From Podarcis bocagei (Eukaryota), in assembly GCA_964188305.1 (NCBI GenBank), contig OZ076900.1: a stretch of 64,000 bases of DNA; one strand, 5' to 3'. The position numbers and the translations under genes were made by a program. The notes beneath the pieces were generated by a model, which worked only from the letters and a program-made list of their open reading frames with translations, was not told the DNA's origin and did no database searches. The first letter of the stretch is position 1, and each line of letters opens with the position of its first letter. Shown piece by piece: positions 1-64,000 of this stretch.

Positions 1-275
1 GCACGGCCATCAAGCACCAGAACTGCAGCACAACTAAGGCCATGGAGGTGTGAACCCAGAAGGGCCACAGAGAAGCTAAGCAAAATGCATGTAGCTGAAC
101 TCTCAACTCCCATCAACCATGACCACAACATCTGGAGGGCTACAGGTTCCTTAGACTGATGGGACTCCCATCAGTTCAAGGCAGCCTGGCCGACATTCAG
201 GGAGCTAGACATCTAGAGGGCCACATTGTCTTCATCCCCATTCTACTGCTGTTTCATATCAGAAGACCCATTTAC

Positions 276-380
276 CTTATTGATTCCACATTCAGTGCCA
301 TCCAGGAGGGGAATGAGGATCCGAGTGCAGCTGGATTGGTCAGCTGGATTAGTGTGGCAAGAAAGAACTTTGCACATATC
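276..380 (-). CDS. ADAMTS13: ADAMTS13 disintegrin-like exon
   Basis: 105 nt; [35 protein letters not shown]. Confidence 0.95.
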
Positions 381-3300
381 CTAGAAATAGGAGAAGGGGG
401 GTGGAAGATAGGTGACCTGCTGCTTTATTGGTTATTATTTATTTGACTTAGGGAAAACATGGGAGTGGGGAGTGTAAGGGAAACCACTCCCACAGCCTCA
501 GCACACTGCCACAACACTGGTCTACCTTACTGGGCTGTTGTCCAATATGACAAAGATAACGTACATGACATGCTTTGAACATGCTAAAACGCAAAGTGAA
601 TCTGAGAGCCAGTGTGGTGGTGTGTCAAATTAGGATCTGGAAGACCAGGGTTCAAATCCCCTTCTCAGCCACAAAGCTCACTGGCTGATCTTGGGCCTCT
701 TACCATCTCCCAGCCTGTCCTACACCACAGAACTGTTGCAAGGATAAAATATGGGGGGGACCGGCGCAAAGGGAGAAGTGGAATGTATGACACCTTGAGC
801 TTTTTGAAGAAAAGATAAGATAAAAATGTAATACGTAACTGAATTGGAAATGTTATGATTATTTGCATGTAATATCAGCATAATCCAGCAGATAAATGTA
901 ATACATACAATGTCGTGCCTGGAGAAAGTGCAAGCTGTAGCTCCGCCCCCAAAGGCCGTTTTGCACTGCTCATCCACCCCATAATAAAGGCCTGGCTTCC
1001 CTCCTGGGATATTATCCTTGAGGTCTGGCAAGTCATTTGTGCAGCTTGCTTGGCCTGTACTGGGGGAAAACCAAGACAGAAAAATTGCTTGTGGATTAGC
1101 TTCAAGGAGTGCCAACTGTTATTAAATGCGTAGCCCACCAGTGATCTCTTTAAAAAACCAATGGGTTCCATCATAGTCCAGATGCTAGGGCAGGGCTATG
1201 CAGATAGAAGAGGTGGAGTCAGGAGTGGTGTGGCCCGTTTTGCTGCTTGAAGCAGAATGGAAAGTGTTGCCTGGTTGCTGCTGTACCTGCTTCTCTGCCC
1301 GCCCTGCTACCTCCACCACTGGTGGAAAAGCGGTCCCTGTATCTGCACCAATTTGCATGAATCTTGCTGAAATCAAACTGGGATATTGCCTTTGGGGGCT
1401 TCAACCACCTCAGTCCGCTTAATGGTCGAGCCACTCTGGGCGGGGTCATGTAGCTAGGAGATAACTATGCAGATAAGTCTTACCTCAGCTCTCACTGGCT
1501 GTCATTGAGTTCTATGGGGCTGAGCAAAGCCACTCCGGGAGAGGCTGTTTATAATATGCAGATGAAGTGGGATGGGCTATTCAGATAGGAGCTGGCTGAG
1601 CTCTCTGGGAGTGCAGTTTAGTATTTGCAGATGAAGGAAGTGGGGCTATGAAATTGAAGGCTGACTCAGCTTTCAGTGGCTTCCACTGACTTCTATACAC
1701 TGGCGGGGTATAGTGCGGGGGGAGCGCACTGTCCGTGGCAGAGCGATCCCTGCAGGGTGTCATCGCGGCTGCCCCTCCCCCGGCCCACGCTGGGCGCCAT
1801 GCCCCTGCAGGCGGTGTGCCCCACCCCCAGGATGCGTGCCAGCCCCGCCCCCGCCTGCTCTCCGCCCCCCCCCCCCGCCAGAGCATGAAGCTCCGGCACT
1901 GCTTCTATATGAATCATTAACTTGCCCTGGGGCTTTGCTATTGAATTGTTAGTAAGATTATAGTAATAATAATAAAAAGGATGGAAAAGGAAGATTCCCT
2001 TATAGCAGGAGATATTTACCCAGTTTTATTTCCCCACACCCTGTGGAGAACAGATCCTGAAATACAGCGGTACCTCGGGTTACATACGCTTCAGGTTACA
2101 TATGCTTCAGGTTACAGACTCTGCCAACCCAGAAATAGTACCTCGGGTTAAGAACTTTGCTTCAGGATGAGAACAGAAATTGCGCGGCAGCGCAGCAGCA
2201 GTGGGAGGCCCCATTAGCTAAAGTGGTGCTTCAGGTTAAGAACAGTTTCAGGTTAAGAACAGACCTACGGAACGAATTAAGTACGTAACCAGAGGTACCA
2301 CTGTAACTTCTCCATGTCTATAGGTAAAGGACCCCTGGACAGTTAAGTCCAGTCAAAGACGACTATGGGGTTGTGGCACTCATCTCGCTTCAGGCCGAGG
2401 GAACCAGTGTTTGTACACCAACAGCTTTCCGGGTCATGGGGCCAGCATGACTAAACCGCTTCTGGCGTAACAGGACACCATGACAAGTGCCAGAGCACAC
2501 AGAAACGCCATTTACCTTCCTGCCACATTGGTACCTATTTATCTGCTCGCGCTGGTATGCTTTTGAACTGCTAGGTTGGCAGAAGCTGGGACAAAGCAAC
2601 GGGAGCTCACCCCGTCACGCAGATTCAAACCGCCAACCTTCTGATCGGCATGCCCAAGAGACTCAGTGGTTTAGACCACAGCGCTAGTGGTGGTCTTCCT
2701 GTATATAGACTGATGTGATCCCAGAATCCCATTCTTAAAATGATCTATAAAAAGTGTATGTGACTTCTCTTGCCTGGTGTTTTGTTCCCATTAACTGTGT
2801 GCCCAGGACCAAGTGAAGGATGGTCCATTAGGTGGTGAGCAGGGCACAGCCCTGCCAATCTCAGTCTCCCCCACCCTCCGGCATATCCCACCTGCCTGCC
2901 TTCTTACTTACAATCATTCCAGGGGGTGGGAGCACTCAGCAGGGCGGATTATGGGGGGGAAACAAAAATTAGTTGGCTCTGCCTGATGTTGGCTGGCTCT
3001 CCCTACTGTTGTGCTCCTACCAGTCCCAAGGAACACTGATCCACCACTGCCCAAGAGGTTGCAAAACACATGGTCCGAAGGGCCCCTTGGCCCTTTTACC
3101 TGACAAAGGCTAAGAACTGCTCTCTGCTACAGGCGGACCAGGTCAAATCCACACTGTTGTGGCCACCTTCAGAGCCCATGATGTGCCCATCGCCTGCACA
3201 TCGGTTCCCTTCTCCGTCATGCTGGATCCCAAAGCTGCAATGAAAATAAAAAGGGAAGGAATGAAAGGAAGGAAGTGTGAATAGGTGTGTGTGTATGTGT

Positions 3301-6300
3301 GTGAGAAAGAGAGAGAGAGAGAGAATGAGAGAATGAATCTGAACTTAAATTCTGTGGTTTATTACTGCAAATCATGGCATGAACCTTGCTTGACCCTTGT
3401 ACCAGCCTTATCACAAACATATTCTAAAAGCCAGGCAGGAAGACATCCTGACGCCAGTTGCCACTAAAGTCTGTTCAACACCTGAATGAATGGCATCAAG
3501 TTAATGGTGAGATAATTTTAAGGCAGCAGGTAGAAAAAAAGGATGGGCAGGTTTAGTCAATTGCTTACTTGGAACATATTCTTTCAACCTTTTGTTTTAA
3601 GCAAAACACAGAGAGTGGGAAGCAGGCAAGAAACTGAGATAAGATCAATAGCACAATAACTCTGGAAATTTAGGAATTGTTCATCTCAAGCCCCCCCTTC
3701 TCCACTAGAGGGCTTTGGGTGAATTTAAAATTCCCTAGATTTTCAAGTTAGATAGCTCTCATAGCTCCAACAGCAAAGAGCTTACTCAGCGCTCCCATGC
3801 CTGCTTTGCTTTAAGGTTGGGTGTACTCCCCCCCCCCCGCCTTGCTCTCTGCTTTACTTTCAGTGTGAGTTCTATAGCAAAATTCTCACTTTTCTCACCT
3901 CACAGAGTGTTTGTTGTGGGGGAGGAAGGGAAAGGAGATTGTTAGCCGCTTTGAGACTCCTGAAGGGGAGTGAAAGGCGGGATATCAAATCCAAACTCTT
4001 CTTCTTCTTCTTCTTCTTCTTCTTCTTTTTAAAAACAATTGGGGAATCTTTTACTCTTCAGATCAAGGTGTGGACATATGAAAGAATTTGCTGCCAGCTG
4101 AATAGTAATTTTGCTGTAGCATTTACCGTATTTTTCGCCCTATAGGACGCACCATTTCCCCTAGAAAAATGAAGGGGAAATGTGTGTGCGTGCTATGGGG
4201 CGAATGCAGGCTTTCGCTGAAGCCTGGAGAGCGAGAGGGGTTGGTGCGCACCGACCCCTCTTGCTCTCCAGGCTTCAGGAAACTCTGCGTAAGCCGCGGG
4301 AGCTCTCCCCTGGCTTGCGCAGAGCCGCCTCTTATCCTGGTGCCCGGGCGCGCTGGGCAGTCGCGCCGTGGCTTCGGGTAGCTCTGCGCAAGCCGGGGGA
4401 GCCCTCCCCCGGCTTGCGCAGAGCTGCCTCTTATCACGAAGCCCCGGCACGCTGGGCAGTGGCGCAGGGGCTTCGGGTAGCTCTGTGCAAGCCACGAGAG
4501 CCCTCACCCGGCTTGCACAGAGCTGCCTCTTATCCCGAAGCTGTGGCGCGCTCAGCAGTCGTGCCGGGGCTTCGGGTAGCTCTGTGCAAGCCGCGGGAGG
4601 GCTCCCACAGCTTGCGCAGAGCCGCCTCTTATCCCGAAGCCCCGGCGCGCTGGGCAGTTGCGTCGGGGCTTTGGGTAGCTCTGTGCAAGCCGCGGAAGGG
4701 GTCCGGGTAGCTCTGCGCAAGCCGCAGGAGGGCTCCTGCAGCTTGCGCAGAGCTGCCTCTTATCCCGAAGCCCCGGCCGCTGCGCAGTCGCGCCGGGGCT
4801 TTGGGTAGCTCTGTGCAAGCCGCGGAAGGGGTCCGGGTAGCTCTGCGCAAGCCGCAGGAGGGCTCCTGCAGCTTGCGGAGAGCTGCCTCTTATCCCGAAG
4901 CCCCGGCCGCTGCGCAGTCGCGCCGGGGCTTTGGGTAGCTCTGTGCAAGCCGCGGGAGGGGTCCGGGTAGCTCTGCGCAAGCCGCAGGAGGGCTCCTGCA
5001 GCTTGCGCAGAGCTGCCTCTTATCCCGAAGCCCCGGTGCGCTGCGCAGTCGTGCCGGGGCTTCAGGTAGCTCCACACAAGCCACAGGAGCCCTCCCCCGG
5101 CTTGTGCAGAGCTGCCTCTTATCCCGAAGCCCCGGCGCGCTGGGCAGTCATGCCGGGGCTTCGGGTAGCTCCGCGCAAGCTGTGGGAGGGCTCCCACGGC
5201 TTGCGCAGAGCAGCCTGTTCTGGGGGCTGGGGTCGGGGGAAGTTCGGGCTTCCCCCGCCCCAGCCCCGCGCCTGGGGGGGGGAAATATTTTTTTTCCTTT
5301 ATTTCCCCCCAAAAAAACTAGGTGCGCCTTATGGGCCGGTGCGCCCTATGGGCCGAAAAATACGGATATATATTCTGTCACTTTCATTTCATATAACAAA
5401 TCAAGCTTTATTCCTTTGTGCAAGAACTTCTATGGGTATAGGTTTAAGGGTAAAACACATATTTGTAAATGGACACACGTTATAACTCCAGCAAAAGAGT
5501 CCAAATCTCTCTGTAATGTGTGTATGAATACATGTGAGTGCTGGATATGTAGGTGGGTACAGACAGATGCTTGTAACTCCCCCCCCCAACCCCCAGTTTT
5601 TCCAGGTTGAAGACAGATCATGCACTCTGGCTGTATTCACACCATATATTAAAATAAAGTGTTCATTCTATTAAGTTGTAGGTGGACATAGCAGTCGGCC
5701 TGCTTTTATAAGCAGCCGGCTGTCAACATTGTAACAACAACCCAGGGTTTCCCACCTAAATTAACTTACGTGGACCTGAGTGAAAACTATGGTATATAAG
5801 TACACAATACCCCTGGTGGCCAGGGTGAAAACTTCAATAGATAACACATTCTTTGCTGTTTGAATTGTATTGTATGGTTTTAAATTAGAAAAGTGAAATA
5901 AAAGCACCCAGAAGCATAGCTGTCAACTTTCGGATTTGAAAATAAGGGATCAGCAGCCTCACCTGTCCCGGGGACAGTCTACGGGATATCTAACAATCCG
6001 GGATAGCAGCAGGAAGCAGTGGGAAATGGTGCTGAAATAAGGGAATTTCCCACAAAAAAAGGGAAGGTTGACAGCTATGCCCAGAAGTCACATAGAAAAA
6101 ATATCAGAGGCTGTATACAAACCACAAAGCACAAAGCAGTTTATTCCTTGCAGAGCTACATTTCCAGGCACCCTCAGCAAACAACAGCTCCCAAGATTCT
6201 TTGAGCAAAGTCATGTGTTTTAAATGTGTTTTGGATGCGCTTTAAATGTATGCCGGGGATCTGCCCTTAGCTCTGTATGTTCCCTCAAAACACAAGAGGA

Positions 6301-9300
6301 CTTCCAGCCTTCATTACATATCTTTAGGCACCGGGCAAAAACATTTCTCTAAAACCAGGCCTTTGGCTGATTAAACATTATATGGCCTTTTCAGTGCATT
6401 TATGAAAGGGGGGGGGTATTGATTTGTTTTTGATCATGCATTTTGTGTTTTCATTTGGTATTTTTAATGTTGTGAACTGCCCTGTGATCTTCGGATGAAG
6501 GGTTGTATACAAATTCAATAAATAACAATGATGAGATTAATTCCTTGCCCACTGACCTGTGACCGATCTCGTGGGCAATGGTAACTCCCAGACCAAATCC
6601 AGTGTCCTCGGTGATGATGCAGCTCCATGAACTGGAACAGGCCCCGCCCAGCTGAGTGACACCACGCACTTGCTTGTTTCCATCAGGTAATTCCAGGTCA
6701 AATCTAAAGCAAAACAGGTAAAGAGGAAGAACACTAGAACAATGGGGGGGGGGAGCTCCTCCAGAATGTGTTTTGTGGGAGTGCAAGTGCATACTGGAAA
6801 ATTTAGGTTGTGCACAATTAAAGTGGGATTAAAGAACTCTGTTGCCCTAGTGCAACAAATCTACTTTTAAACAAAGTTTGACTTTTTTGAAGTTAGGAAA
6901 GTGGAGGGGGGGAATGCATTGAAAAGTGCAGCGTTAAGAAATGACTAATGGAAAGACATATAAACTTCCTGCAAGCAAATCAAGATGGATGTTCAATAAA
7001 GACAGGCATTGTCTAACCTCTGTGTAAGTTTTGTGCAAGCAGATCAGGGCAATTGCTCAGTAAATATGTTGTCTCGAGGAGCCCAGGCAGATGGAGAGAT
7101 AGGAAACCAGTGGCTCTCCCCATGCTGTTGGACTACGATTCCCATTATCCCCTTTCCACTAGCTGTATTGACTGGGGCTGATGGGAGTCTGGAGGGCCAC
7201 AGTTTTTTCTGTCCCTGGACAAGGCTATCAAGAGCTGCTTTGCATTTCCATGGGCATTATAAGACCTACTGAACTGCTAAGTTCCAGCACTGGGTGCTCT
7301 CACACCATCCATGTAGGGACCATGTGCTCACGGGAGAGGTTCAGGCAAGCAAAACTTGGAACACACTGGGCCTATGGTCCACCTTCCATTACACATCACT
7401 CAAAGAAAGGAGAGAGAGCTTAATTTACCTGGTCACGTACAGAACTAGATCTGCATGGTGAGGATCCGAATCATTCTCAGGGTTGACTTTCCCAGCCCAT
7501 TTGCAAATGCTGATGATTGAGGAAGTGATGTTGGTAGAGATGTTGATGCCTTCCTAGAGAGAGGGTGTTCACTGAGGCCACTTTAGTCTCAGGGGTGCCC
7601 TTGTAAAACTCAGCAGGGAGGAGGATGGGCACAAACAAGAATTAGTTGTCTCTGGTTCTCAACGGCTATGGCTCTGCTTGTCATGGACTGGGGCTCCATC
7701 TACTGTTTGGGCTCCTTGCCTCCCCCTACCCATCTCAATGGCCAACACCCACCCAATTAGGGACGTCATTCGTGAGTTGGATTCATTTCATTTACCATTC
7801 ACAAGTTATTGATCCTAGCTTGGCCCACGGCTCACTTTAATATTGTAATCTAAGTGCTAGTTTGTTCCTGCGTGACGAGGGTTCTGGATCTGAGTGTACA
7901 CAGATCCATATGAGGTTAATAGGCCAGGAGGTTCCCAGTAGGGCGCGCTACTGATAAAAGTCCCTAGAACCTGATGCATTTAGGAGATGGACTCACTGTG
8001 CGAGAGGTCCCTACGGAGGGTGTCATGCGTCAGGGTCAACTAAAACCTGGAGCTGACTAGGGCTGGGTGATATCTGCTTTTCAACATTGTGATGTATCAC
8101 CAGCCAAACATTAATAATAATAATAATTTTTATTTATACCCTGCCCTCCCCAGCCAAGGCCGGGCTTAGAGCGGCTTACAAGCAATAATAAAAACAAGTT
8201 GAATGATTACAACTTAAAAACAAAATTAAAATACAACATTAAAATATTGAAACATTAAAATATTAAAATGTAGCCTCATCGCAGGAGGAGAAGGAAAAGA
8301 AAAAAGAAAGAGAGTGAGGGAGGGAATCAAATTGGCTCCAAGCCAAAGGCCAGGCGGAACAACTCTGTCTTACAGGCCCTGCGGAAAGAAATCAGATCCT
8401 GCAGGGCCCTAGTCTCATGAGGCAGAGCGTTCCACATTGTGCTATAGTGAGATAGATATATATAATGATGTCTGAAAATGAAGAGGAAGGAGGACTTCAA
8501 AGCGGTTTGAACTATCTCAGTACAGTAGTCAACCAGCCCTCCACAGCCATTCCTCCTTTGCACAACATTGTAGTTTCTATCTGCACTGATAGGGCAGCAT
8601 ATACCGATAGTATCATCTCGCCTCAGCACCTCTCACTGCCCCCAAGCAGACGCACTGGTTCCCTTCTAGTCTTCCCCATGGACCTCACTGCTTCATGCTG
8701 TGCCTCATGGTGCCAGCGCCACAACCAGTCCCACAACCTCCATCTTTCGGGCAGCCGCTTGAGGGGAAATGGGCACCGCCGCTACAACCAAACCACCATG
8801 AAGGCCTGGGCCTGGAGGTGAGGAAGAGGAGCTAGCACTGCTCTTGCCGCTGCTCCCTGCGTGCTGCCTCCTCAGGGGCTCAAAGGACTCGGGCCATGCC
8901 TCTGCTTCCCAGCGCCAAGTGTGAGGCAGAAAGGAGGAGGCAGCCCACTTGTTTGGCTGGAGAAGGGATGGCCCTGGCAGGCAAGTGCGCAGGTGGGCGA
9001 GCGAGTGAGTGACCACTCCCGTATCTATGGGGATGGCTGGGCAGTGGAGGGAGGGAGGGAGGAGGCCTCAGGTGGCCTTGCATGGCTCTCTGAGGAGAGC
9101 TGAGGACTGAGGAGGCCATGCATGAAACACTGGTGACACCTGCTGGCTTTCACAGTATATTGCCTTGCCTAAAATCGTGAATTTGTCACTGTGATGCAGG
9201 TTTCAAAACCATTTTCGGGTGATTAATCAATACATTGCCCATGCCTAGAGCCGACAAGGTCTTCATTTATTTATACCTCAGGTTCAGTGAGGACAATCAT

Positions 9301-12300
9301 TTGGACTAGGTGAACCCTGAACTGTGCTCCCAGTGACGCATCTCGAAGAAGCTCTGCTCCCTGTTGAGAAAAAGAAAGAAAGCTTAAGGCAAGGGTGGGG
9401 AACATGTGGCTCTCTTAGATATTGTAGGACTACAGCTCCCATCAGCCCCAGCATAGCCAACCGTCATAGATGGAAGTTTTAATCTAACTTTACATGGAGG
9501 GCTACAAGTCCCTGGTTTAAGACAAAGCTATGAGCATATCAACAGCTGTAGATGAATTACAGTGCAGAACACAAGCCATTTCAACTTGTTCTGTGAAGCT
9601 TTGGAAGGAAAGGGCCACCTTTTAAACACTGGTTTTTTGCATTCTCTGTTGCAATAAATGTGAGAGCTAAAACAGTCTCAGAAACGCTGTTACATGCTCG
9701 GAAAAAGTCAGAAGCCCAAGGCAGTACAAGTTCCTCAACTAAGTTTATTCAACATTTGTCAGTGACAATAGCTCACTCATAGGAATACAAGAACCAAACT
9801 GAATGGACGATAATAATGCCAAGCATGAACTGACCGTTGACCGTTGACAGTTGAAGTGCATGCGCTTACTTGCCATTAGAACGTTCGTCTACCAGCGCTT
9901 ATATGATTGGTTAGAATGCGCCTTGTAGCATAAACTGTGTTAAACCCAATACATAACAAACGCTTAACTGAATGGAACCTCCAGATCCAGGGGCAGACTA
10001 TCTCTGGATTCCAGTTGCTGGGGGGAAAGGAGGAAGAGCAAAGGAGGAGGCTTGGCTTTTTGGAAGCCCATGGCTGGCCAACAATGGAAGTGAAACAGAG
10101 TGCTAAAATAAAACAAATGTTTGGTCTGATGAAGCAGGGGTTTTACTGGTGGTGGAGGGGAGGAAGCAAACCTCCAGCGCTATCAGGATGTTGGCAGAGT
10201 TTGCTAGATGTTACTGATGTATAGATATCATTGTGTCACACCTATTTTTTGTGTTCTAGCTACTAGTGCGTTCATGCCCTGCTTGCAAACTTCTTGTTAG
10301 GGCATCAGGCTGGCCCTTGGGATCTGAGAATCCTGCTCTTAGATGAGCTTTTCGCCTGATCCAGCAGGACCTTTTAAAAAAATTTAGTGTAGCATCACAT
10401 AAAAGATACAAACTGCCACATGATCAGGAAAAGAAGGGAGAGAGAGAAAGAAAGAGAGAGAAAACACCTGCATACAGCCAGAGAGCAACTCACAATGTTC
10501 ACGTTGGTGAGGATGTACCTCTCGGTATCTTCTTTGTGGAATTGAAAGACATCTGGGCCCACCACAACCAAAAGCTCCAAGTGTTTCACGTCCCCTTCAG
10601 CCCCTCTGCGGTATCGGGACGGGAACCTCCGCCCTGCAATAGCACACAGACTGAATCCCTCGAGAGCTTCTGCCAAGCCAGTAAATAGTACTGAGCTATT
10701 TGGACCAGTGCTCAGAGCCGATATGAGGCTGCTTCCTTTGTTCTCCTAATATACACATTGTTTACACAGTTTTCTCTGATATAATCCAGTTAACAACAAC
10801 AACAACAACAACAATTTATTTATACCCCCGCCCATCTGGCTGGGTTTCCCCAGCCACTCTGGGAGGCTCCCAGCAAAATATTAAAATACAATAATTCATC
10901 AAATATTAAAAGCTTCCCTAAACAGGGCTGCCTTCAGATCTATGGATGTCATTATCGCTAACGTATTTCATACATACTATATGCGATTTTAAAAGTATTA
11001 CTTGGCTGGAGACCTGCATTGCGAATTTCAGGGGGTGTCTGCATTTTGATTTGCATATTGTTTCAGAGGACAGGTAGGTTCACCTTTACTGCACTGAATT
11101 TCTTCCCCATTCCTACTCTGAACAACATGGACTGACACGCAGACCAGACCCCCTGGTTCTTGACAAGGCTCTGGCAAAAATGCCTACCTGTCTGTGTTGT
11201 TTTGTTGTTCTGTTGGGTCCTTAAGATGATGTGAGGTTTGGGAAGGAGTGGGCCCATCAGCAGCCCTTGGTCTTGTCTTTTAACTGGCTTAATGTGAATC
11301 TTAGCTCCATGGACAATGAAAAATCCTTGCTAGGGGGAGGTAAAAACATCAGAAAGTAAGAGGAATCTCCTGGATCAGGCCAAAGGCCCATCTAGTCCAG
11401 CATCCACCTCTCACAGTGGCCTGCAGGAAACACTCTCCCTTAGGGCAGACTCTAGCAACTGGTATTCGGAAGTACAGTTGCCTCAGCTGTGGAGGCAGAG
11501 CCACTGAAAGCCTTATCCTCCGTGAGTTTCTCCAGTCCTCTTTTAAACCATCCAAATTGGTAGCCATCACTGCCTACTCTGGGAATGAGTTCCATAGTTT
11601 AACTATGTGATATGATTATGATTATTAAATTAAAATTATATTCTTCCCTTGCTGTCAAAGAAGCCCAGGCTGGCAAACCAAAAGCCCACCCCAAAAAGTA
11701 ATACATCTCAATTAACGATATTAAAAAAACATTGTAAAATATATAGAAACAATCACATATCCTCACAGTTAATAATTTCAGAGTTGCCAGAAACAGTATC
11801 TATCAGCCAGATGCATCTCACAAATGGAGAACCACCACTGAGAAGGCCCTGTCCCAGGTCAGCACCAACTTGGTAACCCCCAAAGGCAACATAACCAACA
11901 GGGCCTCCGCTGCCAATCTTGGAGCTCAAGCTGATGTATTTAGATACTTGCAGAAATGTAATATTTGCCTGCCTCGTGGGGGATCTTTGCTTTCTAAAAC
12001 ATTCTGAGACTAAACTCACCAGCTGCCCTTCACAATATGTCATTTGGCCCTCTGCACCTGGAGGACTGAGGACCTCTCCTCCAGCAAAACAGTTGCCCCA
12101 GAAACGGCGTAGCAAACTGTCAGATGAGCTCAGCCTTCGGTTGCTCACGAAGGAAGTGGAAAAGAGGGCTTGGTCCTCTGGGAATTTGAAGGCAAAGACT
12201 TCCCCAGAGGCTCTGAATGAGCAAAGTTGGGTTTTGCAAGATGTCTGTCCAGCATGGCCCTCTTCACAGGAGCAAGTCAGGTATACCACTTTGAACTCTG

Positions 12301-12569
12301 GCACTGTGGAAATTGGGAGTGGAAACACCTGGCGTTAATAAAAAGCAATAGATATTGATGAAGAATTCAAACAAGTGCAGTGATTCTTTAACCAGGTCTT
12401 TGGCTGATTGACATTCAAATGCTCTTTTACAGTGTGTGTGTGGGGGGGTGCTATTTGGTTGTTTTTGTTTCATTTTGATTGTGTATTTTGTTGTGATTTT
12501 ATCCTGTGAACTGTCCTGAGACCCGTGTGTATAGGTTGGTATACAAATTTTAATAATCATACACACACA

Positions 12570-12616
<47 letters not shown>

Positions 12617-14358
12617 AGCATCCCCTCCTCCCTCCAAACCCAGGTTACAAAGTTGGTAGCCAATAGAAGGCTTCCCCCCTGCAATTGCAGAGCAGACAAC
12701 CTATTTGAACCCAGACTGGGCTTGCTAAATCAAAAGCAGGGTAGTAGTTAACTTCTTACCTTCAAAAACTGAATTGGTGCCAAAATATGAGGAAGTGTCA
12801 TGAGTTTCCAAAGAATCCAGAAACGTCTGCAAGGGGCGAGAGGGCAGGGAGAGAGTCAGAAACTATGAATGTGTGGACCTGACTCTTGGCTTGATGGGAT
12901 GCTCTTGGAAGAAGTGGAGTTGGATGATAGAGCACCCCCTCCAATGCAGACAGGGAACCTGGGTACTATGAGGGGTAAACCAGAGGGGCCTTCTTCAGAT
13001 GACAGCCTGCCTGACGAAACAGCAATACGGAGGGTCCCAATCCCTACCCACCCTCCTAAGTTGGGTGCATTTGAGGGCCATTTTTAAAAGTAAGAAAGTG
13101 TAGTCACATATTTGGAATGAAAGGTGTGTGTGTGCTGCTTAAGAGATGGCTAGTTTGTGTGTCATTGATTATGATTTTAAAGCAGGACTTGGGAACCAAT
13201 AGTTGTCAAGAGGATAGGGTCTGGCATGTCCCTATATTATCTGACAGTTGTCTCCTTAGCGGCTACCTTTGTGAACAGGCCTTTGTGTAACTAAAGAGGT
13301 CAAATACAGATACCGTGTTGACATAGAAACTAAATAGCCAGGACCCTTAACAAAAAAATAGCCCAGCTCTAAAAGGAGCCAAGTGTCAGGAGCCTTTACC
13401 CCAAAAGGCACCCCTAACATTCTAAGTAAACTTGTGTCGTTTGTAAAAGGTTTATTTAACCCCCCCCCCCCCTAATCCCTTGCAAATCTTTGATATTTTT
13501 GGTGTATTTTTCTTTTTGTAAATCTACCAAAGAATAAAATCAAATAAAGATTAAGGTGTTTTTTTCCAGGAAGGTGGAAGGTGTGTGTGCTGTGTCCCAT
13601 TGGTGAAGTGGTGATGGCACCCACCCTTCTTCTGATAGGAAATGCTGGGGGGGGTGGAATGGGGATTTGAGGAGGGTCACTTGGGAGGTGGGGAGAAATG
13701 TCCCTATTTTCATCTGAGGAGTATTGGAGAGTGTGCCAGAACCTCTGCTGGCATTGGCTGTAAATAAAAACTGCAGTTCAAAGGACTTGTGCTTGAACTT
13801 TCTACTCCTCCCTCCCTCTTGTTTTTCCTTGTGTGCTGTGTGTGTTTTTAGATTGTGATACTTGAGGGCTGGGGCCATCTTAGTGTTTATCTTTGTAAGC
13901 TGCTCTGACAAGTCTGTGGTTAAAGAGGTCCAAGTGCCATAATAAATAAATTTTAAGTGTATTGTTCAGAGACAACACTACAGCAATACATTCCCCCTTC
14001 ACCCACTGCAATGATCTGGGCTTATATATTTTTTCAACCTAGTATCTGACTGAGTGCTTCTTTCCATGCATGAAACTAGCCACACAAAAACTGCTGACTA
14101 GATGGTGCCATTCATAGAGATGCGGGAGCAGGGAGCAGGCTCAAAGCAAATTAATGGAGGTTTACCACTGAACTACCCCACAGTTTTATTTAAAGAGCTA
14201 GATCAACTCCATCAAGTATTTCTTTTGCAGGAGGAAATGAACTCTTTCCCTTGCAGCCCTGTTTTTCTACAGGTCAAACTTACCCGTTGGGTTCTTGACA
14301 GCCAGCAAACTCCCAAGGGGAACACTGCACAAAATACCACCCAGGTATTTAGGGCCAT
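276..14358 (-). CDS. ADAMTS13: ADAMTS13 (von Willebrand factor-cleaving protease), 5' 11 coding exons; gene continues beyond the left edge
   Basis: Manually spliced exons (minus strand): 14284-14358, 12760-12826, 12020-12303, 11188-11329, 10494-10633, 9277-9360, 7429-7553, 6557-6703, 3100-3234, 909-1059, 276-380. All introns are GT-AG with consistent phases. Diagnostic peptides: [80 protein letters not shown]. Confidence 0.96.
605..815 (+). mobile_element. tRNA-derived SINE (decayed)
   Basis: gccagtgtggtg...gggttcaaatccc head followed by a SINE core. Confidence 0.5.
909..1059 (-). CDS. ADAMTS13: ADAMTS13 disintegrin-like exon
   Basis: 151 nt; [11 protein letters not shown]...[29 protein letters not shown]. 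Confidence 0.95.
1698..1901. mobile_element. GC-rich non-autonomous hAT-like element
   Basis: Perfect 8-bp TSD cttctata at 1690-1697 and 1902-1909. Confidence 0.7.
2065..2303. mobile_element. Tc1/mariner-type MITE (CAGTGGTACCTC TIR, TA TSD)
   Basis: ta|cagcggtacctc ... gaggtaccactg|ta. Confidence 0.85.
2322..2684 (+). mobile_element. Sauria SINE
   Basis: aggtaaaggacccctggacagttaagtccagtc...tttagaccacagcgc, recognised Sauria SINE body. Confidence 0.8.
3100..3234 (-). CDS. ADAMTS13: ADAMTS13 exon with third zinc His and Met-turn
   Basis: 135 nt; [45 protein letters not shown]. Confidence 0.95.
4126..5365. mobile_element. Non-autonomous Tc1/mariner element (CCGTATTTTTCG TIR) with an internal GC-rich minisatellite (~80/120 bp units, ~4270-5215)
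   Basis: ta|ccgtatttttcgccctataggacgcacc ... ggtgcgccctatgggccgaaaaatacgg; tandem cgggtagctctgcgcaagccgc...agagctgcctcttatcccgaagcccc. Confidence 0.8.
5915..6079. mobile_element. hAT MITE (CATAGCTGTCAAC TIR); an inverted copy of the family at 37058-37210 is in every array unit
   Basis: 13-bp perfect TIR; 8-bp TSD cccagaag at 5907-5914 and 6080-6087. Confidence 0.85.
6557..6703 (-). CDS. ADAMTS13: ADAMTS13 exon with HEIGH zinc motif
   Basis: 147 nt; [48 protein letters not shown]. Confidence 0.97.
7429..7553 (-). CDS. ADAMTS13: ADAMTS13 metalloprotease exon ([19 protein letters not shown]...[10 protein letters not shown])
   Basis: 125 nt exon with AG/GT boundaries. Confidence 0.95.
8058..9247. 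mobile_element. Non-autonomous hAT element (TAGGGCTGGGTGAT terminus) with a nested LINE 3' fragment (~8111-8435)
   Basis: Termini tagggctgggtgat / attgcccatgccta; 8-bp TSD gagctgac / gagccgac (one mismatch). Confidence 0.7.
9277..9360 (-). CDS. ADAMTS13: ADAMTS13 metalloprotease exon ([28 protein letters not shown])
   Basis: 84 nt exon with AG/GT boundaries, nearly identical to the human peptide. Confidence 0.95.
9688..9958 (-). mobile_element. Solo LTR
   Basis: TGTTA...TAACA termini, 5-bp TSD aacgc on both sides; CCAAT/TATA-like motifs and AATAAA on the minus strand. Confidence 0.75.
10494..10633 (-). CDS. ADAMTS13: ADAMTS13 exon: furin site RYRR and start of the metalloprotease domain
   Basis: [47 protein letters not shown]; AG/GT boundaries. 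Confidence 0.95.
11188..11329 (-). CDS. ADAMTS13: ADAMTS13 extended propeptide exon ([17 protein letters not shown]...KPHIILRT)
   Basis: 142 nt, ccctag acceptor and gtaggc donor, phase 0 to 1; has the I.P ... PHII pattern typical of ADAM/ADAMTS prodomains. Confidence 0.85.
11350..11610 (-). mobile_element. CR1-type LINE 3' / SINE fragment
   Basis: ...gggaatgagttccatagtttaactatg and MATNLDGLK relic typical of CR1 3' ends. Confidence 0.55.
12020..12303 (-). CDS. ADAMTS13: ADAMTS13 extended propeptide exon ([11 protein letters not shown]...YCEGQL)
   Basis: 284 nt open exon inside ORF 11753..12328, ccacag acceptor and gtgagt donor, phase 1 to 0; M12B propeptide-like. Confidence 0.85.
12760..12826 (-). 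CDS. ADAMTS13: ADAMTS13 exon 2 ([22 protein letters not shown])
   Basis: 67 nt, ttgcag acceptor and gtaag donor; resembles human exon 2 (CLQALEPQAVSSYL). Confidence 0.85.
14284..14358 (-). CDS. ADAMTS13: ADAMTS13 coding exon 1 (signal peptide [25 protein letters not shown])
   Basis: ATG at 14358, hydrophobic 25-aa leader, donor GTAAGT, phase 0 matching the next exon. Confidence 0.8.
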
Positions 14359-16174
14359 GATGATACCAGCAGGATCTACAATGTACACCTCGGAGCAAGT
14401 GAGAAACTCTGGGCTTCCTTTTGGCCTTTTCGTGTCATGGAGCAGAATCAACAAACGGCAGAGAGTTTAAACAAGTGAGGTGGGGCATTTCAGGGGAAAG
14501 GGTATTTTTCTGCTGCAGCTGGGGGCTCTGCCAAAGGAGCTGAAGGGCGGAGGAAGGCTTGTGCAATGTTTGCACAGACTGGCCTCAACCAAACAATCAG
14601 TGATGGAAATAGGAGCTTTGGGATGGGTTATTTTGAAAATGCACACACAGCAAAACAAGACAGAAAAGAGAAGCCCAGGAGTGCAGGGGGATGGAAGAGG
14701 CATTTGTTCTACTTTCAAGCAGATTCCCGGTTTGTGTCAACCAGGGATGGAAGGCTCTTGTCAATTTTGGTCATTTCAGTTTCTCATTTTTCCAATCTTT
14801 AATCAAGTTCTCCATATTTATGAAGCAGTTTGCAAACTTTTAAAACCCCTCACAAAAATTCTACAGCACTGTGGTGTCAATTTCTTGTATTAAAACACAT
14901 ATTTCTCTGCAGTTTTGACTAGTGTAAACATTTTTGCAAACATTTTTTCCTAATGTTTCTGTGTTATTTTCACTAATACATTCATCTTTATGCACATTTC
15001 CCATCCACCCTTCTCCAGTGAGAGATGGTGAGGCTGGGGCTCCTCACCTTTACAGAACATCTACACAGGACTGAAAACTAATTTGAGGTAGCCTCAGTGA
15101 AAATTGAAACAGGGCAGTTTTTTATTCTGGATTAGATAACTCAGGACAATTTTGTCTCTCTGGTTTCATATATCATAGACTCCAGTTCTCCACACTGCTG
15201 ATAGAACCTATCAATTTGTTTTCAGACTTTGGGGGGACATTACACCTTACTCCCCCCTCCCCCGTATGCTGTGCTAGAAAGAAATATATACACACACACA
15301 AAATTTATTTTTATCCTTCCAATCATTTAACAAAGCTGGGGTGAATAATGAAAAGAAAAGCTCTGTTAGGATAGAAGAAAAGGGATTACCGGTAAATTCA
15401 GGAGACATGTGGGATGCATAAAATGAGACTCTGTGTGGACCCTAGGGCCAATGGTTGTCCACATTTCATTTACAGCTTTCAAGAGAACAGCCTGTACTTT
15501 GAGTTGGGCTCCGCAATTAAGGCATCAAAAATGTTCTTCTGAGTTGGCCTTTTGAAGGCTTCTAGGCCTAGTTCCTACAACAACTGATGAGGTGGTAAAC
15601 TCTAGGCTCTACCATTTTGGATGGTAGTTGGGGCTCATGGGACAGAATACACTTCAATATTAAAAACAAAGCCCCAGTGTAGAAAACTGAGTGTTGAATG
15701 AAGAGTTTTAGCCTAGTTTAAATAGGCTGGGAGGATAGGATTTTTTTCCTTCCAATTTATCCTTTTCAAAAATGTAGGTTTTGCCCCTACAGTTATAGGG
15801 AATATGACCAACTGCTGTGTAAGGGGAGCCCTTGATAACGGTCGGGTACCACCAGGAAGAGTGAATTTATTTCTCTTTCTACCCCCTCCCTCCCTGAGTA
15901 GTTCTTATTCTACACTTCCATCTTACATGATGGCATCATAATAGTCTCCTTCCTCACAAGTTCCATGGTTGTCATAGAGATGGCAATAAATTATTTTGCA
16001 TCATCATAATCATCCTGTTGAATCTTCCTGTTTTCAAGAACTCTGAGCAGTTCCTATTCTGCACTGGGATGCTAGGATATTAGATTGTGGGACGTTAAGT
16101 TTCCATGCATGGAGCAGTCTGCACAATATTGCTCAAACGTAAGGGGGATTCTGATGAACAGAACTCCCTATTCT

Positions 16175-18301
16175 TTTTTAAAAAATAATAATATTTATTC
16201 AAAGTTTAAGAATTAAAGAAAGCAGTAAAAAAGAAAGAGAAAAATAAACAATACAAATCAATACATTACAATACATATAAAAAAGCAAAAGACACAATAC
16301 ATCTAAACAAAAACAAAAGCAAAAACAGTTAAAAACACACCCAATATTTCCATATCTTTATCTTTCATTAACTTGTTTCATCGACCTCCCTTTTTGTGTT
16401 CTAGTTATTAATTATTTCAGCAAATCCTTTCCATCTTTCACTGTTTTCTGTCATTTAATTATCTTAATATTTTTTTAACCTTATCTTACCATTAAGACCC
16501 TAAAACTTATTTATACTTAACTCCTTATAACATTTCTACTAAAGCCATATAATTTCATTCCAACATTTTTCTAACACTCATTAATTTTGCAACATTTCTC
16601 TAAATAATTTTTTTAAACCCCCCCCCAATCTTCTTCCACCATCTCTTCTCCCTGGTCTTAGATTCTGTCAGTCCTTTCTATCAATACCATATAGTCCATC
16701 AACCTGGTGACCTTCTGTCCGAGGCTCTTAACTCTCTTCCATGTCCCTTCTGCAGATCTTCTTCATATTTATACATGCACTTTACTTTATCTTCTGCTGA
16801 TCTTGTTCTTAATTTCCTTCCTTTGGCATTGAGGAGTAGATCTCGGGGAAACTCCAACCTAACAATGTCCTTATTCCTTCTCGACAGGTCAGCCCGTTCT
16901 CCATAGTCAGAACTAAAGTCCAAAAGATATTTCAGAGCGCCAATCTCCCCCTGACCCAAATCCAGATCCCAAAGGCCAGAGCATCCCTGCATAAGAGGAT
17001 CTATCCAACTTTCCTTCTCCAATCCAAGCAGGGCTCCATCCCACCAAATCTGTCTTTTTCTAGATTGGATCATAAAGGGCAACAGCTTATGTTCATCAAA
17101 TTCCCTCTGTGAGGCCGGGGCTCTCTCCACTTGAATTACTTGAGGTTCAACAACAACTTTCTCCTTCGACTTCTCCACAGCTTACCATGTCAAAACAGAT
17201 TCCTGAGTCAATTCCTGGGTAATTTCTGTATAGGTATTCACTTTTTGTCCCAACTCAGTCATTTTTTGTCCCAAATTGTCAATTTTAATAATCATCACAT
17301 CAGTCTTCTCATGAAGCTGTTCCAATAGAGCACTTGTCTTGCAAAATGCAATCACTAAGGCTTCTTCTGTCAACATTCTTGTCCAAGGTTCTGATTCTCT
17401 TGTCCTCTGATTCTCACGATTTTTAATCTCTGCAGCTGGAAAATTCCCCAGCTCCACTCCTGCAACAGTTTCAAAAGCTCCCTCTAGGGGAAACAATTTC
17501 TATTTGTATCCATCCTTTTGAACACAGATCCAGTGACAGAGTTAGTTTCGATTTCCAGTTACTTCTTTGCTCCTTTTTAAGTGCAAAAGGAAACAATGGA
17601 AACAATATATTTCTCTTATTTAACTATCTGTCAACATATGTTTTATTCACAGTCAATGAACTTTCCCAAAACGTCAATCTTACTGGCAGCCTGTTCCCAG
17701 GTTCGAAACGGTGGTGATTTATCTTTCTTCACTCTCTCTCCTGCAGGCTTAAACGATCTAAAATTTTTTCCCCTCTTCTCCTGCTTCCAAGGGGGGTTTA
17801 GTAATTTTGACCGATGGAGATTTAATCCTTTACAAAAGACTTTCCAGGCTTTAGCTTGTAACGTCTTTGCTTTAATCTATTTACAAAAGAGGAAGGCAGA
17901 CTTCCTGTTTGAAACCTTCCCGTTTCGATGCCAAATTAAGAAGTTTAGAGATCCAATTTTCCATTCTACTCACGGGTAGTTGTTTAGAGTCCAATTGTCC
18001 ACAGGAAAAAGTCAGCGCTCTCCGGCAACAGCAATGCGGCTTCACTCTGTGAAAGAAGCAGTTGATTTGAAGCACCACGCCACTCACCCCATGTCGCTCC
18101 GGATCCCCGAAACCGGGTTTCCCCGCCAGTAGGGGAGGCGCAAAAGGTGCCAGCCGAATCCCACGTCCACAGGCTTCTCCCGCCTGTGGTTTTTAGTGGG
18201 TCTCTGCCTCGCTGTGGCGGTCCAGACCCTGATTTCCACGGAGGAGATTCCTCCCGATCAGAGGAAATCCGCCATTGCCGGAGGCGCTAACCCGGAAGTC
18301 C
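16175..18301 (-). mobile_element. Full-length non-autonomous L1-derived retroelement (ORF1 relic plus ORF2 3' tip), with TSD
   Basis: TSD cagaactccctattct at 16159-16174 and 18302-18317; GC-rich 5' end GGACTTCCGG; coiled-coil-like ORF 17182..17496; the 3' part matches the C-terminus and 3'UTR of the L1 at 33.0-34.1 kb; A-rich tail. Confidence 0.8.
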
Positions 18302-19469
18302 CAGAACTCCCTATTCTAAGTGGAATGGGGAATTAATGAATATTCAGCACTCCTGTACCCGTGTCTCCTTGGCTGCCTGGGATACCATGTGCACATATGA
18401 ACTGGACTCTAAATAAGAAATGGTGTGACTATGTGAGGAAATGACGACAGCCATATGTTTGGAACAGGAGTGGGAAACCTGATTTTAAGAAATTGTAGTA
18501 AATTAAATTAATTTGGTTTGATTTATAATAATTTGGAAAAAAAATTTTAAAATGGTAAAAAGGTAGGACCTATTTTTATTGTAGAGTATATTCCTCCTGA
18601 GGTAGTTAATGCTTCTTCCAGTCCATTATTCCTGTTCTCCTTTTTACATAGTACTATGCTATTTCAGTAATCAAAAAAATCTGAGGGGCTGCAAAATTCA
18701 GAAGATCCACTTGGAGGCTCCAAATATTGGCTTCAAAAGATTACCAAAGTCTGCACATTTTATCCTTCTTGGGGAGGATAAACCTTATGCGATCAAGGCT
18801 TTAATCAGGTGTATTTGTGTGGCAGCAGTAAATAAAGGGAGAGTAGGTTTCTTCTGCTCTCTATTTATTTACTTCCCCCACACCTCCTGACACCAGAGTT
18901 CTGCTTAAGCCCATGCAACAGCAGGAAGCCCTTTCTGCCTCACCTCCCCCTCTCCCATGTTGCTGAGACTTGCTTGGCAGCCACCACTATTCCAATGAAA
19001 AAAGTAAACTGGTGTTATTTACTGAGTTAAAAATAAATAAACTTGTCTTGTTTTCTAAGCCTCTTTCCTCTCTTCTCCCCTCCTGTGTGTGTGTTTCTGT
19101 GCCCACTCCTCTCTTTTAGGGAACGTTCTATCACCTTACCTTTGATATCAATGCTACTCATTAGTTCTACAGCTTTTATTTTAGATAAAAGCTGCTAATT
19201 TAAGAATTATGTGTCCATTCGCCTCTACATAGCTCCGTGCCTATTTCAGACTTGCTGTTATAGCGGTATAGCATGATGTTTAGCTGGTGAAATATCACAA
19301 TGTTGAAAAGCAGACATCTCTCTGCCCTGGATGGAGCACTTTTCCTTTATCACCTATGTTTATGTAGGATGCTCATTTCAGTCTGTCAATCTTCCTGCCT
19401 TTTCAAGTATCAGTACCTCATTTGTGACATAATATATTGCATGCAGAACTTGCTTTTGTTTTAGGTATG

Positions 19470-19839
19470 TGAAATATACTCAGAGTCGCAAAGTGATTTC
19501 ATGCTCTTTATTCAGCTCCTAGTGGTGAGGAGGAATGAATGAAAGTCCCCTCACAGTATCTGCTTTATATACATTATTTACACAATGGGCTGCACATGAT
19601 TGGCTAATTCCGGAATTCTACTGTAAGCCAATCAGGTTGTGGATTCACTTCTATCTGGAGCAGGATTGGGTGGTTCCTGCCAACCAATCATACTGCTGCA
19701 TTGTTCTAGGACCAATCAGACTGCTGCATTCTGAATCCTATTGTTCTAGGACTAATCAGACTGCTGCAATTTGGATCCTATTGTTCTAGGACCAATCAGA
19801 CTGCTTCAGTTTGGATCCTATTCAACTCAGTACATAACA
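19470..19839 (-). mobile_element. Solo LTR inserted in the satellite
   Basis: TG...CA termini, 5-bp TSD gtatg; tandem CCAAT-containing repeats, then TATATAAA and AATAAA on the minus strand. Confidence 0.75.
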
Positions 19840-22800
19840 GTATGTTCCTCCAGAGGTTCTTAACTGTTTCCAGTCCATCATTCCATTTCTGCTTTATACA
19901 TAGTGCTATGCTATTTCAGTCAGCCAAAAATCTGAGGTGTTCCAAAATTCAGAAGATCCACTTGGGGGTGCCAAATATTGGCCTTCCAGAGGCACACTTT
20001 TAAGGAAAGATTTCAAAGTGCATCCATGGAGGGCGGTGCTAGGTACTTGCTTGCCCAGGTTTGGGCAGGACAGAAGGGCTCTAGGACACTGCCAGAGCCT
20101 TGGACTTCCCTACCCAGAACCAGAGCGCTGCTCAGGTTGCTCAGCCAAGGCGGCACAAAATTGAGAAGATCCATATTGTCTGCCTTTGGAAGGGTGGCAC
20201 AAGGGCTCTGGGGTGCTGCCACTAAACCACTAAACCTTATGAGATTGCAGTGGGGGGGAGGTAAATAAATGGAGAGTGGAATTCCTCTATTTATTTACTT
20301 CCCTAAACTGGGGTTATGTTGTTGTTGTTTTTTAAAAAAACTTGTCCCAGTTGTTTAAGCCTCTTTCTTCCCTTCTCCCCTCATGTTTGTTAGGGAATAT
20401 TCTCTCATCTTACCTTTGATATCTATGCTGCAAATCATTCTACAAATTTTTTTTTTTTTTTAGGGAAATGGTGATAATATTAAATTTTCATGTACTGTAA
20501 TATAAAATAACAGTTGTGACAATATTTAAAGGGTAAGAAAACATTTACAAGTTTTAGTCCCCTTAGTAGTAGCAGTTGCCAGCACAGGACCCTGTTCACA
20601 TCTACATAGATCCATTGGGGGCGGTATTTAAGTAGGGACTTGGGGAACAGCTGAATTCCCTTACGTTTTTTATTAATTTTTTTTTGTCTGGGAGGACTAG
20701 AATGGATATACACACAATACTTGATCATTCAGATCATTGCTTGAATTTATTAACCACGTCTTACTTTTAGGTACTGGGCAGGGAAGGTGGCAATCCGACT
20801 AGGGCTGCAATAAACAAACAAAACGTTTCATGGTGAGTTCCTCCACTTTATTCTATAAAAAATGCTCTGGTTCTATCCTTATTTCTGACATGCTGCTGTA
20901 CTGGTATATCACAATGTTTAGGTAGTGACATATCACAATGTTGAAAAGCAGACATCGCCCAGCCTCGTTGTATCACCATTTTAGGAAAGATTACAAAGTG
21001 CACCCATTTTGTGTAGCCTTTGGAAGAGCAGCGCTAGGGCTCTGGGATGCCAGAGCCCTGGCACCACCTTCCCAAAGCCGGAAATCTAGTACTTGCTTGT
21101 GCAGCATTGCGGAGGAGGGAGCTGCTCAAGGACACTGCAGTTTCCTTCCCAGAGCCAGAGTTGTGGCAGTATCCCTGGCAGTGTTTCTGCCCAGGGCACC
21201 CAGACTCTACCTTTGGAAGGGTGGCAAAAGGGCTCTGGGATGCTGCCAGAGCCCCTGACACCAAGTAAACCTCATGAGATTGCAGCTTTGCACTTGTGTG
21301 GGGTGGGGGTGGGGAGAGAATAGATAAATGGAGGGTGGGATTCCTCTGCTTTCTATTTATTTACTTCCCAAAACGGGTTATTTTCCAAAAAAAAAAAACC
21401 TACCTCAGTTGTTTGAGGATCTTTCCTCCCTTCTCCCCTTCTTTGGGGGCATGTGTCTCTGTGTCTCCTTCCTGGCTGTTAGGGAACCTTCTTGTATCTT
21501 AGCTTTGATACCTATGGTACTAATAACTTTTACAGGTTAAATTTTAGAGAAGAGATGATAATTTTAGGATTATCTGCAGTATAAGATAACAGTTGTAACA
21601 ATATACTAAAGGTAATAATTTTTTATATATAAAGGTTAGACCCCTATGCAGTAGCAGTTGCCAACATGTTTGCCTCTACATAGTTCCATCCTTATTTCAG
21701 ACATGGTGTTATATTGGTGGTATATAGTGATGTTTAACTGGTGACATATCATGCTGTTCAAAAGCAAACATCTCACTGCCCTTTCCCGTTCTGACCTATG
21801 CTTATGTAAGATGCTCATTTCAGTCTGTCAATACATTGCGTATAGAACCTGCTTTTGTTGTAGGATATATTCCTCTGGAGGTACTTTACACTATTTTCAG
21901 TCAGTTTTTACATAGTGCTAGGCTATTGCAGTCATTCCAAAATGTGAGATGATGAAAAATTCAGAAGATCCAATTAGGGGCACCAAAAATATTGGACATG
22001 CACAGGCTGCCATTTTTGGAATGATTACAAAGTGCATCTATTTTGTGCAGCTGTGGGAGGCCGGCACTAGGGCTTTGGGAGGCTGCCGCAGCCCTGGCAC
22101 TGCTTTCCTGAAGCCAGAATTTAGTAAGGACTTGCCCACACAAAAGTGAGAAGATGCATACTTGAGAAGATCTACTTGGGGGCACCAAATATTGGCCTCC
22201 CCGAGGGTGCCATGTTAGGAAAGATTACAAAGTGTATTCATTTTGTATAGCTTTTGGGAGGTGGCGCTAGGGTGGCCCCGCCTTCCCAAAATGGGAAGTC
22301 TAGTACTTGTTTGTGCAGCATTGCGGAGAAGAGAGGTGCACTGCCACAGCCCTGCAGTTTCCTTCCCAGAACCAGATCAGTGCCTGCAGTTTTCATCACA
22401 GCAAGCCCATCTTAGGTGGCATGAAATTTGGGGCTCTTGCAAGAGTAGGAAGCCATTTCTGCCTCCCCTCCCAAAAGCCCGGCATGTTACTGTGGCTCGC
22501 ATGGCAGCCTCCACTACTCTGGTAGAAAAATAAACTGGAGTTATTTAATGCTGAGTTTAAAACAATAAAATTAATCTTGCTCTGTTTAAGCCTTTTTCCT
22601 CCTGTTGCCCCACAAACAATCTGCGTCTCCTCATCTCTGTTAGGGAACATTCTGTCACCTTACCTTTCACATCTATGCTGCTGATTTCTTCTACAGCTTT
22701 TTTTTTAAAAAAGGTATTATTTTAAAAATTATTGGTAATATAAAATCACATTTGTAACAATTTCTTAAATGTAAGTTAAAATGAATAAGTTTTAGACCCC

Positions 22801-25800
22801 TAAGTAGTATGAGTTGTTGGCATGTAACCCTGTTCATTCTACATATCTCCGTTCATATTTCAGACACAGACATGGTGCTGTATTGGTATACATCGCGATG
22901 ACATATCACAATGTTGAAAAGGAAGACATCGCTCAGCCCTCCTTGCAAAATTGAGAAGATCCTCTTGGGGGCGCCAAATTGGCCGCCATTTTAGGAAAGA
23001 TTAAAAACTGGGTCCATTTTGTGTGGCTGTTGGAAGAGGGCGGCGCTTGAGGTGCTTCCAAGGGCCTGGCACCGCCATATTGAAGCCGGAAGCCTATTAA
23101 GGGTTTGCCCACACAAAGGTGGGAAGATGCATACTTGAGAAGATCCACTTGGGGGCGCCAAATCCTAGCTTCCCACAGGCCGCAGCCATATTAGGAAAGA
23201 TTACAAGGTGCATCCATTTTGTGTGGCTGTTGGAATGCGATGCTAGGGCTCTTGGAGGCTGCTCCAGCCCTGGCACTGCCTTCCTGAAGCTGGAAGTCTA
23301 ATGACTGCTTGCCCAGTTTTGAGAAGAAGCGAAGGGCTCTAGGAGGTTGCCAGAGCCCTGCAGTTTCCTTCCCAGAGCCAGACTGCAGCCTTCAGTTTTT
23401 ATGCAAAAGGCACCCTGCCAAGGTGACACAAAATTTGGTGGCTCTTGCAAGAGGAGGAAGCCTTTTCTGCCTCCCCTGCCAAAAACCTGGTATGTTGCTG
23501 TGGCTTGCATGGCAGCCTCCACTACTCTGATGGAAAAATAAACGGGGGTTATTTAATTTGGGGTTTAAACCTCTTTCCTCACTTTGCCCCCCATCTGTCT
23601 CCTTCATCTGTTAGGGAACATTCCCTCATCTTATCTTTGACATCCGTGCTACTGATTTCTTCCACAGATTTTATTTTAGAGAAAAGTTGCAGATTTAAGA
23701 AATGTTGGTAATATGAAATCACAGTTGTAATAATTTCTTAAGTGTAAGTAAAAGTAAATACGTTTTAGACCCCTAACTAATATGAGTTGCCGGCACGTAA
23801 CTCTGTTCGTTCTACATATCTCCGTTCATATTTCAGACACGGACATGGTGCTGTATCGGTATATATATCACGATGACATATCACAATGTTGAAAAGGAAG
23901 ACATTGCTCAGCCCTCCTTGCAAAATTGAGAAGATCCTCTTGGGGGCGCCAAATTGGCCGCCATTTTAGGAAAGATTAAAAACTGGGTCCATTTTGTGTG
24001 GCTGTTGGAAGAGGGCGGCGCTTGAGGTGCTTCCAAGGGCCTGGCACCGCCATATTGAAGCCGGAAGTCTATTAAGGGCTTGCCCACACAAAGGTGGGAA
24101 GATGCATACTTGAGAAGATCCACTTGGGGGTGCCAAATCCTAGCTTCCCACAGGCCGCAGCCATATTAGGAAAGATTACAAGGTGCATCCATTTTGTGTG
24201 GCTGTTGGAATGCGATGCTAGGGCTCTTGGAGGCTGCTCCAGCCCTGGCACTGCCTTCCTGAAGCTGGAAGTCTAATGACTGCTTGCCCAGTTTTGAGAA
24301 GAAGCGAAGGGCTCTAGGAGGTTGCCAGAGCCCTGCAGTTTCCTTCCCAGAGCCAGACTGCAGCCTGCAGTTTTTATGCAAAAGGCACCCTGCCAAGGTG
24401 ACACAAAATTTGGTGGCTCTTGCAAGAGGAGGAAGCCTTTTCTGCCTCCCCTGCCAAAAACCTGGCATGTTGCTGTGGCTCGCATGGCAGCCTCCACTAC
24501 TCTGATGGAAAAATAAATGGGGGTTATTTAATTTGGGGTTTAAACCTCTTTCCTCACTTTGCCCCCCCCCATCTGTCTCCTTCATCTCTGTTAGGGAACA
24601 TTCTCTCATCTTATCTTTGACATCCGTGCTGCTGATTTCTTCCACAGATTTTATTTTAGAGAAAAGGTGCAGATTTAAGAACTGTTGGTAATATGAAATC
24701 ACAGTTGTAATAATTTCTTAAGTGTAAGTAAAAATAAATACGTTTTAGACCCCTAACTGATATGAGTTGCCGGCATGTAACTCTGTTCGTTCTACATATC
24801 TCCGTTCATATTTCAGACACGGACATGGTGCTGTATCGGTATATATATCACGATGACATATCACAATGTTGAAAAGGAAGACATTGCTCAGCCCTCCTTG
24901 CAAAATTGAGAAGATCCTCTTGGGGGCGCCAAATTGGCCGCCATTTTAGGAAAGATTAAAAACTGGGTCCATTTTGTGTGGCTGTTGGAAGAGGGCGGCG
25001 TGAGGTGCTTCCAAGGGCCTGGCACCGCCATATTGAAGCCGGAAGCCTATTAAGGGCTTGCCCACACAAAGGTGGGAAGATGCATACTTTAGAATATCCA
25101 CTTGGGGGTGCCAAATCCTAGCTTCCCACAGGCCGCAGCCATATTAGGAAAGATTACAAGGTGCATCCATTTTGTGTGGCTGTTGGAATGCGATGCTAGG
25201 GCTCTTGGAGGCTGCTCCAGCCCTGGCACTGCCTTCCTGAAGCTGGAAGTCTAGTAACTGCTTGCCCAGTTTTGGGAAGCAGGGAAGGGCTCTGGGGTGC
25301 TGCCAGAGCCCTCCAGTTTTCTTCCCAAAAGCAAATTGGAGCCTGCAGTTTTTAAGCAAGAGTCACCCTGCCTGGGTGGCACAAAATTTGGGGCTGTTGC
25401 ATGAGCAGGAAGCCTTTTCTGCCTCCCCTCCCCAAAGCCTGGCATGTTACTGTGGCTCGCTTGGCAGCCTCCACTACTCTGGTAGAAAAATAAACTGGAG
25501 TTATTTAATGCTGAGTTTAAAACAATAAAAATAATTCTTGCCCTATTTAATCCTCTTTCTTCCTGTTGTCTCCCCCCCCCCCCCCGCAATCTGTGTCTCC
25601 CTCATCTCTGTTAGGGAGCTTTCTCTCACCTTACCTTTGACATCTACGCTGATAATTTTTTCTACAGCTTTTATTTTAGAGAGAATGTATTATTTTATAA
25701 ATTATTGGTAATATAAAATCACAGTTGTAACAATTTCTTAAGTGTATTTTAAAATGAATAAGTTTTAGACCCCTAATTAGTATGAGTTGCCGGCACGTAA

Positions 25801-27265
25801 CCCTGTTCGTCTCTACATATCTCTGTTCATATTTCAGACACGGACATGGTGCTGTATCGGTATATATTGCGATGACATATCACAATGTTGAAAAGCAAGA
25901 TATCGCTCAGCCCTCCTTGCAAAATTGAGAAGATCCTCTTGGGGGCGCCAAATTGGCCGCCATTTTAGGAAAGATTACAAAGTGCATCCATTTTGTGTGG
26001 CTGTTGGAAGAGGGCGGCGCTTGAGGTGCTTCCAAGGGCCTGGCACCGCCATATTGCAGCCGAAAGCCTATTAAGGGCTTGCCCACACAAAGGTGAGAAG
26101 ATGCATTCTTGAGAAGATCCACTTGGGGGCGCCAAATCCTAGCTTCCCACAGGCCACAGCCATATTAGGAAATATTACAAGGTGCATCTATTTTGTGTGG
26201 CTGTTGGAAGAGGGTGGCACTAGGGGTGCTTCCAAAGGCCTGGCACCACCATACTGAAGCCGGAAGCCTATTAAGGGCTTGCCCACACAAAGGTGAGAAG
26301 ATGCATACTTGAGAAGATCCACTTGGGGCGGCAAAGCTTCCCATAGACTGCAGCCATTTTAGGAAAGATTACAAAGTGCATCCATTTTGTGTGGCTGTTG
26401 GAGGGTGGTGCTAGAGCCCTGGCACCGCCTCCCGAAAGTGGAAAGTCCAGTAAATGCTTGCCTAGCTGTGGGAAGGAGGGAAGGGCTCTAGGGTGCTACC
26501 AGAGCCCTGGAGTTCCCTTCCCAGAGCCAGAGCAGTATGGGCAGTTTTTCTGCACAGGGTGCCCAGCTGAGGTGGCACAAAATTTTAAGGATCCTTTTTA
26601 TCTGCCCTTGGAAGGGCAACACAAGGACTTTGGGAAACTGCCAGAGCCCGAACAGAACCTTCCCACAGCTGAGTAAAACAAATGCAATTGCAGCTTTGCT
26701 GTAGTGCAGAGCTTTCCAAACTGTGTGTCGCAATGCGTAATTGTGTCCTGCCACCCGAACACTCGCCCCCCCTTTTTCCTGGGGGGTGGAAAGGGATTCA
26801 TTTAACCTGCAGTTTGCTACTGTGTCTCAAAATGATGTATGTCTAAAAAATGTGTCCCAGACATGAAAACTTTGGAAATCAGTGTGTGTGTGTTTGTGTG
26901 TGTGTGCACGTGCTCTATTTATTTACTTCCCTAAACTGGGGTTATTTCAAAAAAATAACCCTTGCCTGGTTTTTTAAGCCTCATTCCTCCCTTGTCCCCT
27001 TCCTTCTGTGTGTCTCCCTTGTGTCTCTTAGGAAATATTCTCCCACTTTAACTTTGATATCCAGGCTACTAATTACTTACACAGGTTTGATTTTAGAGAA
27101 AAAGTCTGAATTTTAAAATTATCTGTACCATAAAATAAAGGTTGTAACAATATGTTAAAGGTAAGTACGATTTTATGAATTTTAGATCCCTAAGTAATAG
27201 CAGTTCCCAGCACATCATCTCTTCCATTCGCCTCTGCATAGTCCCATCCTTATTTTAACCAGTGT

Positions 27266-27580
27266 TTTGTTGTTTAGTCGTGTCCGACTCTTCGTGACCC
27301 CATGGACCAGAGCACGCCAGGCACTCCTGTCTTCCACTGCCTCCCGCAATTTGGTCAAACCCATGTTGGTAGCTTCGAGAACACTGTCCAACCATCTCAT
27401 CCTCTGTCATCCCCTTCTTGTGCCCTCAATCTTTCCCAATATCAGGGTCTTTTTCAGGGAGTCTTCTCATGAGGTGGCCAAAGTATTAGAGCCTCAGTTT
27501 CAGGATCTGTCCTTCCAGTGCACACTCAGGGCTGATTTCCTTAAGAATTGATAGGTTTGGTCTTCTTGCAGTCTGTGGAC
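27266..27580 (-). mobile_element. BovB/RTE LINE 3' fragment
   Basis: Translates to MRWLDSVLEATNMGLTKLREAVEDRSAWRALVHGVTKSRTRL, the RTE-BovB RT C-terminus; (CAA)-type tail. Confidence 0.88.
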
Positions 27581-27924
27581 AGTGTGTTGCATCAGTATAT
27601 TGCCATGTTTAACTAGTGACATATCATTATGTTGAAATCGCTCAGCCCTAGTTGCAAAATTAGGAAGTTCCACTTGGGGGCAGCCATTTCAGGAAAGATT
27701 CTGGGATGCTGCCAAAGTCCTGGCATGGCCTTCCTGAAGCTGGAAGCCTTGTAAGGGCTTGCCCACACAAAGGTGAGAAGATCCACTTGAGGGTGCCAAA
27801 TATTGGCCTCCCAGAGGCTGCCACTTTAGGAAAGATTACAAAGTGCATCCATTTCGTGTGGCTGTTGGAGGTGAATAGCATGCCAGAGCCCTGGCACCAC
27901 CTTCACCAAGTGCGAAATCTAGTA

Positions 27925-28157
27925 CAGTGGTACCTTGGGTTAAGTACTTAATTTGTTCCGGAGGTCCGTACTTAACCTGAAACTGTTCTTAACCTGAAGC
28001 ACCACTTTAGCTAATGGGGCCTCCTGCTGCCGCCACGCTGCCGGAGCACGATTTCTGAAGCATCTTCTAATCTTGAAGCAAAGTTCTTAACCTGAGGTAC
28101 TATTTTTGGGTTAGCGGAGTCTGTAACCTGAAGCGTATGTAACCTGAGGTACCACTG
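27925..28157. mobile_element. Same Tc1/mariner-type MITE, inserted into the satellite
   Basis: ta|cagtggtacc ... ggtaccactg|ta interrupts the satellite motif tctagta|cttgcttg. Confidence 0.85.
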
Positions 28158-28741
28158 TACTTGCTTGCCCAGGTTTGGGCAGGAGAGAAGGGCTCTAGGA
28201 CACTGCCAGAGCCTTGGACTTCCCTACCCAGAACCAGAGCACTGCTCAGGTCGCCCAGCCAAGGTGGCACAAAATTGAGAAGATCCATATTGTCTGCCTT
28301 TTGAAGCATGGCACAAGGGTTCTGGGGTGCTGCCGGAGCCCCTGACACAACTAAACCTTATGAGATTGCAACTTTGCAAGTGGGGGGGATAAATGAATGG
28401 AGAGTGGAATTTGTAACCCCTGGTTATAAACTGGGGTTATTAAAAGAAAATAAACTTTGTGCTCTTTCCTCCACTCTGCCCCTCTGTGTGTGTATGTCTC
28501 TGTGTCTTCCTCCTGTCTGTTAGGGAGCATTCTCTCACCTTACATTTGATATCTGTGTTACTAATACTAATAAACTCTATTAAACTCAAAAATAACAGTT
28601 GTAAGAAAATCGTAAGGGTAAGTAAAAATGTAGAAGTCTTAGATTCTTAAGCAGCAGCAGATGCTAGCACAGGACTCTGTTGAACTCTACATCATTTTCA
28701 TCAAGAGCTCGGGAAACAGCTTAGCTCCCCTACCTTTTAAA

Positions 28742-28747
<6 letters not shown>

Positions 28748-28795
<48 letters not shown>
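28748..28795. repeat. (TA)n microsatellite; others are (TTC)n ~3996-4027, (CA)n ~12560-12614, (CT)n ~35142-35189, (GT)n ~35539-35588, 46112-46151 and 56718-56757
   Basis: Directly visible. Confidence 0.9.
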
Positions 28796-28797
<2 letters not shown>

Positions 28798-30569
28798 CGG
28801 GGGGGGGGGGCTGTAATGGATATACACCCAGCACCTGAGCCAAACATCCACCTGTATCTGTAATCAATAATGTTGTGGCCATTTCCAATCCAGATCGTTT
28901 GGTTGAATTTATTAATCACATCTTCATTTATACATGGGTGCTGGGGGTGCCAATGCAACTGAGTCTGCAATAAATATACAAAAAGACAAGTTTCCCCAGT
29001 TTCCCCCTCCCCCCAAAAATGCTTTGGTTCTATCCTTATTTCAGACATGCTGTCACTGCCTTCCCAAAGCAGAAGTCTAGTACTTGTTTGCGCAGCATTG
29101 CGGAGGAGGGAGCTGTTCAAGGACACTGCCAGAGCCCTGCAGTTTCCTTCCTAGAGCCAGATCAGTGCCAGTGGGGTGTTTGCTTGTATTTCTGTGTTTC
29201 CCTCCTGTCTTTTATGGAACATTCTTTCACCTTACCTTTGGTATCTATGCCAGTAATTACTTTCACAGCTTTTTTTCCCCCTTAGGGAAAAGGTACTATT
29301 TAAAAAATTATCTGTACGATAAAATAACAGTTGTAACAATATTTTAAGGGTAAATAATTTGTAAGTTTTACACCCCCACGTAGTAGGTAAAAGGTAAAGG
29401 CAAAGGACCCCTGGATGGTTATGTCCTGTCATTATTGACTACGGGGTTCGCCTCCATATATTTATCTACTTGCCCTGATATGCTTTTGAACCACGGACCT
29501 TGCCGAACTGCACCTGCTTCCCTGTTTGCCTCTATATAGCTTTATCCAGGGGTTCTGAGTAGGAACTTGAGGAAATTCAGTTTTGCTGCCTTTTTAAAAT
29601 TCAATATTTTTTTTTTGTCAGGCAGGGTGGGGTTGGAATGGATATACACCCAATGCCTGATCCAAAAATCCACCTGTATCTGTAATAAAAAAAGATGTGG
29701 CCATTTCCAATCCAGATCATTGTCCACTTGCGTTTATTAATCCCATCTTACATTTAGCCACTGAGGGTGCTGCGTGGTGGCACTGCAATAGAAAAACTTG
29801 GTGGTGAGTTCCCCCACCTATTTTTCCAGAAAGAATGCACTGTTTCCATCCTTATTTCAGACATGCTGTTATATCAATATATCGCAATGTTTAGCTGGTG
29901 ACATATCACAATGTTGAAAAGCAGACATCGCCCAGCCCTCATTGCAGCCCCTTTCCTTTCTGACCTCCATTTATGTAGGATGCTCATTTTAGTCTCTCAA
30001 TCTTCCTGTCTTTTCAAGAAGCAGAACCTCATATATGATATAATGCATTGCAAACAGGACCTGTTACACGTAGGACCTGCATTCGTTGTAGGGTATATTC
30101 CTCTGGAGGTACTTTTACATAGTGCTATGCTATAGCAGTTATTCAAGATCTGAGGTGCTGCAAAATTTAGAAGATCCACTTGGGGGCACCAAAAATATTG
30201 GTCTAACATAGCCTGCCATTTTAGGAAAGATTACAAAGTGCGTCCATTTTGTGTGGCTGTTGGAGGGTGGCACAGAGCCATGCGCCGCCTTTCCAAAGCC
30301 GGAGGTCTATAAAGTTATTGCCCATCTTTGGGGAGGAGTGAACGGCTCTAGGACCCTGCCAGAGCTGACACAGAAAACCTCACACATACACTATGTAAAT
30401 GAATTAAAGTTTACTACCTTCTTCTTTCCCCCTCCCAATCTATCTCTCCACCCCTCCACCCCACCGTATAATTGTATTCATTCTGAATATTGCATACACC
30501 TCAACTAACAAAACAAAACACGAGGGGGAGGACACACTACTGTACTAGGCTCCAAAATTATTTATGGAA

Positions 30570-30960
30570 GTGTTCAAAATGATGAGTTTAAATCTCACAC
30601 CTCCAGACTTATTACAATGCCTTTCAACTAATCCATTTGATTCACAGACCAAAGGGCAAATATAGAAATTTCAGATCCGGTATAAAAATCATATCATTGT
30701 GGGATGACTTTGTGGTCCAGGAGACCATTGAAATCAGTTTCTGCATAAATTAGGGAATCCTCATTAAAACTTCTGCTTAGGTGGCGCTATACACTGGTCA
30801 TGCTATCCGGAATATTTAAGGAAGCTGATCCTAATTTTCGGAGGGGTTGCACAGTCAAAGCCACATATTTCCATATGTGGTGGTTTTGTGACATCACCAA
30901 ACCTTTTCAGAGTTGTGTCTTCAAAGAAATAGCTTGTTATATAACAAAACAAATCAACCA
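30570..30960 (+). mobile_element. Decayed L1-clade ORF2 C-terminal fragment
   Basis: Relic of the KLLLRW.YT and TYFHMWWFC motifs; frame disrupted. Confidence 0.55.
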
Positions 30961-31491
30961 ATCTCCTTTATTGGCATAGAAAAAGTGCATCATATACATG
31001 GATCAGAACACAACACAGTTAACAAAACATAGTAGAAGATAGTTTAGGACAAACCTGTCCCGACATCGTGAGATTCATAGCATCACTCAAAAATATTTCC
31101 ACATTACCCACAATCTACAATTGTTCAGCAGATACGACACCCTGGAAGAATCAGTGCAATAAATCCCGTCCTTCAATAAGGGGGCCAAATACTTATCATA
31201 TATTTTTGCATAGAATGGGAAATAAAACAAAACGTGTGTGATGGATTCGACCTGTTTTGTGCCAAAACGGCAGTACTGTATCTTTCAGAGTAGGGGATTT
31301 TCTAAAATCTACCTTGCAAAACTGCAGATAGTAAGACGTTGAATCTTGCGAGGGAAATTGTAAAGCTGGTGTAAATATGGCATGTCCTGGCCCAAATGAG
31401 GGTGGAATTATATATAACAAAACAATTGAAATGTCTCCTGCACTAGCACTACTTGGGCTTATGATCCCACCCGCTCAAGACTACCCTAATA

Positions 31492-31733
31492 CAGTGGTAC
31501 CTCAGGTTAAGAACTTAATTCGTTCTGGAGGACCGTTCTTAACCTGAAACTGTTCTTAACCTGAAGCACCACTTTAGCTAATGGGGCCTCCTGCTGCCGT
31601 CATACCACCGCCATGCAATTTCTGTTCTCATCCTGAAGCAAAGTTCTTAAACCAAGGTACTATTTCTGGGCTAGCGGAGTCTGTAACATGAAGCATCTGT
31701 AACCTGAAGCGTATGTAACCCGAGGTACCACCG
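31492..31733. mobile_element. Same Tc1/mariner-type MITE
   Basis: TIRs and TA TSD. Confidence 0.85.
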
Positions 31734-31831
31734 TAATTAGCCATTCTTTTGACAGCTGGCTATATGGAGATAGCCAGATGTTGGAAAACTGGTGTTGGAA
31801 TGAAGACTGATTCTTGGTGTACCAGAGTATG

Positions 31832-31832
<1 letters not shown>

Positions 31833-31892
<60 letters not shown>

Positions 31893-32200
31893 GGACATGC
31901 CCATTTGGCTGGGTTTCCCCAGCCACTCTGGGAGGCTTCCAGCAGGATATAAAAGCATAATAAATCATCAAATAAAAAAACTTCCCAATACAGGACTGCC
32001 TTCAGAGGACTTCTAAAAATTGTGTAGTTCTTTATCTCCTTTACATCTGAAGGGAGGGCATTCCACAGGGAGGGTGCTACCGCTGAGGCGGCCCTTTGCC
32101 AGGTTCCCTGTAACTTCACTTCTCACAGTGAGGAAACCGCCAGAAGACCCTAGGAGGACCTCAGTGTCCGGGATGAATGATGGGGCTGGAAACGCTCCTT
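31833..32200 (-). mobile_element. L2/CR1-clade LINE 3' fragment ending in a (TAA)n microsatellite
   Basis: SAVAPSLWNALP relic typical of L2 RT C-terminus; (TAA)n at 31833-31892. Confidence 0.65.
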
Positions 32201-32709
32201 CAGTCACACTGGCAGAGAAACAACATGTCAGGGCCAAGTAGCAAACACAATCCCTATTCCTTTCATAACATAGGACAAATGTTTATTGAACACATAAATT
32301 GTTCTGACTGTGGCAGGAATCCACCCAACACTCATGGGAAAATGTGGCATGATTTTTTTTGGAGCAATCAAATGCAACTTTTTTACATAGCATGACGAAA
32401 GTCTGTAATTTTATCAGGACAAGTTATTTGTTGTTTACTGTTGGAAATTGTTTTCTCAAAATGTATCTTCTGTACCATGAAACATAAATGAAAACATTAT
32501 TTAAAAGAAAGAAAGAAATCTAACTGTGAAATGGAAAGAAAAAGGCTTAGAGAAAACTTAGTCAAGTTAATTCACAGATGGCAGATGGCATCTAAACACC
32601 CTTAAGACATTTACATAGACAAAACATATTTGCCAGCATACTGGAGAGATGCAGAGCAACTGGTACAACATTCCCTACAAGGTGGACATTATGGGGAGGA
32701 ATATTCACT

Positions 32710-32953
32710 GAAGCCTCCTGCCAACCTAGCAGTTCAAAAGCACGTCAAAGTGCAAGTCAATAAATAGGTACCACTCCGGCGGGAAGGTAAACGGTGTTTC
32801 CGTACGCTGCTCTGGTTTGCCAGAAGCGGCTTAGTCATGCTGGCCACAGGACCCGGAAGCTGTACGCCAGCTCCCTCGGCCAATAAAGCGAGATGAGCGC
32901 CACAACCCCAGAGTCAGCCACGACTGGACCTAATGGTCAGGGGTCCCTTTACC
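32710..32953 (-). mobile_element. Sauria SINE (opposite orientation to the copy at 2322); further fragments at ~29385-29450 and ~34640-34718
   Basis: Reverse-complement match to the 2322-2600 element. Confidence 0.75.
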
Positions 32954-33017
32954 TATTCACTGAAGCAATATTAGAAATCAGAAAGTGCTGTGTAATCAAA
33001 GTTTGGGTTATTAACAA

Positions 33018-34146
33018 TTTTTTATAAGATATTTATTAAGATTTTCAAAGTATTACAAAATAAAAATGAAAAGAAAAAGAATTTTTTAAAAAAAAATGGT
33101 TAAAATCAACTCCATCTTTCCATTACTTATTTTTCATTAGCTTGTTTCCCAGACCTCCTCACGCCTCCCTTTATTGTATTCCAATTCGGTTTGTTGGTTC
33201 AGCAAATCCCTACCCTCTTTGTTTATCCTGGTCTTTAATTTTAAAATATTATGACATTAAATTTTTACCTAAATAATCCATTTTTCATATTCCCTTATAA
33301 TATTACAGCTGAAAACCGCTTAATTTCTATCCAACATCATTCTAACATTCATCAATTTTACAATATTTCTGTAGATAGTCTTTAAATTTCTTCCAATCTT
33401 CTTCCACCGACTCTTCTCCCTGGTCTCGGATTCTGCAAGTCATTTCCGCCAGTTCCATATAGTCCATCACCTTCATCTGCCATTCTTCCAGAGTAGGTAG
33501 ATCTTGTGTCTTCCAATACTTTGCAATGAGTATTCTTGCTGCTGTTGTAGCATACATAAAAAAAGTTCTGTCCTTCTTTGGCACCAATTGGCCGACTATG
33601 CCCAGGAGAAAGGCCTCTGGTTTCTTCAAGAAGGTATATTTAAATACCTTTTTCATTTCATTATATATCATCTGCCAGAAAGCCTTAATCCTTGGGCATG
33701 TCCACCAAAGGTGAAAGAATGTACCTTCAGTTTCTTTACATTTCCAATATTTATTATCGGGCAAATGATAGATTCTTGCAAGCTTGACTGGGGTCATGTA
33801 CCACCTGTATATCATTTTCATAATATTCTCTCTTAAGGCATTGCATGCTGTAAACTTCATACCTGTGGTCCATAACTGTTCCCAGTCAGCAAACATAATG
33901 TTATGTCCAACATCTTGTGCCCATTTAATCATAGCAGATTTCACCGTTTCATCCTGAGTATTCCATTTCAACAGCAAGTTATACATCTTTGACAAAATCT
34001 TAGTTTTGGGTTCTAACAGTTCTGTTTCTACTTTTGATTTTTCCACCTGGAAACCAATTTTCTTGTCCAAATTATATGCCTCCATTATCTGATAGTAGTG
34101 AAGCCAATTTCGCACTTTGTTTTTTAGTTTCTCAAAACTCTGCAAT
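33018..34146 (-). mobile_element. 5'-truncated L1/Tx1-clade LINE, ORF2 C-terminus and 3'UTR
   Basis: ORF 33342..34145 with YRWYMTP..L and WKC....GTFFHLWWTC zinc-knuckle region typical of L1-clade ORF2; AATAAA and A-tail near 33020-33040. Confidence 0.88.
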
Positions 34147-35135
34147 TTCAGTCTATCTGGGTTATTAACAATTTTTAAGGAAGACCAACTTGCTTTGTTA
34201 TATAAGGATCATTATTTTCCTTCTGGTGGCAACACTATTACTTATAGCACAGAATTGGAAGAAACATCTGCATATCACACCATGGAGAGAGAATGTAAGA
34301 ACAATTACCCTAACTGAAAAACTAATGAAGAGGGTACATGCATTGAACAATACAGCTGATGCAGACATTTTATTTGGTATCTCATCATAAAATATTCAAA
34401 TGAACATCTTGATGACAGGCAGCCACCGACCACACACATGGACGTATGGCAAAATCTTATATATACGGTATATGGTAAGTCTTCTGTTCAGGGGTGGGAG
34501 GATGGAGAATGAGGAAAACTTACTGTTTTGTTTATACATTTTGAAAATCATTTAAAAATTATTATGTTTAATAAAATAATAGTTCGCAACTGTTTGTCGC
34601 AGATAGTCAAATTACAATGGAATAAATAGAACTGGCTCCTTCGGCCTGTAAAGCGAGATGAGCGCCGCAATCCCAGAGTTGTCTGCGACTGGACTTAACT
34701 GTCATGGGTCCTTTACCTTTTTTCTTTTTTTACTAAAGCCCTGTCTCTTCGAGTCTTCATTCCAGATGTCCAGGCAGTGAAATGACTTCCTTTATTGTAG
34801 AACCATCAATCCCTCTTGATTCATTTACATCAGGAGTAGGAACTCTACCAATGCATCAGTAGATGCTGGCCAATCCGCAGGTATCCCTCTAGTCTGAATT
34901 AACATAAGCCCCACTATGTGTAAATCTCCAGATTTCCCAACAAATAATTAACACAGATCTAGATCTGTACTCTGTTGAATGTATTTTGATACCATTATGT
35001 TGGGCCTCCTTGGTTTGTAGCTCTTGGACAGGGCTGCTATATTCCGAAAGGTAAAAACCAGGACATCACGAAAGTTGTTGAGCATTTTTTAGCAGAAACG
35101 CCAAAATAAGCCCACGACAGTAGTCCTGGAATAGG

Positions 35136-35194
<59 letters not shown>

Positions 35195-35536
35195 AGCATA
35201 CTTATGTAAGAGATACTTATGTATTTTTTGCACAATGCCCAGAAACACCTTAAGCCACCCAAGCTTTGCCCCTTTTGTGTAAACACCTTTGCCTGTGGAC
35301 TAGGAACTCCTTCCCGACCACCTTCCCAAAGCCTGCCTGATTTTGACAAGGCTGCCTAAGGGATCCTACGATGTTGACGCAGCCCCAGCTGGCACCGCGT
35401 TCCCAGAGAGTCAGGCTTCCTGGCACAGCGGAGATCTGGCCGGGAGGGAGGAGTCTCGGGAGGAAAGGTAGCGGCAGGGCACAGCATTTTTTGCGTTTCC
35501 TAAAACATCCCCCTGGTTGCTACGTATTTTCGTATC

Positions 35537-35591
<55 letters not shown>

Positions 35592-36402
35592 GGAAAATCC
35601 GGACATATGGCAGCCGCGCTCTCGGGCTGCTTTACTCTTGTTGCATATCTATATTTCCTCTTTTCACACTACTCCCCCCGAAAACCGCTCTCTAGCACTC
35701 AGTTGGAGCAAACAGCGAGGACCTGAGCAAGGAGAACGCCATCCCATTCTTACCTAATGTTGAGATATCATACACAATATGTAATTGGTTCATGCTCTGT
35801 CCAAGCAAACTAGAAATGGTGAGCAGGGTTAGGGGTTGGGGTTGTCCTCATATAGTCCTTCTGTTTTTTCCTTCCTTTCTTTCAATGACCAATGTATGAA
35901 TACAAGCTGCTAGAGCAACCCTTTGCCAACAAATATCCCACAGGAAGATTTGGAGGTGCCAAGAGTCCAGTAACAGAGTCCTCTGTCAAATGTCCAAACC
36001 CCTAGGGACCCGAAAAACTTTTATGTCTTGAACCATCATGTGATCTTTGGATGAAAGGCTGTATTAAAAAAATTAATTAATTAATTAAAGTAGTAATAAA
36101 CTGCAATCAAATCTGAAACAGTCTGGAGTCTGGAAAAAAACATATGGATCAAAAGGTATGGAAGGAAAAATGCCTGACCAAGAATCAGCAGTAAAGGGGT
36201 AGATAAAAATGGATTGCCTGTTTCCTCCCCATCCCAAGGATTAACAGTATTCCGTCTTGGTCAGCTAGGAACACCTCTCTGTAATGTTTCTACCCCTTGT
36301 AAAAGTTGTTCCTAACCTAACGTTATCTAAATATTATAAATAAATAAATAAATAAATAAATAAACACACACACACATACATACATACATACATACATACA
36401 TA

Positions 36403-36597
36403 CAGTGGTACCTCGGGTTAAGAACTTAATTCGATCCAGAGGTCCGTTCTTAACCTGAAACTGTCTTAATATGAAGCACCACTTTAGCTAATGGGGCCTC
36501 CCGCTGCCGCCGCGCCACCACCGCACAACTTCTGTTCTCATCCTGAAGCAACGTTCTTAACCCAAGGTACTATTTCTGGGTACCCGAGGTACCACTG
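36403..36597. mobile_element. Same MITE within the 10.6 kb unit (also 38203-38426 and a related truncated copy from 38951; all repeated in units 2 and 3)
   Basis: TIR cagtggtacctc / gaggtaccactg, TA flanks. Confidence 0.8.
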
Positions 36598-37639
36598 TAT
36601 TGAGTGTACCTGAAGACGTGTGCATGCACGCTAAAGCTCATACCAATAACAAACTTAGTTGGGCCCCAAGGCGCTACTGGAAGGATTTTTTTCTTTTCTT
36701 TCGACTATGGCAGACCAACACGGCAACTAAATATCAACTAAATATCTACCTGCAACTAAATATCAGGGGCATGGAGGTGTGGTTCCACTGGGGATATATG
36801 AGTGCAGAGGCGGAGCTGGTACCCAGAGCTGGTACCCAGACCCGGAGCTGGCACCCGGGGGTGGGCCGATCCTCCCAGAGGGGCGGGGTGGCGAGCACGG
36901 GGGCGGCACCGCCTGCCGCGACAGTCCCACGGGGGCGGTGCCACTCGCGGCGAGTGTCCCGGGGGAGGGCGCGGCGGCGATGTCACCCCCACCTCAGAGA
37001 ATACACCGGGGGCGCCCCGCATCCCCTTCCTTAGCCAGTGCCCTCGTGCTCTATCCGCATAGCTGTCAACCTTCCCTTTTTGCGGGAAATTCCCTTATCT
37101 CAGCGCTGCTTCCCGCTGCTATCCCGGATTGTTCGATATCCCGTAGACTGTCCCCGGGACAGGTGAGGCTGCTGATCCCTTCTTTCCAAATCCGAAAGTT
37201 GACAGCTATGCTCCGTCCTCTATCCTCCCCAAGTCTGATTTCTCTGCCTGATGTCTGTGGGAACCTGCCCGGCTGCCCCCTTGATTTAATAGACTTGTAG
37301 AGTTGCAAGGGTTCCTCAAGGATCATCAATGAAATGCAGGATTTGCTCCTCCAGAGGAGGAAAGAGTATTTGGAAATCCATGTGGAGGGGAGGGCAACCT
37401 TTCTTGGGTAGCCTCAGGCAAGCCTTGCCCTAGCCTGCTTCCCAGGGCTGTCTTGAAACTCCACTCCAGACTCTCAGGAAGAGAAAGGGCAATATAACAA
37501 ACCACACAAAGCAAATCTCCAGGGTGTGACGTTTCTGTAGACCGAGTGGAAGAGGCAGGGAAGATGATTCTCAGTACAGGACGAACGGGATGCCCAAATT
37601 TAAGATGGGGAACCCTGTTGGAAGACCTGGAGATGGAGG

Positions 37640-38140
37640 AAGGGATTCGCTTCCTTTAAGGGCTCAAACCACTACGTGCAGGATTTCCCTGGGCAAGCAG
37701 CGCGCTGCCCATCGCCTTCCCTTCCACCCTCTGCGTTTTGTGGGCCTCCAGGCAGAGGAGCGAGCCAAGAGCCCCGCTGGGACCGGGACGCCGCTGAGAG
37801 TGACTCCAGGGCCCCGGGCTCTGAGCCAGCGATGCTCTCGGCGGTCCCCCCGACGCCCTCCTGCCTCGCCCACCGACCACGTCAGGGGCAGGAATCCTTA
37901 AAGGGCGCAACTTGCGCTACGCCCCCTTCCCGGCGTGGCGGCGCACGGTAGGAGGGAAGATGGAGGAGGGTGGCTGCGGAGCGTCCGAAGGAGCCGCGGA
38001 GGCTCGCGAAAAGGCCCTCGAGGAGGCGGTGAACCGCTGGACGGTCCCCTTCTACGTCCACCAGGCCCTCCAGGCTTTCCGGGCCGGCCGCAGCCGGGAC
38101 TTTCGCCAGCTGCGGGACGTCGTATCTGGTGGGGAGACGA
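37640..38140 (+). promoter_or_regulatory. CpG-island-like promoter/exon 1 region of the TERF2-like gene (repeated at ~48200-48705 and ~58805-59310)
   Basis: High GC and CpG density immediately upstream of and across the ATG exon; contains CACGTG and CACGTCA motifs. Confidence 0.6.
37960..38128 (+). CDS. TERF2: TERF2-like copy 1 exon 1 (N-terminus and start of TRFH)
   Basis: aagATGG Kozak context; [56 protein letters not shown]; donor gtgggg, phase 1. Confidence 0.9.
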
Positions 38141-41100
38141 GCTAGTTTTACGAAAGGGGCATTTGGGGAAGATTGGCGCTGGGTTCCATAATTCTCAAGG
38201 GACAGTGGTACCTCGGGGACTTAATTCGTTCCGGAGGTCCGTCCTGAACCTGAAACTGTTCTTAACCTGAAGCACCACTTGAGCTAATGGGGCCTCCTCC
38301 TGCTGCTGCTGCGCCAACGGAGCACAATTTCTGTTCTCATCCTGAAGCAAAGTTCTTAACCTGAAGCACTATTTCTGGGTTAGCCGAGTCTGTAACCTGA
38401 AGCGTCTGTAATCCGAGGTACCACTGTACTTCCTGCTGGGGAACGTGAATGTAAATAACTAATAATGATAATAATAATTTTATAATTTATACCCCGCCCA
38501 CGTGGCTGGGTTTCCTCAGCCGCTCTGGACGGCTCACAGCCTACAGTATATCAGAACATACTAAAACATCAAACATTAAAATATATTGCCTAATAGCCCC
38601 CGTTCCACTTATGTCACTCTTACGTATTTACATTTATATATCACATTTAATAGTCCTTAGGTGTTTTCATTTAAGAAAAAGTGAACCTAAAGCAACTTAA
38701 AATATAATACAATCTATATCCCTGGAATGTTTGTCATTTGCCTTTAGAAATTAAGGGAACCGATTTTAAAAGAAAAGGCACAACGTACAACTAACCAACT
38801 GCACGGAAGCCAAAAGGAAGGTCTGCAAATAGCCAGTTGTGATTCTCAGCAAGATGGTTAGGATACATGCCCCCTTAAATGAATGCCTCCTAAAGCCCAT
38901 CACAGATGGTCACGAGAAGGGTTAGGATCCCCCCCCCAGCCTCCTAAGTACAGTGGTACCTCGATTTATGAACTTAATCCATTCTGGAAGTCCGTTCTTA
39001 AACCGAAATGGTTCTTAAACTGAGGCGCATCTTCCCTAATGAGACCTTCCGCTGCCGGTGCCCTTCCACCGTTCGTATTCCGTTCTTAGACTGAGGTAAA
39101 GTTCTCAAACTGGGACACTATTTCCGGTTTTGTGGAGTTCGTAAACCAAATTGTTCTTAAACAGGACTGTTCTTAAACCTCTTGAAATCTATTTCAAATT
39201 GGAGATTGTTGATGCGTATATTAAGAGAATGAGTTTAATGAGTTTTGGGTATGGCCCGTAGTTGAGTGTGATGGTTTCCAGAAGCCAACCGCTAGGAATG
39301 GCCTAGCACCTTTGGAGTATAGTTTTAAGAAGCTCAGCTACTTTACCACTCATTTTCTTACAGTAATTACTTCTGTATGTCTGTAAATAAAATCTGTACA
39401 TACTGCATTTCTGCCCTACAAAACAGGAGCCCCAACAAAATATCTGACCACAAAGATTAAGACACTAAAAAGCCATGTGTTTGTGTATATATGCATACTA
39501 AGGATATTGTAGATTACATGCAAAAAGCACGCAAATACGAAGTGACTCCTGGGTCAAAGGGCATGTTGGGATGAAGTTGGCTGTCTGTATATGGTCAGGG
39601 GTATAAGGTATGGGACAGGGCTTTGGTGCCCTGGCCCAAGCCTCATTACACCTAATTTGCTGAACTATCTGATTTTGCTCAGTGACTGTTTGGACTGTCT
39701 TGTTCTTCTCCAGCTGTGCTTGCACGGCCCCTAGCGCAAGAGAAATGTATTGGCATTCAGCTGCAGATTGTGCAGTTTCTGTCTAAGATTGATGAAGATT
39801 GGACCATTGATCCCGAGACCAAGTTAATGCCTCTTGAAGATGCCCTTGTTATTTTGGATAAGATGAAGGATGAACTGGACTTAAACAGTGACGTAGCAGA
39901 AGAAATAAGAAAAAAAATAAAGGAAGCGGTAAGTGTTAGCATTTCCTCTTCTGTAGTCACTGATTACTGTTTCTCAGCCTAGTTAGAAAGTAAGAGGACA
40001 GCTGCCTTTAAGTTTCAAAATGCAGTATATTTCAGAAAGGGTTTAATTAAGGTTCTAATTCAATGCCAGGATTAACTCTTGCCTATTTTTCTCCATGCTT
40101 AAATTAAGCTTTTAAATAAGTTCACAAAAGTTAGTAGAAGCAAGGAGGCAAGATTCCTATATGGTGGGATGAAATGAGAGAGAAATGTATGCTCAAAGGT
40201 GCCTGAGTTTATTGGAACTCAGCATGTTTTCCTTCTTTGGGAAATCCAGGGTAATCATGGAAAAAATGGCTTCTTGACTGACTCTCCTAAGGCACCCATT
40301 ATTTCAATGTTGTTAGCCTACAGATATTTAAGTAGCTTGCCTTACTTGAATTTAAAAATAATTTTCTTGAATAAGTGTTCTAATATTACACAATGAAAAC
40401 CCACTGAGTTGAAAATGTAAAGCAGATCTAGAAAACTGCCGGGGGGTTGTTCCCAAACAGTATCTTCTTAGATTAGGAACATTTCCCCAAAATCTTCCTT
40501 GCAAACCATTATTTTGTCTTTCTTCTTCAGGCTGTCATAACCTGCATTAAAAACAAAAAATATGCACAAGCCAGAATGATCTTGAATAAGCACATGACAA
40601 AGGACCCAAGTTCAAAGGTGAGCTTTCAGCAGGTATGAGTAGTTCATGTTGCAATTGTTGTTGTTGAAATGTGCCTCTTGTAGGGTCATTTCACTACAAA
40701 GCAGAGTCATGGTTTGTCCTTCTCAAATTCTCCTATTCAGTGTCTTAAATACTCTCTGCCCTGCGCTGCAATTTGCTTGCAAGTTCTGAAAAACATTTCC
40801 CTTTTCTTAGAAAATGAGGTCAATGTTGCAGAGAATCATCCAAAGAAAAAACTTAAGTCACCGAGCCATCCGGAACTTCTGCTGCAAAGTTTTCCAGCAG
40901 AGAATACTTCTGTCTTTAGAAAGCTGCTGGAGTGTCCCTGAGCCCTTTCTTTTAGAGGTAAGCAAGGGTATGGGGTGTTGTTTGATTGTTGTAGTAGTGG
41001 GAGGACTATAGCTCCGTAGCCGAGCATCTGCTTTGCATGCAGAGGGTCCCAAGTTCAATCCCTGACATCTCTAGCTAGGACTGGGAATGTCCCCTGCTTG

Positions 41101-44100
41101 GAACCCTGGAGAGCCACCGTCACTCAATGTGTGGTGATATGTGAGCCAGCCTTTTTTTCTTCCGATGTTCCCGTGTGTTGCTGGAGCACTTGAATATCAC
41201 CCACATTGCCACAGCAGAGCTCTTGCCGTCTAACCACTGTGATCAAAAAAGCACATTCAACACCGGAGGCTTAAGACAGGAGCCTTCTCCCTGGACAAAC
41301 TATTATGTGCTTGGGAAATATTTTTGTGAAGAGCCAAGTGCCCCACTGCAGAACAGAACAGGGCTGCAATGTCACATTTGACATATATCAAGCTTGTAAC
41401 TTGACAGTGTTTTGGACTAGCAATACCCAACAGCTCCAGCATCATGAGGCTGTGCTGACTGGGACTTAGGGGAGTTGTAGGTAAAGCATCTTCAGGGCAC
41501 CAGCTTGGGCATGGCTGCTGTATAGATGTAGAAAAAGAAAAAGAAAGTAGAGAAGTGTTGTCTAGTAACTGTGTTCACACTCTCTGTTTAAGATGGCAAA
41601 AAAGGATTTGGACGATCAGATAGAGACCGGGCTCAGTCCTTTGGAAATGGCCAGCAAGGAGGAAATGGTGAAAGAAACTTCAGAGTTGGCAGCAGCAGAT
41701 AAGCCTGAATCTGTGGGAAGATCTGATGAGACTTTGGAAGAGCCCAGGCCTGAGGGAGGGCTTAGCAATACAGCCGAAGAACAACCAAAGTCTCTGGAGG
41801 GAGGCCGTGAGACAGTTGCAAGGCTTTTGATGGAGGCAAAGGGAGCTGTTTTGGAAGTTGCTAAAGTGGTTGATGAGTGCCAGGCAGCTTCAAAGCCAGA
41901 AGAAGAAACCAGTGGAGCTGCAGAGCCTGCTATAGTTGCTGATGCCACTGTCTCAGCAGCTTCCAGTGACACGGACAGGTTAGCAGCCTATGGCCTCTCC
42001 CAGTTTTGACTCCTTTGCCATGCCGGGCAGCTGTTTTGCCATACAACTTCTGGCTCTCAGCACTCAAACCCAAATTGCACCTGCTGCCAGGGGAACAAGG
42101 TCTTTGGGGTGAGGTCAACAACATAAACTGGCAAAACTTGTGGAGCAACCTGCTGATGTTTCTTTATTTTGCAGATGCTCGCCTAAGAGGATGGGCTCGC
42201 ATCCAGGTTTGGCTTCTGATTTCCACGCAGCCAAGGGCCAAAGGGAGGAGGAGAACCATGCTGCCTCCAGGCCACACCCTAGTGAATGCTCAGTGTCCAC
42301 AAGCACACGGGTTATGGGGTCAGAGAGCGGGAACCCCCCAACTTCCTTCCAGGTTTCATCCAAGAGGCCTGCGGCAACTTTGGATGTCCAGACAACACAG
42401 CCCCAAATACCCACCCAGCCTGATGATACCTCCCAATCTCCCAGGTAAGAGTCCATGACTGCTGTGAGGTCTGCTGGGGAGCTGGCACAGCATGAAGCAT
42501 TTGGTGCCGCTTTCGCCTTTGCAAGGAATCCATTCGAAGGCCTTAGGCCTCAGCCCAGAAGCTCCAAGGAAGGCAAAGGTGGTTTGCAGTGGTAGGGTTG
42601 CATTGCTGTGCATCTTCTCCCCCAGCTAGTAGAATCAGGTGGCGAGAGAATCAGGTTGACATACCTTGTCTTAATCTTTATTACTCAGATTGCAAAGACA
42701 GCAGAACTGACAATACGGTTTCTGGCCCCATTAAAGACTGCTAAACAAATTTATTGTGGCAGAAACACCTGTGCCAGACTCTGCTTTGTCAGATGCCTGG
42801 AATGTTAGCTTCAGTTGCCAGACAAAAGGTAGAAATTGTTATTTCTCTCCCCCCTCCCTCCTTCCGTCAGTTTCAAGGATAAGGGTTTAGGTTTCTGCCA
42901 CCAGCTATTTGCTCCTATTTAAACTGTCATAGGTCTCTGCAGTAGTGTGTTTGCTGTGACAAATTAACCTCCCTCCTTGTCTGACACTTAAACTCAGCAT
43001 CTCCATAATTTTGGTCATGTGTGACATTAACTGATGCAGCTCAGTCCTGTCCCATCTCCTTGTGGGGTAAGTCTTTCCTCACTTGTGTTTCTCTGTTCCA
43101 TTCAGATTAGCTAAGAGGAGACTAATTTGTTCAGATCAGAATGAAGAAGAGGATCTCCCAGGTGGTGAAGAGGTTCATAGGGACCGGGACCAGCCCGAGA
43201 CCCCCAGAGACCCCCGACACCTGGGTAAGCAGCAACTGTTTGAATCTGCTTGCCTGGTTTTGGGTGCTCGGCATGATCAAGGTTTCTTTGCCCCAAGGCT
43301 GCTATTGCAGAAATATAGCAAAGCTACTCTCAAAAGAGCAAAGCTGCCAAGCAGCTGACGCTCTCCTCTGAATGTCAGAATGCCAGAAGCTTTGAGTTCC
43401 CATTGTCTGCTCCATAGATTTGGAACCTGCTGAAGCAGCTAGTATCCTGTACACAGTAAGCAGAGGGGTTTTGGGGTACAGCTCTTGGCTCAAAAAAGTA
43501 AAATATTTGGACTGCCTGCTCCAAGTGCACAGCAGCAGCAGCAGCAGCAGCAGCGCGGACAAAATCATTGCCTTTTGCCTCAGACTGGCTTCTTGTTCTG
43601 CAGGGTGCTCAACCATGGCTCCATGCACTCTTCTAATTAAAGCACCTGTGCAGTTTGGATGGCTTCCCACATTGCATTACCCAGTGACATCACAATGACA
43701 TGGGGGAAAACATCGCTAGCATGGCAGGCAATCCTTCAGGAGGCTTGCTTAGGCTATGCACAGGCTGGCTAAAGGCAAAAGTCTCAAAACCTGGCAAACA
43801 TCTTACAAAGCAAAGTGTTCTTCTTCCACCGCTGCCGCCACCACCAGGTTTCTTGTGTGGTGAACCGGCTTATACTTGAGTCAATAAGTTTTCCCAGTTT
43901 TTGGTGCTATAATGAGGTGCCTCAGCTTATATGTGGGTCGGCTTATACTCGAGTATATACGGTAATAAAAGAGGACATGTCTGGCATGTCTGGCAACCCC
44001 AACATAGTTTCATCAGTAGTTGGCTGCCTACGCATCATGCTGCCAAACGCTGGGTAGAAATTGACCACTACCCTGGATTTCTGATGAGGGGACAGTAGTG

Positions 44101-45271
44101 GTAAAACCTCCCAATTACTGAGCCAGTAGCAATAACCAGCTTACTGAGTGGTTCCATCCATCCTGTAAATGAATTTATGTTTCAGAATCGAAGGGAAAAA
44201 GCAGCAGCAGCAGCAGCAGCAGCACTTCCCGCTTGGGTTCTAAAAAGAAGGTAACCAAGCCTATACCCAGTCTGGAGCTGAGCACACCAGTGAGAACAGA
44301 TAGGTCTGCCTTGATAAGACCCCTCTAAATGGAGGCCAGTTGATGAGGACCACCTCTCCCAAATGAAGTAACTGATGAAAGCCCCATTAATGGGAACATA
44401 GGAAGCTGCCATATGCTGAATCCTGGTCCGTCTAGCTCAGTATTGTCTGTGCTACAGGCTTTCAGGCAAGGTGTCTCTTTTGCAGCTCTGCCTGGATATG
44501 TCACAGGTTTGAAGCTGGGATGTTCTGCGTGTTCAACCCCTGGACTAAGGGGCATCTATCTCCTAGTTAATTAATCAAGGGCAGTGGGGGCCAAACTTGG
44601 CCCTCCAGCTGTTTTGGGAGTACAATTCCCACCATCCCTGACCACTGGTCCTGTTAGCTAGGGATAATGGGAGTTGTAGTCCCAAAACAGCCGGAGGGCC
44701 AAGTTTGGCCATCACTGATCAAGAGTCTTGGATACCCGGATGTTTCCAAGAAGCCTGGGCAATCTCAGCACGTCATATCTGCTATCTTTGATAGCCTCTT
44801 GAACCACACTGTAAGGTGGCTGAATTTTATTACCTACATTTTGCAGAAGGAGAACTAAGTGTGGAGAGCGTGCCATCAAGTTGGGTTTAATGTCTCGAAA
44901 TATGGGCCAGATATTTGCCTGCTTTGAGTCACTGGGCTACAGCCCATGTCAGCGGTAATCCTCTGTTAGCAACAGCCATGGAGCCATCTCCAGAGGGTGG
45001 GGTATCTGTCGTTCTGTCATGGGGGCAGGGGGCAAGTCTTGCAGCACTTGATGGTTGCTCACGAGAGCCTGTGCCCTCTTCTTTCTAGATCTGGACTTCA
45101 GAGGAGTCTCAGTGGATTAAGGAAGGTGTGAAGAGGTTTGGGGAAGGGAGGTGGAAAGCCATCTGCAAGGCATTCCCCTTTAAGAACCGGACGCCTGTGG
45201 CGATCAAGGACCGATGGCGGACGATGAAGAATCAGGGGCTCTTGGGGAATGACCTGGAAGCAAGTGGCTGA
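37960..45271 (+). CDS. TERF2: TERF2/TRF2-like telomeric repeat-binding factor, array copy 1 (9 exons, 546 aa, intact)
   Basis: Exons 37960-38128, 39714-39928, 40531-40617, 40811-40957, 41593-41978, 42175-42444, 43106-43224, 44186-44250, 45089-45271 give 1641 nt, all GT-AG and in frame to TGA. TRFH domain ([27 protein letters not shown]; [11 protein letters not shown]; [11 protein letters not shown]; EPFLLEMAKK) plus telobox Myb ([21 protein letters not shown]...[14 protein letters not shown]). The symbol marks the family; this may be a paralog. Confidence 0.92.
39714..39928 (+). CDS. TERF2: TERF2-like copy 1 exon 2 (TRFH; equals fused TERF2 exons 2+3)
   Basis: [52 protein letters not shown]...KIKEA; ctccag acceptor, gtaagt donor. 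Confidence 0.9.
40531..40617 (+). CDS. TERF2: TERF2-like copy 1 exon 3 (TRFH)
   Basis: 87 nt; [29 protein letters not shown]. Confidence 0.92.
40811..40957 (+). CDS. TERF2: TERF2-like copy 1 exon 4 (end of TRFH)
   Basis: 147 nt; [49 protein letters not shown]. Confidence 0.92.
40998..41135 (+). mobile_element. tRNA-derived SINE in a TERF2-like intron (repeated in each unit)
   Basis: A-box/B-box-like head tagctccgtagccgagc...gttcaatccc followed by a non-tRNA body. Confidence 0.55.
41593..41978 (+). CDS. TERF2: TERF2-like copy 1 exon 5 (acidic hinge)
   Basis: MAKKDLDD...SSDTDR; tttaag acceptor, gttagc donor, phase 0 to 2. Confidence 0.85.
42175..42444 (+). CDS. TERF2: TERF2-like copy 1 exon 6 (hinge)
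   Basis: 270 nt, ttgcag acceptor and gtaaga donor, phase 2 to 2, open. Confidence 0.8.
43106..43224 (+). CDS. TERF2: TERF2-like copy 1 exon 7 (hinge)
   Basis: 119 nt, attcag acceptor and gtaagc donor, phase 2 to 1; [17 protein letters not shown]... Confidence 0.8.
44186..44250 (+). CDS. TERF2: TERF2-like copy 1 exon 8 (poly-Ser and Myb N-terminal arm)
   Basis: ESKGK-S8-TSRLGSKKK; tttcag acceptor, gtaacc donor, phase 1 to 0. Confidence 0.85.
44582..44717. mobile_element. Palindromic hAT MITE in the last TERF2-like intron (repeated at ~55188-55323)
   Basis: Long inverted arms ggccaaacttggccctcc / ggagggccaagtttggcc; TSD atcaaggg / atcaagag. Confidence 0.7.
45089..45271 (+). CDS. TERF2: TERF2-like copy 1 exon 9 (telobox Myb domain and stop)
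   Basis: [60 protein letters not shown]. Confidence 0.95.
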
Positions 45272-45936
45272 GCTACAACGCTATGTGGACATAGGGTGGG
45301 CCAGAAATACTTTTGCAGTGTATTGCATTGGGCCAGCAGGCTGGTCACTGCAATCTCTTAGCATCCCTCTGCTTTCTCACATAGGATCTGCCCCTCCCTG
45401 ATAATACAAATTCAGCCATCAGGACTTGAATAAGATATACTGTATTCTATCCACAAACAGGACAACATCATCTTATATTCTCAGGATAGGCAAACATTCT
45501 TATTTACTTTTGGAATCAACTAACTTCAATTAGTATTAATAACATACTCTATAAAATCCCACAACACTGCACCAAAATCCAAAGATGATGCATCGCCTTG
45601 AGGTAATTTAAAACAAATGTTATTTTTACTGAAACTGCAGTGTTTCACACAATTTTGTGTTGCAATTGTGTTTGTGTTGCACACAAACTATGCAATTGTA
45701 TAGTTATCAAAATATTTCCAGTGTTGCTACAGTTGGTAAAAAAGTGATGAGTTCTTTAGATACTACTTTTTTTAAAACCAAAATCCAAAGATGATGCATC
45801 GCCTTGAGTTAATTTAAAACTAAATGTTATTTTTACTGAAACTGCAGTGTTTCACACATTTTGCGTTGCAATTGTGTTTGTGTTGCACACAAACTATGCA
45901 ATTTTATAGTTATCAAACAAACAGGACAACATCATC

Positions 45937-46109
45937 TCCTACGTTGCTGACGCAGCCCCAGCTGGCACCGCGTTCCCAGAGAGCCAGGCTTCCTGGCACA
46001 GCGGAGATGTGGCCGGGAGGGAGGAGTCTCGGGAGGAAAGGTAGCGGCAGGGCACAGCATTTTTTGCCTTTCCTAAAACATCCCCCTGGTTGCTATGTAT
46101 TTTCGTATC

Positions 46110-46154
<45 letters not shown>

Positions 46155-49100
46155 GGAAAATCCGGACATATGGCAGCCGCGCTCTCGGGCTGCTTTACTC
46201 TTGTTGCATATCTATATTTCCTCTTTTCACACTACTCCCCCCCGCCGCCCCCCGGAAACCGCTCTCTAGCACTCAGTTGGAGCAAACAGCGAGGACCTGA
46301 GCAAGGAGAACGCCATCCCATTCTTACCTAATGTTGAGATATCATACACAATATGTAATTGGTTCATGCTCTGTCCAAGCAAACTAGAAATGGTGAGCAG
46401 GGTTAGGGGTTGGGGTTGTCCTCATATAGTCCTTCTGTTTTTTCCTTCCTTTCTTTCAATGACCAATGTATGAATACAATCTGCTGGAGCAACCCTTTGC
46501 CAACAAATATCCCACAGGAAGATTTGGAGGTGCCAAGAGTCCAGTAACAGAGTCCTCTGTCAAATGTCCAAACCCCTAGGGACCCGAAAAACTTTTATGT
46601 CTTGAACCATCATGTGATCTTTCGGTGAAAGGCTGTATTTAAAAAATAATTAATTAATTAAAGTAGTAATAAACTGCAATCAAATCTGAAACAGTCTGGA
46701 GTCTGGAAAAAAAACATATGGATCAAAAGGTATGGGAGGAAAAATGCCTGACCGAGAATCAGCAGTAAAGGGGTAGATAAAAATGGATTGCCTGTTTCCT
46801 CCCCATCCCAAGGATTAACAGTATTCCGTCTTGGTCAGCTAGGAGCACCTCTCTGTAATGCTTCTACCCCTTGTAAAAGTTGTTCCTAACCTAACGTTAT
46901 CTAAATATTATAAATAATGTTATCTAAATACAGTGGTACCTCGGGTTAAGAACTTAATTCGATCCAGAGGTCCGTTCTTAACCTGAAACTGTTCTTAACC
47001 CGAAGCACCACTTTAGCAAATGGGACCTCGCGCTGCCGCCGCGCCACCACCGCACAACTTCTGTTCTCATCCTGAAGCAACGTTCTTAACCCGAGGTACT
47101 ATTTCTGGGTTAGCGGAGCCTGTAACCTGAAGCGTCTGTAACCCGAGGTACCACTGTATTGAGTGTACCTGAAGACGTGTGCATGCACGCTAAAGCTCAT
47201 ACCAATAACAAACTTAGTTGGTCCCCAAGGCGCTACTGGAAGGATTTTTTTCTTTTCTTTCGACTATGGCAGACCAACACGGCAACTAAATATCAACTAA
47301 ATATCTACCTGCAACTAAATATCAGGGGCATGGAGGTGTGGTTCCACTGGGGATATATGAGTGCAGAGGCGGAGCGGGTACCCAGAGCTGGTACCCAGAC
47401 CCGGAGCTGGCACCCGGGGGTGGGCCGATCCTCCCAGAGGGGCGGGGTGGCGAGCACGGGGGCGGCACCGCCTGCCGCGACAGTCCCACGGGGGCGGTGC
47501 CACTCGCGGCGAGTGTCCCGGGGGAGGGCGCGGCGGCGATGTCACCCCCACCTCAGAGAATACACCGGGGGCGCCCCGCATCCCCTTCCTTAGCCAGTGC
47601 CCTCGTGCTCTATCCGCATAGCTGTCAACCTTCCCTTTTTGCGGGAAATTCCCTTATCTCAGCGCTGCTTCCCGCTGCTATCCCGGATTGTTCGATATCC
47701 CGTAGACTGTCCCCGGGACAGGTGAGGCTGCTGATCCCTTCTTTCCAAATCCGAAAGTTGACAGCTATGCTCCGTCCTCTATCCTCCCCAAGTCTGATTT
47801 CTCTGCCTGATGTCTGTGGGAACCTGCCCGGCTGCCCCCTTGATTTAATAGACTTGTAGAGTTGCAAGGGTTCCTCAAGGATCATCAATGAAATGCAGGA
47901 TTTGCTCCTCCAGAGGAGGAAAGAGTATTTGGAAATCCATGTGGAGGGGAGGGCAACCTTTCTTGGGTAGCCTCAGGCAAGCCTTGCCCTAGTCTGCTTC
48001 CCAGGGCTGTCTTGAAACTCCACTCCAGACTCTCAGGAAGACTCTCAGGGCAGTATAACAAACCACACAAAGCAAATCTCCAGGGTGTGACGTTTCTGTA
48101 GACCGAGTGGAAGAGGCAGGGAAGATGATTCTCAGTACAGGACGAACGGGATGCCCAAATTTAAGATGGGGAACCCTGTTGGAAGACCTGGAGATGGAGG
48201 AAGGGATTCGCTTCCTTTAAGGGCTCAAACCACCACGTGCAGGATTTCCCTGGGCAAGCAGCGCTGCGCGCTGCCCATCGCCTTCCCTTCCACCCTCTGC
48301 GCTTGGTGGGCCTCCAGGCAGAGGAGCGAGCCAAGAGCCCCGCTGGGACCGGGACGCCGCTGAGAGTGACTCCAGGGCCCCGGGCTCTGAGCCAGCGATG
48401 CTCTCGGCGGTCCCCCCGACGCCCTCCTGCCTCGCCCACCGACCACGTCAGGGGCAGGAATCCTTAAAGGGCGCAACTTGCGCTACGCCCCCTTCCCGGC
48501 GTGGCGGCGCACGGTAGGAGGGAAGATGGAGGAGGGTGGCTGCGGAGCGTCCGAAGGAGCCGCGGAGGCTCGCGAAAAGGCCCTCGAGGAGGCGGTGAAC
48601 CGCTGGACGGTCCCCTTCTACGTCCACCAGGCCCTCCAGGCTTTCCGGGCCGGCCGCAGCCGGGACTTTCGCCAGCTGCGGGACGTCGTATCTGGTGGGG
48701 AGACGAGCTAGTTTTACGAAAGGGGCATTTGGGGAAGATTGGCGCTGGGTTCCATAATTCTCAAGGGACAGTGGTACCTCGGGGACTTAATTCGTTCCGG
48801 AGGTCCGTCCTGAACCTGAAACTGTTCTTAACCTGAAGCACCACTTGAGCTAATGGGGCCTCCTCCTGCTGCTGCTGCGCCAACGGAGCACAATTTCTGT
48901 TCTCATCCTGAAGCAAAGTTCTTAACCTGAAGCACTATTTCTGGGTTAGCCGAGTCTGTAACCTGAAGCGTCTGTAACCCGAGGTACCACTGTACCTCCT
49001 GCTGGGGAACGTGAATGTAAATAACTAATAATGATAATAATAATTTTACCATTTATGCCCCGCCCACGTGGCTGGGTTTCCTCAGCCGCTCTGGACGGCT

Positions 49101-52100
49101 CACAGCTTACAGTATATCAGAACATACTAAAACATCAAACATTAAAATATATTGCCTAATAGCCCCCGTTCCACTTATGTCACTCTTACGTATTTACATT
49201 TATATATCACATTTAATAGTCCTTAGGTGTTTTCATTTAAGAAAAAGTGAACCTAAAGCAACTTAAAATATAATACAATCTATATCCCTGGAATGTTTGT
49301 CATTTGCCTTTAGAAATTAAGGGAACCGATTTTAAAAGAAAAGGCACAACGTACAACTAACCAACTGCACGGAAGCCAAAAGGAAGGTCTGCAAATAGCC
49401 AGTTGTGATTCTCAGCAAGATGGTTAGGATACATGCCCCCTTAAATGAATGCCTCCTAAAGCCCATCACAGATGGTCACGAGAAGGGTTAGGATCCCCCC
49501 CCCAGCCTCCTAAGTACAGTGGTACCTCGATTTATGAACTTAATCCATTCTGGAAGTCCGTTCTTAAACCGAAATGGTTCTTAAACTGAGGCGCATCTTC
49601 CCTAATGAGACCTTCCGCCGCCGGTGCCCTTCCACCGTTCGTATTCCGTTCTTAGACTGAGGTAAAGTTCTCAAACTGGGACACTATTTCCGGTTTTGTG
49701 GAGTTCGTAAACCAAATTGTTCTTAAACAGGACTGTTCTTAAACCTCTTGAAATCTATTTCAAATTGGAGATTGTTGATGCGTATATTAAGAGAATGAGT
49801 TTAATGAGTTTTGGGTATGGCCCGTAGTTGAGTGTGATGGTTTCCAGAAGCCAACCGCTAGGAATGGCCTAGCACCTTTGGAGTATAGTTTTAAGAAGCT
49901 CAGCTACTTTACCACTCATTTTCTTACAGTAATTACTTCTGTATGTCTGTAAATAAAATCTGTACATACTGCATTTCTGCCCTACAAAACAGGAGCCCCA
50001 ACAAAATATCTGACCACAAAGATTAAGACACTAAAAAGCCATGTGTTTGTGTATATATGCATACTAAGGATATTGTAGATTACATGCAAAAAGCACGCAA
50101 ATACGAAGTGACTCCTGGGTCAAAGGGCATGTTGGGATGAAGTTGGCTGTCTGTATATGGTCAGGGGTATAAGGTATGGGACAGGGCTTTGGTGCCCTGG
50201 CCCAAGCCTCATTACACCTAATTTGCTGAACTATCTGATTTTGCTCAGTGACTGTTTGGACTGTCTTGTTCTTCTCCAGCTGTGCTTGCACGGCCCCTAG
50301 CGCAAGAGAAATGTATTGGCATTCAGCTGCAGATTGTGCAGTTTCTGTCTAAGATTGATGAAGATTGGACCATTGATCCCGAGACCAAGTTAATGCCTCT
50401 TGAAGATGCCCTTGTTATTTTGGATAAGATGAAGGATGAACTGGACTTAAACAGTGACGTAGCAGAAGAAATAAGAAAAAAAATAAAGGAAGCGGTAAGT
50501 GTTAGCATTTCCTCTTCTGTAGTCACTGATTACTGTTTCTCAGCCTAGTTAGAAAGTAAGAGGACAGCTGCCTTTAAGTTTCAAAATGCAGTATATTTCA
50601 GAAAGGGTTTAATTAAGGTTCTAATTCAATGCCAGGATTAACTCTTGCCTATTTTTCTCCATGCTTAAATTAAGCTTTTAAATAAGTTCACAAAAGTTAG
50701 TAGAAGCAAGGAGGCAAGATTCCTATATGGTGGGATGAAATGAGAGAGAAATGTATGCTCAAAGGTGCCTGAGTTTATTGGAACTCAGCATGTTTTCCTT
50801 CTTTGGGAAATCCAGGGTAATCATGGAAAAAATGGCTTCTTGACTGACTCTCCTAAGGCACCCATTATTTCAATGTTGTTAGCCTACAGATATTTAAGTA
50901 GCTTGCCTTACTTGAATTTAAAAATAATTTTCTTGAATAAGTGTTCTAATATTACACAATGAAAACCCACTGAGTTGAAAATGTAAAGCAGATCTAGAAA
51001 ACTGCCGGGGGGTTGTTCCCAAACAGTATCTTCTTAGATTAGGAACATTTCCCCAAAATCTTCCTTGCAAACCATTATTTTGTCTTTCTTCTTCAGGCTG
51101 TCATAACCTGCATTAAAAACAAAAAATATGCACAAGCCAGAATGATCTTGAATAAGCACATGACAAAGGACCCAAGTTCAAAGGTGAGCTTTCAGCAGGT
51201 ATGAGTAGTTCATGTTGCAATTGTTGTTGTTGAAATGTGCCTCTTGTAGGGTCATTTCACTACAAAGCAGAGTCATGGTTTGTCCTTCTCAAATTCTCCT
51301 ATTCAGTGTCTTAAATACTCTCTGCCCTGCGCTGCAATTTGCTTGCAAGTTCTGAAAAACATTTCCCTTTTCTTAGAAAATGAGGTCAATGTTGCAGAGA
51401 ATCATCCAAAGAAAAAACTTAAGTCACCGAGCCATCCGGAACTTCTGCTGCAAAGTTTTCCAGCAGAGAATACTTCTGTCTTTAGAAAGCTGCTGGAGTG
51501 TCCCTGAGCCCTTTCTTTTAGAGGTAAGCAAGGGTATGGGGTGTTGTTTGATTGTTGTAGTAGTGGGAGGACTATAGCTCCGTAGCCGAGCATCTGCTTT
51601 GCATGCAGAGGGTCCCAAGTTCAATCCCTGACATCTCTAGCTAGGACTGGGAATGTCCCCTGCTTGGAACCCTGGAGAGCCACCGTCACTCAATGTGTGG
51701 TGATATGTGAGCCAGCCTTTTTTTCTTCCGATGTTCCCGTGTGTTGCTGGAGCACTTGAATATCACCCACATTGCCACAGCAGAGCTCTTGCCGTCTAAC
51801 CACTGTGATCAAAAAAGCACATTCAACACCGGAGGCTTAAGACAGGAGCCTTCTCCCTGGACAAACTATTATGTGCTTGGGAAATATTTTTGTGAAGAGC
51901 CAAGTGCCCCACTGCAGAACAGAACAGGGCTGCAATGTCACATTTGACATATATCAAGCTTGTAACCTGACAATGTTTTGGACTAGCAATACCCAACAGC
52001 TCCAGCATCATGAGGCTGTGCTGACTGGGACTTAGGGGAGTTGTAGGTAAAGCATCTTCAGGGCACCAGCTTGGGCATGGCTGCTGTATAGATGTAGAAA

Positions 52101-54776
52101 AAGAAAAAGAAAGTAGAGAAGTGTTGTCTAGTAACTGTGTTCACACTCTCTGTTTAAGATGGCAAAAAAGGATTTGGACGATCAGATAGAGACCGGGCTC
52201 AGTCCTTTGGAAATGGCCAGCAAGGAGGAAATGGTGAAAGAAACTTCAGAGTTGGCAGCAGCAGATAAGCCTGAATCTGTGGGAAGATCTGATGAGACTT
52301 TGGAAGAGCCCAGGCCTGAGGGAGGGCTTAGCAATATAGCCGAAGAACAACCAAAGTCTCTGGAGGGAGGCCGTGAGACAGTTGCAAGGCTTTTGATGGA
52401 GGCAAAGGGAGCTGTTTTGGAAGTTGCTAAAGTGGTTGATGAGTGCCAGGCAGCTTCAAAGCCAGAAGAAGAAACCAGTGGAGCTGCAGAGCCTGCTATA
52501 GTTGCTGATGCCACTGTCTCAGCAGCTTCCAGTGACACGGACAGGTTAGCAGCCTATGGCCTCTCCCAGTTTTGACTCCTTTGCCATGCCGGGCAGCTGT
52601 TTTGCCATACAACTTCTGGCTCTCAGCACTCAAACCCAAATTGCACCTGCTGCCAGGGGAACAAGGTCTTTGGGGTGAGGTCAACAACATAAACTGGCAA
52701 AACTTGTGGAGCAACCTGCTGATGTTTCTTTATTTTGCAGATGCTCGCCTAAGAGGATGGGCTCGCATCCAGGTTTGGCTTCTGATTTCCACGCAGCCAA
52801 GGGCCAAAGGGAGGAGGAGAACCATGCTGCCTCCAGGCCACACCCTAGTGAATGCTCAGTGTCCATAAGCACACGGGTTATGGGGTCAGAGAGCGGGAAC
52901 CCCCCAACTTCCTGCCAAGTTTCATCCAAGAGGCCTGCGGCAACTTTGGATGTCCAGACAACACAGCCCCAAATACCCACCCAGCCTGATGATACCTCCC
53001 AATCTCCCAGGTAAGAGTCCATGACTGCTGTGAGGTCTGCTGGGGAGCTGGCACAGCATGAAGCATTTGGTGCCGCTTTCGCCTTTGCAAGGAATCCATT
53101 CGAAGGCCTTAGGCCTCAGCCCAGAAGCTCCAAGGAAGGCAAAGGTGGTTTGCAGTGGTAGGGTTGCATTGCTGTGCATCTTCTCCCCCAGCTAGTAGAA
53201 TCAGGTGGCGAGAGAATCAGGTTGACATACCTTGTCTTAATCTTTATTACTCAGATTGCAAAGACAGCAGAACTGACAATACGGTTTCTGGCCCCATTAA
53301 AGACTGCTAAACAAATTTATTGTGGCAGAAACACCTGTGCCAGACTCTGCTTTGTCAGATGCCTGGAATGTTAGCTTCAGTTGCCAGACAAAAGGTAGAA
53401 ATTGTTATTTCTCTCCCCCCTCCCTCCTTCCGTCAGTTTCAAGGATAAGGGTTTAGGTTTCTGCCACCAGCTATTTGCTCCTATTTAAACTGTCATAGGT
53501 CTCTGCAGTAGTGTGTTTGCTGTGACAAATTAACCTCCCTCCTTGTCTGACACTTAAACTCAGCATCTCCATAATTTTGGTTATGTGTGACATTAACTGA
53601 TGCAGCTCAGTCCTGTCCCATCTCCTTGTGGGGTAAGTCTTTCCTCACTTGTGTTTCTCTGTTCCATTCAGATTAGCTAAGAGGAGACTAATTTGTTCAG
53701 ATCAGAATGAAGAAGAGGATCTCCCAGGTGGTGAAGAGGTTCATAGGGACCGGGACCAGCCCGAGACCCCCAGAGACCCCCGACACCTGGGTAAGCAGCA
53801 ACTGTTTGAATCTGCTTGCCTGGTTTTGGGTGCTCGGCATGATCAAGGTTTCTTTGCCCCAAGGCTGCTATTGCAGAAATATAGCAAAGCTACTCTCAAA
53901 AGAGCAAAGCTGCCAAGCAGCTGACGCTCTCCTCTGAATGTCAGAATGCCAGAAGCTTTGAGTTCCCATTGTCTGCTCCATAGATTTGGAACCTGCTGAA
54001 GCAGCTAGTATCCTGTACACAGTAAGCAGAGGGGTTTTGGGGTACAGCTCTTGGCTCAAAAAAGTAAAATATTTGGACTGCCTGCTCCAAGTGCACAGCA
54101 GCAGCAGCAGCAGCACGGACAAAATCATTGCCTTTTGCCTCAGACTGGCTTCTTGTTCTGCAGGGTGCTCAACCATGGCTCCATGCACTCTTCTAATTAA
54201 AGCACCTGTGCAGTTTGGATGGCTTCCCACATTGCATTACCCAGTGACATCACAATGACATGGGGGGAAACATCGCCAGCATGGCAGGCAAAGACAACTG
54301 TTAAGTGCGATCCTTCAGGAGGCTTGCTTAGGCTATGCACAGGCTGGCTAAAGGCAAAAGTCTCAAAACCTGGCAAACATCTTACAAAGCAAAGTGTTCT
54401 TCTTCCACCGCTGCCGCCACCACCAGGCTTCTTGTGTGGTGAACCGGCTTATACTTGAGTCAATAAGTTTTCCCAGTTTTTGGTGCTATAATGAGGTGCC
54501 TCAGCTTATATGTGGGTCGGCTTATACTCGAGTATATACGGTAATAAAAGAGGACATGTCTGGCATGTCTGGCAACCCCAACATAGTTTCATCAGTAGTT
54601 GGCTGCCTACGCATCATGCTGCCAAACGCTGGGTAGAAATTGACCACTACCCTGGATTTCTGATGAGGGGACAGTAGTGGTAAAACCTCCCAATTACTGA
54701 GCCAGTAGCAATAACCAGCTTACTGAGTGGTTCCATCCATCCTGTAAATGAATTTATGTTTCAGAATCGAAGGGAA

Positions 54777-54830
<54 letters not shown>

Positions 54831-56542
54831 CTTCCCGCTTGGGTTCTAAAAAGAAGGTAACCAAGCCTATACCCAGTCTGGAGCTGAGCACACCAGTGAG
54901 AACAGATAGGTCTGCCTTGATAAGACCCCTCTAAATGGAGGCCAGTTGATGAGGACCGCCTCTCCCAAATGAAGTAACTGATGAAAGCCCCATTAATGGG
55001 AACATAGGAAGCTGCCATATGCTGAATCCTGGTCCGTCTAGCTCAGTATTGTCTGTGCTACAGGCTTTCAGGCAAGGTGTCTCTTTTGCAGCTCTGCCTG
55101 GATATGTCACAGGTTTGAAGCTGGGATGTTCTGCGTGTTCAACCCCTGGACTAAGGGGCATCTATCTCCTAGTTAATTAATCAAGGGCAGTGGGGGCCAA
55201 ACTTGGCCCTCCAGCTGTTTTGGGAGTACAATTCCCACCATCCCTGACCACTGGTCCTGTTAGCTAGGGATAATGGGAGTTGTAGTCCCAAAACAGCCGG
55301 AGGGCCAAGTTTGGCCATCACTGATCAAGAGTCTTGGATACCCGGATGTTTCCAAGAAGCCTGGGCAATCTCAGCACGTCATATCTGCTATCTTTGATAG
55401 CCTCTTGAACCACACTGTAAGGTGGCTGAATTTTATTACCTACATTTTGCAGAAGGAGAACTAAGTGTGGAGAGCGTGCCATCAAGTTGGGTTTAATGTC
55501 TCGAAATATGGGCCAGATATTTGCCTGCTTTGAGTCACTGGGCTACAGCCCATGTCAGCGGTAATCCTCTGTTAGCAACAGCCATGGAGCCATCTCCAGA
55601 GGGTGGGGTATCTGTCGTTCTGTCATGGGGGCAGGGGGCAAGTCTTGCAGCACTTGATGGTTGCTCACGAGAGCCTGTGCCCTCTTCTTTCTAGATCTGG
55701 ACTTCAGAGGAGTCTCAGTGGATTAAGGAAGGTGTGAAGAGGTTTGGGGAAGGGAGGTGGAAAGCCATCTGCAAGGCATTCCCCTTTAAGAACCGGACGC
55801 CTGTGGCGATCAAGGACCGATGGCGGACGATGAAGAATCAGGGGCTCTTGGGGAATGACCTGGAAGCAAGTGGCTGAGCTACAACGCTATGTGGACATAG
55901 GGTGGGCCAGAAATACTTTTGCAGTGTATTGCATTGGGCCAGCAGGCTGGTCACTGCAATCTCTTAGCATCCCTCTGCTTTCTCACATAGGATCTGCCCC
56001 TCCCTGATAATACAAATTCAGCCATCAGGACTTGAATAAGATATACTGTATTCTATCCACAAACAGGACAACATCATCTTATATTCTCAGGATAGGCAAA
56101 CATTCTTATTTACTTTTGGAATCAACTAACTTCAATTAGTATTAATAACATACTCTATAAAATCCCACAACACTGCACCAAAATCCAAAGATGATGCATC
56201 GCCTTGAGGTAATTTAAAACAAATGTTATTTTTACTGAAACTGCAGTGTTTCACACAATTTTGTGTTGCAATTGTGTTTGTGTTGCACACAAACTATGCA
56301 ATTGTATAGTTATCAAAATATTTCCAGTGTTGCTACAGTTGGTAAAAAAGTGATGAGTTCTTTAGATACTACTTTTTTAAAAACCAAAATCCAAAGATGA
56401 TGCATCGCCTTGAGTTAATTTAAAACTAAATGTTATTTTTACTGAAACTGCAGTGTTTCACACATTTTGCGTTGCAATTGTGTTTGTGTTGCACACAAAC
56501 TATGCAATTTTATAGTTATCAAACAAACAGGACAACATCATC
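45937..56542 (+). repeat. ~10.6 kb tandem segmental duplication, unit 2
   Basis: Near-identical to units 1 and 3; the same junction sequence (acaggacaacatcatc|tcctacg) lies at both ends. Confidence 0.95.
48526..55877 (+). CDS. TERF2: TERF2/TRF2-like, array copy 2 (9 exons, 555 aa, intact)
   Basis: Exons 48526-48694, 50280-50494, 51097-51183, 51377-51523, 52159-52544, 52741-53010, 53672-53790, 54765-54856, 55695-55877; same structure as copy 1, poly-Ser 17. Confidence 0.92.
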
Positions 56543-56715
56543 TCCTACGTTGCTGACGCAGCCCCAGCTGGCACCGCGTTCCCAGAGAGCCAGGCTTCCT
56601 GGCACAGCGGAGATGTGGCCGGGAGGGAGGAGTCTCGGGAGGAAAGGTAGCGGCAGGGCACAGCATTTTTTGCCTTTCCTAAAACATCCCCCTGGTTGCT
56701 ATGTATTTTCGTATC

Positions 56716-56760
<45 letters not shown>

Positions 56761-59700
56761 GGAAAATCCGGACATATGGCAGCCGCGCTCTCGGGCTGCT
56801 TTACTCTTGTTGCATATCTATATTTCCTCTTTTCACACTACTCCCCCCCGCCCCCCGGAAACCGCTCTCTAGCACTCAGTTGGAGCAAACAGCGAGGACC
56901 TGAGCAAGGAGAACGCCATCCCATTCTTACCTAATGTTGAGATATCATACACAATATGTAATTGGTTCATGCTCTGTCCAAGCAAACTAGAAATGGTGAG
57001 CAGGGTTAGGGGTTGGGGTTGTCCTCATATAGTCCTTCTGTTTTTTCCTTCCTTTCTTTCAATGACCAATGTATGAATACAATCTGCTGGAGCAACCCTT
57101 TGCCAACAAATATCCCACAGGAAGATTTGGAGGTGCCAAGAGTCCAGTAACAGAGTCCTCTGTCAAATGTCCAAACCCCTAGGGACCCGAAAAACTTTTA
57201 TGTCTTGAACCATCATGTGATCTTTCGGTGAAAGGCTGTATTTAAAAAATAATTAATTAATTAAAGTAGTAATAAACTGCAATCAAATCTGAAACAGTCT
57301 GGAGTCTGGAAAAAAAAAAAAAAGGATCAAAAGGTATGGGAGGAAAAATGCCTGACCGAGAATCAGCAGTAAAGGGGTAGATAAAAATGGATTGCCTGTT
57401 TCCTCCCCATCCCAAGGATTAACAGTATTCCGTCTTGGTCAGCTAGGAGCACCTCTCTGTAATGCTTCTACCCCTTGTAAAAGTTGTTCCTAACCTAACG
57501 TTATCTAAATATTATAAATAATGTTATCTAAATACAGTGGTACCTCGGGTTAAGAACTTAATTCGATCCAGAGGTCCGTTCTTAACCTGAAACTGTTCTT
57601 AACCCGAAGCACCACTTTAGCAAATGGGGCCTCGCGCTGCCGCCGCGCCACCACCGCACAACTTCTGTTCTCATCCTGAAGCAACGTTCTTAACCCGAGG
57701 TACTATTTCTGGGTTAGCGGAGCCTGTAACCTGAAGCGTCTGTAACCCGAGGTACCACTGTATTGAGTGTACCTGAAGACGTGTGCATGCACGCTAAAGC
57801 TCATACCAATAACAAACTTAGTTGGTCCCCAAGGCGCTACTGGAAGGATTTTTTTCTTTTCTTTCGACTATGGCAGACCAACACGGCAACTAAATATCAA
57901 CTAAATATCTACCTGCAACTAAATATCAGGGGCATGGAGGTGTGGTTCCACTGGGGATATATGAGTGCAGAGGCGGAGCGGGTACCCAGAGCTGGTACCC
58001 AGACCCGGAGCTGGCACCCGGGGGTGGGCCGATCCTCCCAGAGGGGCGGGGTGGCGAGCACGGGGGCGGCACCGCCTGCCGCGACAGTCCCACGGGGGCG
58101 GTGCCACTCGCGGCGAGTGTCCCGGGGGAGGGCGCGGCGGCGATGTCACCCCCACCTCAGGGAATACACCGGGGGCGCCCCGCATCCCCTTCCTTAGCCA
58201 GTGCCCTCGTGCTCTATCCGCATAGCTGTCAACCTTCCCTTTTTGCGGGAAATTCCCTTATCTCAGCGCTGCTTCCCGCTGCTATCCCGGATTGTTCGAT
58301 ATCCCGTAGACTGTCCCCGGGACAGGTGAGGCTGCTGATCCCTTCTTTCCAAATCCGAAAGTTGACAGCTATGCTCCGTCCTCTATCCTCCCCAAGTCTG
58401 ATTTCTCTGCCTGATGTCTGTGGGAACCTGCCCGGCTGCCCCCTTGATTTAATAGACTTGTAGAGTTGCAAGGGTTCCTCAAGGATCATCAATGAAATGC
58501 AGAATTTGCTCCTCCAGAGGAGGAAAGAGTATTTGGAAATCCATGTGGAGGGGAGGGCAACCTTTCTTGGGTAGCCTCAGGCAAGCCTTGCCCTAGCCTG
58601 CTTCCCAGGGCTGTCTTGAAACTCCACTCCAGACTCTCAGGAAGACTCTCAGGGCAGTATAACAAACCACACAAAGCAAATCTCCAGGGTGTGACGTTTC
58701 TGTAGACCGAGTGGAAGAGGCAGGGAAGATGATTCTCAGTACAGGACGAACGGGATGCCCAAATTTAAGATGGGGAACCCTGTTGGAAGACCTGGAGATG
58801 GAGGAAGGGATTCGCTTCCTTTAAGGGCTCAAACCACCACGTGCAGGATTTCCCTGGGCAAGCAGCGCTGCGCGCTGCCCATCGCCTTCCCTTCCACCCT
58901 CTGCGCTTGGTGGGCCTCCAGGCAGAGGAGCGAGCCAAGAGCCCCGCTGGGACCGGGACGCCGCTGAGAGTGACTCCAGGGCCCCGGGCTCTGAGCCAGC
59001 GATGCTCTCGGCGGTCCCCCCGACGCCCTCCTGCCTCGCCCACCGACCACGTCAGGGGCAGGAATCCTTAAAGGGCGCAACTTGCGCTACGCCCCCTTCC
59101 CGGCGTGGCGGCGCACGGTAGGAGGGAAGATGGAGGAGGGTGGCTGCGGAGCGTCCGAAGGAGCCGCGGAGGCTCGCGAAAAGGCCCTCGAGGAGGCGGT
59201 GAACCGCTGGACGGTCCCCTTCTACGTCCACCAGGCCCTCCAGGCTTTCCGGGCCGGCCGCAGCCGGGACTTTCGCCAGCTGCGGGACGTCGTATCTGGT
59301 GGGGAGACGAGCTAGTTTTACGAAAGGGGCATTTGGGGAAGATTGGCGCTGGGTTCCATAATTCTCAAGGGACAGTGGTACCTCGGGGACTTAATTCGTT
59401 CCGGAGGTCCGTCCTGAACCTGAAACTGTTCTTAACCTGAAGCACCACTTGAGCTAATGGGGCCTCCTCCTGCTGCTGCTGCGCCAACGGAGCACAATTT
59501 CTGTTCTCATCCTGAAGCAAAGTTCTTAACCTGAAGCACTATTTCTGGGTTAGCCGAGTCTGTAACCTGAAGCGTCTGTAACCCGAGGTACCACTGTACC
59601 TCCTGCTGGGGAACGTGAATGTAAATAACTAATAATGATAATAATAATTTTACCATTTATACCCCGCCCACGTGGCTGGGTTTCCTCAGCCGCTCCGGAC

Positions 59701-62700
59701 GGCTCACAGCCTACAGTATATCAGAACATACTAAAACATCAAACATTAAAATATATTGCCTAATAGCCCCCGTTCCACTTATGTCACTCTTACGTATTTA
59801 CATTTATATATCACATTTAATAGTCCTTAGGTGTTTTCATTTAAGAAAAAGTGAACCTAAAGCAACTTAAAATATAATACAATCTATATCCCTGGAATGT
59901 TTGTCATTTGCCTTTAGAAATTAAGGGAACCGATTTTAAAAGAAAAGGCACAACGTACAACTAACCAACTGCACGGAAGCCAAAAGGAAGGTCTGCAAAT
60001 AGCCAGTTGTGATTCTCAGCAAGATGGTTAGGATACATGCCCCCTTAAATGAATGCCTCCTAAAGCCCATCACAGATGGTCACGAGAAGGGTTAGGATCC
60101 CCCCCCCCAGCCTCCTAAGTACAGTGGTACCTCGATTTATGAACTTAATCCATTCTGGAAGTCCGTTCTTAAACCGAAATGGTTCTTAAACTGAGGCGCA
60201 TCTTCCCTAATGAGACCTTCCGCTGCCGGTGCCCTTCCACCGTTCGTATTCCGTTCTTAGACTGAGGTAAAGTTCTCAAACTGGGACACTATTTCCGGTT
60301 TTGTGGAGTTCGTAAACCAAATTGTTCTTAAACAGGACTGTTCTTAAACCTCTTGAAATCTATTTCAAATTGGAGATTGTTGATGCGTATATTAAGAGAA
60401 TGAGTTTAATGAGTTTTGGGTATGGCCCGTAGTTGAGTGTGATGGTTTCCAGAAGCCAACCGCTAGGAATGTCCTAGCACCTTTGGAGTATAGTTTTAAG
60501 AAGCTCAGCTACTTTACCACTCATTTTCTTACAGTAATTACTTCTGTATGTCTGTAAATAAAATCTGTACATACTGCATTTCTGCCCTACAAAACAGGAG
60601 CCCCAACAAAATATCTGACCACAAAGATTAAGACACTAAAAAGCCATGTGTTTGTGTATATATGCATACTAAGGATATTGTAGATTACATGCAAAAAGCA
60701 CGCAAATACGAAGTGACTCCTGGGTCAAAGGGCATGTTGGGATGAAGTTGGCTGTCTGTATATGGTCAGGGGTATAAGGTATGGGACAGGGCTTTGGTGC
60801 CCTGGCCCAAGCCTCATTACACCTAATTTGCTGAACTATCTGATTTTGCTCAGTGACTGTTTGGACTGTCTTGTTCTTCTCCAGCTGTGCTTGCACGGCC
60901 CCTAGCGCAAGAGAAATGTATTGGCATTCAGCTGCAGATTGTGCAGTTTCTGTCTAAGATTGATGAAGATTGGACCATTGATCCCGAGACCAAGTTAATG
61001 CCTCTTGAAGATGCCCTTGTTATTTTGGATAAGATGAAGGATGAACTGGACTTAAACAGTGACGTAGCAGAAGAAATAAGAAAAAAAATAAAGGAAGCGG
61101 TAAGTGTTAGCATTTCCTCTTCTGTAGTCACTGATTACTGTTTCTCAGCCTAGTTAGAAAGTAAGAGGACAGCTGCCTTTAAGTTTCAAAATGCAGTATA
61201 TTTCAGAAAGGGTTTAATTAAGGTTCTAATTCAATGCCAGGATTAACTCTTGCCTATTTTTCTCCATGCTTAAATTAAGCTTTTAAATAAGTTCACAAAA
61301 GTTAGTAGAAGCAAGGAGGCAAGATTCCTATATGGTGGGATGAAATGAGAGAGAAATGTATGCTCAAAGGTGCCTGAGTTTATTGGAACTCAGCATGTTT
61401 TCCTTCTTTGGGAAATCCAGGGTAATCATGGAAAAAATGGCTTCTTGACTGACTCTCCTAAGGCACCCATTATTTCAATGTTGTTAGCCTACAGATATTT
61501 AAGTAGCTTGCCTTACTTGAATTTAAAAATAATTTTCTTGAATAAGTGATCTAATATTACACAATGAAAACCCACTGAGTTGAAAATGTAAAGCAGATCT
61601 AGAAAACTGCCGGGGGGTTGTTCCCAAACAGTATCTTCTTAGATTAGGAACATTTCCCCAAAATCTTCCTTGCAAACCATTATTTTGTCTTTCTTCTTCA
61701 GGCTGTCATAACCTGCATTAAAAACAAAAAATATGCACAAGCCAGAATGATCTTGAATAAGCACATGACAAAGGACCCAAGTTCAAAGGTGAGCTTTCAG
61801 CAGGTATGAGTAGTTCATGTTGCAATTGTTGTTGTTGAAATGTGCCTCTTGTAGGGTCATTTCACTACAAAGCAGAGTCATGGTTTGTCCTTCTCAAATT
61901 CTCCTATTCAGTGTCTTAAATACTCTCTGCCCTGCGCTGCAATTTGCTTGCAAGTTCTGAAAAACATTTCCCTTTTCTTAGAAAATGAGGTCAATGTTGC
62001 AGAGAATCATCCAAAGAAAAAACTTAAGTCACCGAGCCATCCGGAACTTCTGCTGCAAAGTTTTCCAGCAGAGAATACTTCTGTCTTTAGAAAGCTGCTG
62101 GAGTGTCCCTGAGCCCTTTCTTTTAGAGGTAAGCAAGGGTATGGGGTGTTGTTTGATTGTTGTAGTAGTGGGAGGACTATAGCTCCGTAGCCGAGCATCT
62201 GCTTTGCATGCAGAGGGTCCCAAGTTCAATCCCTGACATCTCTAGCTAGGACTGGGAATGTCCCCTGCTTGGAACCCTGGAGAGCCACCGTCACTCAATG
62301 TGTGGTGATATGTGAGCCAGCCTTTTTTTCTTCCGATGTTCCCGTGTGTTGCTGGAGCACTTGAATATCACCCACATTGCCACAGCAGAGCTCTTGCCGT
62401 CTAACCACTGTGATCAAAAAAGCACATTCAACACCGGAGGCTTAAGACAGGAGCCTTCTCCCTGGACAAACTATTATGTGCTTGGGAAATATTTTTGTGA
62501 AGAGCCAAGTGCCCCACTGCAGAACAGAACAGGGCTGCAATGTCACATTTGACATATATCAAGCTTGTAACTTGACAGTGTTTTGGACTAGCAATACCCA
62601 ACAGCTCCAGCATCATGAGGCTGTGCTGACTGGGACTTAGGGGAGTTGTAGGTAAAGCATCTTCAGGGCACCAGCTTGGGCATGGCTGCTGTATAGATGT

Positions 62701-64000
62701 AGAAAAAGAAAAAGAAAGTAGAGAAGTGTTGTCTAGTAACTGTGTTCACACTCTCTGTTTAAGATGGCAAAAAAGGATTTGGACGATCAGATAGAGACCG
62801 GGCTCAGTCCTTTGGAAATGGCCAGCAAGGAGGAAATGGTGAAAGAAACTTCAGAGTTGGCAGCAGCAGATAAGCCTGAATCTGTGGGAAGATCTGATGA
62901 GACTTTGGAAGAGCCCAGGCCTGAGGGAGGGCTTAGCAATATAGCCGAAGAACAACCAAAGTCTCTGGAGGGAGGCCGTGAGACAGTTGCAAGGCTTTTG
63001 ATGGAGGCAAAGGGAGCTGTTTTGGAAGTTGCTAAAGTGGTTGATGAGTGCCAGGCAGCTTCAAAGCCAGAAGAAGAAACCAGTGGAGCTGCAGAGCCTG
63101 CTATAGTTGCTGATGCCACTGTCTCAGCAGCTTCCAGTGACACGGACAGGTTAGCAGCCTATGGCCTCTCCCAGTTTTGACTCCTTTGCCATGCCGGGCA
63201 GCTGTTTTGCCATACAACTTCTGGCTCTCAGCACTCAAACCCAAATTGCACCTGCTGCCAGGGGAACAAGGTCTTTGGGGTGAGGTCAACAACATAAACT
63301 GGCAAAACTTGTGGAGCAACCTGCTGATGTTTCTTTATTTTGCAGATGCTCGCCTAAGAGGATGGGCTCGCATCCAGGTTTGGCTTCTGATTTCCACGCA
63401 GCCAAGGGCCAAAGGGAGGAGGAGAACCATGCTGCCTCCAGGCCACACCCTAGTGAATGCTCAGTGTCCACAAGCACACGGGTTATGGGGTCAGAGAGCG
63501 GGAACCCCCCAACTTCCTTCCAGGTTTCATCCAAGAGGCCTGCGGCAACTTTGGATGTCCAGACAACACAGCCCCAAATACCCACCCAGCCTGATGATAC
63601 CTCCCAATCTCCCAGGTAAGAGTCCATGACTGCTGTGAGGTCTGCTGGGGAGCTGGCACAGCATGAAGCATTTGGTGCCGCTTTCGCCTTTGCAAGGAAT
63701 CCATTCGAAGGCCTTAGGCCTCAGCCCAGAAGCTCCAAGGAAGGCAAAGGTGGTTTGCAGTGGTAGGGTTGCATTGCTGTGCATCTTCTCCCCCAGCTAG
63801 TAGAATCAGGTGGCGAGAGAATCAGGTTGACATACCTTGTCTTAATCTTTATTACTCAGATTGCAAAGACAGCAGAACTGACAATACGGTTTCTGGCCCC
63901 ATTAAAGACTGCTAAACAAATTTATTGTGGCAGAAACACCTGTGCCAGACTCTGCTTTGTCAGATGCCTGGAATGTTAGCTTCAGTTGCCAGACAAAAGG
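56543..64000 (+). repeat. ~10.6 kb tandem segmental duplication, unit 3 (partial)
   Basis: Near-identical to unit 2 up to the window edge. Confidence 0.95.
59130..63615 (+). CDS. TERF2: TERF2/TRF2-like, array copy 3 (exons 1-6; continues past the right edge)
   Basis: Exons 59130-59298, 60885-61099, 61702-61788, 61982-62128, 62764-63149, 63346-63615; open frames. Confidence 0.9.

What the first reader, a model, noticed from the sequence alone, without database searches (positions are those of the whole stretch)
14358..37960. Non-canonical location: TRF2-like array head-to-head with ADAMTS13, possibly sex-linked
Seen: ADAMTS13 (minus) and the TRF2-like array (plus) are divergently oriented, ~23.6 kb apart. 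Established, from memory: in human the 5' neighbour of ADAMTS13 is REXO4 (SURF4/STKLD1/REXO4/ADAMTS13/CACFD1), while TERF2 lies near NIP7/TMED6/CYB5B. The ADAMTS13 region corresponds to chicken chr17, part of which is homologous to the lacertid Z chromosome. Inference: an intron-bearing TERF2 copy was duplicated by a DNA-level event into this block and amplified. If the species is a lacertid, this could be a Z-linked amplicon like the testis-expressed gene arrays on other X/Z chromosomes.
Basis: partly seen in the sequence, partly recalled or inferred. Interest (0 to 1): 0.75.

Follow-up and report, generated by a model that had tools for sequence, protein, structure and literature searches.

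The report
Amplified extra TRF2 gene, lizard Z
A wall lizard carries at least three near-identical, intact tandem copies of an extra telomere-protection gene (TERF2, usually annotated as a single gene) beside ADAMTS13, most likely on its Z sex chromosome.

Summary
ADAMTS13 runs on the minus strand, with its start codon at 14358. A head-to-tail array of 10.6-kb units begins at 35364 on the plus strand and runs off the window. The first TRF2-like start codon is at 37960, 23.6 kb from the ADAMTS13 start.

Each unit holds a nine-exon TRF2-like gene with an open frame: 546 aa, 555 aa, and a third copy cut by the window end.

The gene is an extra paralogue made by a DNA-level duplication. About 8.6 kb (promoter, exons and introns) aligns at 84-88% to the ordinary TERF2 locus on chromosome 8 of Podarcis lilfordi and Lacerta agilis, which lies in DHODH-TERF2-TMED6-NIP7.

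The duplication is old. Single copies sit at the same place in P. lilfordi and Zootoca, and the tree puts the event before those genera split. The tandem amplification is young (0.2-0.5% between units).

The frame is kept by selection. The paralogue has a Myb domain and TRFH-like exons, but lacks the RAP1-binding motif and the basic N-terminus. A relative transcribes and splices it.

Z linkage is likely (about 80%) but indirect, resting on chromosome size, record order and known synteny. Testis expression was not tested. Other notes of this scan had already flagged two exons of this gene in this window.

The parts
14284..14358 (-). Putative ADAMTS13 exon 1: ATG at 14358, a 25-aa signal-peptide-like stretch, GTAAGT donor after 14284
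   Evidence: sequence; ORF. No transcript confirms it.
10395..10676 (-). ORF holding the ADAMTS13 exon with the furin-type site and the start of the metalloprotease domain
   Evidence: the only PDB match is ADAMTS13 (6qig), E 2.6e-10.
6451..6792 (-). ORF holding the ADAMTS13 exon with the HEIGH zinc-binding motif
   Evidence: translation.
720..1115 (-). ORF holding an ADAMTS13 disintegrin-like exon
   Evidence: ADAMTS13 chains only, E 7.8e-8.
14359..35363 (.). Repeat-rich spacer between the two genes, with no recognisable protein domain
   Evidence: Pfam on ten ORFs, nothing. (a roughly 975-bp tandem repeat at 22005-26585). (27526-35176 is colinear with P. lilfordi L002).
35364..45936 (+). Array unit 1 (10,573 bp)
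45937..56542 (+). Array unit 2 (10,606 bp)
   Evidence: 0.55% mismatch to unit 1 and 0.24% to unit 3.
56543..64000 (+). Array unit 3, cut by the window end
37209..45860 (+). Segment of unit 1 derived from the chromosome-8 TERF2 locus: core promoter, nine exons, all introns and about 0.6 kb of 3' flank
   Evidence: colinear blastn to L003 9675-17603 and L004 9670-18048 at 84-88%.
37960..45271 (+). TRF2-like gene copy 1. Coding exons: 37960-38128, 39714-39928, 40531-40617, 40811-40957, 41593-41978, 42175-42444, 43106-43224, 44186-44250, 45089-45271. Product 546 aa; all introns GT..AG.
48526..55877 (+). TRF2-like gene copy 2: nine exons, 555 aa, intact. It has a longer poly-Ser run in exon 8 and three amino-acid substitutions relative to copy 1.
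59130..63615 (+). TRF2-like gene copy 3: exons 1-6 intact, the rest lies beyond the window
45089..45271 (+). Myb/telobox exon of copy 1, with a C-terminal extension past the ordinary stop that the Zootoca paralogue partly shares
   Evidence: PF00249, 53.2 bits against a cut-off of 24.4. (alignment).
42175..42444 (+). Hinge exon 6. It is 270 nt, so skipping it keeps the frame. It lacks about 34 residues that hold the RAP1-binding motif in ordinary TERF2.
   Evidence: no TERF2_RBM here; ordinary P0021 scores 56.7 bits. (alignment). (102-nt gap).
45918..45936 (+). 19-bp filler at the tandem junction. Up to about 45917 the unit end matches the single-copy right flank of P. lilfordi. From 45937 the unit start follows.

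Best explanation
Origin. Before the wall-lizard tribe radiated, and after lacertids split from worm lizards, about 8 kb of chromosome 8 was copied as DNA into the interval between ADAMTS13 and a laminin-gamma gene (probably LAMC3). The copied piece held the whole TERF2 gene with its core promoter and introns. That interval belongs to the chicken-17-like block that forms part of the lacertid Z.

Fate of the copy. It stayed a working gene, with nine exons and an open frame. It keeps TRFH-like exons and the Myb telomere-repeat-binding domain. It lost the arginine-rich N-terminus and the RAP1-binding motif, gained a short C-terminal extension, and evolves about three times faster than ordinary TRF2.

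Amplification. In the lineage of this window's species, a 10.6-kb piece (the gene plus 1.85 kb of local upstream DNA) was duplicated head to tail. The junction carries a 19-bp filler and no long homology, which fits end-joining or template switching. The piece now stands in at least three copies. The gene bodies are kept nearly identical, by recent expansion or by gene conversion.

Inferred, not shown. The protein still binds TTAGGG repeats as a dimer, possibly also pairing with ordinary TRF2, without recruiting RAP1. Its dose differs between ZZ males and ZW females.
For: Array and intact genes.
- Unit boundaries and identities.
- Gene models.

DNA-level origin.
- Colinear alignment of promoter, exons and introns to the chromosome-8 TERF2 loci L003 and L004.
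- Those loci lie in DHX38-DHODH-TERF2-TMED6-NIP7.

One old insertion.
- Left and right flanks are shared with single-copy loci in P. lilfordi (L002) and Zootoca (L001).
- Shared derived N-terminus (Arg to Cys) and read-through of the ordinary stop.
- Tree: the paralogues form one clade (92/91), sister to the lacertid TERF2 clade (95/95). Both sit inside a 100/100 lacertid clade next to Rhineura.
- K2P distances: paralogue to ordinary gene 0.107-0.130; Podarcis to Zootoca paralogue 0.118; window to P. lilfordi 0.046.

Selection.
- dN/dS is 0.57-0.59 in TRFH and 0.41-0.47 in Myb for the window comparisons (0.93 for TRFH between P. lilfordi and Zootoca), and about 1 in the hinge against Zootoca.
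- P(no stop) under neutrality is 0.025.
- Exon indels number 7-9 where about 20 are expected, and the net effect keeps the frame.

Domains.
- Myb scores 53 bits and no RBM is found.
- TRFH exons match human TRF2 structures.

Transcription.
- An RNA contig of a relative joins exon 1 to exon 2 at 96.8% identity to the paralogue. The ordinary gene is 86% identical there.
- Its 3'UTR contig carries paralogue letters.
- P. muralis has an annotated 'TRF2-like isoform X2'.

Z linkage.
- The P. lilfordi orthologue lies on OX395140.1 (51,098,390 bp).
- Chromosome 8 is OX395133.1. OX395140.1 is therefore the fifteenth record.
- The paper gives the Z as 50.7 Mb at half coverage (50.56 Mb before curation); chromosome 15 is 44.3 Mb.
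- The Zootoca record is 48.72 Mb, against Z2 at 49.7-50.1 Mb and chromosome 14 at 46.5-46.75 Mb.
- The lacertid Z carries chicken-17 genes hspa5, lrrc8a and angptl2: PMC6534595; review PMC8622242.
Against: - Z linkage is inferred from record sizes, record order and synteny. No sex-specific depth was measured, and the window's own chromosome name is unknown.
- The published Z length (50.7 Mb) differs from the record (51.10 Mb) by 0.4 Mb.
- The array is seen in one assembly only. The DNA contigs of other samples that were laid did not decide whether the junction exists there. P. lilfordi and Zootoca assemblies show one copy, which may be true or a collapse.
- In single-cell RNA of the window's own species, every read at diagnostic sites came from ordinary TERF2. 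Only 12% of the run was read and the tissue is unknown.
- Overall dN/dS of 0.6-0.8 is high.
- The P. lilfordi copy has a 1-bp homopolymer insertion in exon 3, which is either a real break or a Nanopore error.
- Telomere binding and dimerisation were not tested.
Confidence: 0.75

Rival explanations
1. The locus is autosomal or pseudoautosomal, so the array has equal dose in both sexes and the sex-chromosome reading is wrong.
For: - No direct sex-depth test could be run.
- The P. lilfordi record length (51.10 Mb) is not identical to the published Z length (50.7 Mb).
- Rovatsos et al. report that some Z markers behave as (pseudo)autosomal in some species.
Against: - The fifteenth record of the P. 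lilfordi assembly at 51.1 Mb fits only the Z. Chromosome 15 is 44.3 Mb and chromosome 14 is 53.0 Mb.
- The Zootoca record at 48.7 Mb is nearest to Z2.
- ADAMTS13 and the laminin-gamma gene belong to the human 9q34 / chicken 17 block, which is Z-linked across lacertids.
Confidence: 0.18
2. The copies are a decaying, functionless amplicon. It is a young tandem expansion of an old duplicate that is drifting to a pseudogene.
For: - dN/dS is 0.6-0.8 overall and about 1 in the hinge against Zootoca.
- The RAP1-binding motif and the basic N-terminus are lost.
- P. lilfordi has an exon-3 frameshift and a 357-bp deletion fusing exons 5 and 6.
- No paralogue reads were seen in the same-species single-cell RNA.
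Against: - The frame is open and all 16 splice sites are intact in two full copies. Six exons are intact in the third, after about 0.06 substitutions per site.
- P(no stop) is 0.025, and exon indels are few and keep the frame.
- dN/dS is below 1 in TRFH and Myb for most comparisons.
- Spliced transcripts at depth 33-51 occur in a relative's RNA.
- Zootoca and P. muralis carry annotated coding models.
Confidence: 0.15
3. The tandem array is an assembly artefact, either an over-expanded repeat or stacked haplotypes. The true genome has one copy, as in P. lilfordi and Zootoca.
For: - Single copy in two other assemblies.
- No independent bridging of the junction could be shown.
Against: - There are three copies without any gap, and two haplotypes cannot give three.
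- The copies differ by fixed substitutions and indels, including a 27-nt poly-Ser length change.
- Divergence follows an edge pattern: 2.2% in the first 1.5 kb of unit 1 against 0.22% in the gene body. That is typical of real arrays under conversion.
- The two junctions are identical and carry the same filler.
Confidence: 0.07
4. This is the only TERF2 of the genome, moved here from its usual place (a relocated orthologue).
For: None found.
Against: - Ordinary TERF2 sits at its usual neighbours in two lacertids.
- Ordinary-type transcripts occur in the window's species.
- An earlier scan note places an ordinary TERF2 on another piece of this genome.
- The tree separates the two clades.
Confidence: 0.01

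Closest known systems
Ordinary vertebrate TERF2 (shelterin TRF2)
   Same: - Same exon-intron layout as lacertid TERF2, with nine coding exons including the fused TRFH exon.
- TRFH-like exons, hinge and C-terminal Myb/telobox are all present.
- 72-74% amino-acid identity in TRFH and 92% in the Myb exon to lacertid TRF2.
   Different: - It sits on another chromosome, between ADAMTS13 and a laminin-gamma gene.
- It has no RAP1-binding motif and no arginine-rich N-terminus, and it has a C-terminal extension.
- Its protein evolves about three times faster.
- It is multi-copy in this species.
Ampliconic gene arrays on sex chromosomes, such as the chicken Z amplicon and mammalian X/Y ampliconic genes (from my own knowledge: Bellott et al. 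2010)
   Same: - Tandem units of about 10 kb at over 99% identity, each with an intact gene acquired from an autosome.
- Located on what is probably the Z.
   Different: - Only three or more copies are seen, whereas the known cases have tens to hundreds.
- Testis-limited expression was not tested.
- The amplified gene is a telomere protein, which I do not know from any other such array.
Germline-specific paralogues of telomere-capping proteins, such as Drosophila K81 derived from HipHop (from my own knowledge)
   Same: A lineage-restricted, fast-evolving duplicate of an essential chromosome-end protein that keeps the DNA/chromatin-targeting part and loses partner-binding parts.
   Different: - An unrelated protein family.
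- K81 is a single-copy retro-derived gene, whereas this one is a DNA-level copy with introns.
- Germline restriction is unknown here.

Membership tests
TRF2 (TERF2) family | TRFH dimerisation domain | tested here: met
   Exon 1 and exon 2 translations match human TRF2 TRFH chains better than TRF1 (E 9e-12 and 9e-9 for TRF2, 0.1 for TRF1). Exon 3 gives a weak PF08558 hit. The orthologous Zootoca protein P0007 scores 51 bits on PF08558. The joined model of the window was not scanned.
TRF2 (TERF2) family | C-terminal Myb/telobox DNA-binding domain | tested here: met
   Exon 9 scores 53.2 bits on PF00249 against a cut-off of 24.4.
TRF2 (TERF2) family | RAP1-binding motif (PF16772) | tested here: not met
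   Exon 6 gives no hit, whereas ordinary P. lilfordi TRF2 scores 56.7 bits. The alignment shows a gap of about 34 residues at that place.
TRF2 (TERF2) family | Basic (Gly/Arg-rich) N-terminus | tested here: not met
   The protein starts MEEGGCG. The arginines of the lacertid MARGRGKMAGGGRG stretch are replaced or lie before the start codon.
TRF2 (TERF2) family | Descent from TERF2, seen in gene tree and gene structure | tested here: met
   The paralogues are sister to lacertid TERF2 inside squamate TERF2, and the introns are alignable.
TRF2 (TERF2) family | Binding to TTAGGG repeats and telomere localisation | not testable with these tools
   Needs ChIP, EMSA or imaging.
Ampliconic sex-linked gene array | Tandem copies at 99% identity or more, with intact genes | tested here: met
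   Between-unit mismatch is 0.24-0.68%. Frames are intact in all the copies that are visible.
Ampliconic sex-linked gene array | Location on a sex chromosome | tested here: inconclusive
   Indirect only: the orthologous records fit the Z of P. lilfordi and the Z2 of Zootoca by size and record order, and the synteny fits. No sex-depth test was run.
Ampliconic sex-linked gene array | Gonad-biased expression | not tested
   The tissues of the runs were coded. One relative's RNA holds spliced transcripts. The same-species single-cell run showed none.
DNA-level segmental duplicate (as against a retrocopy) | Introns and promoter of the parent are retained, with no poly-A tail | tested here: met
   All eight introns and about 330 bp of upstream sequence align to the parent locus.

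The most novel reading that the evidence does not exclude
Lacertids have evolved a second, Z-borne TTAGGG-binding protein. It acts as a natural TRF2 lacking the RAP1-binding motif and the basic domain. Its dose differs between the sexes and, in this species, is boosted by amplification.

It might act in the germline on telomeres. It might also act on the large pericentromeric and W-linked telomere-like arrays that lacertids carry (PMC7290949). Possible roles are as a modulator or antagonist of ordinary TRF2, as part of a sex-chromosome or meiotic conflict, or as a cause of sex differences in telomere dynamics reported in lacertids. That last point is from my memory and was not checked.
Probability: 0.12. 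Interest if true: 0.85.

Novelty: new member of a known kind. Interest (0 to 1): 0.6.

Why it matters
Most vertebrate genome annotations returned in my searches list TERF2 as one gene. TRF2 mutants lacking the basic domain or RAP1 binding are standard laboratory tools in telomere research (from my own knowledge).

Here a vertebrate lineage has kept such a variant for tens of millions of years as an extra gene that is intact and fast-evolving, and that a relative transcribes and splices. The gene most likely lies on the Z, and one species has recently multiplied it.

If confirmed, three things follow.
- Telomere biologists get a natural separation-of-function allele.
- Lacertids get a sex-linked candidate for sex differences in telomere biology. 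They are a field model for telomere ecology.
- Reptile Z chromosomes get a case of gene acquisition followed by amplification, as known from bird Z and mammalian X.

Full-text searches of the held papers found none that pairs TERF2 with lacertids, Podarcis, squamates or lizards.

Tried and rejected
- Pfam on raw ORF pieces gave no TRF hit because the pieces are too short. Matches to solved TRF2 structures settled the identity instead.
- The word search cannot reach full-length TRF2 from exon-sized queries. One exon was therefore sent to the representative search.
- Searching the papers for the accession numbers OY735916 and OX395140 found nothing.
- Zootoca ordinary TERF2 (P0023) and the P. 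muralis TRF2-like protein (P0173) are not on record with a contig. The Podarcis-Zootoca autosomal divergence and the P. muralis chromosome could therefore not be read.
- Earlier scan notes gave no Z markers on this piece.
- Rfam and tRNA scans of the window were empty.
- Read laying on 44801-50800 did not decide whether other samples carry the tandem junction, because bridging pieces were not among those listed. All same-species single-cell RNA reads at diagnostic sites proved to be cross-mapped ordinary TERF2.
- A first dN/dS run was wrong for P. lilfordi because of its exon-3 frameshift. Exon 3 was masked and the run repeated.
- Inside scripts, exon translations were joined only for alignment, tree and dN/dS.
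- Relocated orthologue: rejected.
- Retrocopy: rejected, because the introns are retained.
Full report
**What is in the window**

The window has no gaps. On the minus strand, at the left, lie 5' exons of ADAMTS13.
- The ORF at 10395-10676 holds the start of the metalloprotease domain and matches only ADAMTS13 among solved structures (E 2.6e-10).
- The ORF at 720-1115 matches its disintegrin-like part.
- The ORF at 6451-6792 carries the HEIGH zinc motif.
- A signal-peptide-like first exon begins with ATG at 14358 and ends in a GTAAGT donor after 14284.

From 35364 to the window end, self-comparison shows head-to-tail units of 10,573 and 10,606 bp and a third unit cut at 64000. The first TRF2-like start codon is at 37960.

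**The gene in each unit**

Exon translations match human TRF2 chains far better than TRF1. One exon, sent to the representative search, brought in squamate TRF2 proteins. tblastn with these proteins marks the same exons in all three units.

Refined by hand, copy 1 has nine coding exons between 37960 and 45271. All introns are GT..AG and the product is 546 aa. Copy 2 (48526-55877) is intact at 555 aa; it has a longer poly-Ser run and three substitutions. Copy 3 is intact through exon 6, where the window ends.

The last exon is a Myb domain (53 bits). Exon 6 lacks the RAP1-binding motif that ordinary lacertid TRF2 has. The N-terminus has lost the arginine-rich stretch.

**Extra paralogue, copied as DNA**

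The ordinary TERF2 of P. lilfordi (OX395133.1, 84.96 Mb) and of L. agilis (CM020423.1, 84,102,018 bp, which is chromosome 8 by the length) lies between DHODH and TMED6-NIP7.

Window 37209-45860 aligns colinearly to those loci at 84-88%. The alignment runs from about 330 bp upstream of the gene, through every intron, to about 0.6 kb past its end. This excludes a retrocopy.

RNA reads of the window's own species carry the ordinary gene's letters at six diagnostic sites. That species therefore also expresses an ordinary TERF2. This agrees with earlier scan note s1-359591.

**Age and spread**

Single copies lie at the same place in two other species.
- P. lilfordi (L002): the left flank is colinear with window 27526-36343 at 94-96%.
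- Zootoca vivipara (L001, annotated 'TRF2-like'): the flanks are 88-92% identical.

The right flanks of these two loci are colinear with each other. In Zootoca the next gene, 9 kb downstream, is a 1577-aa laminin of the gamma type. I read it as probably LAMC3. P. muralis also has an annotated TRF2-like protein, 92% identical to the window's TRFH. So either the window's species is another Podarcis, or that model comes from another copy.

In the protein tree the paralogues form one clade (92/91), sister to lacertid TERF2 (95/95). Both sit inside a 100/100 lacertid clade next to the worm lizard Rhineura.

K2P distances over 5,717 ungapped, mostly intronic columns:

| Comparison | K2P |
|---|---|
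| Paralogue to ordinary gene | 0.107-0.130 |
| Podarcis to Zootoca paralogue | 0.118 |
| Window to P. lilfordi paralogue | 0.046 |
| Ordinary gene, P. lilfordi to L. agilis | 0.065 |

The insertion therefore happened once, shortly before these genera split. Gallotiinae and Eremiadini could not be examined.

**The array is a second, young event**

Units differ by 0.24-0.68%. For unit 1 against unit 2, the first 1.5 kb differs by 2.2% and the gene body by 0.22%. This is the pattern expected if inner parts are homogenised while the array edge escapes.

The unit end matches the single-copy right flank of P. lilfordi up to about 45917. A 19-bp filler follows, and then the unit start. There is no long homology at the junction, which fits end-joining or template switching rather than recombination between repeats.

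The P. lilfordi and Zootoca assemblies show no second copy within 4-10 kb downstream. A collapse in those assemblies cannot be excluded.

**Is it functional?**

Nei-Gojobori dN/dS for the paralogue:

| Region | dN/dS |
|---|---|
| TRFH, window comparisons | 0.57-0.59 |
| TRFH, P. lilfordi against Zootoca | 0.93 |
| Myb | 0.41-0.47 |
| Hinge, against Zootoca | about 1 |
| Ordinary gene, overall | 0.40 |

Under neutrality the frame would stay free of stops with probability 0.025. About 20 indels would be expected in the exons; 7-9 are seen, and their net effect keeps the frame.

In Logan contigs of a run guessed to be RNA, from a relative about 4% diverged, one contig joins exon 1 to exon 2 and is 96.8% identical to the paralogue. 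The ordinary gene is 86% identical there. A 3'UTR contig carries paralogue letters. Exon depth is 33-51 against 3-6 in introns.

Against function stand the following.
- The protein evolves fast.
- Two motifs are lost.
- The P. lilfordi assembly has a 1-bp homopolymer insertion in exon 3 and an exon 5/6 fusion.
- No paralogue reads were seen in 12% of one same-species single-cell run.

**Sex linkage**

No direct test was possible. The indirect case has three parts.
1. The P. lilfordi orthologue lies on OX395140.1, 51,098,390 bp. Chromosome 8 is OX395133.1, so OX395140.1 is the fifteenth record of that assembly. The paper orders chromosomes by size and gives the Z as a 50.7-Mb superscaffold at half coverage (50.56 Mb before curation). 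It lies between chromosome 14 (53.0 Mb) and chromosome 15 (44.3 Mb). If the records ran by name instead of size, the fifteenth would be chromosome 15 at 44.3 Mb, which does not fit.
2. The Zootoca record is 48.72 Mb. In the male assembly Z2 is 49.7-50.1 Mb and chromosome 14 is 46.5-46.75 Mb.
3. The lacertid Z is homologous to chicken 4p and 17, with hspa5, lrrc8a and angptl2 (human 9q33-q34) being Z-specific across the family. ADAMTS13 and LAMC3 are human 9q34 genes; that placement is from my own knowledge.

I put Z linkage at about 0.8. Whether the locus lies in the Z-specific part or the pseudoautosomal part is unknown.

**Comparison with what is known**

By descent and by two of its domains the gene belongs to the TERF2 family, but two family features (RAP1-binding motif, basic N-terminus) were tested and not met.

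As an array it resembles the acquired, amplified genes of bird Z and mammalian X/Y. Only three or more copies are visible, and gonad-biased expression is untested.

Full-text searches found no paper that pairs TERF2 with lacertids, Podarcis, squamates or lizards.

Earlier notes of this scan had already examined two exons of this gene in this window (s1-352263, s1-352321) and the ordinary TERF2 elsewhere in the genome (s1-359591).

**Limits**

- The joined protein model was not searched or folded.
- The species name is coded.
- The extent of the array beyond 64000 is unknown.
It was checked only in that no protein domain was found in the spacer and no gene is annotated in the 10 kb upstream in P. 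lilfordi or Zootoca.

Noticed in passing
window 22005-26585: A tandem repeat with a period of about 975-1020 bp, roughly 4.5 copies at 75-94% identity, lies in the spacer between ADAMTS13 and the array. A 200-bp sub-repeat lies at 25959-26402. Its origin is unknown.
   Followed up: no
window 4260-5320: A GC-rich minisatellite of 99-bp units (about 10 copies, 75-95% identical) lies inside an ADAMTS13 intron. It produces long spurious ORFs on both strands.
   Followed up: no
L002 about 12640 (exon 3) and L002 14623: The P. lilfordi paralogue has one extra A in a homopolymer run of exon 3. This splits the annotation into two proteins (P0001 and P0170). It also has a 357-bp deletion, relative to window 41888-42244, that fuses exons 5 and 6 in frame. 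The extra A is either a real break or a Nanopore homopolymer error.
   Followed up: partly
window 35309-36333 against L001 6818-7822: The roughly 1-kb stretch just upstream of the TERF2-derived segment, which forms the start of the tandem unit, lies in inverted orientation in Zootoca.
   Followed up: no
window 44186-44250 against 54765-54856: The poly-Ser (AGC)n run of exon 8 has 8 Ser in copy 1 and 17 in copy 2, in frame. It is a coding microsatellite that varies between array members.
   Followed up: partly
window 36397-36581, 38202-38428, 46922-47160, 48768-48995 and others: A SINE-like element of about 230 bp occurs in many copies across the window. Its k-mer depth is 1e5-1e6 in every run laid. 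One copy sits in intron 1 of each TRF2-like gene and one sits upstream of each promoter.
   Followed up: no
window 37288-37681: About 390 bp have been inserted into the paralogue's promoter relative to the ordinary TERF2 promoter (L003 9752 and 9748 are contiguous). P. lilfordi shares the insertion. It could have changed where the copy is expressed.
   Followed up: no
window 42175-42444; L001: The NCBI model of the Zootoca paralogue (P0007) skips the exon-6 equivalent. Exon 6 is 270 nt, so skipping it keeps the frame. It may be a cassette exon.
   Followed up: partly
P0005 (Sceloporus undulatus): A RefSeq protein named TMED6 isoform X2 carries a full TRF2 TRFH and RBM region in front of the EMP24 domain. 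It looks like a read-through or fusion model of the neighbouring TERF2 and TMED6 genes.
   Followed up: no

Follow-up and report, generated by a model that had tools for sequence, protein, structure and literature searches.

The window analysed here is a stretch of 64,000 nucleotides from Podarcis bocagei without a single N, i.e. without gaps. It carries exons of an ADAMTS13-like metalloprotease and a tandem array of a TERF2-related gene, which we refer to as TERF2L in the following (Table 1).

Table 1. Positions of the features in the window and the basis on which each was assigned.
Feature	Coordinates	Strand	Basis
ADAMTS13-like metalloprotease exons, head-to-head with the array	720..12000	-	PDB matches to ADAMTS13 chains only
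Tandem array, at least three head-to-tail units of ~10.6 kb, cut by the window end	35364..64000	+	Repeat search and self-BLAST, MAFFT
Unit 1, 10573 bp	35364..45936	+	Self-BLAST, MAFFT
Unit 1 segment homologous to the canonical TERF2 locus (~250 bp promoter, whole gene, ~370 bp 3' flank)	37682..45644	+	L004 9748-17508, 78-95% identity by block
CpG island over the start codon	37760..38159 (unit 1); counterparts 48326-48725, 58930-59329	+	GC 0.68-0.72, CpG observed/expected 0.85-0.99
Unit 1 gene, 546 aa	37960..45271; exons 37960-38128, 39714-39928, 40531-40617, 40811-40957, 41593-41978, 42175-42444, 43106-43224, 44186-44250, 45089-45271	+	All splice sites AG/GT
Exon 6, 270 nt vs 369 nt canonical; RAP1-binding motif removed	42175..42444; also 52741-53010, 63346-63615	+	99-nt in-frame deletion
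Exon 7, 119 nt vs 77 nt canonical; iDDR-like 'EVWSDEDELF' replaced, tryptophan gone	43106..43224	+	Sequence comparison
Exon 8, (AGC)n poly-Ser tract	44186..44250 (unit 1, 8 Ser); 54765-54856 (unit 2, 17 Ser)	+	
Exon 9, telobox Myb and paralogue-specific 8-aa tail before the stop	45089..45271 (unit 1); 55695-55877 (unit 2)	+	Pfam, PDB
Unit 2, 10606 bp	45937..56542	+	Self-BLAST, MAFFT
Unit 2 gene, 555 aa	48526..55877; exons 48526-48694, 50280-50494, 51097-51183, 51377-51523, 52159-52544, 52741-53010, 53672-53790, 54765-54856, 55695-55877	+	Gene model
Unit 3, incomplete (the window ends after exon 6)	56543..64000	+	Self-BLAST, gene model
Unit 3 gene, exons 1-6, all open	59130..63615; exons 59130-59298, 60885-61099, 61702-61788, 61982-62128, 62764-63149, 63346-63615	+	Gene model; exons 7-9 at or beyond the window end

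The junctions between units 1 and 2 and between units 2 and 3 are identical in sequence, with the end of one unit joined to the start of the next. In MAFFT alignments, units 1 and 2 differ at 58 of 10510 bases (0.55%) and by 12 indel events, units 2 and 3 at 18 of 7456 bases (0.24%, with 0.1-0.2% in the gene bodies), and units 1 and 3 at 0.67% of the aligned bases, so that all pairs fall between 0.24 and 0.67% divergence, i.e. 99.3-99.8% identity. Unit 1 diverges most in its first ~3 kb, as expected for the edge of an array. Ampliconic families are characterised by copies that share at least 97-99% identity and form tandem or palindromic arrays, and the units here, at least three in number, are of this kind. 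The tandem amplification is real and very recent, and would most likely have proceeded by unequal crossing-over between direct repeats. Since P. lilfordi, Zootoca vivipara and Lacerta agilis each have one copy of the gene (within the 22-28 kb examined), it is specific to P. bocagei.

Gene models that were built independently match those of the initial annotation exactly, with nine exons, AG/GT splice sites throughout and products of 546 and 555 aa; the nine additional residues of unit 2 are serines of the poly-Ser tract in exon 8 (27 nt). Likewise, its other claims about the array were reproduced: that there are at least three head-to-tail units of ~10.6 kb, recently amplified, that the third gene is open as far as it is visible, that every copy has a CpG-rich promoter of its own, and that the protein contains a TRFH and a telobox Myb domain. 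The CpG observed/expected ratio is 0.85-0.99 near each ATG, at a GC content of about 0.70, compared to 0.38 window-wide. Neither AATAAA nor ATTAAA was found in the 665 nt from the stop codon to the unit end, and searches for matching transcript or protein products of P. bocagei found none.

Both domains are of the TRF2 type. A PDB search with exon 2 matched only TRFH chains of human TRF2 (E 1e-8), and a profile built from the TRFH regions of 17 non-lacertid TRF2 proteins covers residues 27-210 of the window protein end to end (262 bits, E 2e-78). The exon 9 fragment scores 33.9 bits against the Pfam family Myb_DNA-binding (PF00249), and in the PDB it scores higher with the TRF2 Myb domain (72 bits) than with zebrafish Terfa (59) or TRF1 (53). 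Its recognition helix (helix 3) and N-terminal arm are identical to those of canonical lacertid TERF2.

Other parts of the protein have been lost or altered. The in-frame deletion in exon 6 removes 33 aa from the hinge, and the Pfam model TERF2_RBM (PF16772) gave no match to exon 6 of units 1 and 2, compared to 59.6 bits for the canonical exon 6 and 38.8 bits for the exon 6 region of the Zootoca paralogue. The RAP1-binding motif is present in all canonical lacertid TERF2 sequences compared, and the Zootoca genome still encodes an RBM-like stretch at the paralogue, which the NCBI model skips; the deletion occurred in the Podarcis lineage. The hinge motifs and the iDDR, an acidic cluster that surrounds a tryptophan and precedes the Myb domain, have been described previously (PMC8653790). 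The canonical iDDR-like stretch EEKEVWSDEDELF is replaced by a different sequence in the window protein, in which the tryptophan and the acidic block are gone, and the tryptophan is also missing from the Zootoca and L. agilis paralogues. At the N-terminus, the canonical first ATG is lost and translation begins at the equivalent of Met8; with this ATG and basic residues lost, the N-terminus has become acidic, with a net charge of -3 compared to +3 in canonical lacertid TERF2. All paralogues have in common that the first ATG is lost together with the basic residues at the N-terminus, and that the iDDR-like tryptophan is missing. Finally, in the stretch aligned to canonical SVSISTLVMGSES, which corresponds to the TIN2-binding region of the human protein, 'ISTLVM' is changed to 'TSTRVM' in unit 1 and to 'ISTRVM' in unit 2, i.e. 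a hydrophobic residue has been replaced by Arg in P. bocagei.

In P. lilfordi and L. agilis, canonical TERF2 is found in a DHX38-DHODH-TERF2-TMED6-NIP7 locus with 16q22-type neighbours on a chromosome of ~85 Mb. A second gene in related lacertids adjoins a LAMC3-like laminin gene downstream, on a chromosome of 47-51 Mb: in P. lilfordi and Zootoca, the paralogue locus is followed by a 1577-aa laminin gene, and L. agilis shares the downstream flank. The window gene has an ADAMTS13-like upstream neighbour and lacks the DHODH and TMED6-NIP7 neighbourhood of TERF2. The lacertid sequences form a single clade of the protein tree (100/100), which comprises a canonical (97/94) and a paralogue group (100/97); Rhineura, an amphisbaenian, branches outside the two groups. 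The window protein is placed in the paralogue clade, sister to the canonical lacertid clade. The initial annotation had proposed a lineage-specific extra member of the TRF family and suggested a tree to look for a separate canonical TERF2; both groups are present in lacertids, and the proposal stands, with canonical TERF2 residing elsewhere in related lacertids and the paralogue forming a clade of its own. By its alignment to the canonical locus, the homologous segment of unit 1 is the original interchromosomal DNA duplicate, ~7.9 kb with introns included, and the protein tree shows a single duplication, by which this TERF2 segment was copied into the ADAMTS13-LAMC3 interval in a lacertid ancestor that Podarcis, Lacerta and Zootoca share. 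TERF2L evolved 2-5 times faster than TERF2, and its introns differ from the canonical ones by 9.4% divergence and ~8 indel events per kb.

The orthologues are in variable condition. L. agilis TERF2L is a pseudogene: exon 1 is interrupted by an in-frame stop, and exons 6 and 9 are each frameshifted. In P. lilfordi, exon 3 contains a +1 frameshift, which splits the gene into two annotated models, and a deletion of 357 bp, larger than that in the window genes, has joined exon 5 to exon 6. The frameshift sits in an A-run, and since the assembly is ONT-based and comes from a ZW female, it may be an error; this gene is possibly broken. Given the damaged orthologues, the earlier description of the gene as kept intact is true only for the lineage of P. 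bocagei, where every visible copy is open. It had also been remarked that no description of such an array was known: our literature search for a lacertid TERF2 paralogue found no paper, but automatic annotation already has a 'TERF2-like' gene in Zootoca and L. agilis, so that the paralogue itself is not entirely undescribed.

In our view, these observations are reasonably well explained by a very recent amplification of a lacertid-specific TERF2 paralogue, which would encode a stripped-down TRF2. Its product is predicted to dimerise and to bind TTAGGG repeats in duplex DNA, but would neither recruit RAP1 nor provide basic-domain or iDDR activities. It could act in a specialised setting, for which the germline is a plausible candidate, by occupying TTAGGG sites at telomeres or in interstitial positions, or it could modulate canonical TRF2 by competition or heterodimerisation; amplification would be expected to raise its dosage. 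Judging from its gene content and from chromosome sizes, the locus is probably Z-linked. The neighbours of TERF2L are of the human 9q34 and chicken 17 type, and orthologues of genes on chicken 17 and in human 9q make up part of the lacertid Z (PMC6534595). Likewise, the 47-51 Mb chromosomes agree with published Z sizes: for P. lilfordi, a Z of 50.7 Mb has been reported (PMC10214862), and the chromosome with the TERF2L locus measures 51.1 Mb in this species.

It is less likely, but deserves serious consideration, that TERF2L is a functionless duplicate en route to decay and that the array is a neutral segmental amplification, with copies that are intact through their youth. The damaged L. agilis and P. 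lilfordi orthologues fit this account, as do the small, parsimony-derived branch counts for the Podarcis stem (12 synonymous and 43 non-synonymous changes) and the P. lilfordi branch (4 and 14), each with an omega of about 1. Furthermore, the dN between paralogue and canonical genes (0.118) is as high as the intron divergence, and the array copies differ by three non-synonymous and one synonymous change, with coding sequences no more conserved than gene-body introns. The mutual identity of copies this young is uninformative about selection. With the L. agilis copy dead, the P. lilfordi copy possibly so and a stem omega of about 1, the TERF2L family as a whole looks weakly constrained. On the window branch, however, equally small and parsimony-derived counts of polarised changes (14 synonymous, 17 non-synonymous) yield an omega of about 0.33 (binomial p = 0.003), and the Myb domain, with its unchanged recognition helix, has a dN/dS of 0.20-0.25 relative to canonical TERF2. 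The frame of 546 codons has stayed open despite about 180 substitutions between paralogue and canonical genes, an estimated 100-150 of them on the paralogue lineage, and despite several coding-sequence indels, all of them in frame; in neutral simulations, which counted stop codons and disregarded frameshifts, 0.4-4.6% of the sequences remained without a stop. Over a comparable time span, the L. agilis copy gained its stop and two frameshifts, and we consider an open frame under neutral drift unlikely. Canonical splice sites throughout and the retained CpG islands also argue against decay, and the P. lilfordi frameshift loses weight if it is an assembly error.

A more far-reaching idea, which we consider doubtful as a whole, is that TERF2L is a Z-linked, fast-evolving and dosage-amplified germline shelterin paralogue, whose TRFH-Myb dimer would bind telomeric or interstitial TTAGGG repeats in meiotic telomere behaviour or in sex-chromosome conflict. 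Telomere-like repeats accumulate on squamate sex chromosomes and would be possible targets of TERF2L under this germline reading. The chicken Z amplicon is an example of ampliconic genes on sex chromosomes, and we know of no shelterin gene in such families. The array resembles mammalian X/Y families (PMC13616518) in its head-to-tail units of >99% identity, lineage-specific gain, rapid protein evolution and probable Z location, but differs in that only three units are visible. If this reading were true as a whole, TERF2L would be the first gene for a telomere protein known to be ampliconic in a vertebrate. The array would also offer a test of whether vertebrate telomere proteins are drawn into germline or sex-chromosome evolution, as in Drosophila.

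We think it quite improbable that the copy number is partly an assembly artefact, in which two real copies, or one copy and its haplotypes, were stacked in tandem. Units 2 and 3 diverge by 0.24%, and by even less in their gene bodies, which is no more than could plausibly separate two alleles, so the assembly may overstate the number of copies, and the three other lacertid assemblies contain one copy each. However, the window is gap-free, and the two identical junctions from unit end to unit start require at least two true tandem copies. The three units are also mutually distinct, for instance in the 27-nt repeat difference of exon 8 and the 12 indel events, and their divergence is graded, unit 1 at the edge departing most in its first 3 kb, as one would expect of a real array homogenised by unequal exchange.

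Lastly, a duplication in place of the canonical TERF2 of P. bocagei would account for the 70-72% full-length protein identity to lacertid TERF2 and the same nine-exon structure, but it is extremely improbable and is ruled out by synteny and phylogeny, with ADAMTS13-like (and, at orthologous loci, LAMC3-like) genes in place of DHODH, TMED6 and NIP7, a protein in the paralogue rather than the canonical clade, and no RAP1-binding motif, although every canonical lacertid TERF2 has one.

As a recently amplified, stripped-down paralogue, TERF2L can be compared to several known systems. It shares nine coding exons, the TRFH domain and the C-terminal telobox Myb domain with canonical TERF2 (P. lilfordi P0157, L. 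agilis P0156), but is multi-copy, lies at another locus, changes faster in amino acid sequence and has an 8-aa C-terminal extension. The other lacertid 'telomeric repeat-binding factor 2-like' proteins (Zootoca XP_034956995.1/P0007, L. agilis P0253 and P. lilfordi CAI5794208.1/P0003, the latter named TRF2) belong to the orthologous locus and the same clade, and share derived changes with the window protein, namely the lost first Met, 'GGCG' for 'GGRG', 'EEENHAAS' and the lost iDDR tryptophan, whereas tandem amplification is seen only in P. bocagei.

Among the modules that have been deleted experimentally to dissect TRF2 are its basic domain, RAP1-binding motif and iDDR, and engineered alleles without one or the other exist. 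TERF2L combines the same losses while keeping TRFH and Myb, but it is a natural, evolved gene and, in lacertids, coexists with an intact TERF2. A second TRF2 without basic domain, RAP1-binding motif and iDDR tryptophan has arisen naturally and, if expressed, would make it possible to study the role of a TRFH-Myb-only TRF2 in a living animal. Telomere-end proteins also have lineage-specific paralogues in rodents (POT1a/POT1b) and Drosophila (HipHop/K81). There, too, duplication of a core end-protection gene was followed by a division of modules or functions, or by their loss from one copy; TERF2L differs in that the gene is TRF2, the lineage is lacertid lizards and tandem amplification is added. 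In vertebrates, shelterin genes are regarded as housekeeping genes that are single-copy and dosage-sensitive, and near-identical tandem copies of an altered TERF2 suggest that vertebrate telomere proteins can duplicate and change more than is usually assumed. At a practical level, lacertid 'TERF2' models mix two loci, which calls for care when annotations are used.

Each complete unit of the array (U1 and U2) carries a nine-exon gene whose boundaries are all AG/GT and which encodes a protein of 546 aa in U1 and of 555 aa in U2. The models were built independently, guided by lacertid TERF2 proteins, and give exactly the figures of the initial annotation; the third copy is likewise open as far as visible, i.e. 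through exon 6, where the window stops. The U1 and U2 proteins differ in three hinge residues (T266I, T377I and F393C) and in the length of a poly-Ser tract (8 versus 17 residues), while the dimerisation domain (TRFH) and the telobox DNA-binding domain (Myb) show no difference among the copies. Both of these domains, recognized earlier from the DNA, are borne out by database comparisons. For exon 2, a PDB search finds human TRF2 TRFH chains and nothing else (E 1e-8); the Myb exon matches Pfam Myb_DNA-binding and scores higher against TRF2 (72 bits) than against zebrafish Terfa (59) or TRF1 (53). In Pfam searches with single exons, whose length is insufficient for the TRF model, that model gave no match and the Myb domain alone was detected; for TRFH, we used instead the PDB search and our own profile of 17 non-lacertid TRF2 proteins, which matches the window protein end to end (residues 27–210, 262 bits). 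The full protein is 70–72% identical to lacertid TERF2.

A CpG island spans the ATG of every copy (GC ~0.70; CpG observed/expected 0.85–0.99 versus a window background of 0.38), in line with the proposal that each has its own CpG-rich promoter. An additional CpG-rich block ~1 kb 5' of each ATG probably represents a repeat element of high GC content and not a promoter, since part of it has a counterpart of 89% identity elsewhere in the window. Neither AATAAA nor ATTAAA was found in the 665 nt between stop codon and unit end, the nearest such signal lying 1.39 kb downstream, within the next unit. No Rfam RNA families were found in the window.

When protein representatives were searched with the Myb exon and their clusters looked up, two kinds of TERF2 entry emerged in lacertid lizards. 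The canonical proteins of L. agilis (P0156), P. lilfordi (P0157) and Zootoca (P0158) have 560–567 aa and all contain the RAP1-binding motif (Pfam TERF2_RBM). The canonical gene of P. lilfordi is found on an 85-Mb chromosome with the gene order DHX38, DHODH, TERF2, TMED6, NIP7, which we take to be the neighbourhood of human TERF2 at 16q22, and that of L. agilis adjoins DHODH. The second kind, the paralogue carried by the array units and here called TERF2L, sits on a 47–51-Mb chromosome; its entries are a partial model in P. lilfordi (CAI5794208.1, P0003) and proteins annotated ‘TERF2-like’ in Zootoca (XP_034956995.1, P0007; 439 aa) and L. agilis (P0253; 294 aa). The paralogue is followed on its 3' side, in P. 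lilfordi and Zootoca, by a laminin gene of 1577 aa, taken as LAMC3-like because of its length, and the L. agilis locus has its downstream flank in common with these two. Upstream of the array, exons on the minus strand have ADAMTS13 as their sole PDB matches. In P. lilfordi, the locus follows the window colinearly at 92–97% identity and then departs from the unit, so that its assembly contains one TERF2L copy; one copy was also found in Zootoca and in L. agilis within the stretches examined. Among the TERF2 matches there were no proteins of the window genome itself, and exact look-up and homology search with the exon 5 ORF gave no match in other assemblies or transcripts. The extra TRF family member that had been proposed is thus distinct from canonical TERF2, which in P. 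lilfordi and L. agilis occupies its own locus beside DHODH on another chromosome. An origin of the array by duplication of canonical TERF2 in place is refuted by synteny, the tree and the missing RAP1 motif.

The homology between unit and canonical locus includes the introns and extends from ~250 bp 5' of the canonical ATG to ~630 bp beyond the canonical stop. The paralogue is therefore a DNA-level copy of ~7.9 kb, comprising the whole gene and its core promoter, and a retrocopy origin is rejected. A maximum-likelihood protein tree that included 15 outgroup TERF2 sequences places all lacertid sequences in a single clade (100/100), divided into canonical TERF2 (97/94) and paralogues (100/97), with the amphisbaenian Rhineura outside both groups. 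This split indicates a single duplication in the ancestor of Podarcis, Lacerta and Zootoca and gives substance to the earlier notion of a lineage-specific member: one interchromosomal DNA duplication produced TERF2L. Terminal branches measure 0.10–0.26 in the paralogues versus 0.03–0.05 in canonical TERF2.

Judged from the predicted proteins, TERF2L has lost specific modules while TRFH and Myb were kept. All paralogues lack the first Met and the basic residues of the N-terminus, where MARGRGKMAGGGRG is replaced by ‘MEEGGCG’ in the window and the net charge is -3 versus +3 in canonical TERF2. They also share ‘EEENHAAS’ in place of canonical ‘TEKNRAAS’ or ‘REKNHAAS’, and the loss of the tryptophan from an iDDR-like acidic motif described in a metazoan shelterin survey (PMC8653790). 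Exon 6 measures 270 nt in the window versus 369 nt in canonical TERF2, and a 33-aa in-frame deletion within it takes out the RAP1-binding motif: with Pfam TERF2_RBM, the canonical exon scores 59.6 bits and the equivalent part of the Zootoca paralogue 38.8 bits, while exon 6 of U1 or U2 gives no match. Exon 7 is 42 nt longer in the window, a 27-residue stretch standing where canonical TERF2 has EEKEVWSDEDELF; where the human TIN2-binding region aligns, ‘ISTLVM’ has become ‘TSTRVM’ in U1 and ‘ISTRVM’ in U2. The recognition helix and N-terminal arm of Myb are the same as in canonical TERF2, and the window protein has gained an 8-aa tail ahead of the stop codon. By contrast with these changes, a 4-aa deletion in a TRFH loop, an Ile at the position of human F120 and the exon 2 length of 215 nt are not array-specific: the first two are common to the canonical lacertid, Pogona and Phrynosoma proteins, the last to canonical lacertid TERF2. 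A protein of this composition would be expected to dimerise and to bind duplex TTAGGG, but would be unable to recruit RAP1 and would be devoid of the basic-domain and iDDR activities. It may represent a specialised occupant of, or a modulator at, TRF2 sites, perhaps in the germline, and its amplification would increase its dose.

The orthologues suggest weak constraint on TERF2L. That of L. agilis is a pseudogene, with an in-frame stop in exon 1, a +1 shift in exon 6 and a -1 shift in exon 9, although its annotation is that of a protein-coding ‘TERF2-like’ gene of 294 aa. In P. lilfordi, the A-run of exon 3 contains one extra A, which may be a homopolymer error given the Nanopore-based assembly from a ZW female, and a 357-bp deletion joins exons 5 and 6 in frame; the public annotation has two genes of 145 and 345 aa and is effectively mis-modelled. 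The initial annotation had the gene recently amplified and kept intact, which describes the window, with units 0.24–0.67% apart and open frames, but not these two relatives. Such decay is what one would see if the array were a dying duplicate amplified neutrally, an account that we consider unlikely for the window's lineage. Pairwise Nei–Gojobori dN/dS, a comparison suggested at the outset, is about 0.74 between window and canonical TERF2 but 0.20–0.25 for the Myb exon; it is 0.53 between window and P. lilfordi paralogue, and 0.42 between canonical TERF2 of Podarcis and Lacerta. Changes polarised on lacertid sequences only amount to small counts: 14 synonymous and 17 non-synonymous on the window branch (omega ~0.33, binomial p 0.003), 4 and 14 on the P. 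lilfordi branch (omega ~1, p 0.57), and 12 and 43 on the shared Podarcis stem (omega ~1, p 0.54). Introns of the paralogue diverge from canonical ones by 9.4%, with ~8 indel events per kb, whereas every indel in the window coding sequence is in frame; in simulations with 80–156 neutral substitutions, the stop-free fraction is no more than 4.6% and falls to 0.4%. The low omega on the window branch, these low stop-free odds, the in-frame indels, the CpG islands and the canonical splice sites favour a functional gene in the window's lineage, in which constraint appears to have set in after an initial burst of amino-acid change. The near-identity of the three copies is uninformative here because they are so young, and so is coding versus non-coding conservation between them, since the first 3 kb of the unit is where their differences concentrate, and gene-body introns are as alike as exons.

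Repeat search and self-BLAST found three direct units in the window, as in the initial count of at least three head-to-tail units of ~10.6 kb; U3 is cut by the window end, and the window contains no N. Both unit–unit junctions have the same sequence. A three-way alignment shows 58 differences in 10510 aligned bases (0.55%) plus 12 indel events between U1 and U2, 18 in 7456 (0.24%) between U2 and U3, and 0.67% between U1 and U3, with only ~0.1–0.2% in the gene body. The array expanded in tandem recently, and its identical junctions and graded divergence fit unequal crossing-over. That the assembler inflated the copy number is very improbable, and even so the paralogue would remain, as would at least one genuine junction.

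Coordinates of features in the window and at the compared loci (L001, P. lilfordi TERF2L; L003, L. agilis TERF2L; L004, canonical TERF2)
Feature	Window	Other locus	Remark
U1	35364-45936		
U2	45937-56542		
U3	56543-64000		
Homology of unit and canonical locus	37682-45644	L004 9748-17508	
Exon 2 with 4-aa TRFH deletion and Ile	39714-39928	L004 11073-11287	
Colinearity with P. lilfordi	30364-45773		
P. lilfordi exon 3 with extra A		L001 9937-10024	
P. lilfordi 357-bp deletion		L001 11944	
L. agilis pseudogene		L003 3317-14960	
Upstream CpG-rich blocks	36760-37160, 47326-47725, 57930-58329		
Matching parts of CpG-rich block	47616-47771, 5913-6080		opposite strands
SINE-like repeat copies	2091-2305, 27921-28160, 31488-31707, 36400-36580, 38202-38411, 38929-39144		also U2/U3 equivalents
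Microsatellites at left array edge	35142-35190, 35540-35588		(TC)n, (GT)n
End of unit	45650-45936		~290 bp, every unit
Duplicated ~60-bp segment	~45650-45710, 45870-45925		
Sequence without P. lilfordi counterpart	45776-45936		
Tandem array before TERF2L array	22005-26585		units ~975-1020 bp
200-bp sub-repeat	25959-26402		inside preceding array
GC-rich minisatellite	4271-5216		99- and 130-bp units
267-aa ORF	33342-34145		minus strand
Block around 267-aa ORF	33023-34157		~1.1 kb
L1 ORF1-like ORFs	16699-17496		minus strand

Two microsatellites bracket the left array edge; in P. lilfordi, (TC)n abuts the sequence of window position 35662, and the ~470 bp in between are absent. At the other end, the right breakpoint of the unit has been remodelled, as seen from a ~60-bp local duplication in the final part of every unit and from sequence there that is missing in P. 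lilfordi. Upstream of 35364, there are no older or degenerate units, only SINE-like interspersed repeats of ~220 nt. Their copies, 70–90% identical and present several times per unit and in the flank, could serve as substrates for unequal exchange. The 10611-bp spacing of one repeat family (D18) was rejected as array-related and is a coincidence.

We found no paper on a lacertid TERF2 duplicate or on any Podarcis TERF2, and no mention of such a duplicate in the searched passages of the metazoan shelterin survey (PMC8653790), a study in which tagged lizard TRF1 was localised in cells. The Zootoca and L. agilis genes already bear the label ‘TERF2-like’ from automatic annotation, so the paralogue's existence is on record without comment. 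The claim that no such array had been described thus agrees with the literature, but the paralogue itself was already annotated; reports of its module losses, lineage-dependent fate or tandem amplification were not found.

The genes ANGPTL2, HSPA5, LRRC8A, ADAMTS13 and LAMC3 all belong to human 9q33-q34. Lacertid Z genes have their orthologues on chicken 4p and 17 and on human X and 9, and include ANGPTL2, HSPA5 and LRRC8A (PMC6534595). The P. lilfordi Z has a reported size of 50.7 Mb (PMC10214862), and the TERF2L locus of this species is on a 51.1-Mb record; that of Zootoca is on a record of 48.7 Mb, versus ~50 Mb for Z2 in a second assembly. Drawn from accession numbers, chromosome tables and supplementary files, this suggestive evidence makes the TERF2L locus probably Z-linked.

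The flank contains further repeats. Between the ADAMTS13-like gene and the TERF2L array lies another tandem array of four to five units, 84–94% identical, with an internal sub-repeat. A 267-aa ORF resembles by eye the C-terminal part of L1 ORF2 and has no Pfam match; the block around it is missing from the colinear P. lilfordi locus, so this insertion is probably younger than the P. bocagei/P. lilfordi split. Further ORFs resemble the coiled-coil L1 ORF1. Within the ADAMTS13-like gene region, a GC-rich minisatellite (83–95% matches between units) yields long spurious ORFs on both strands.
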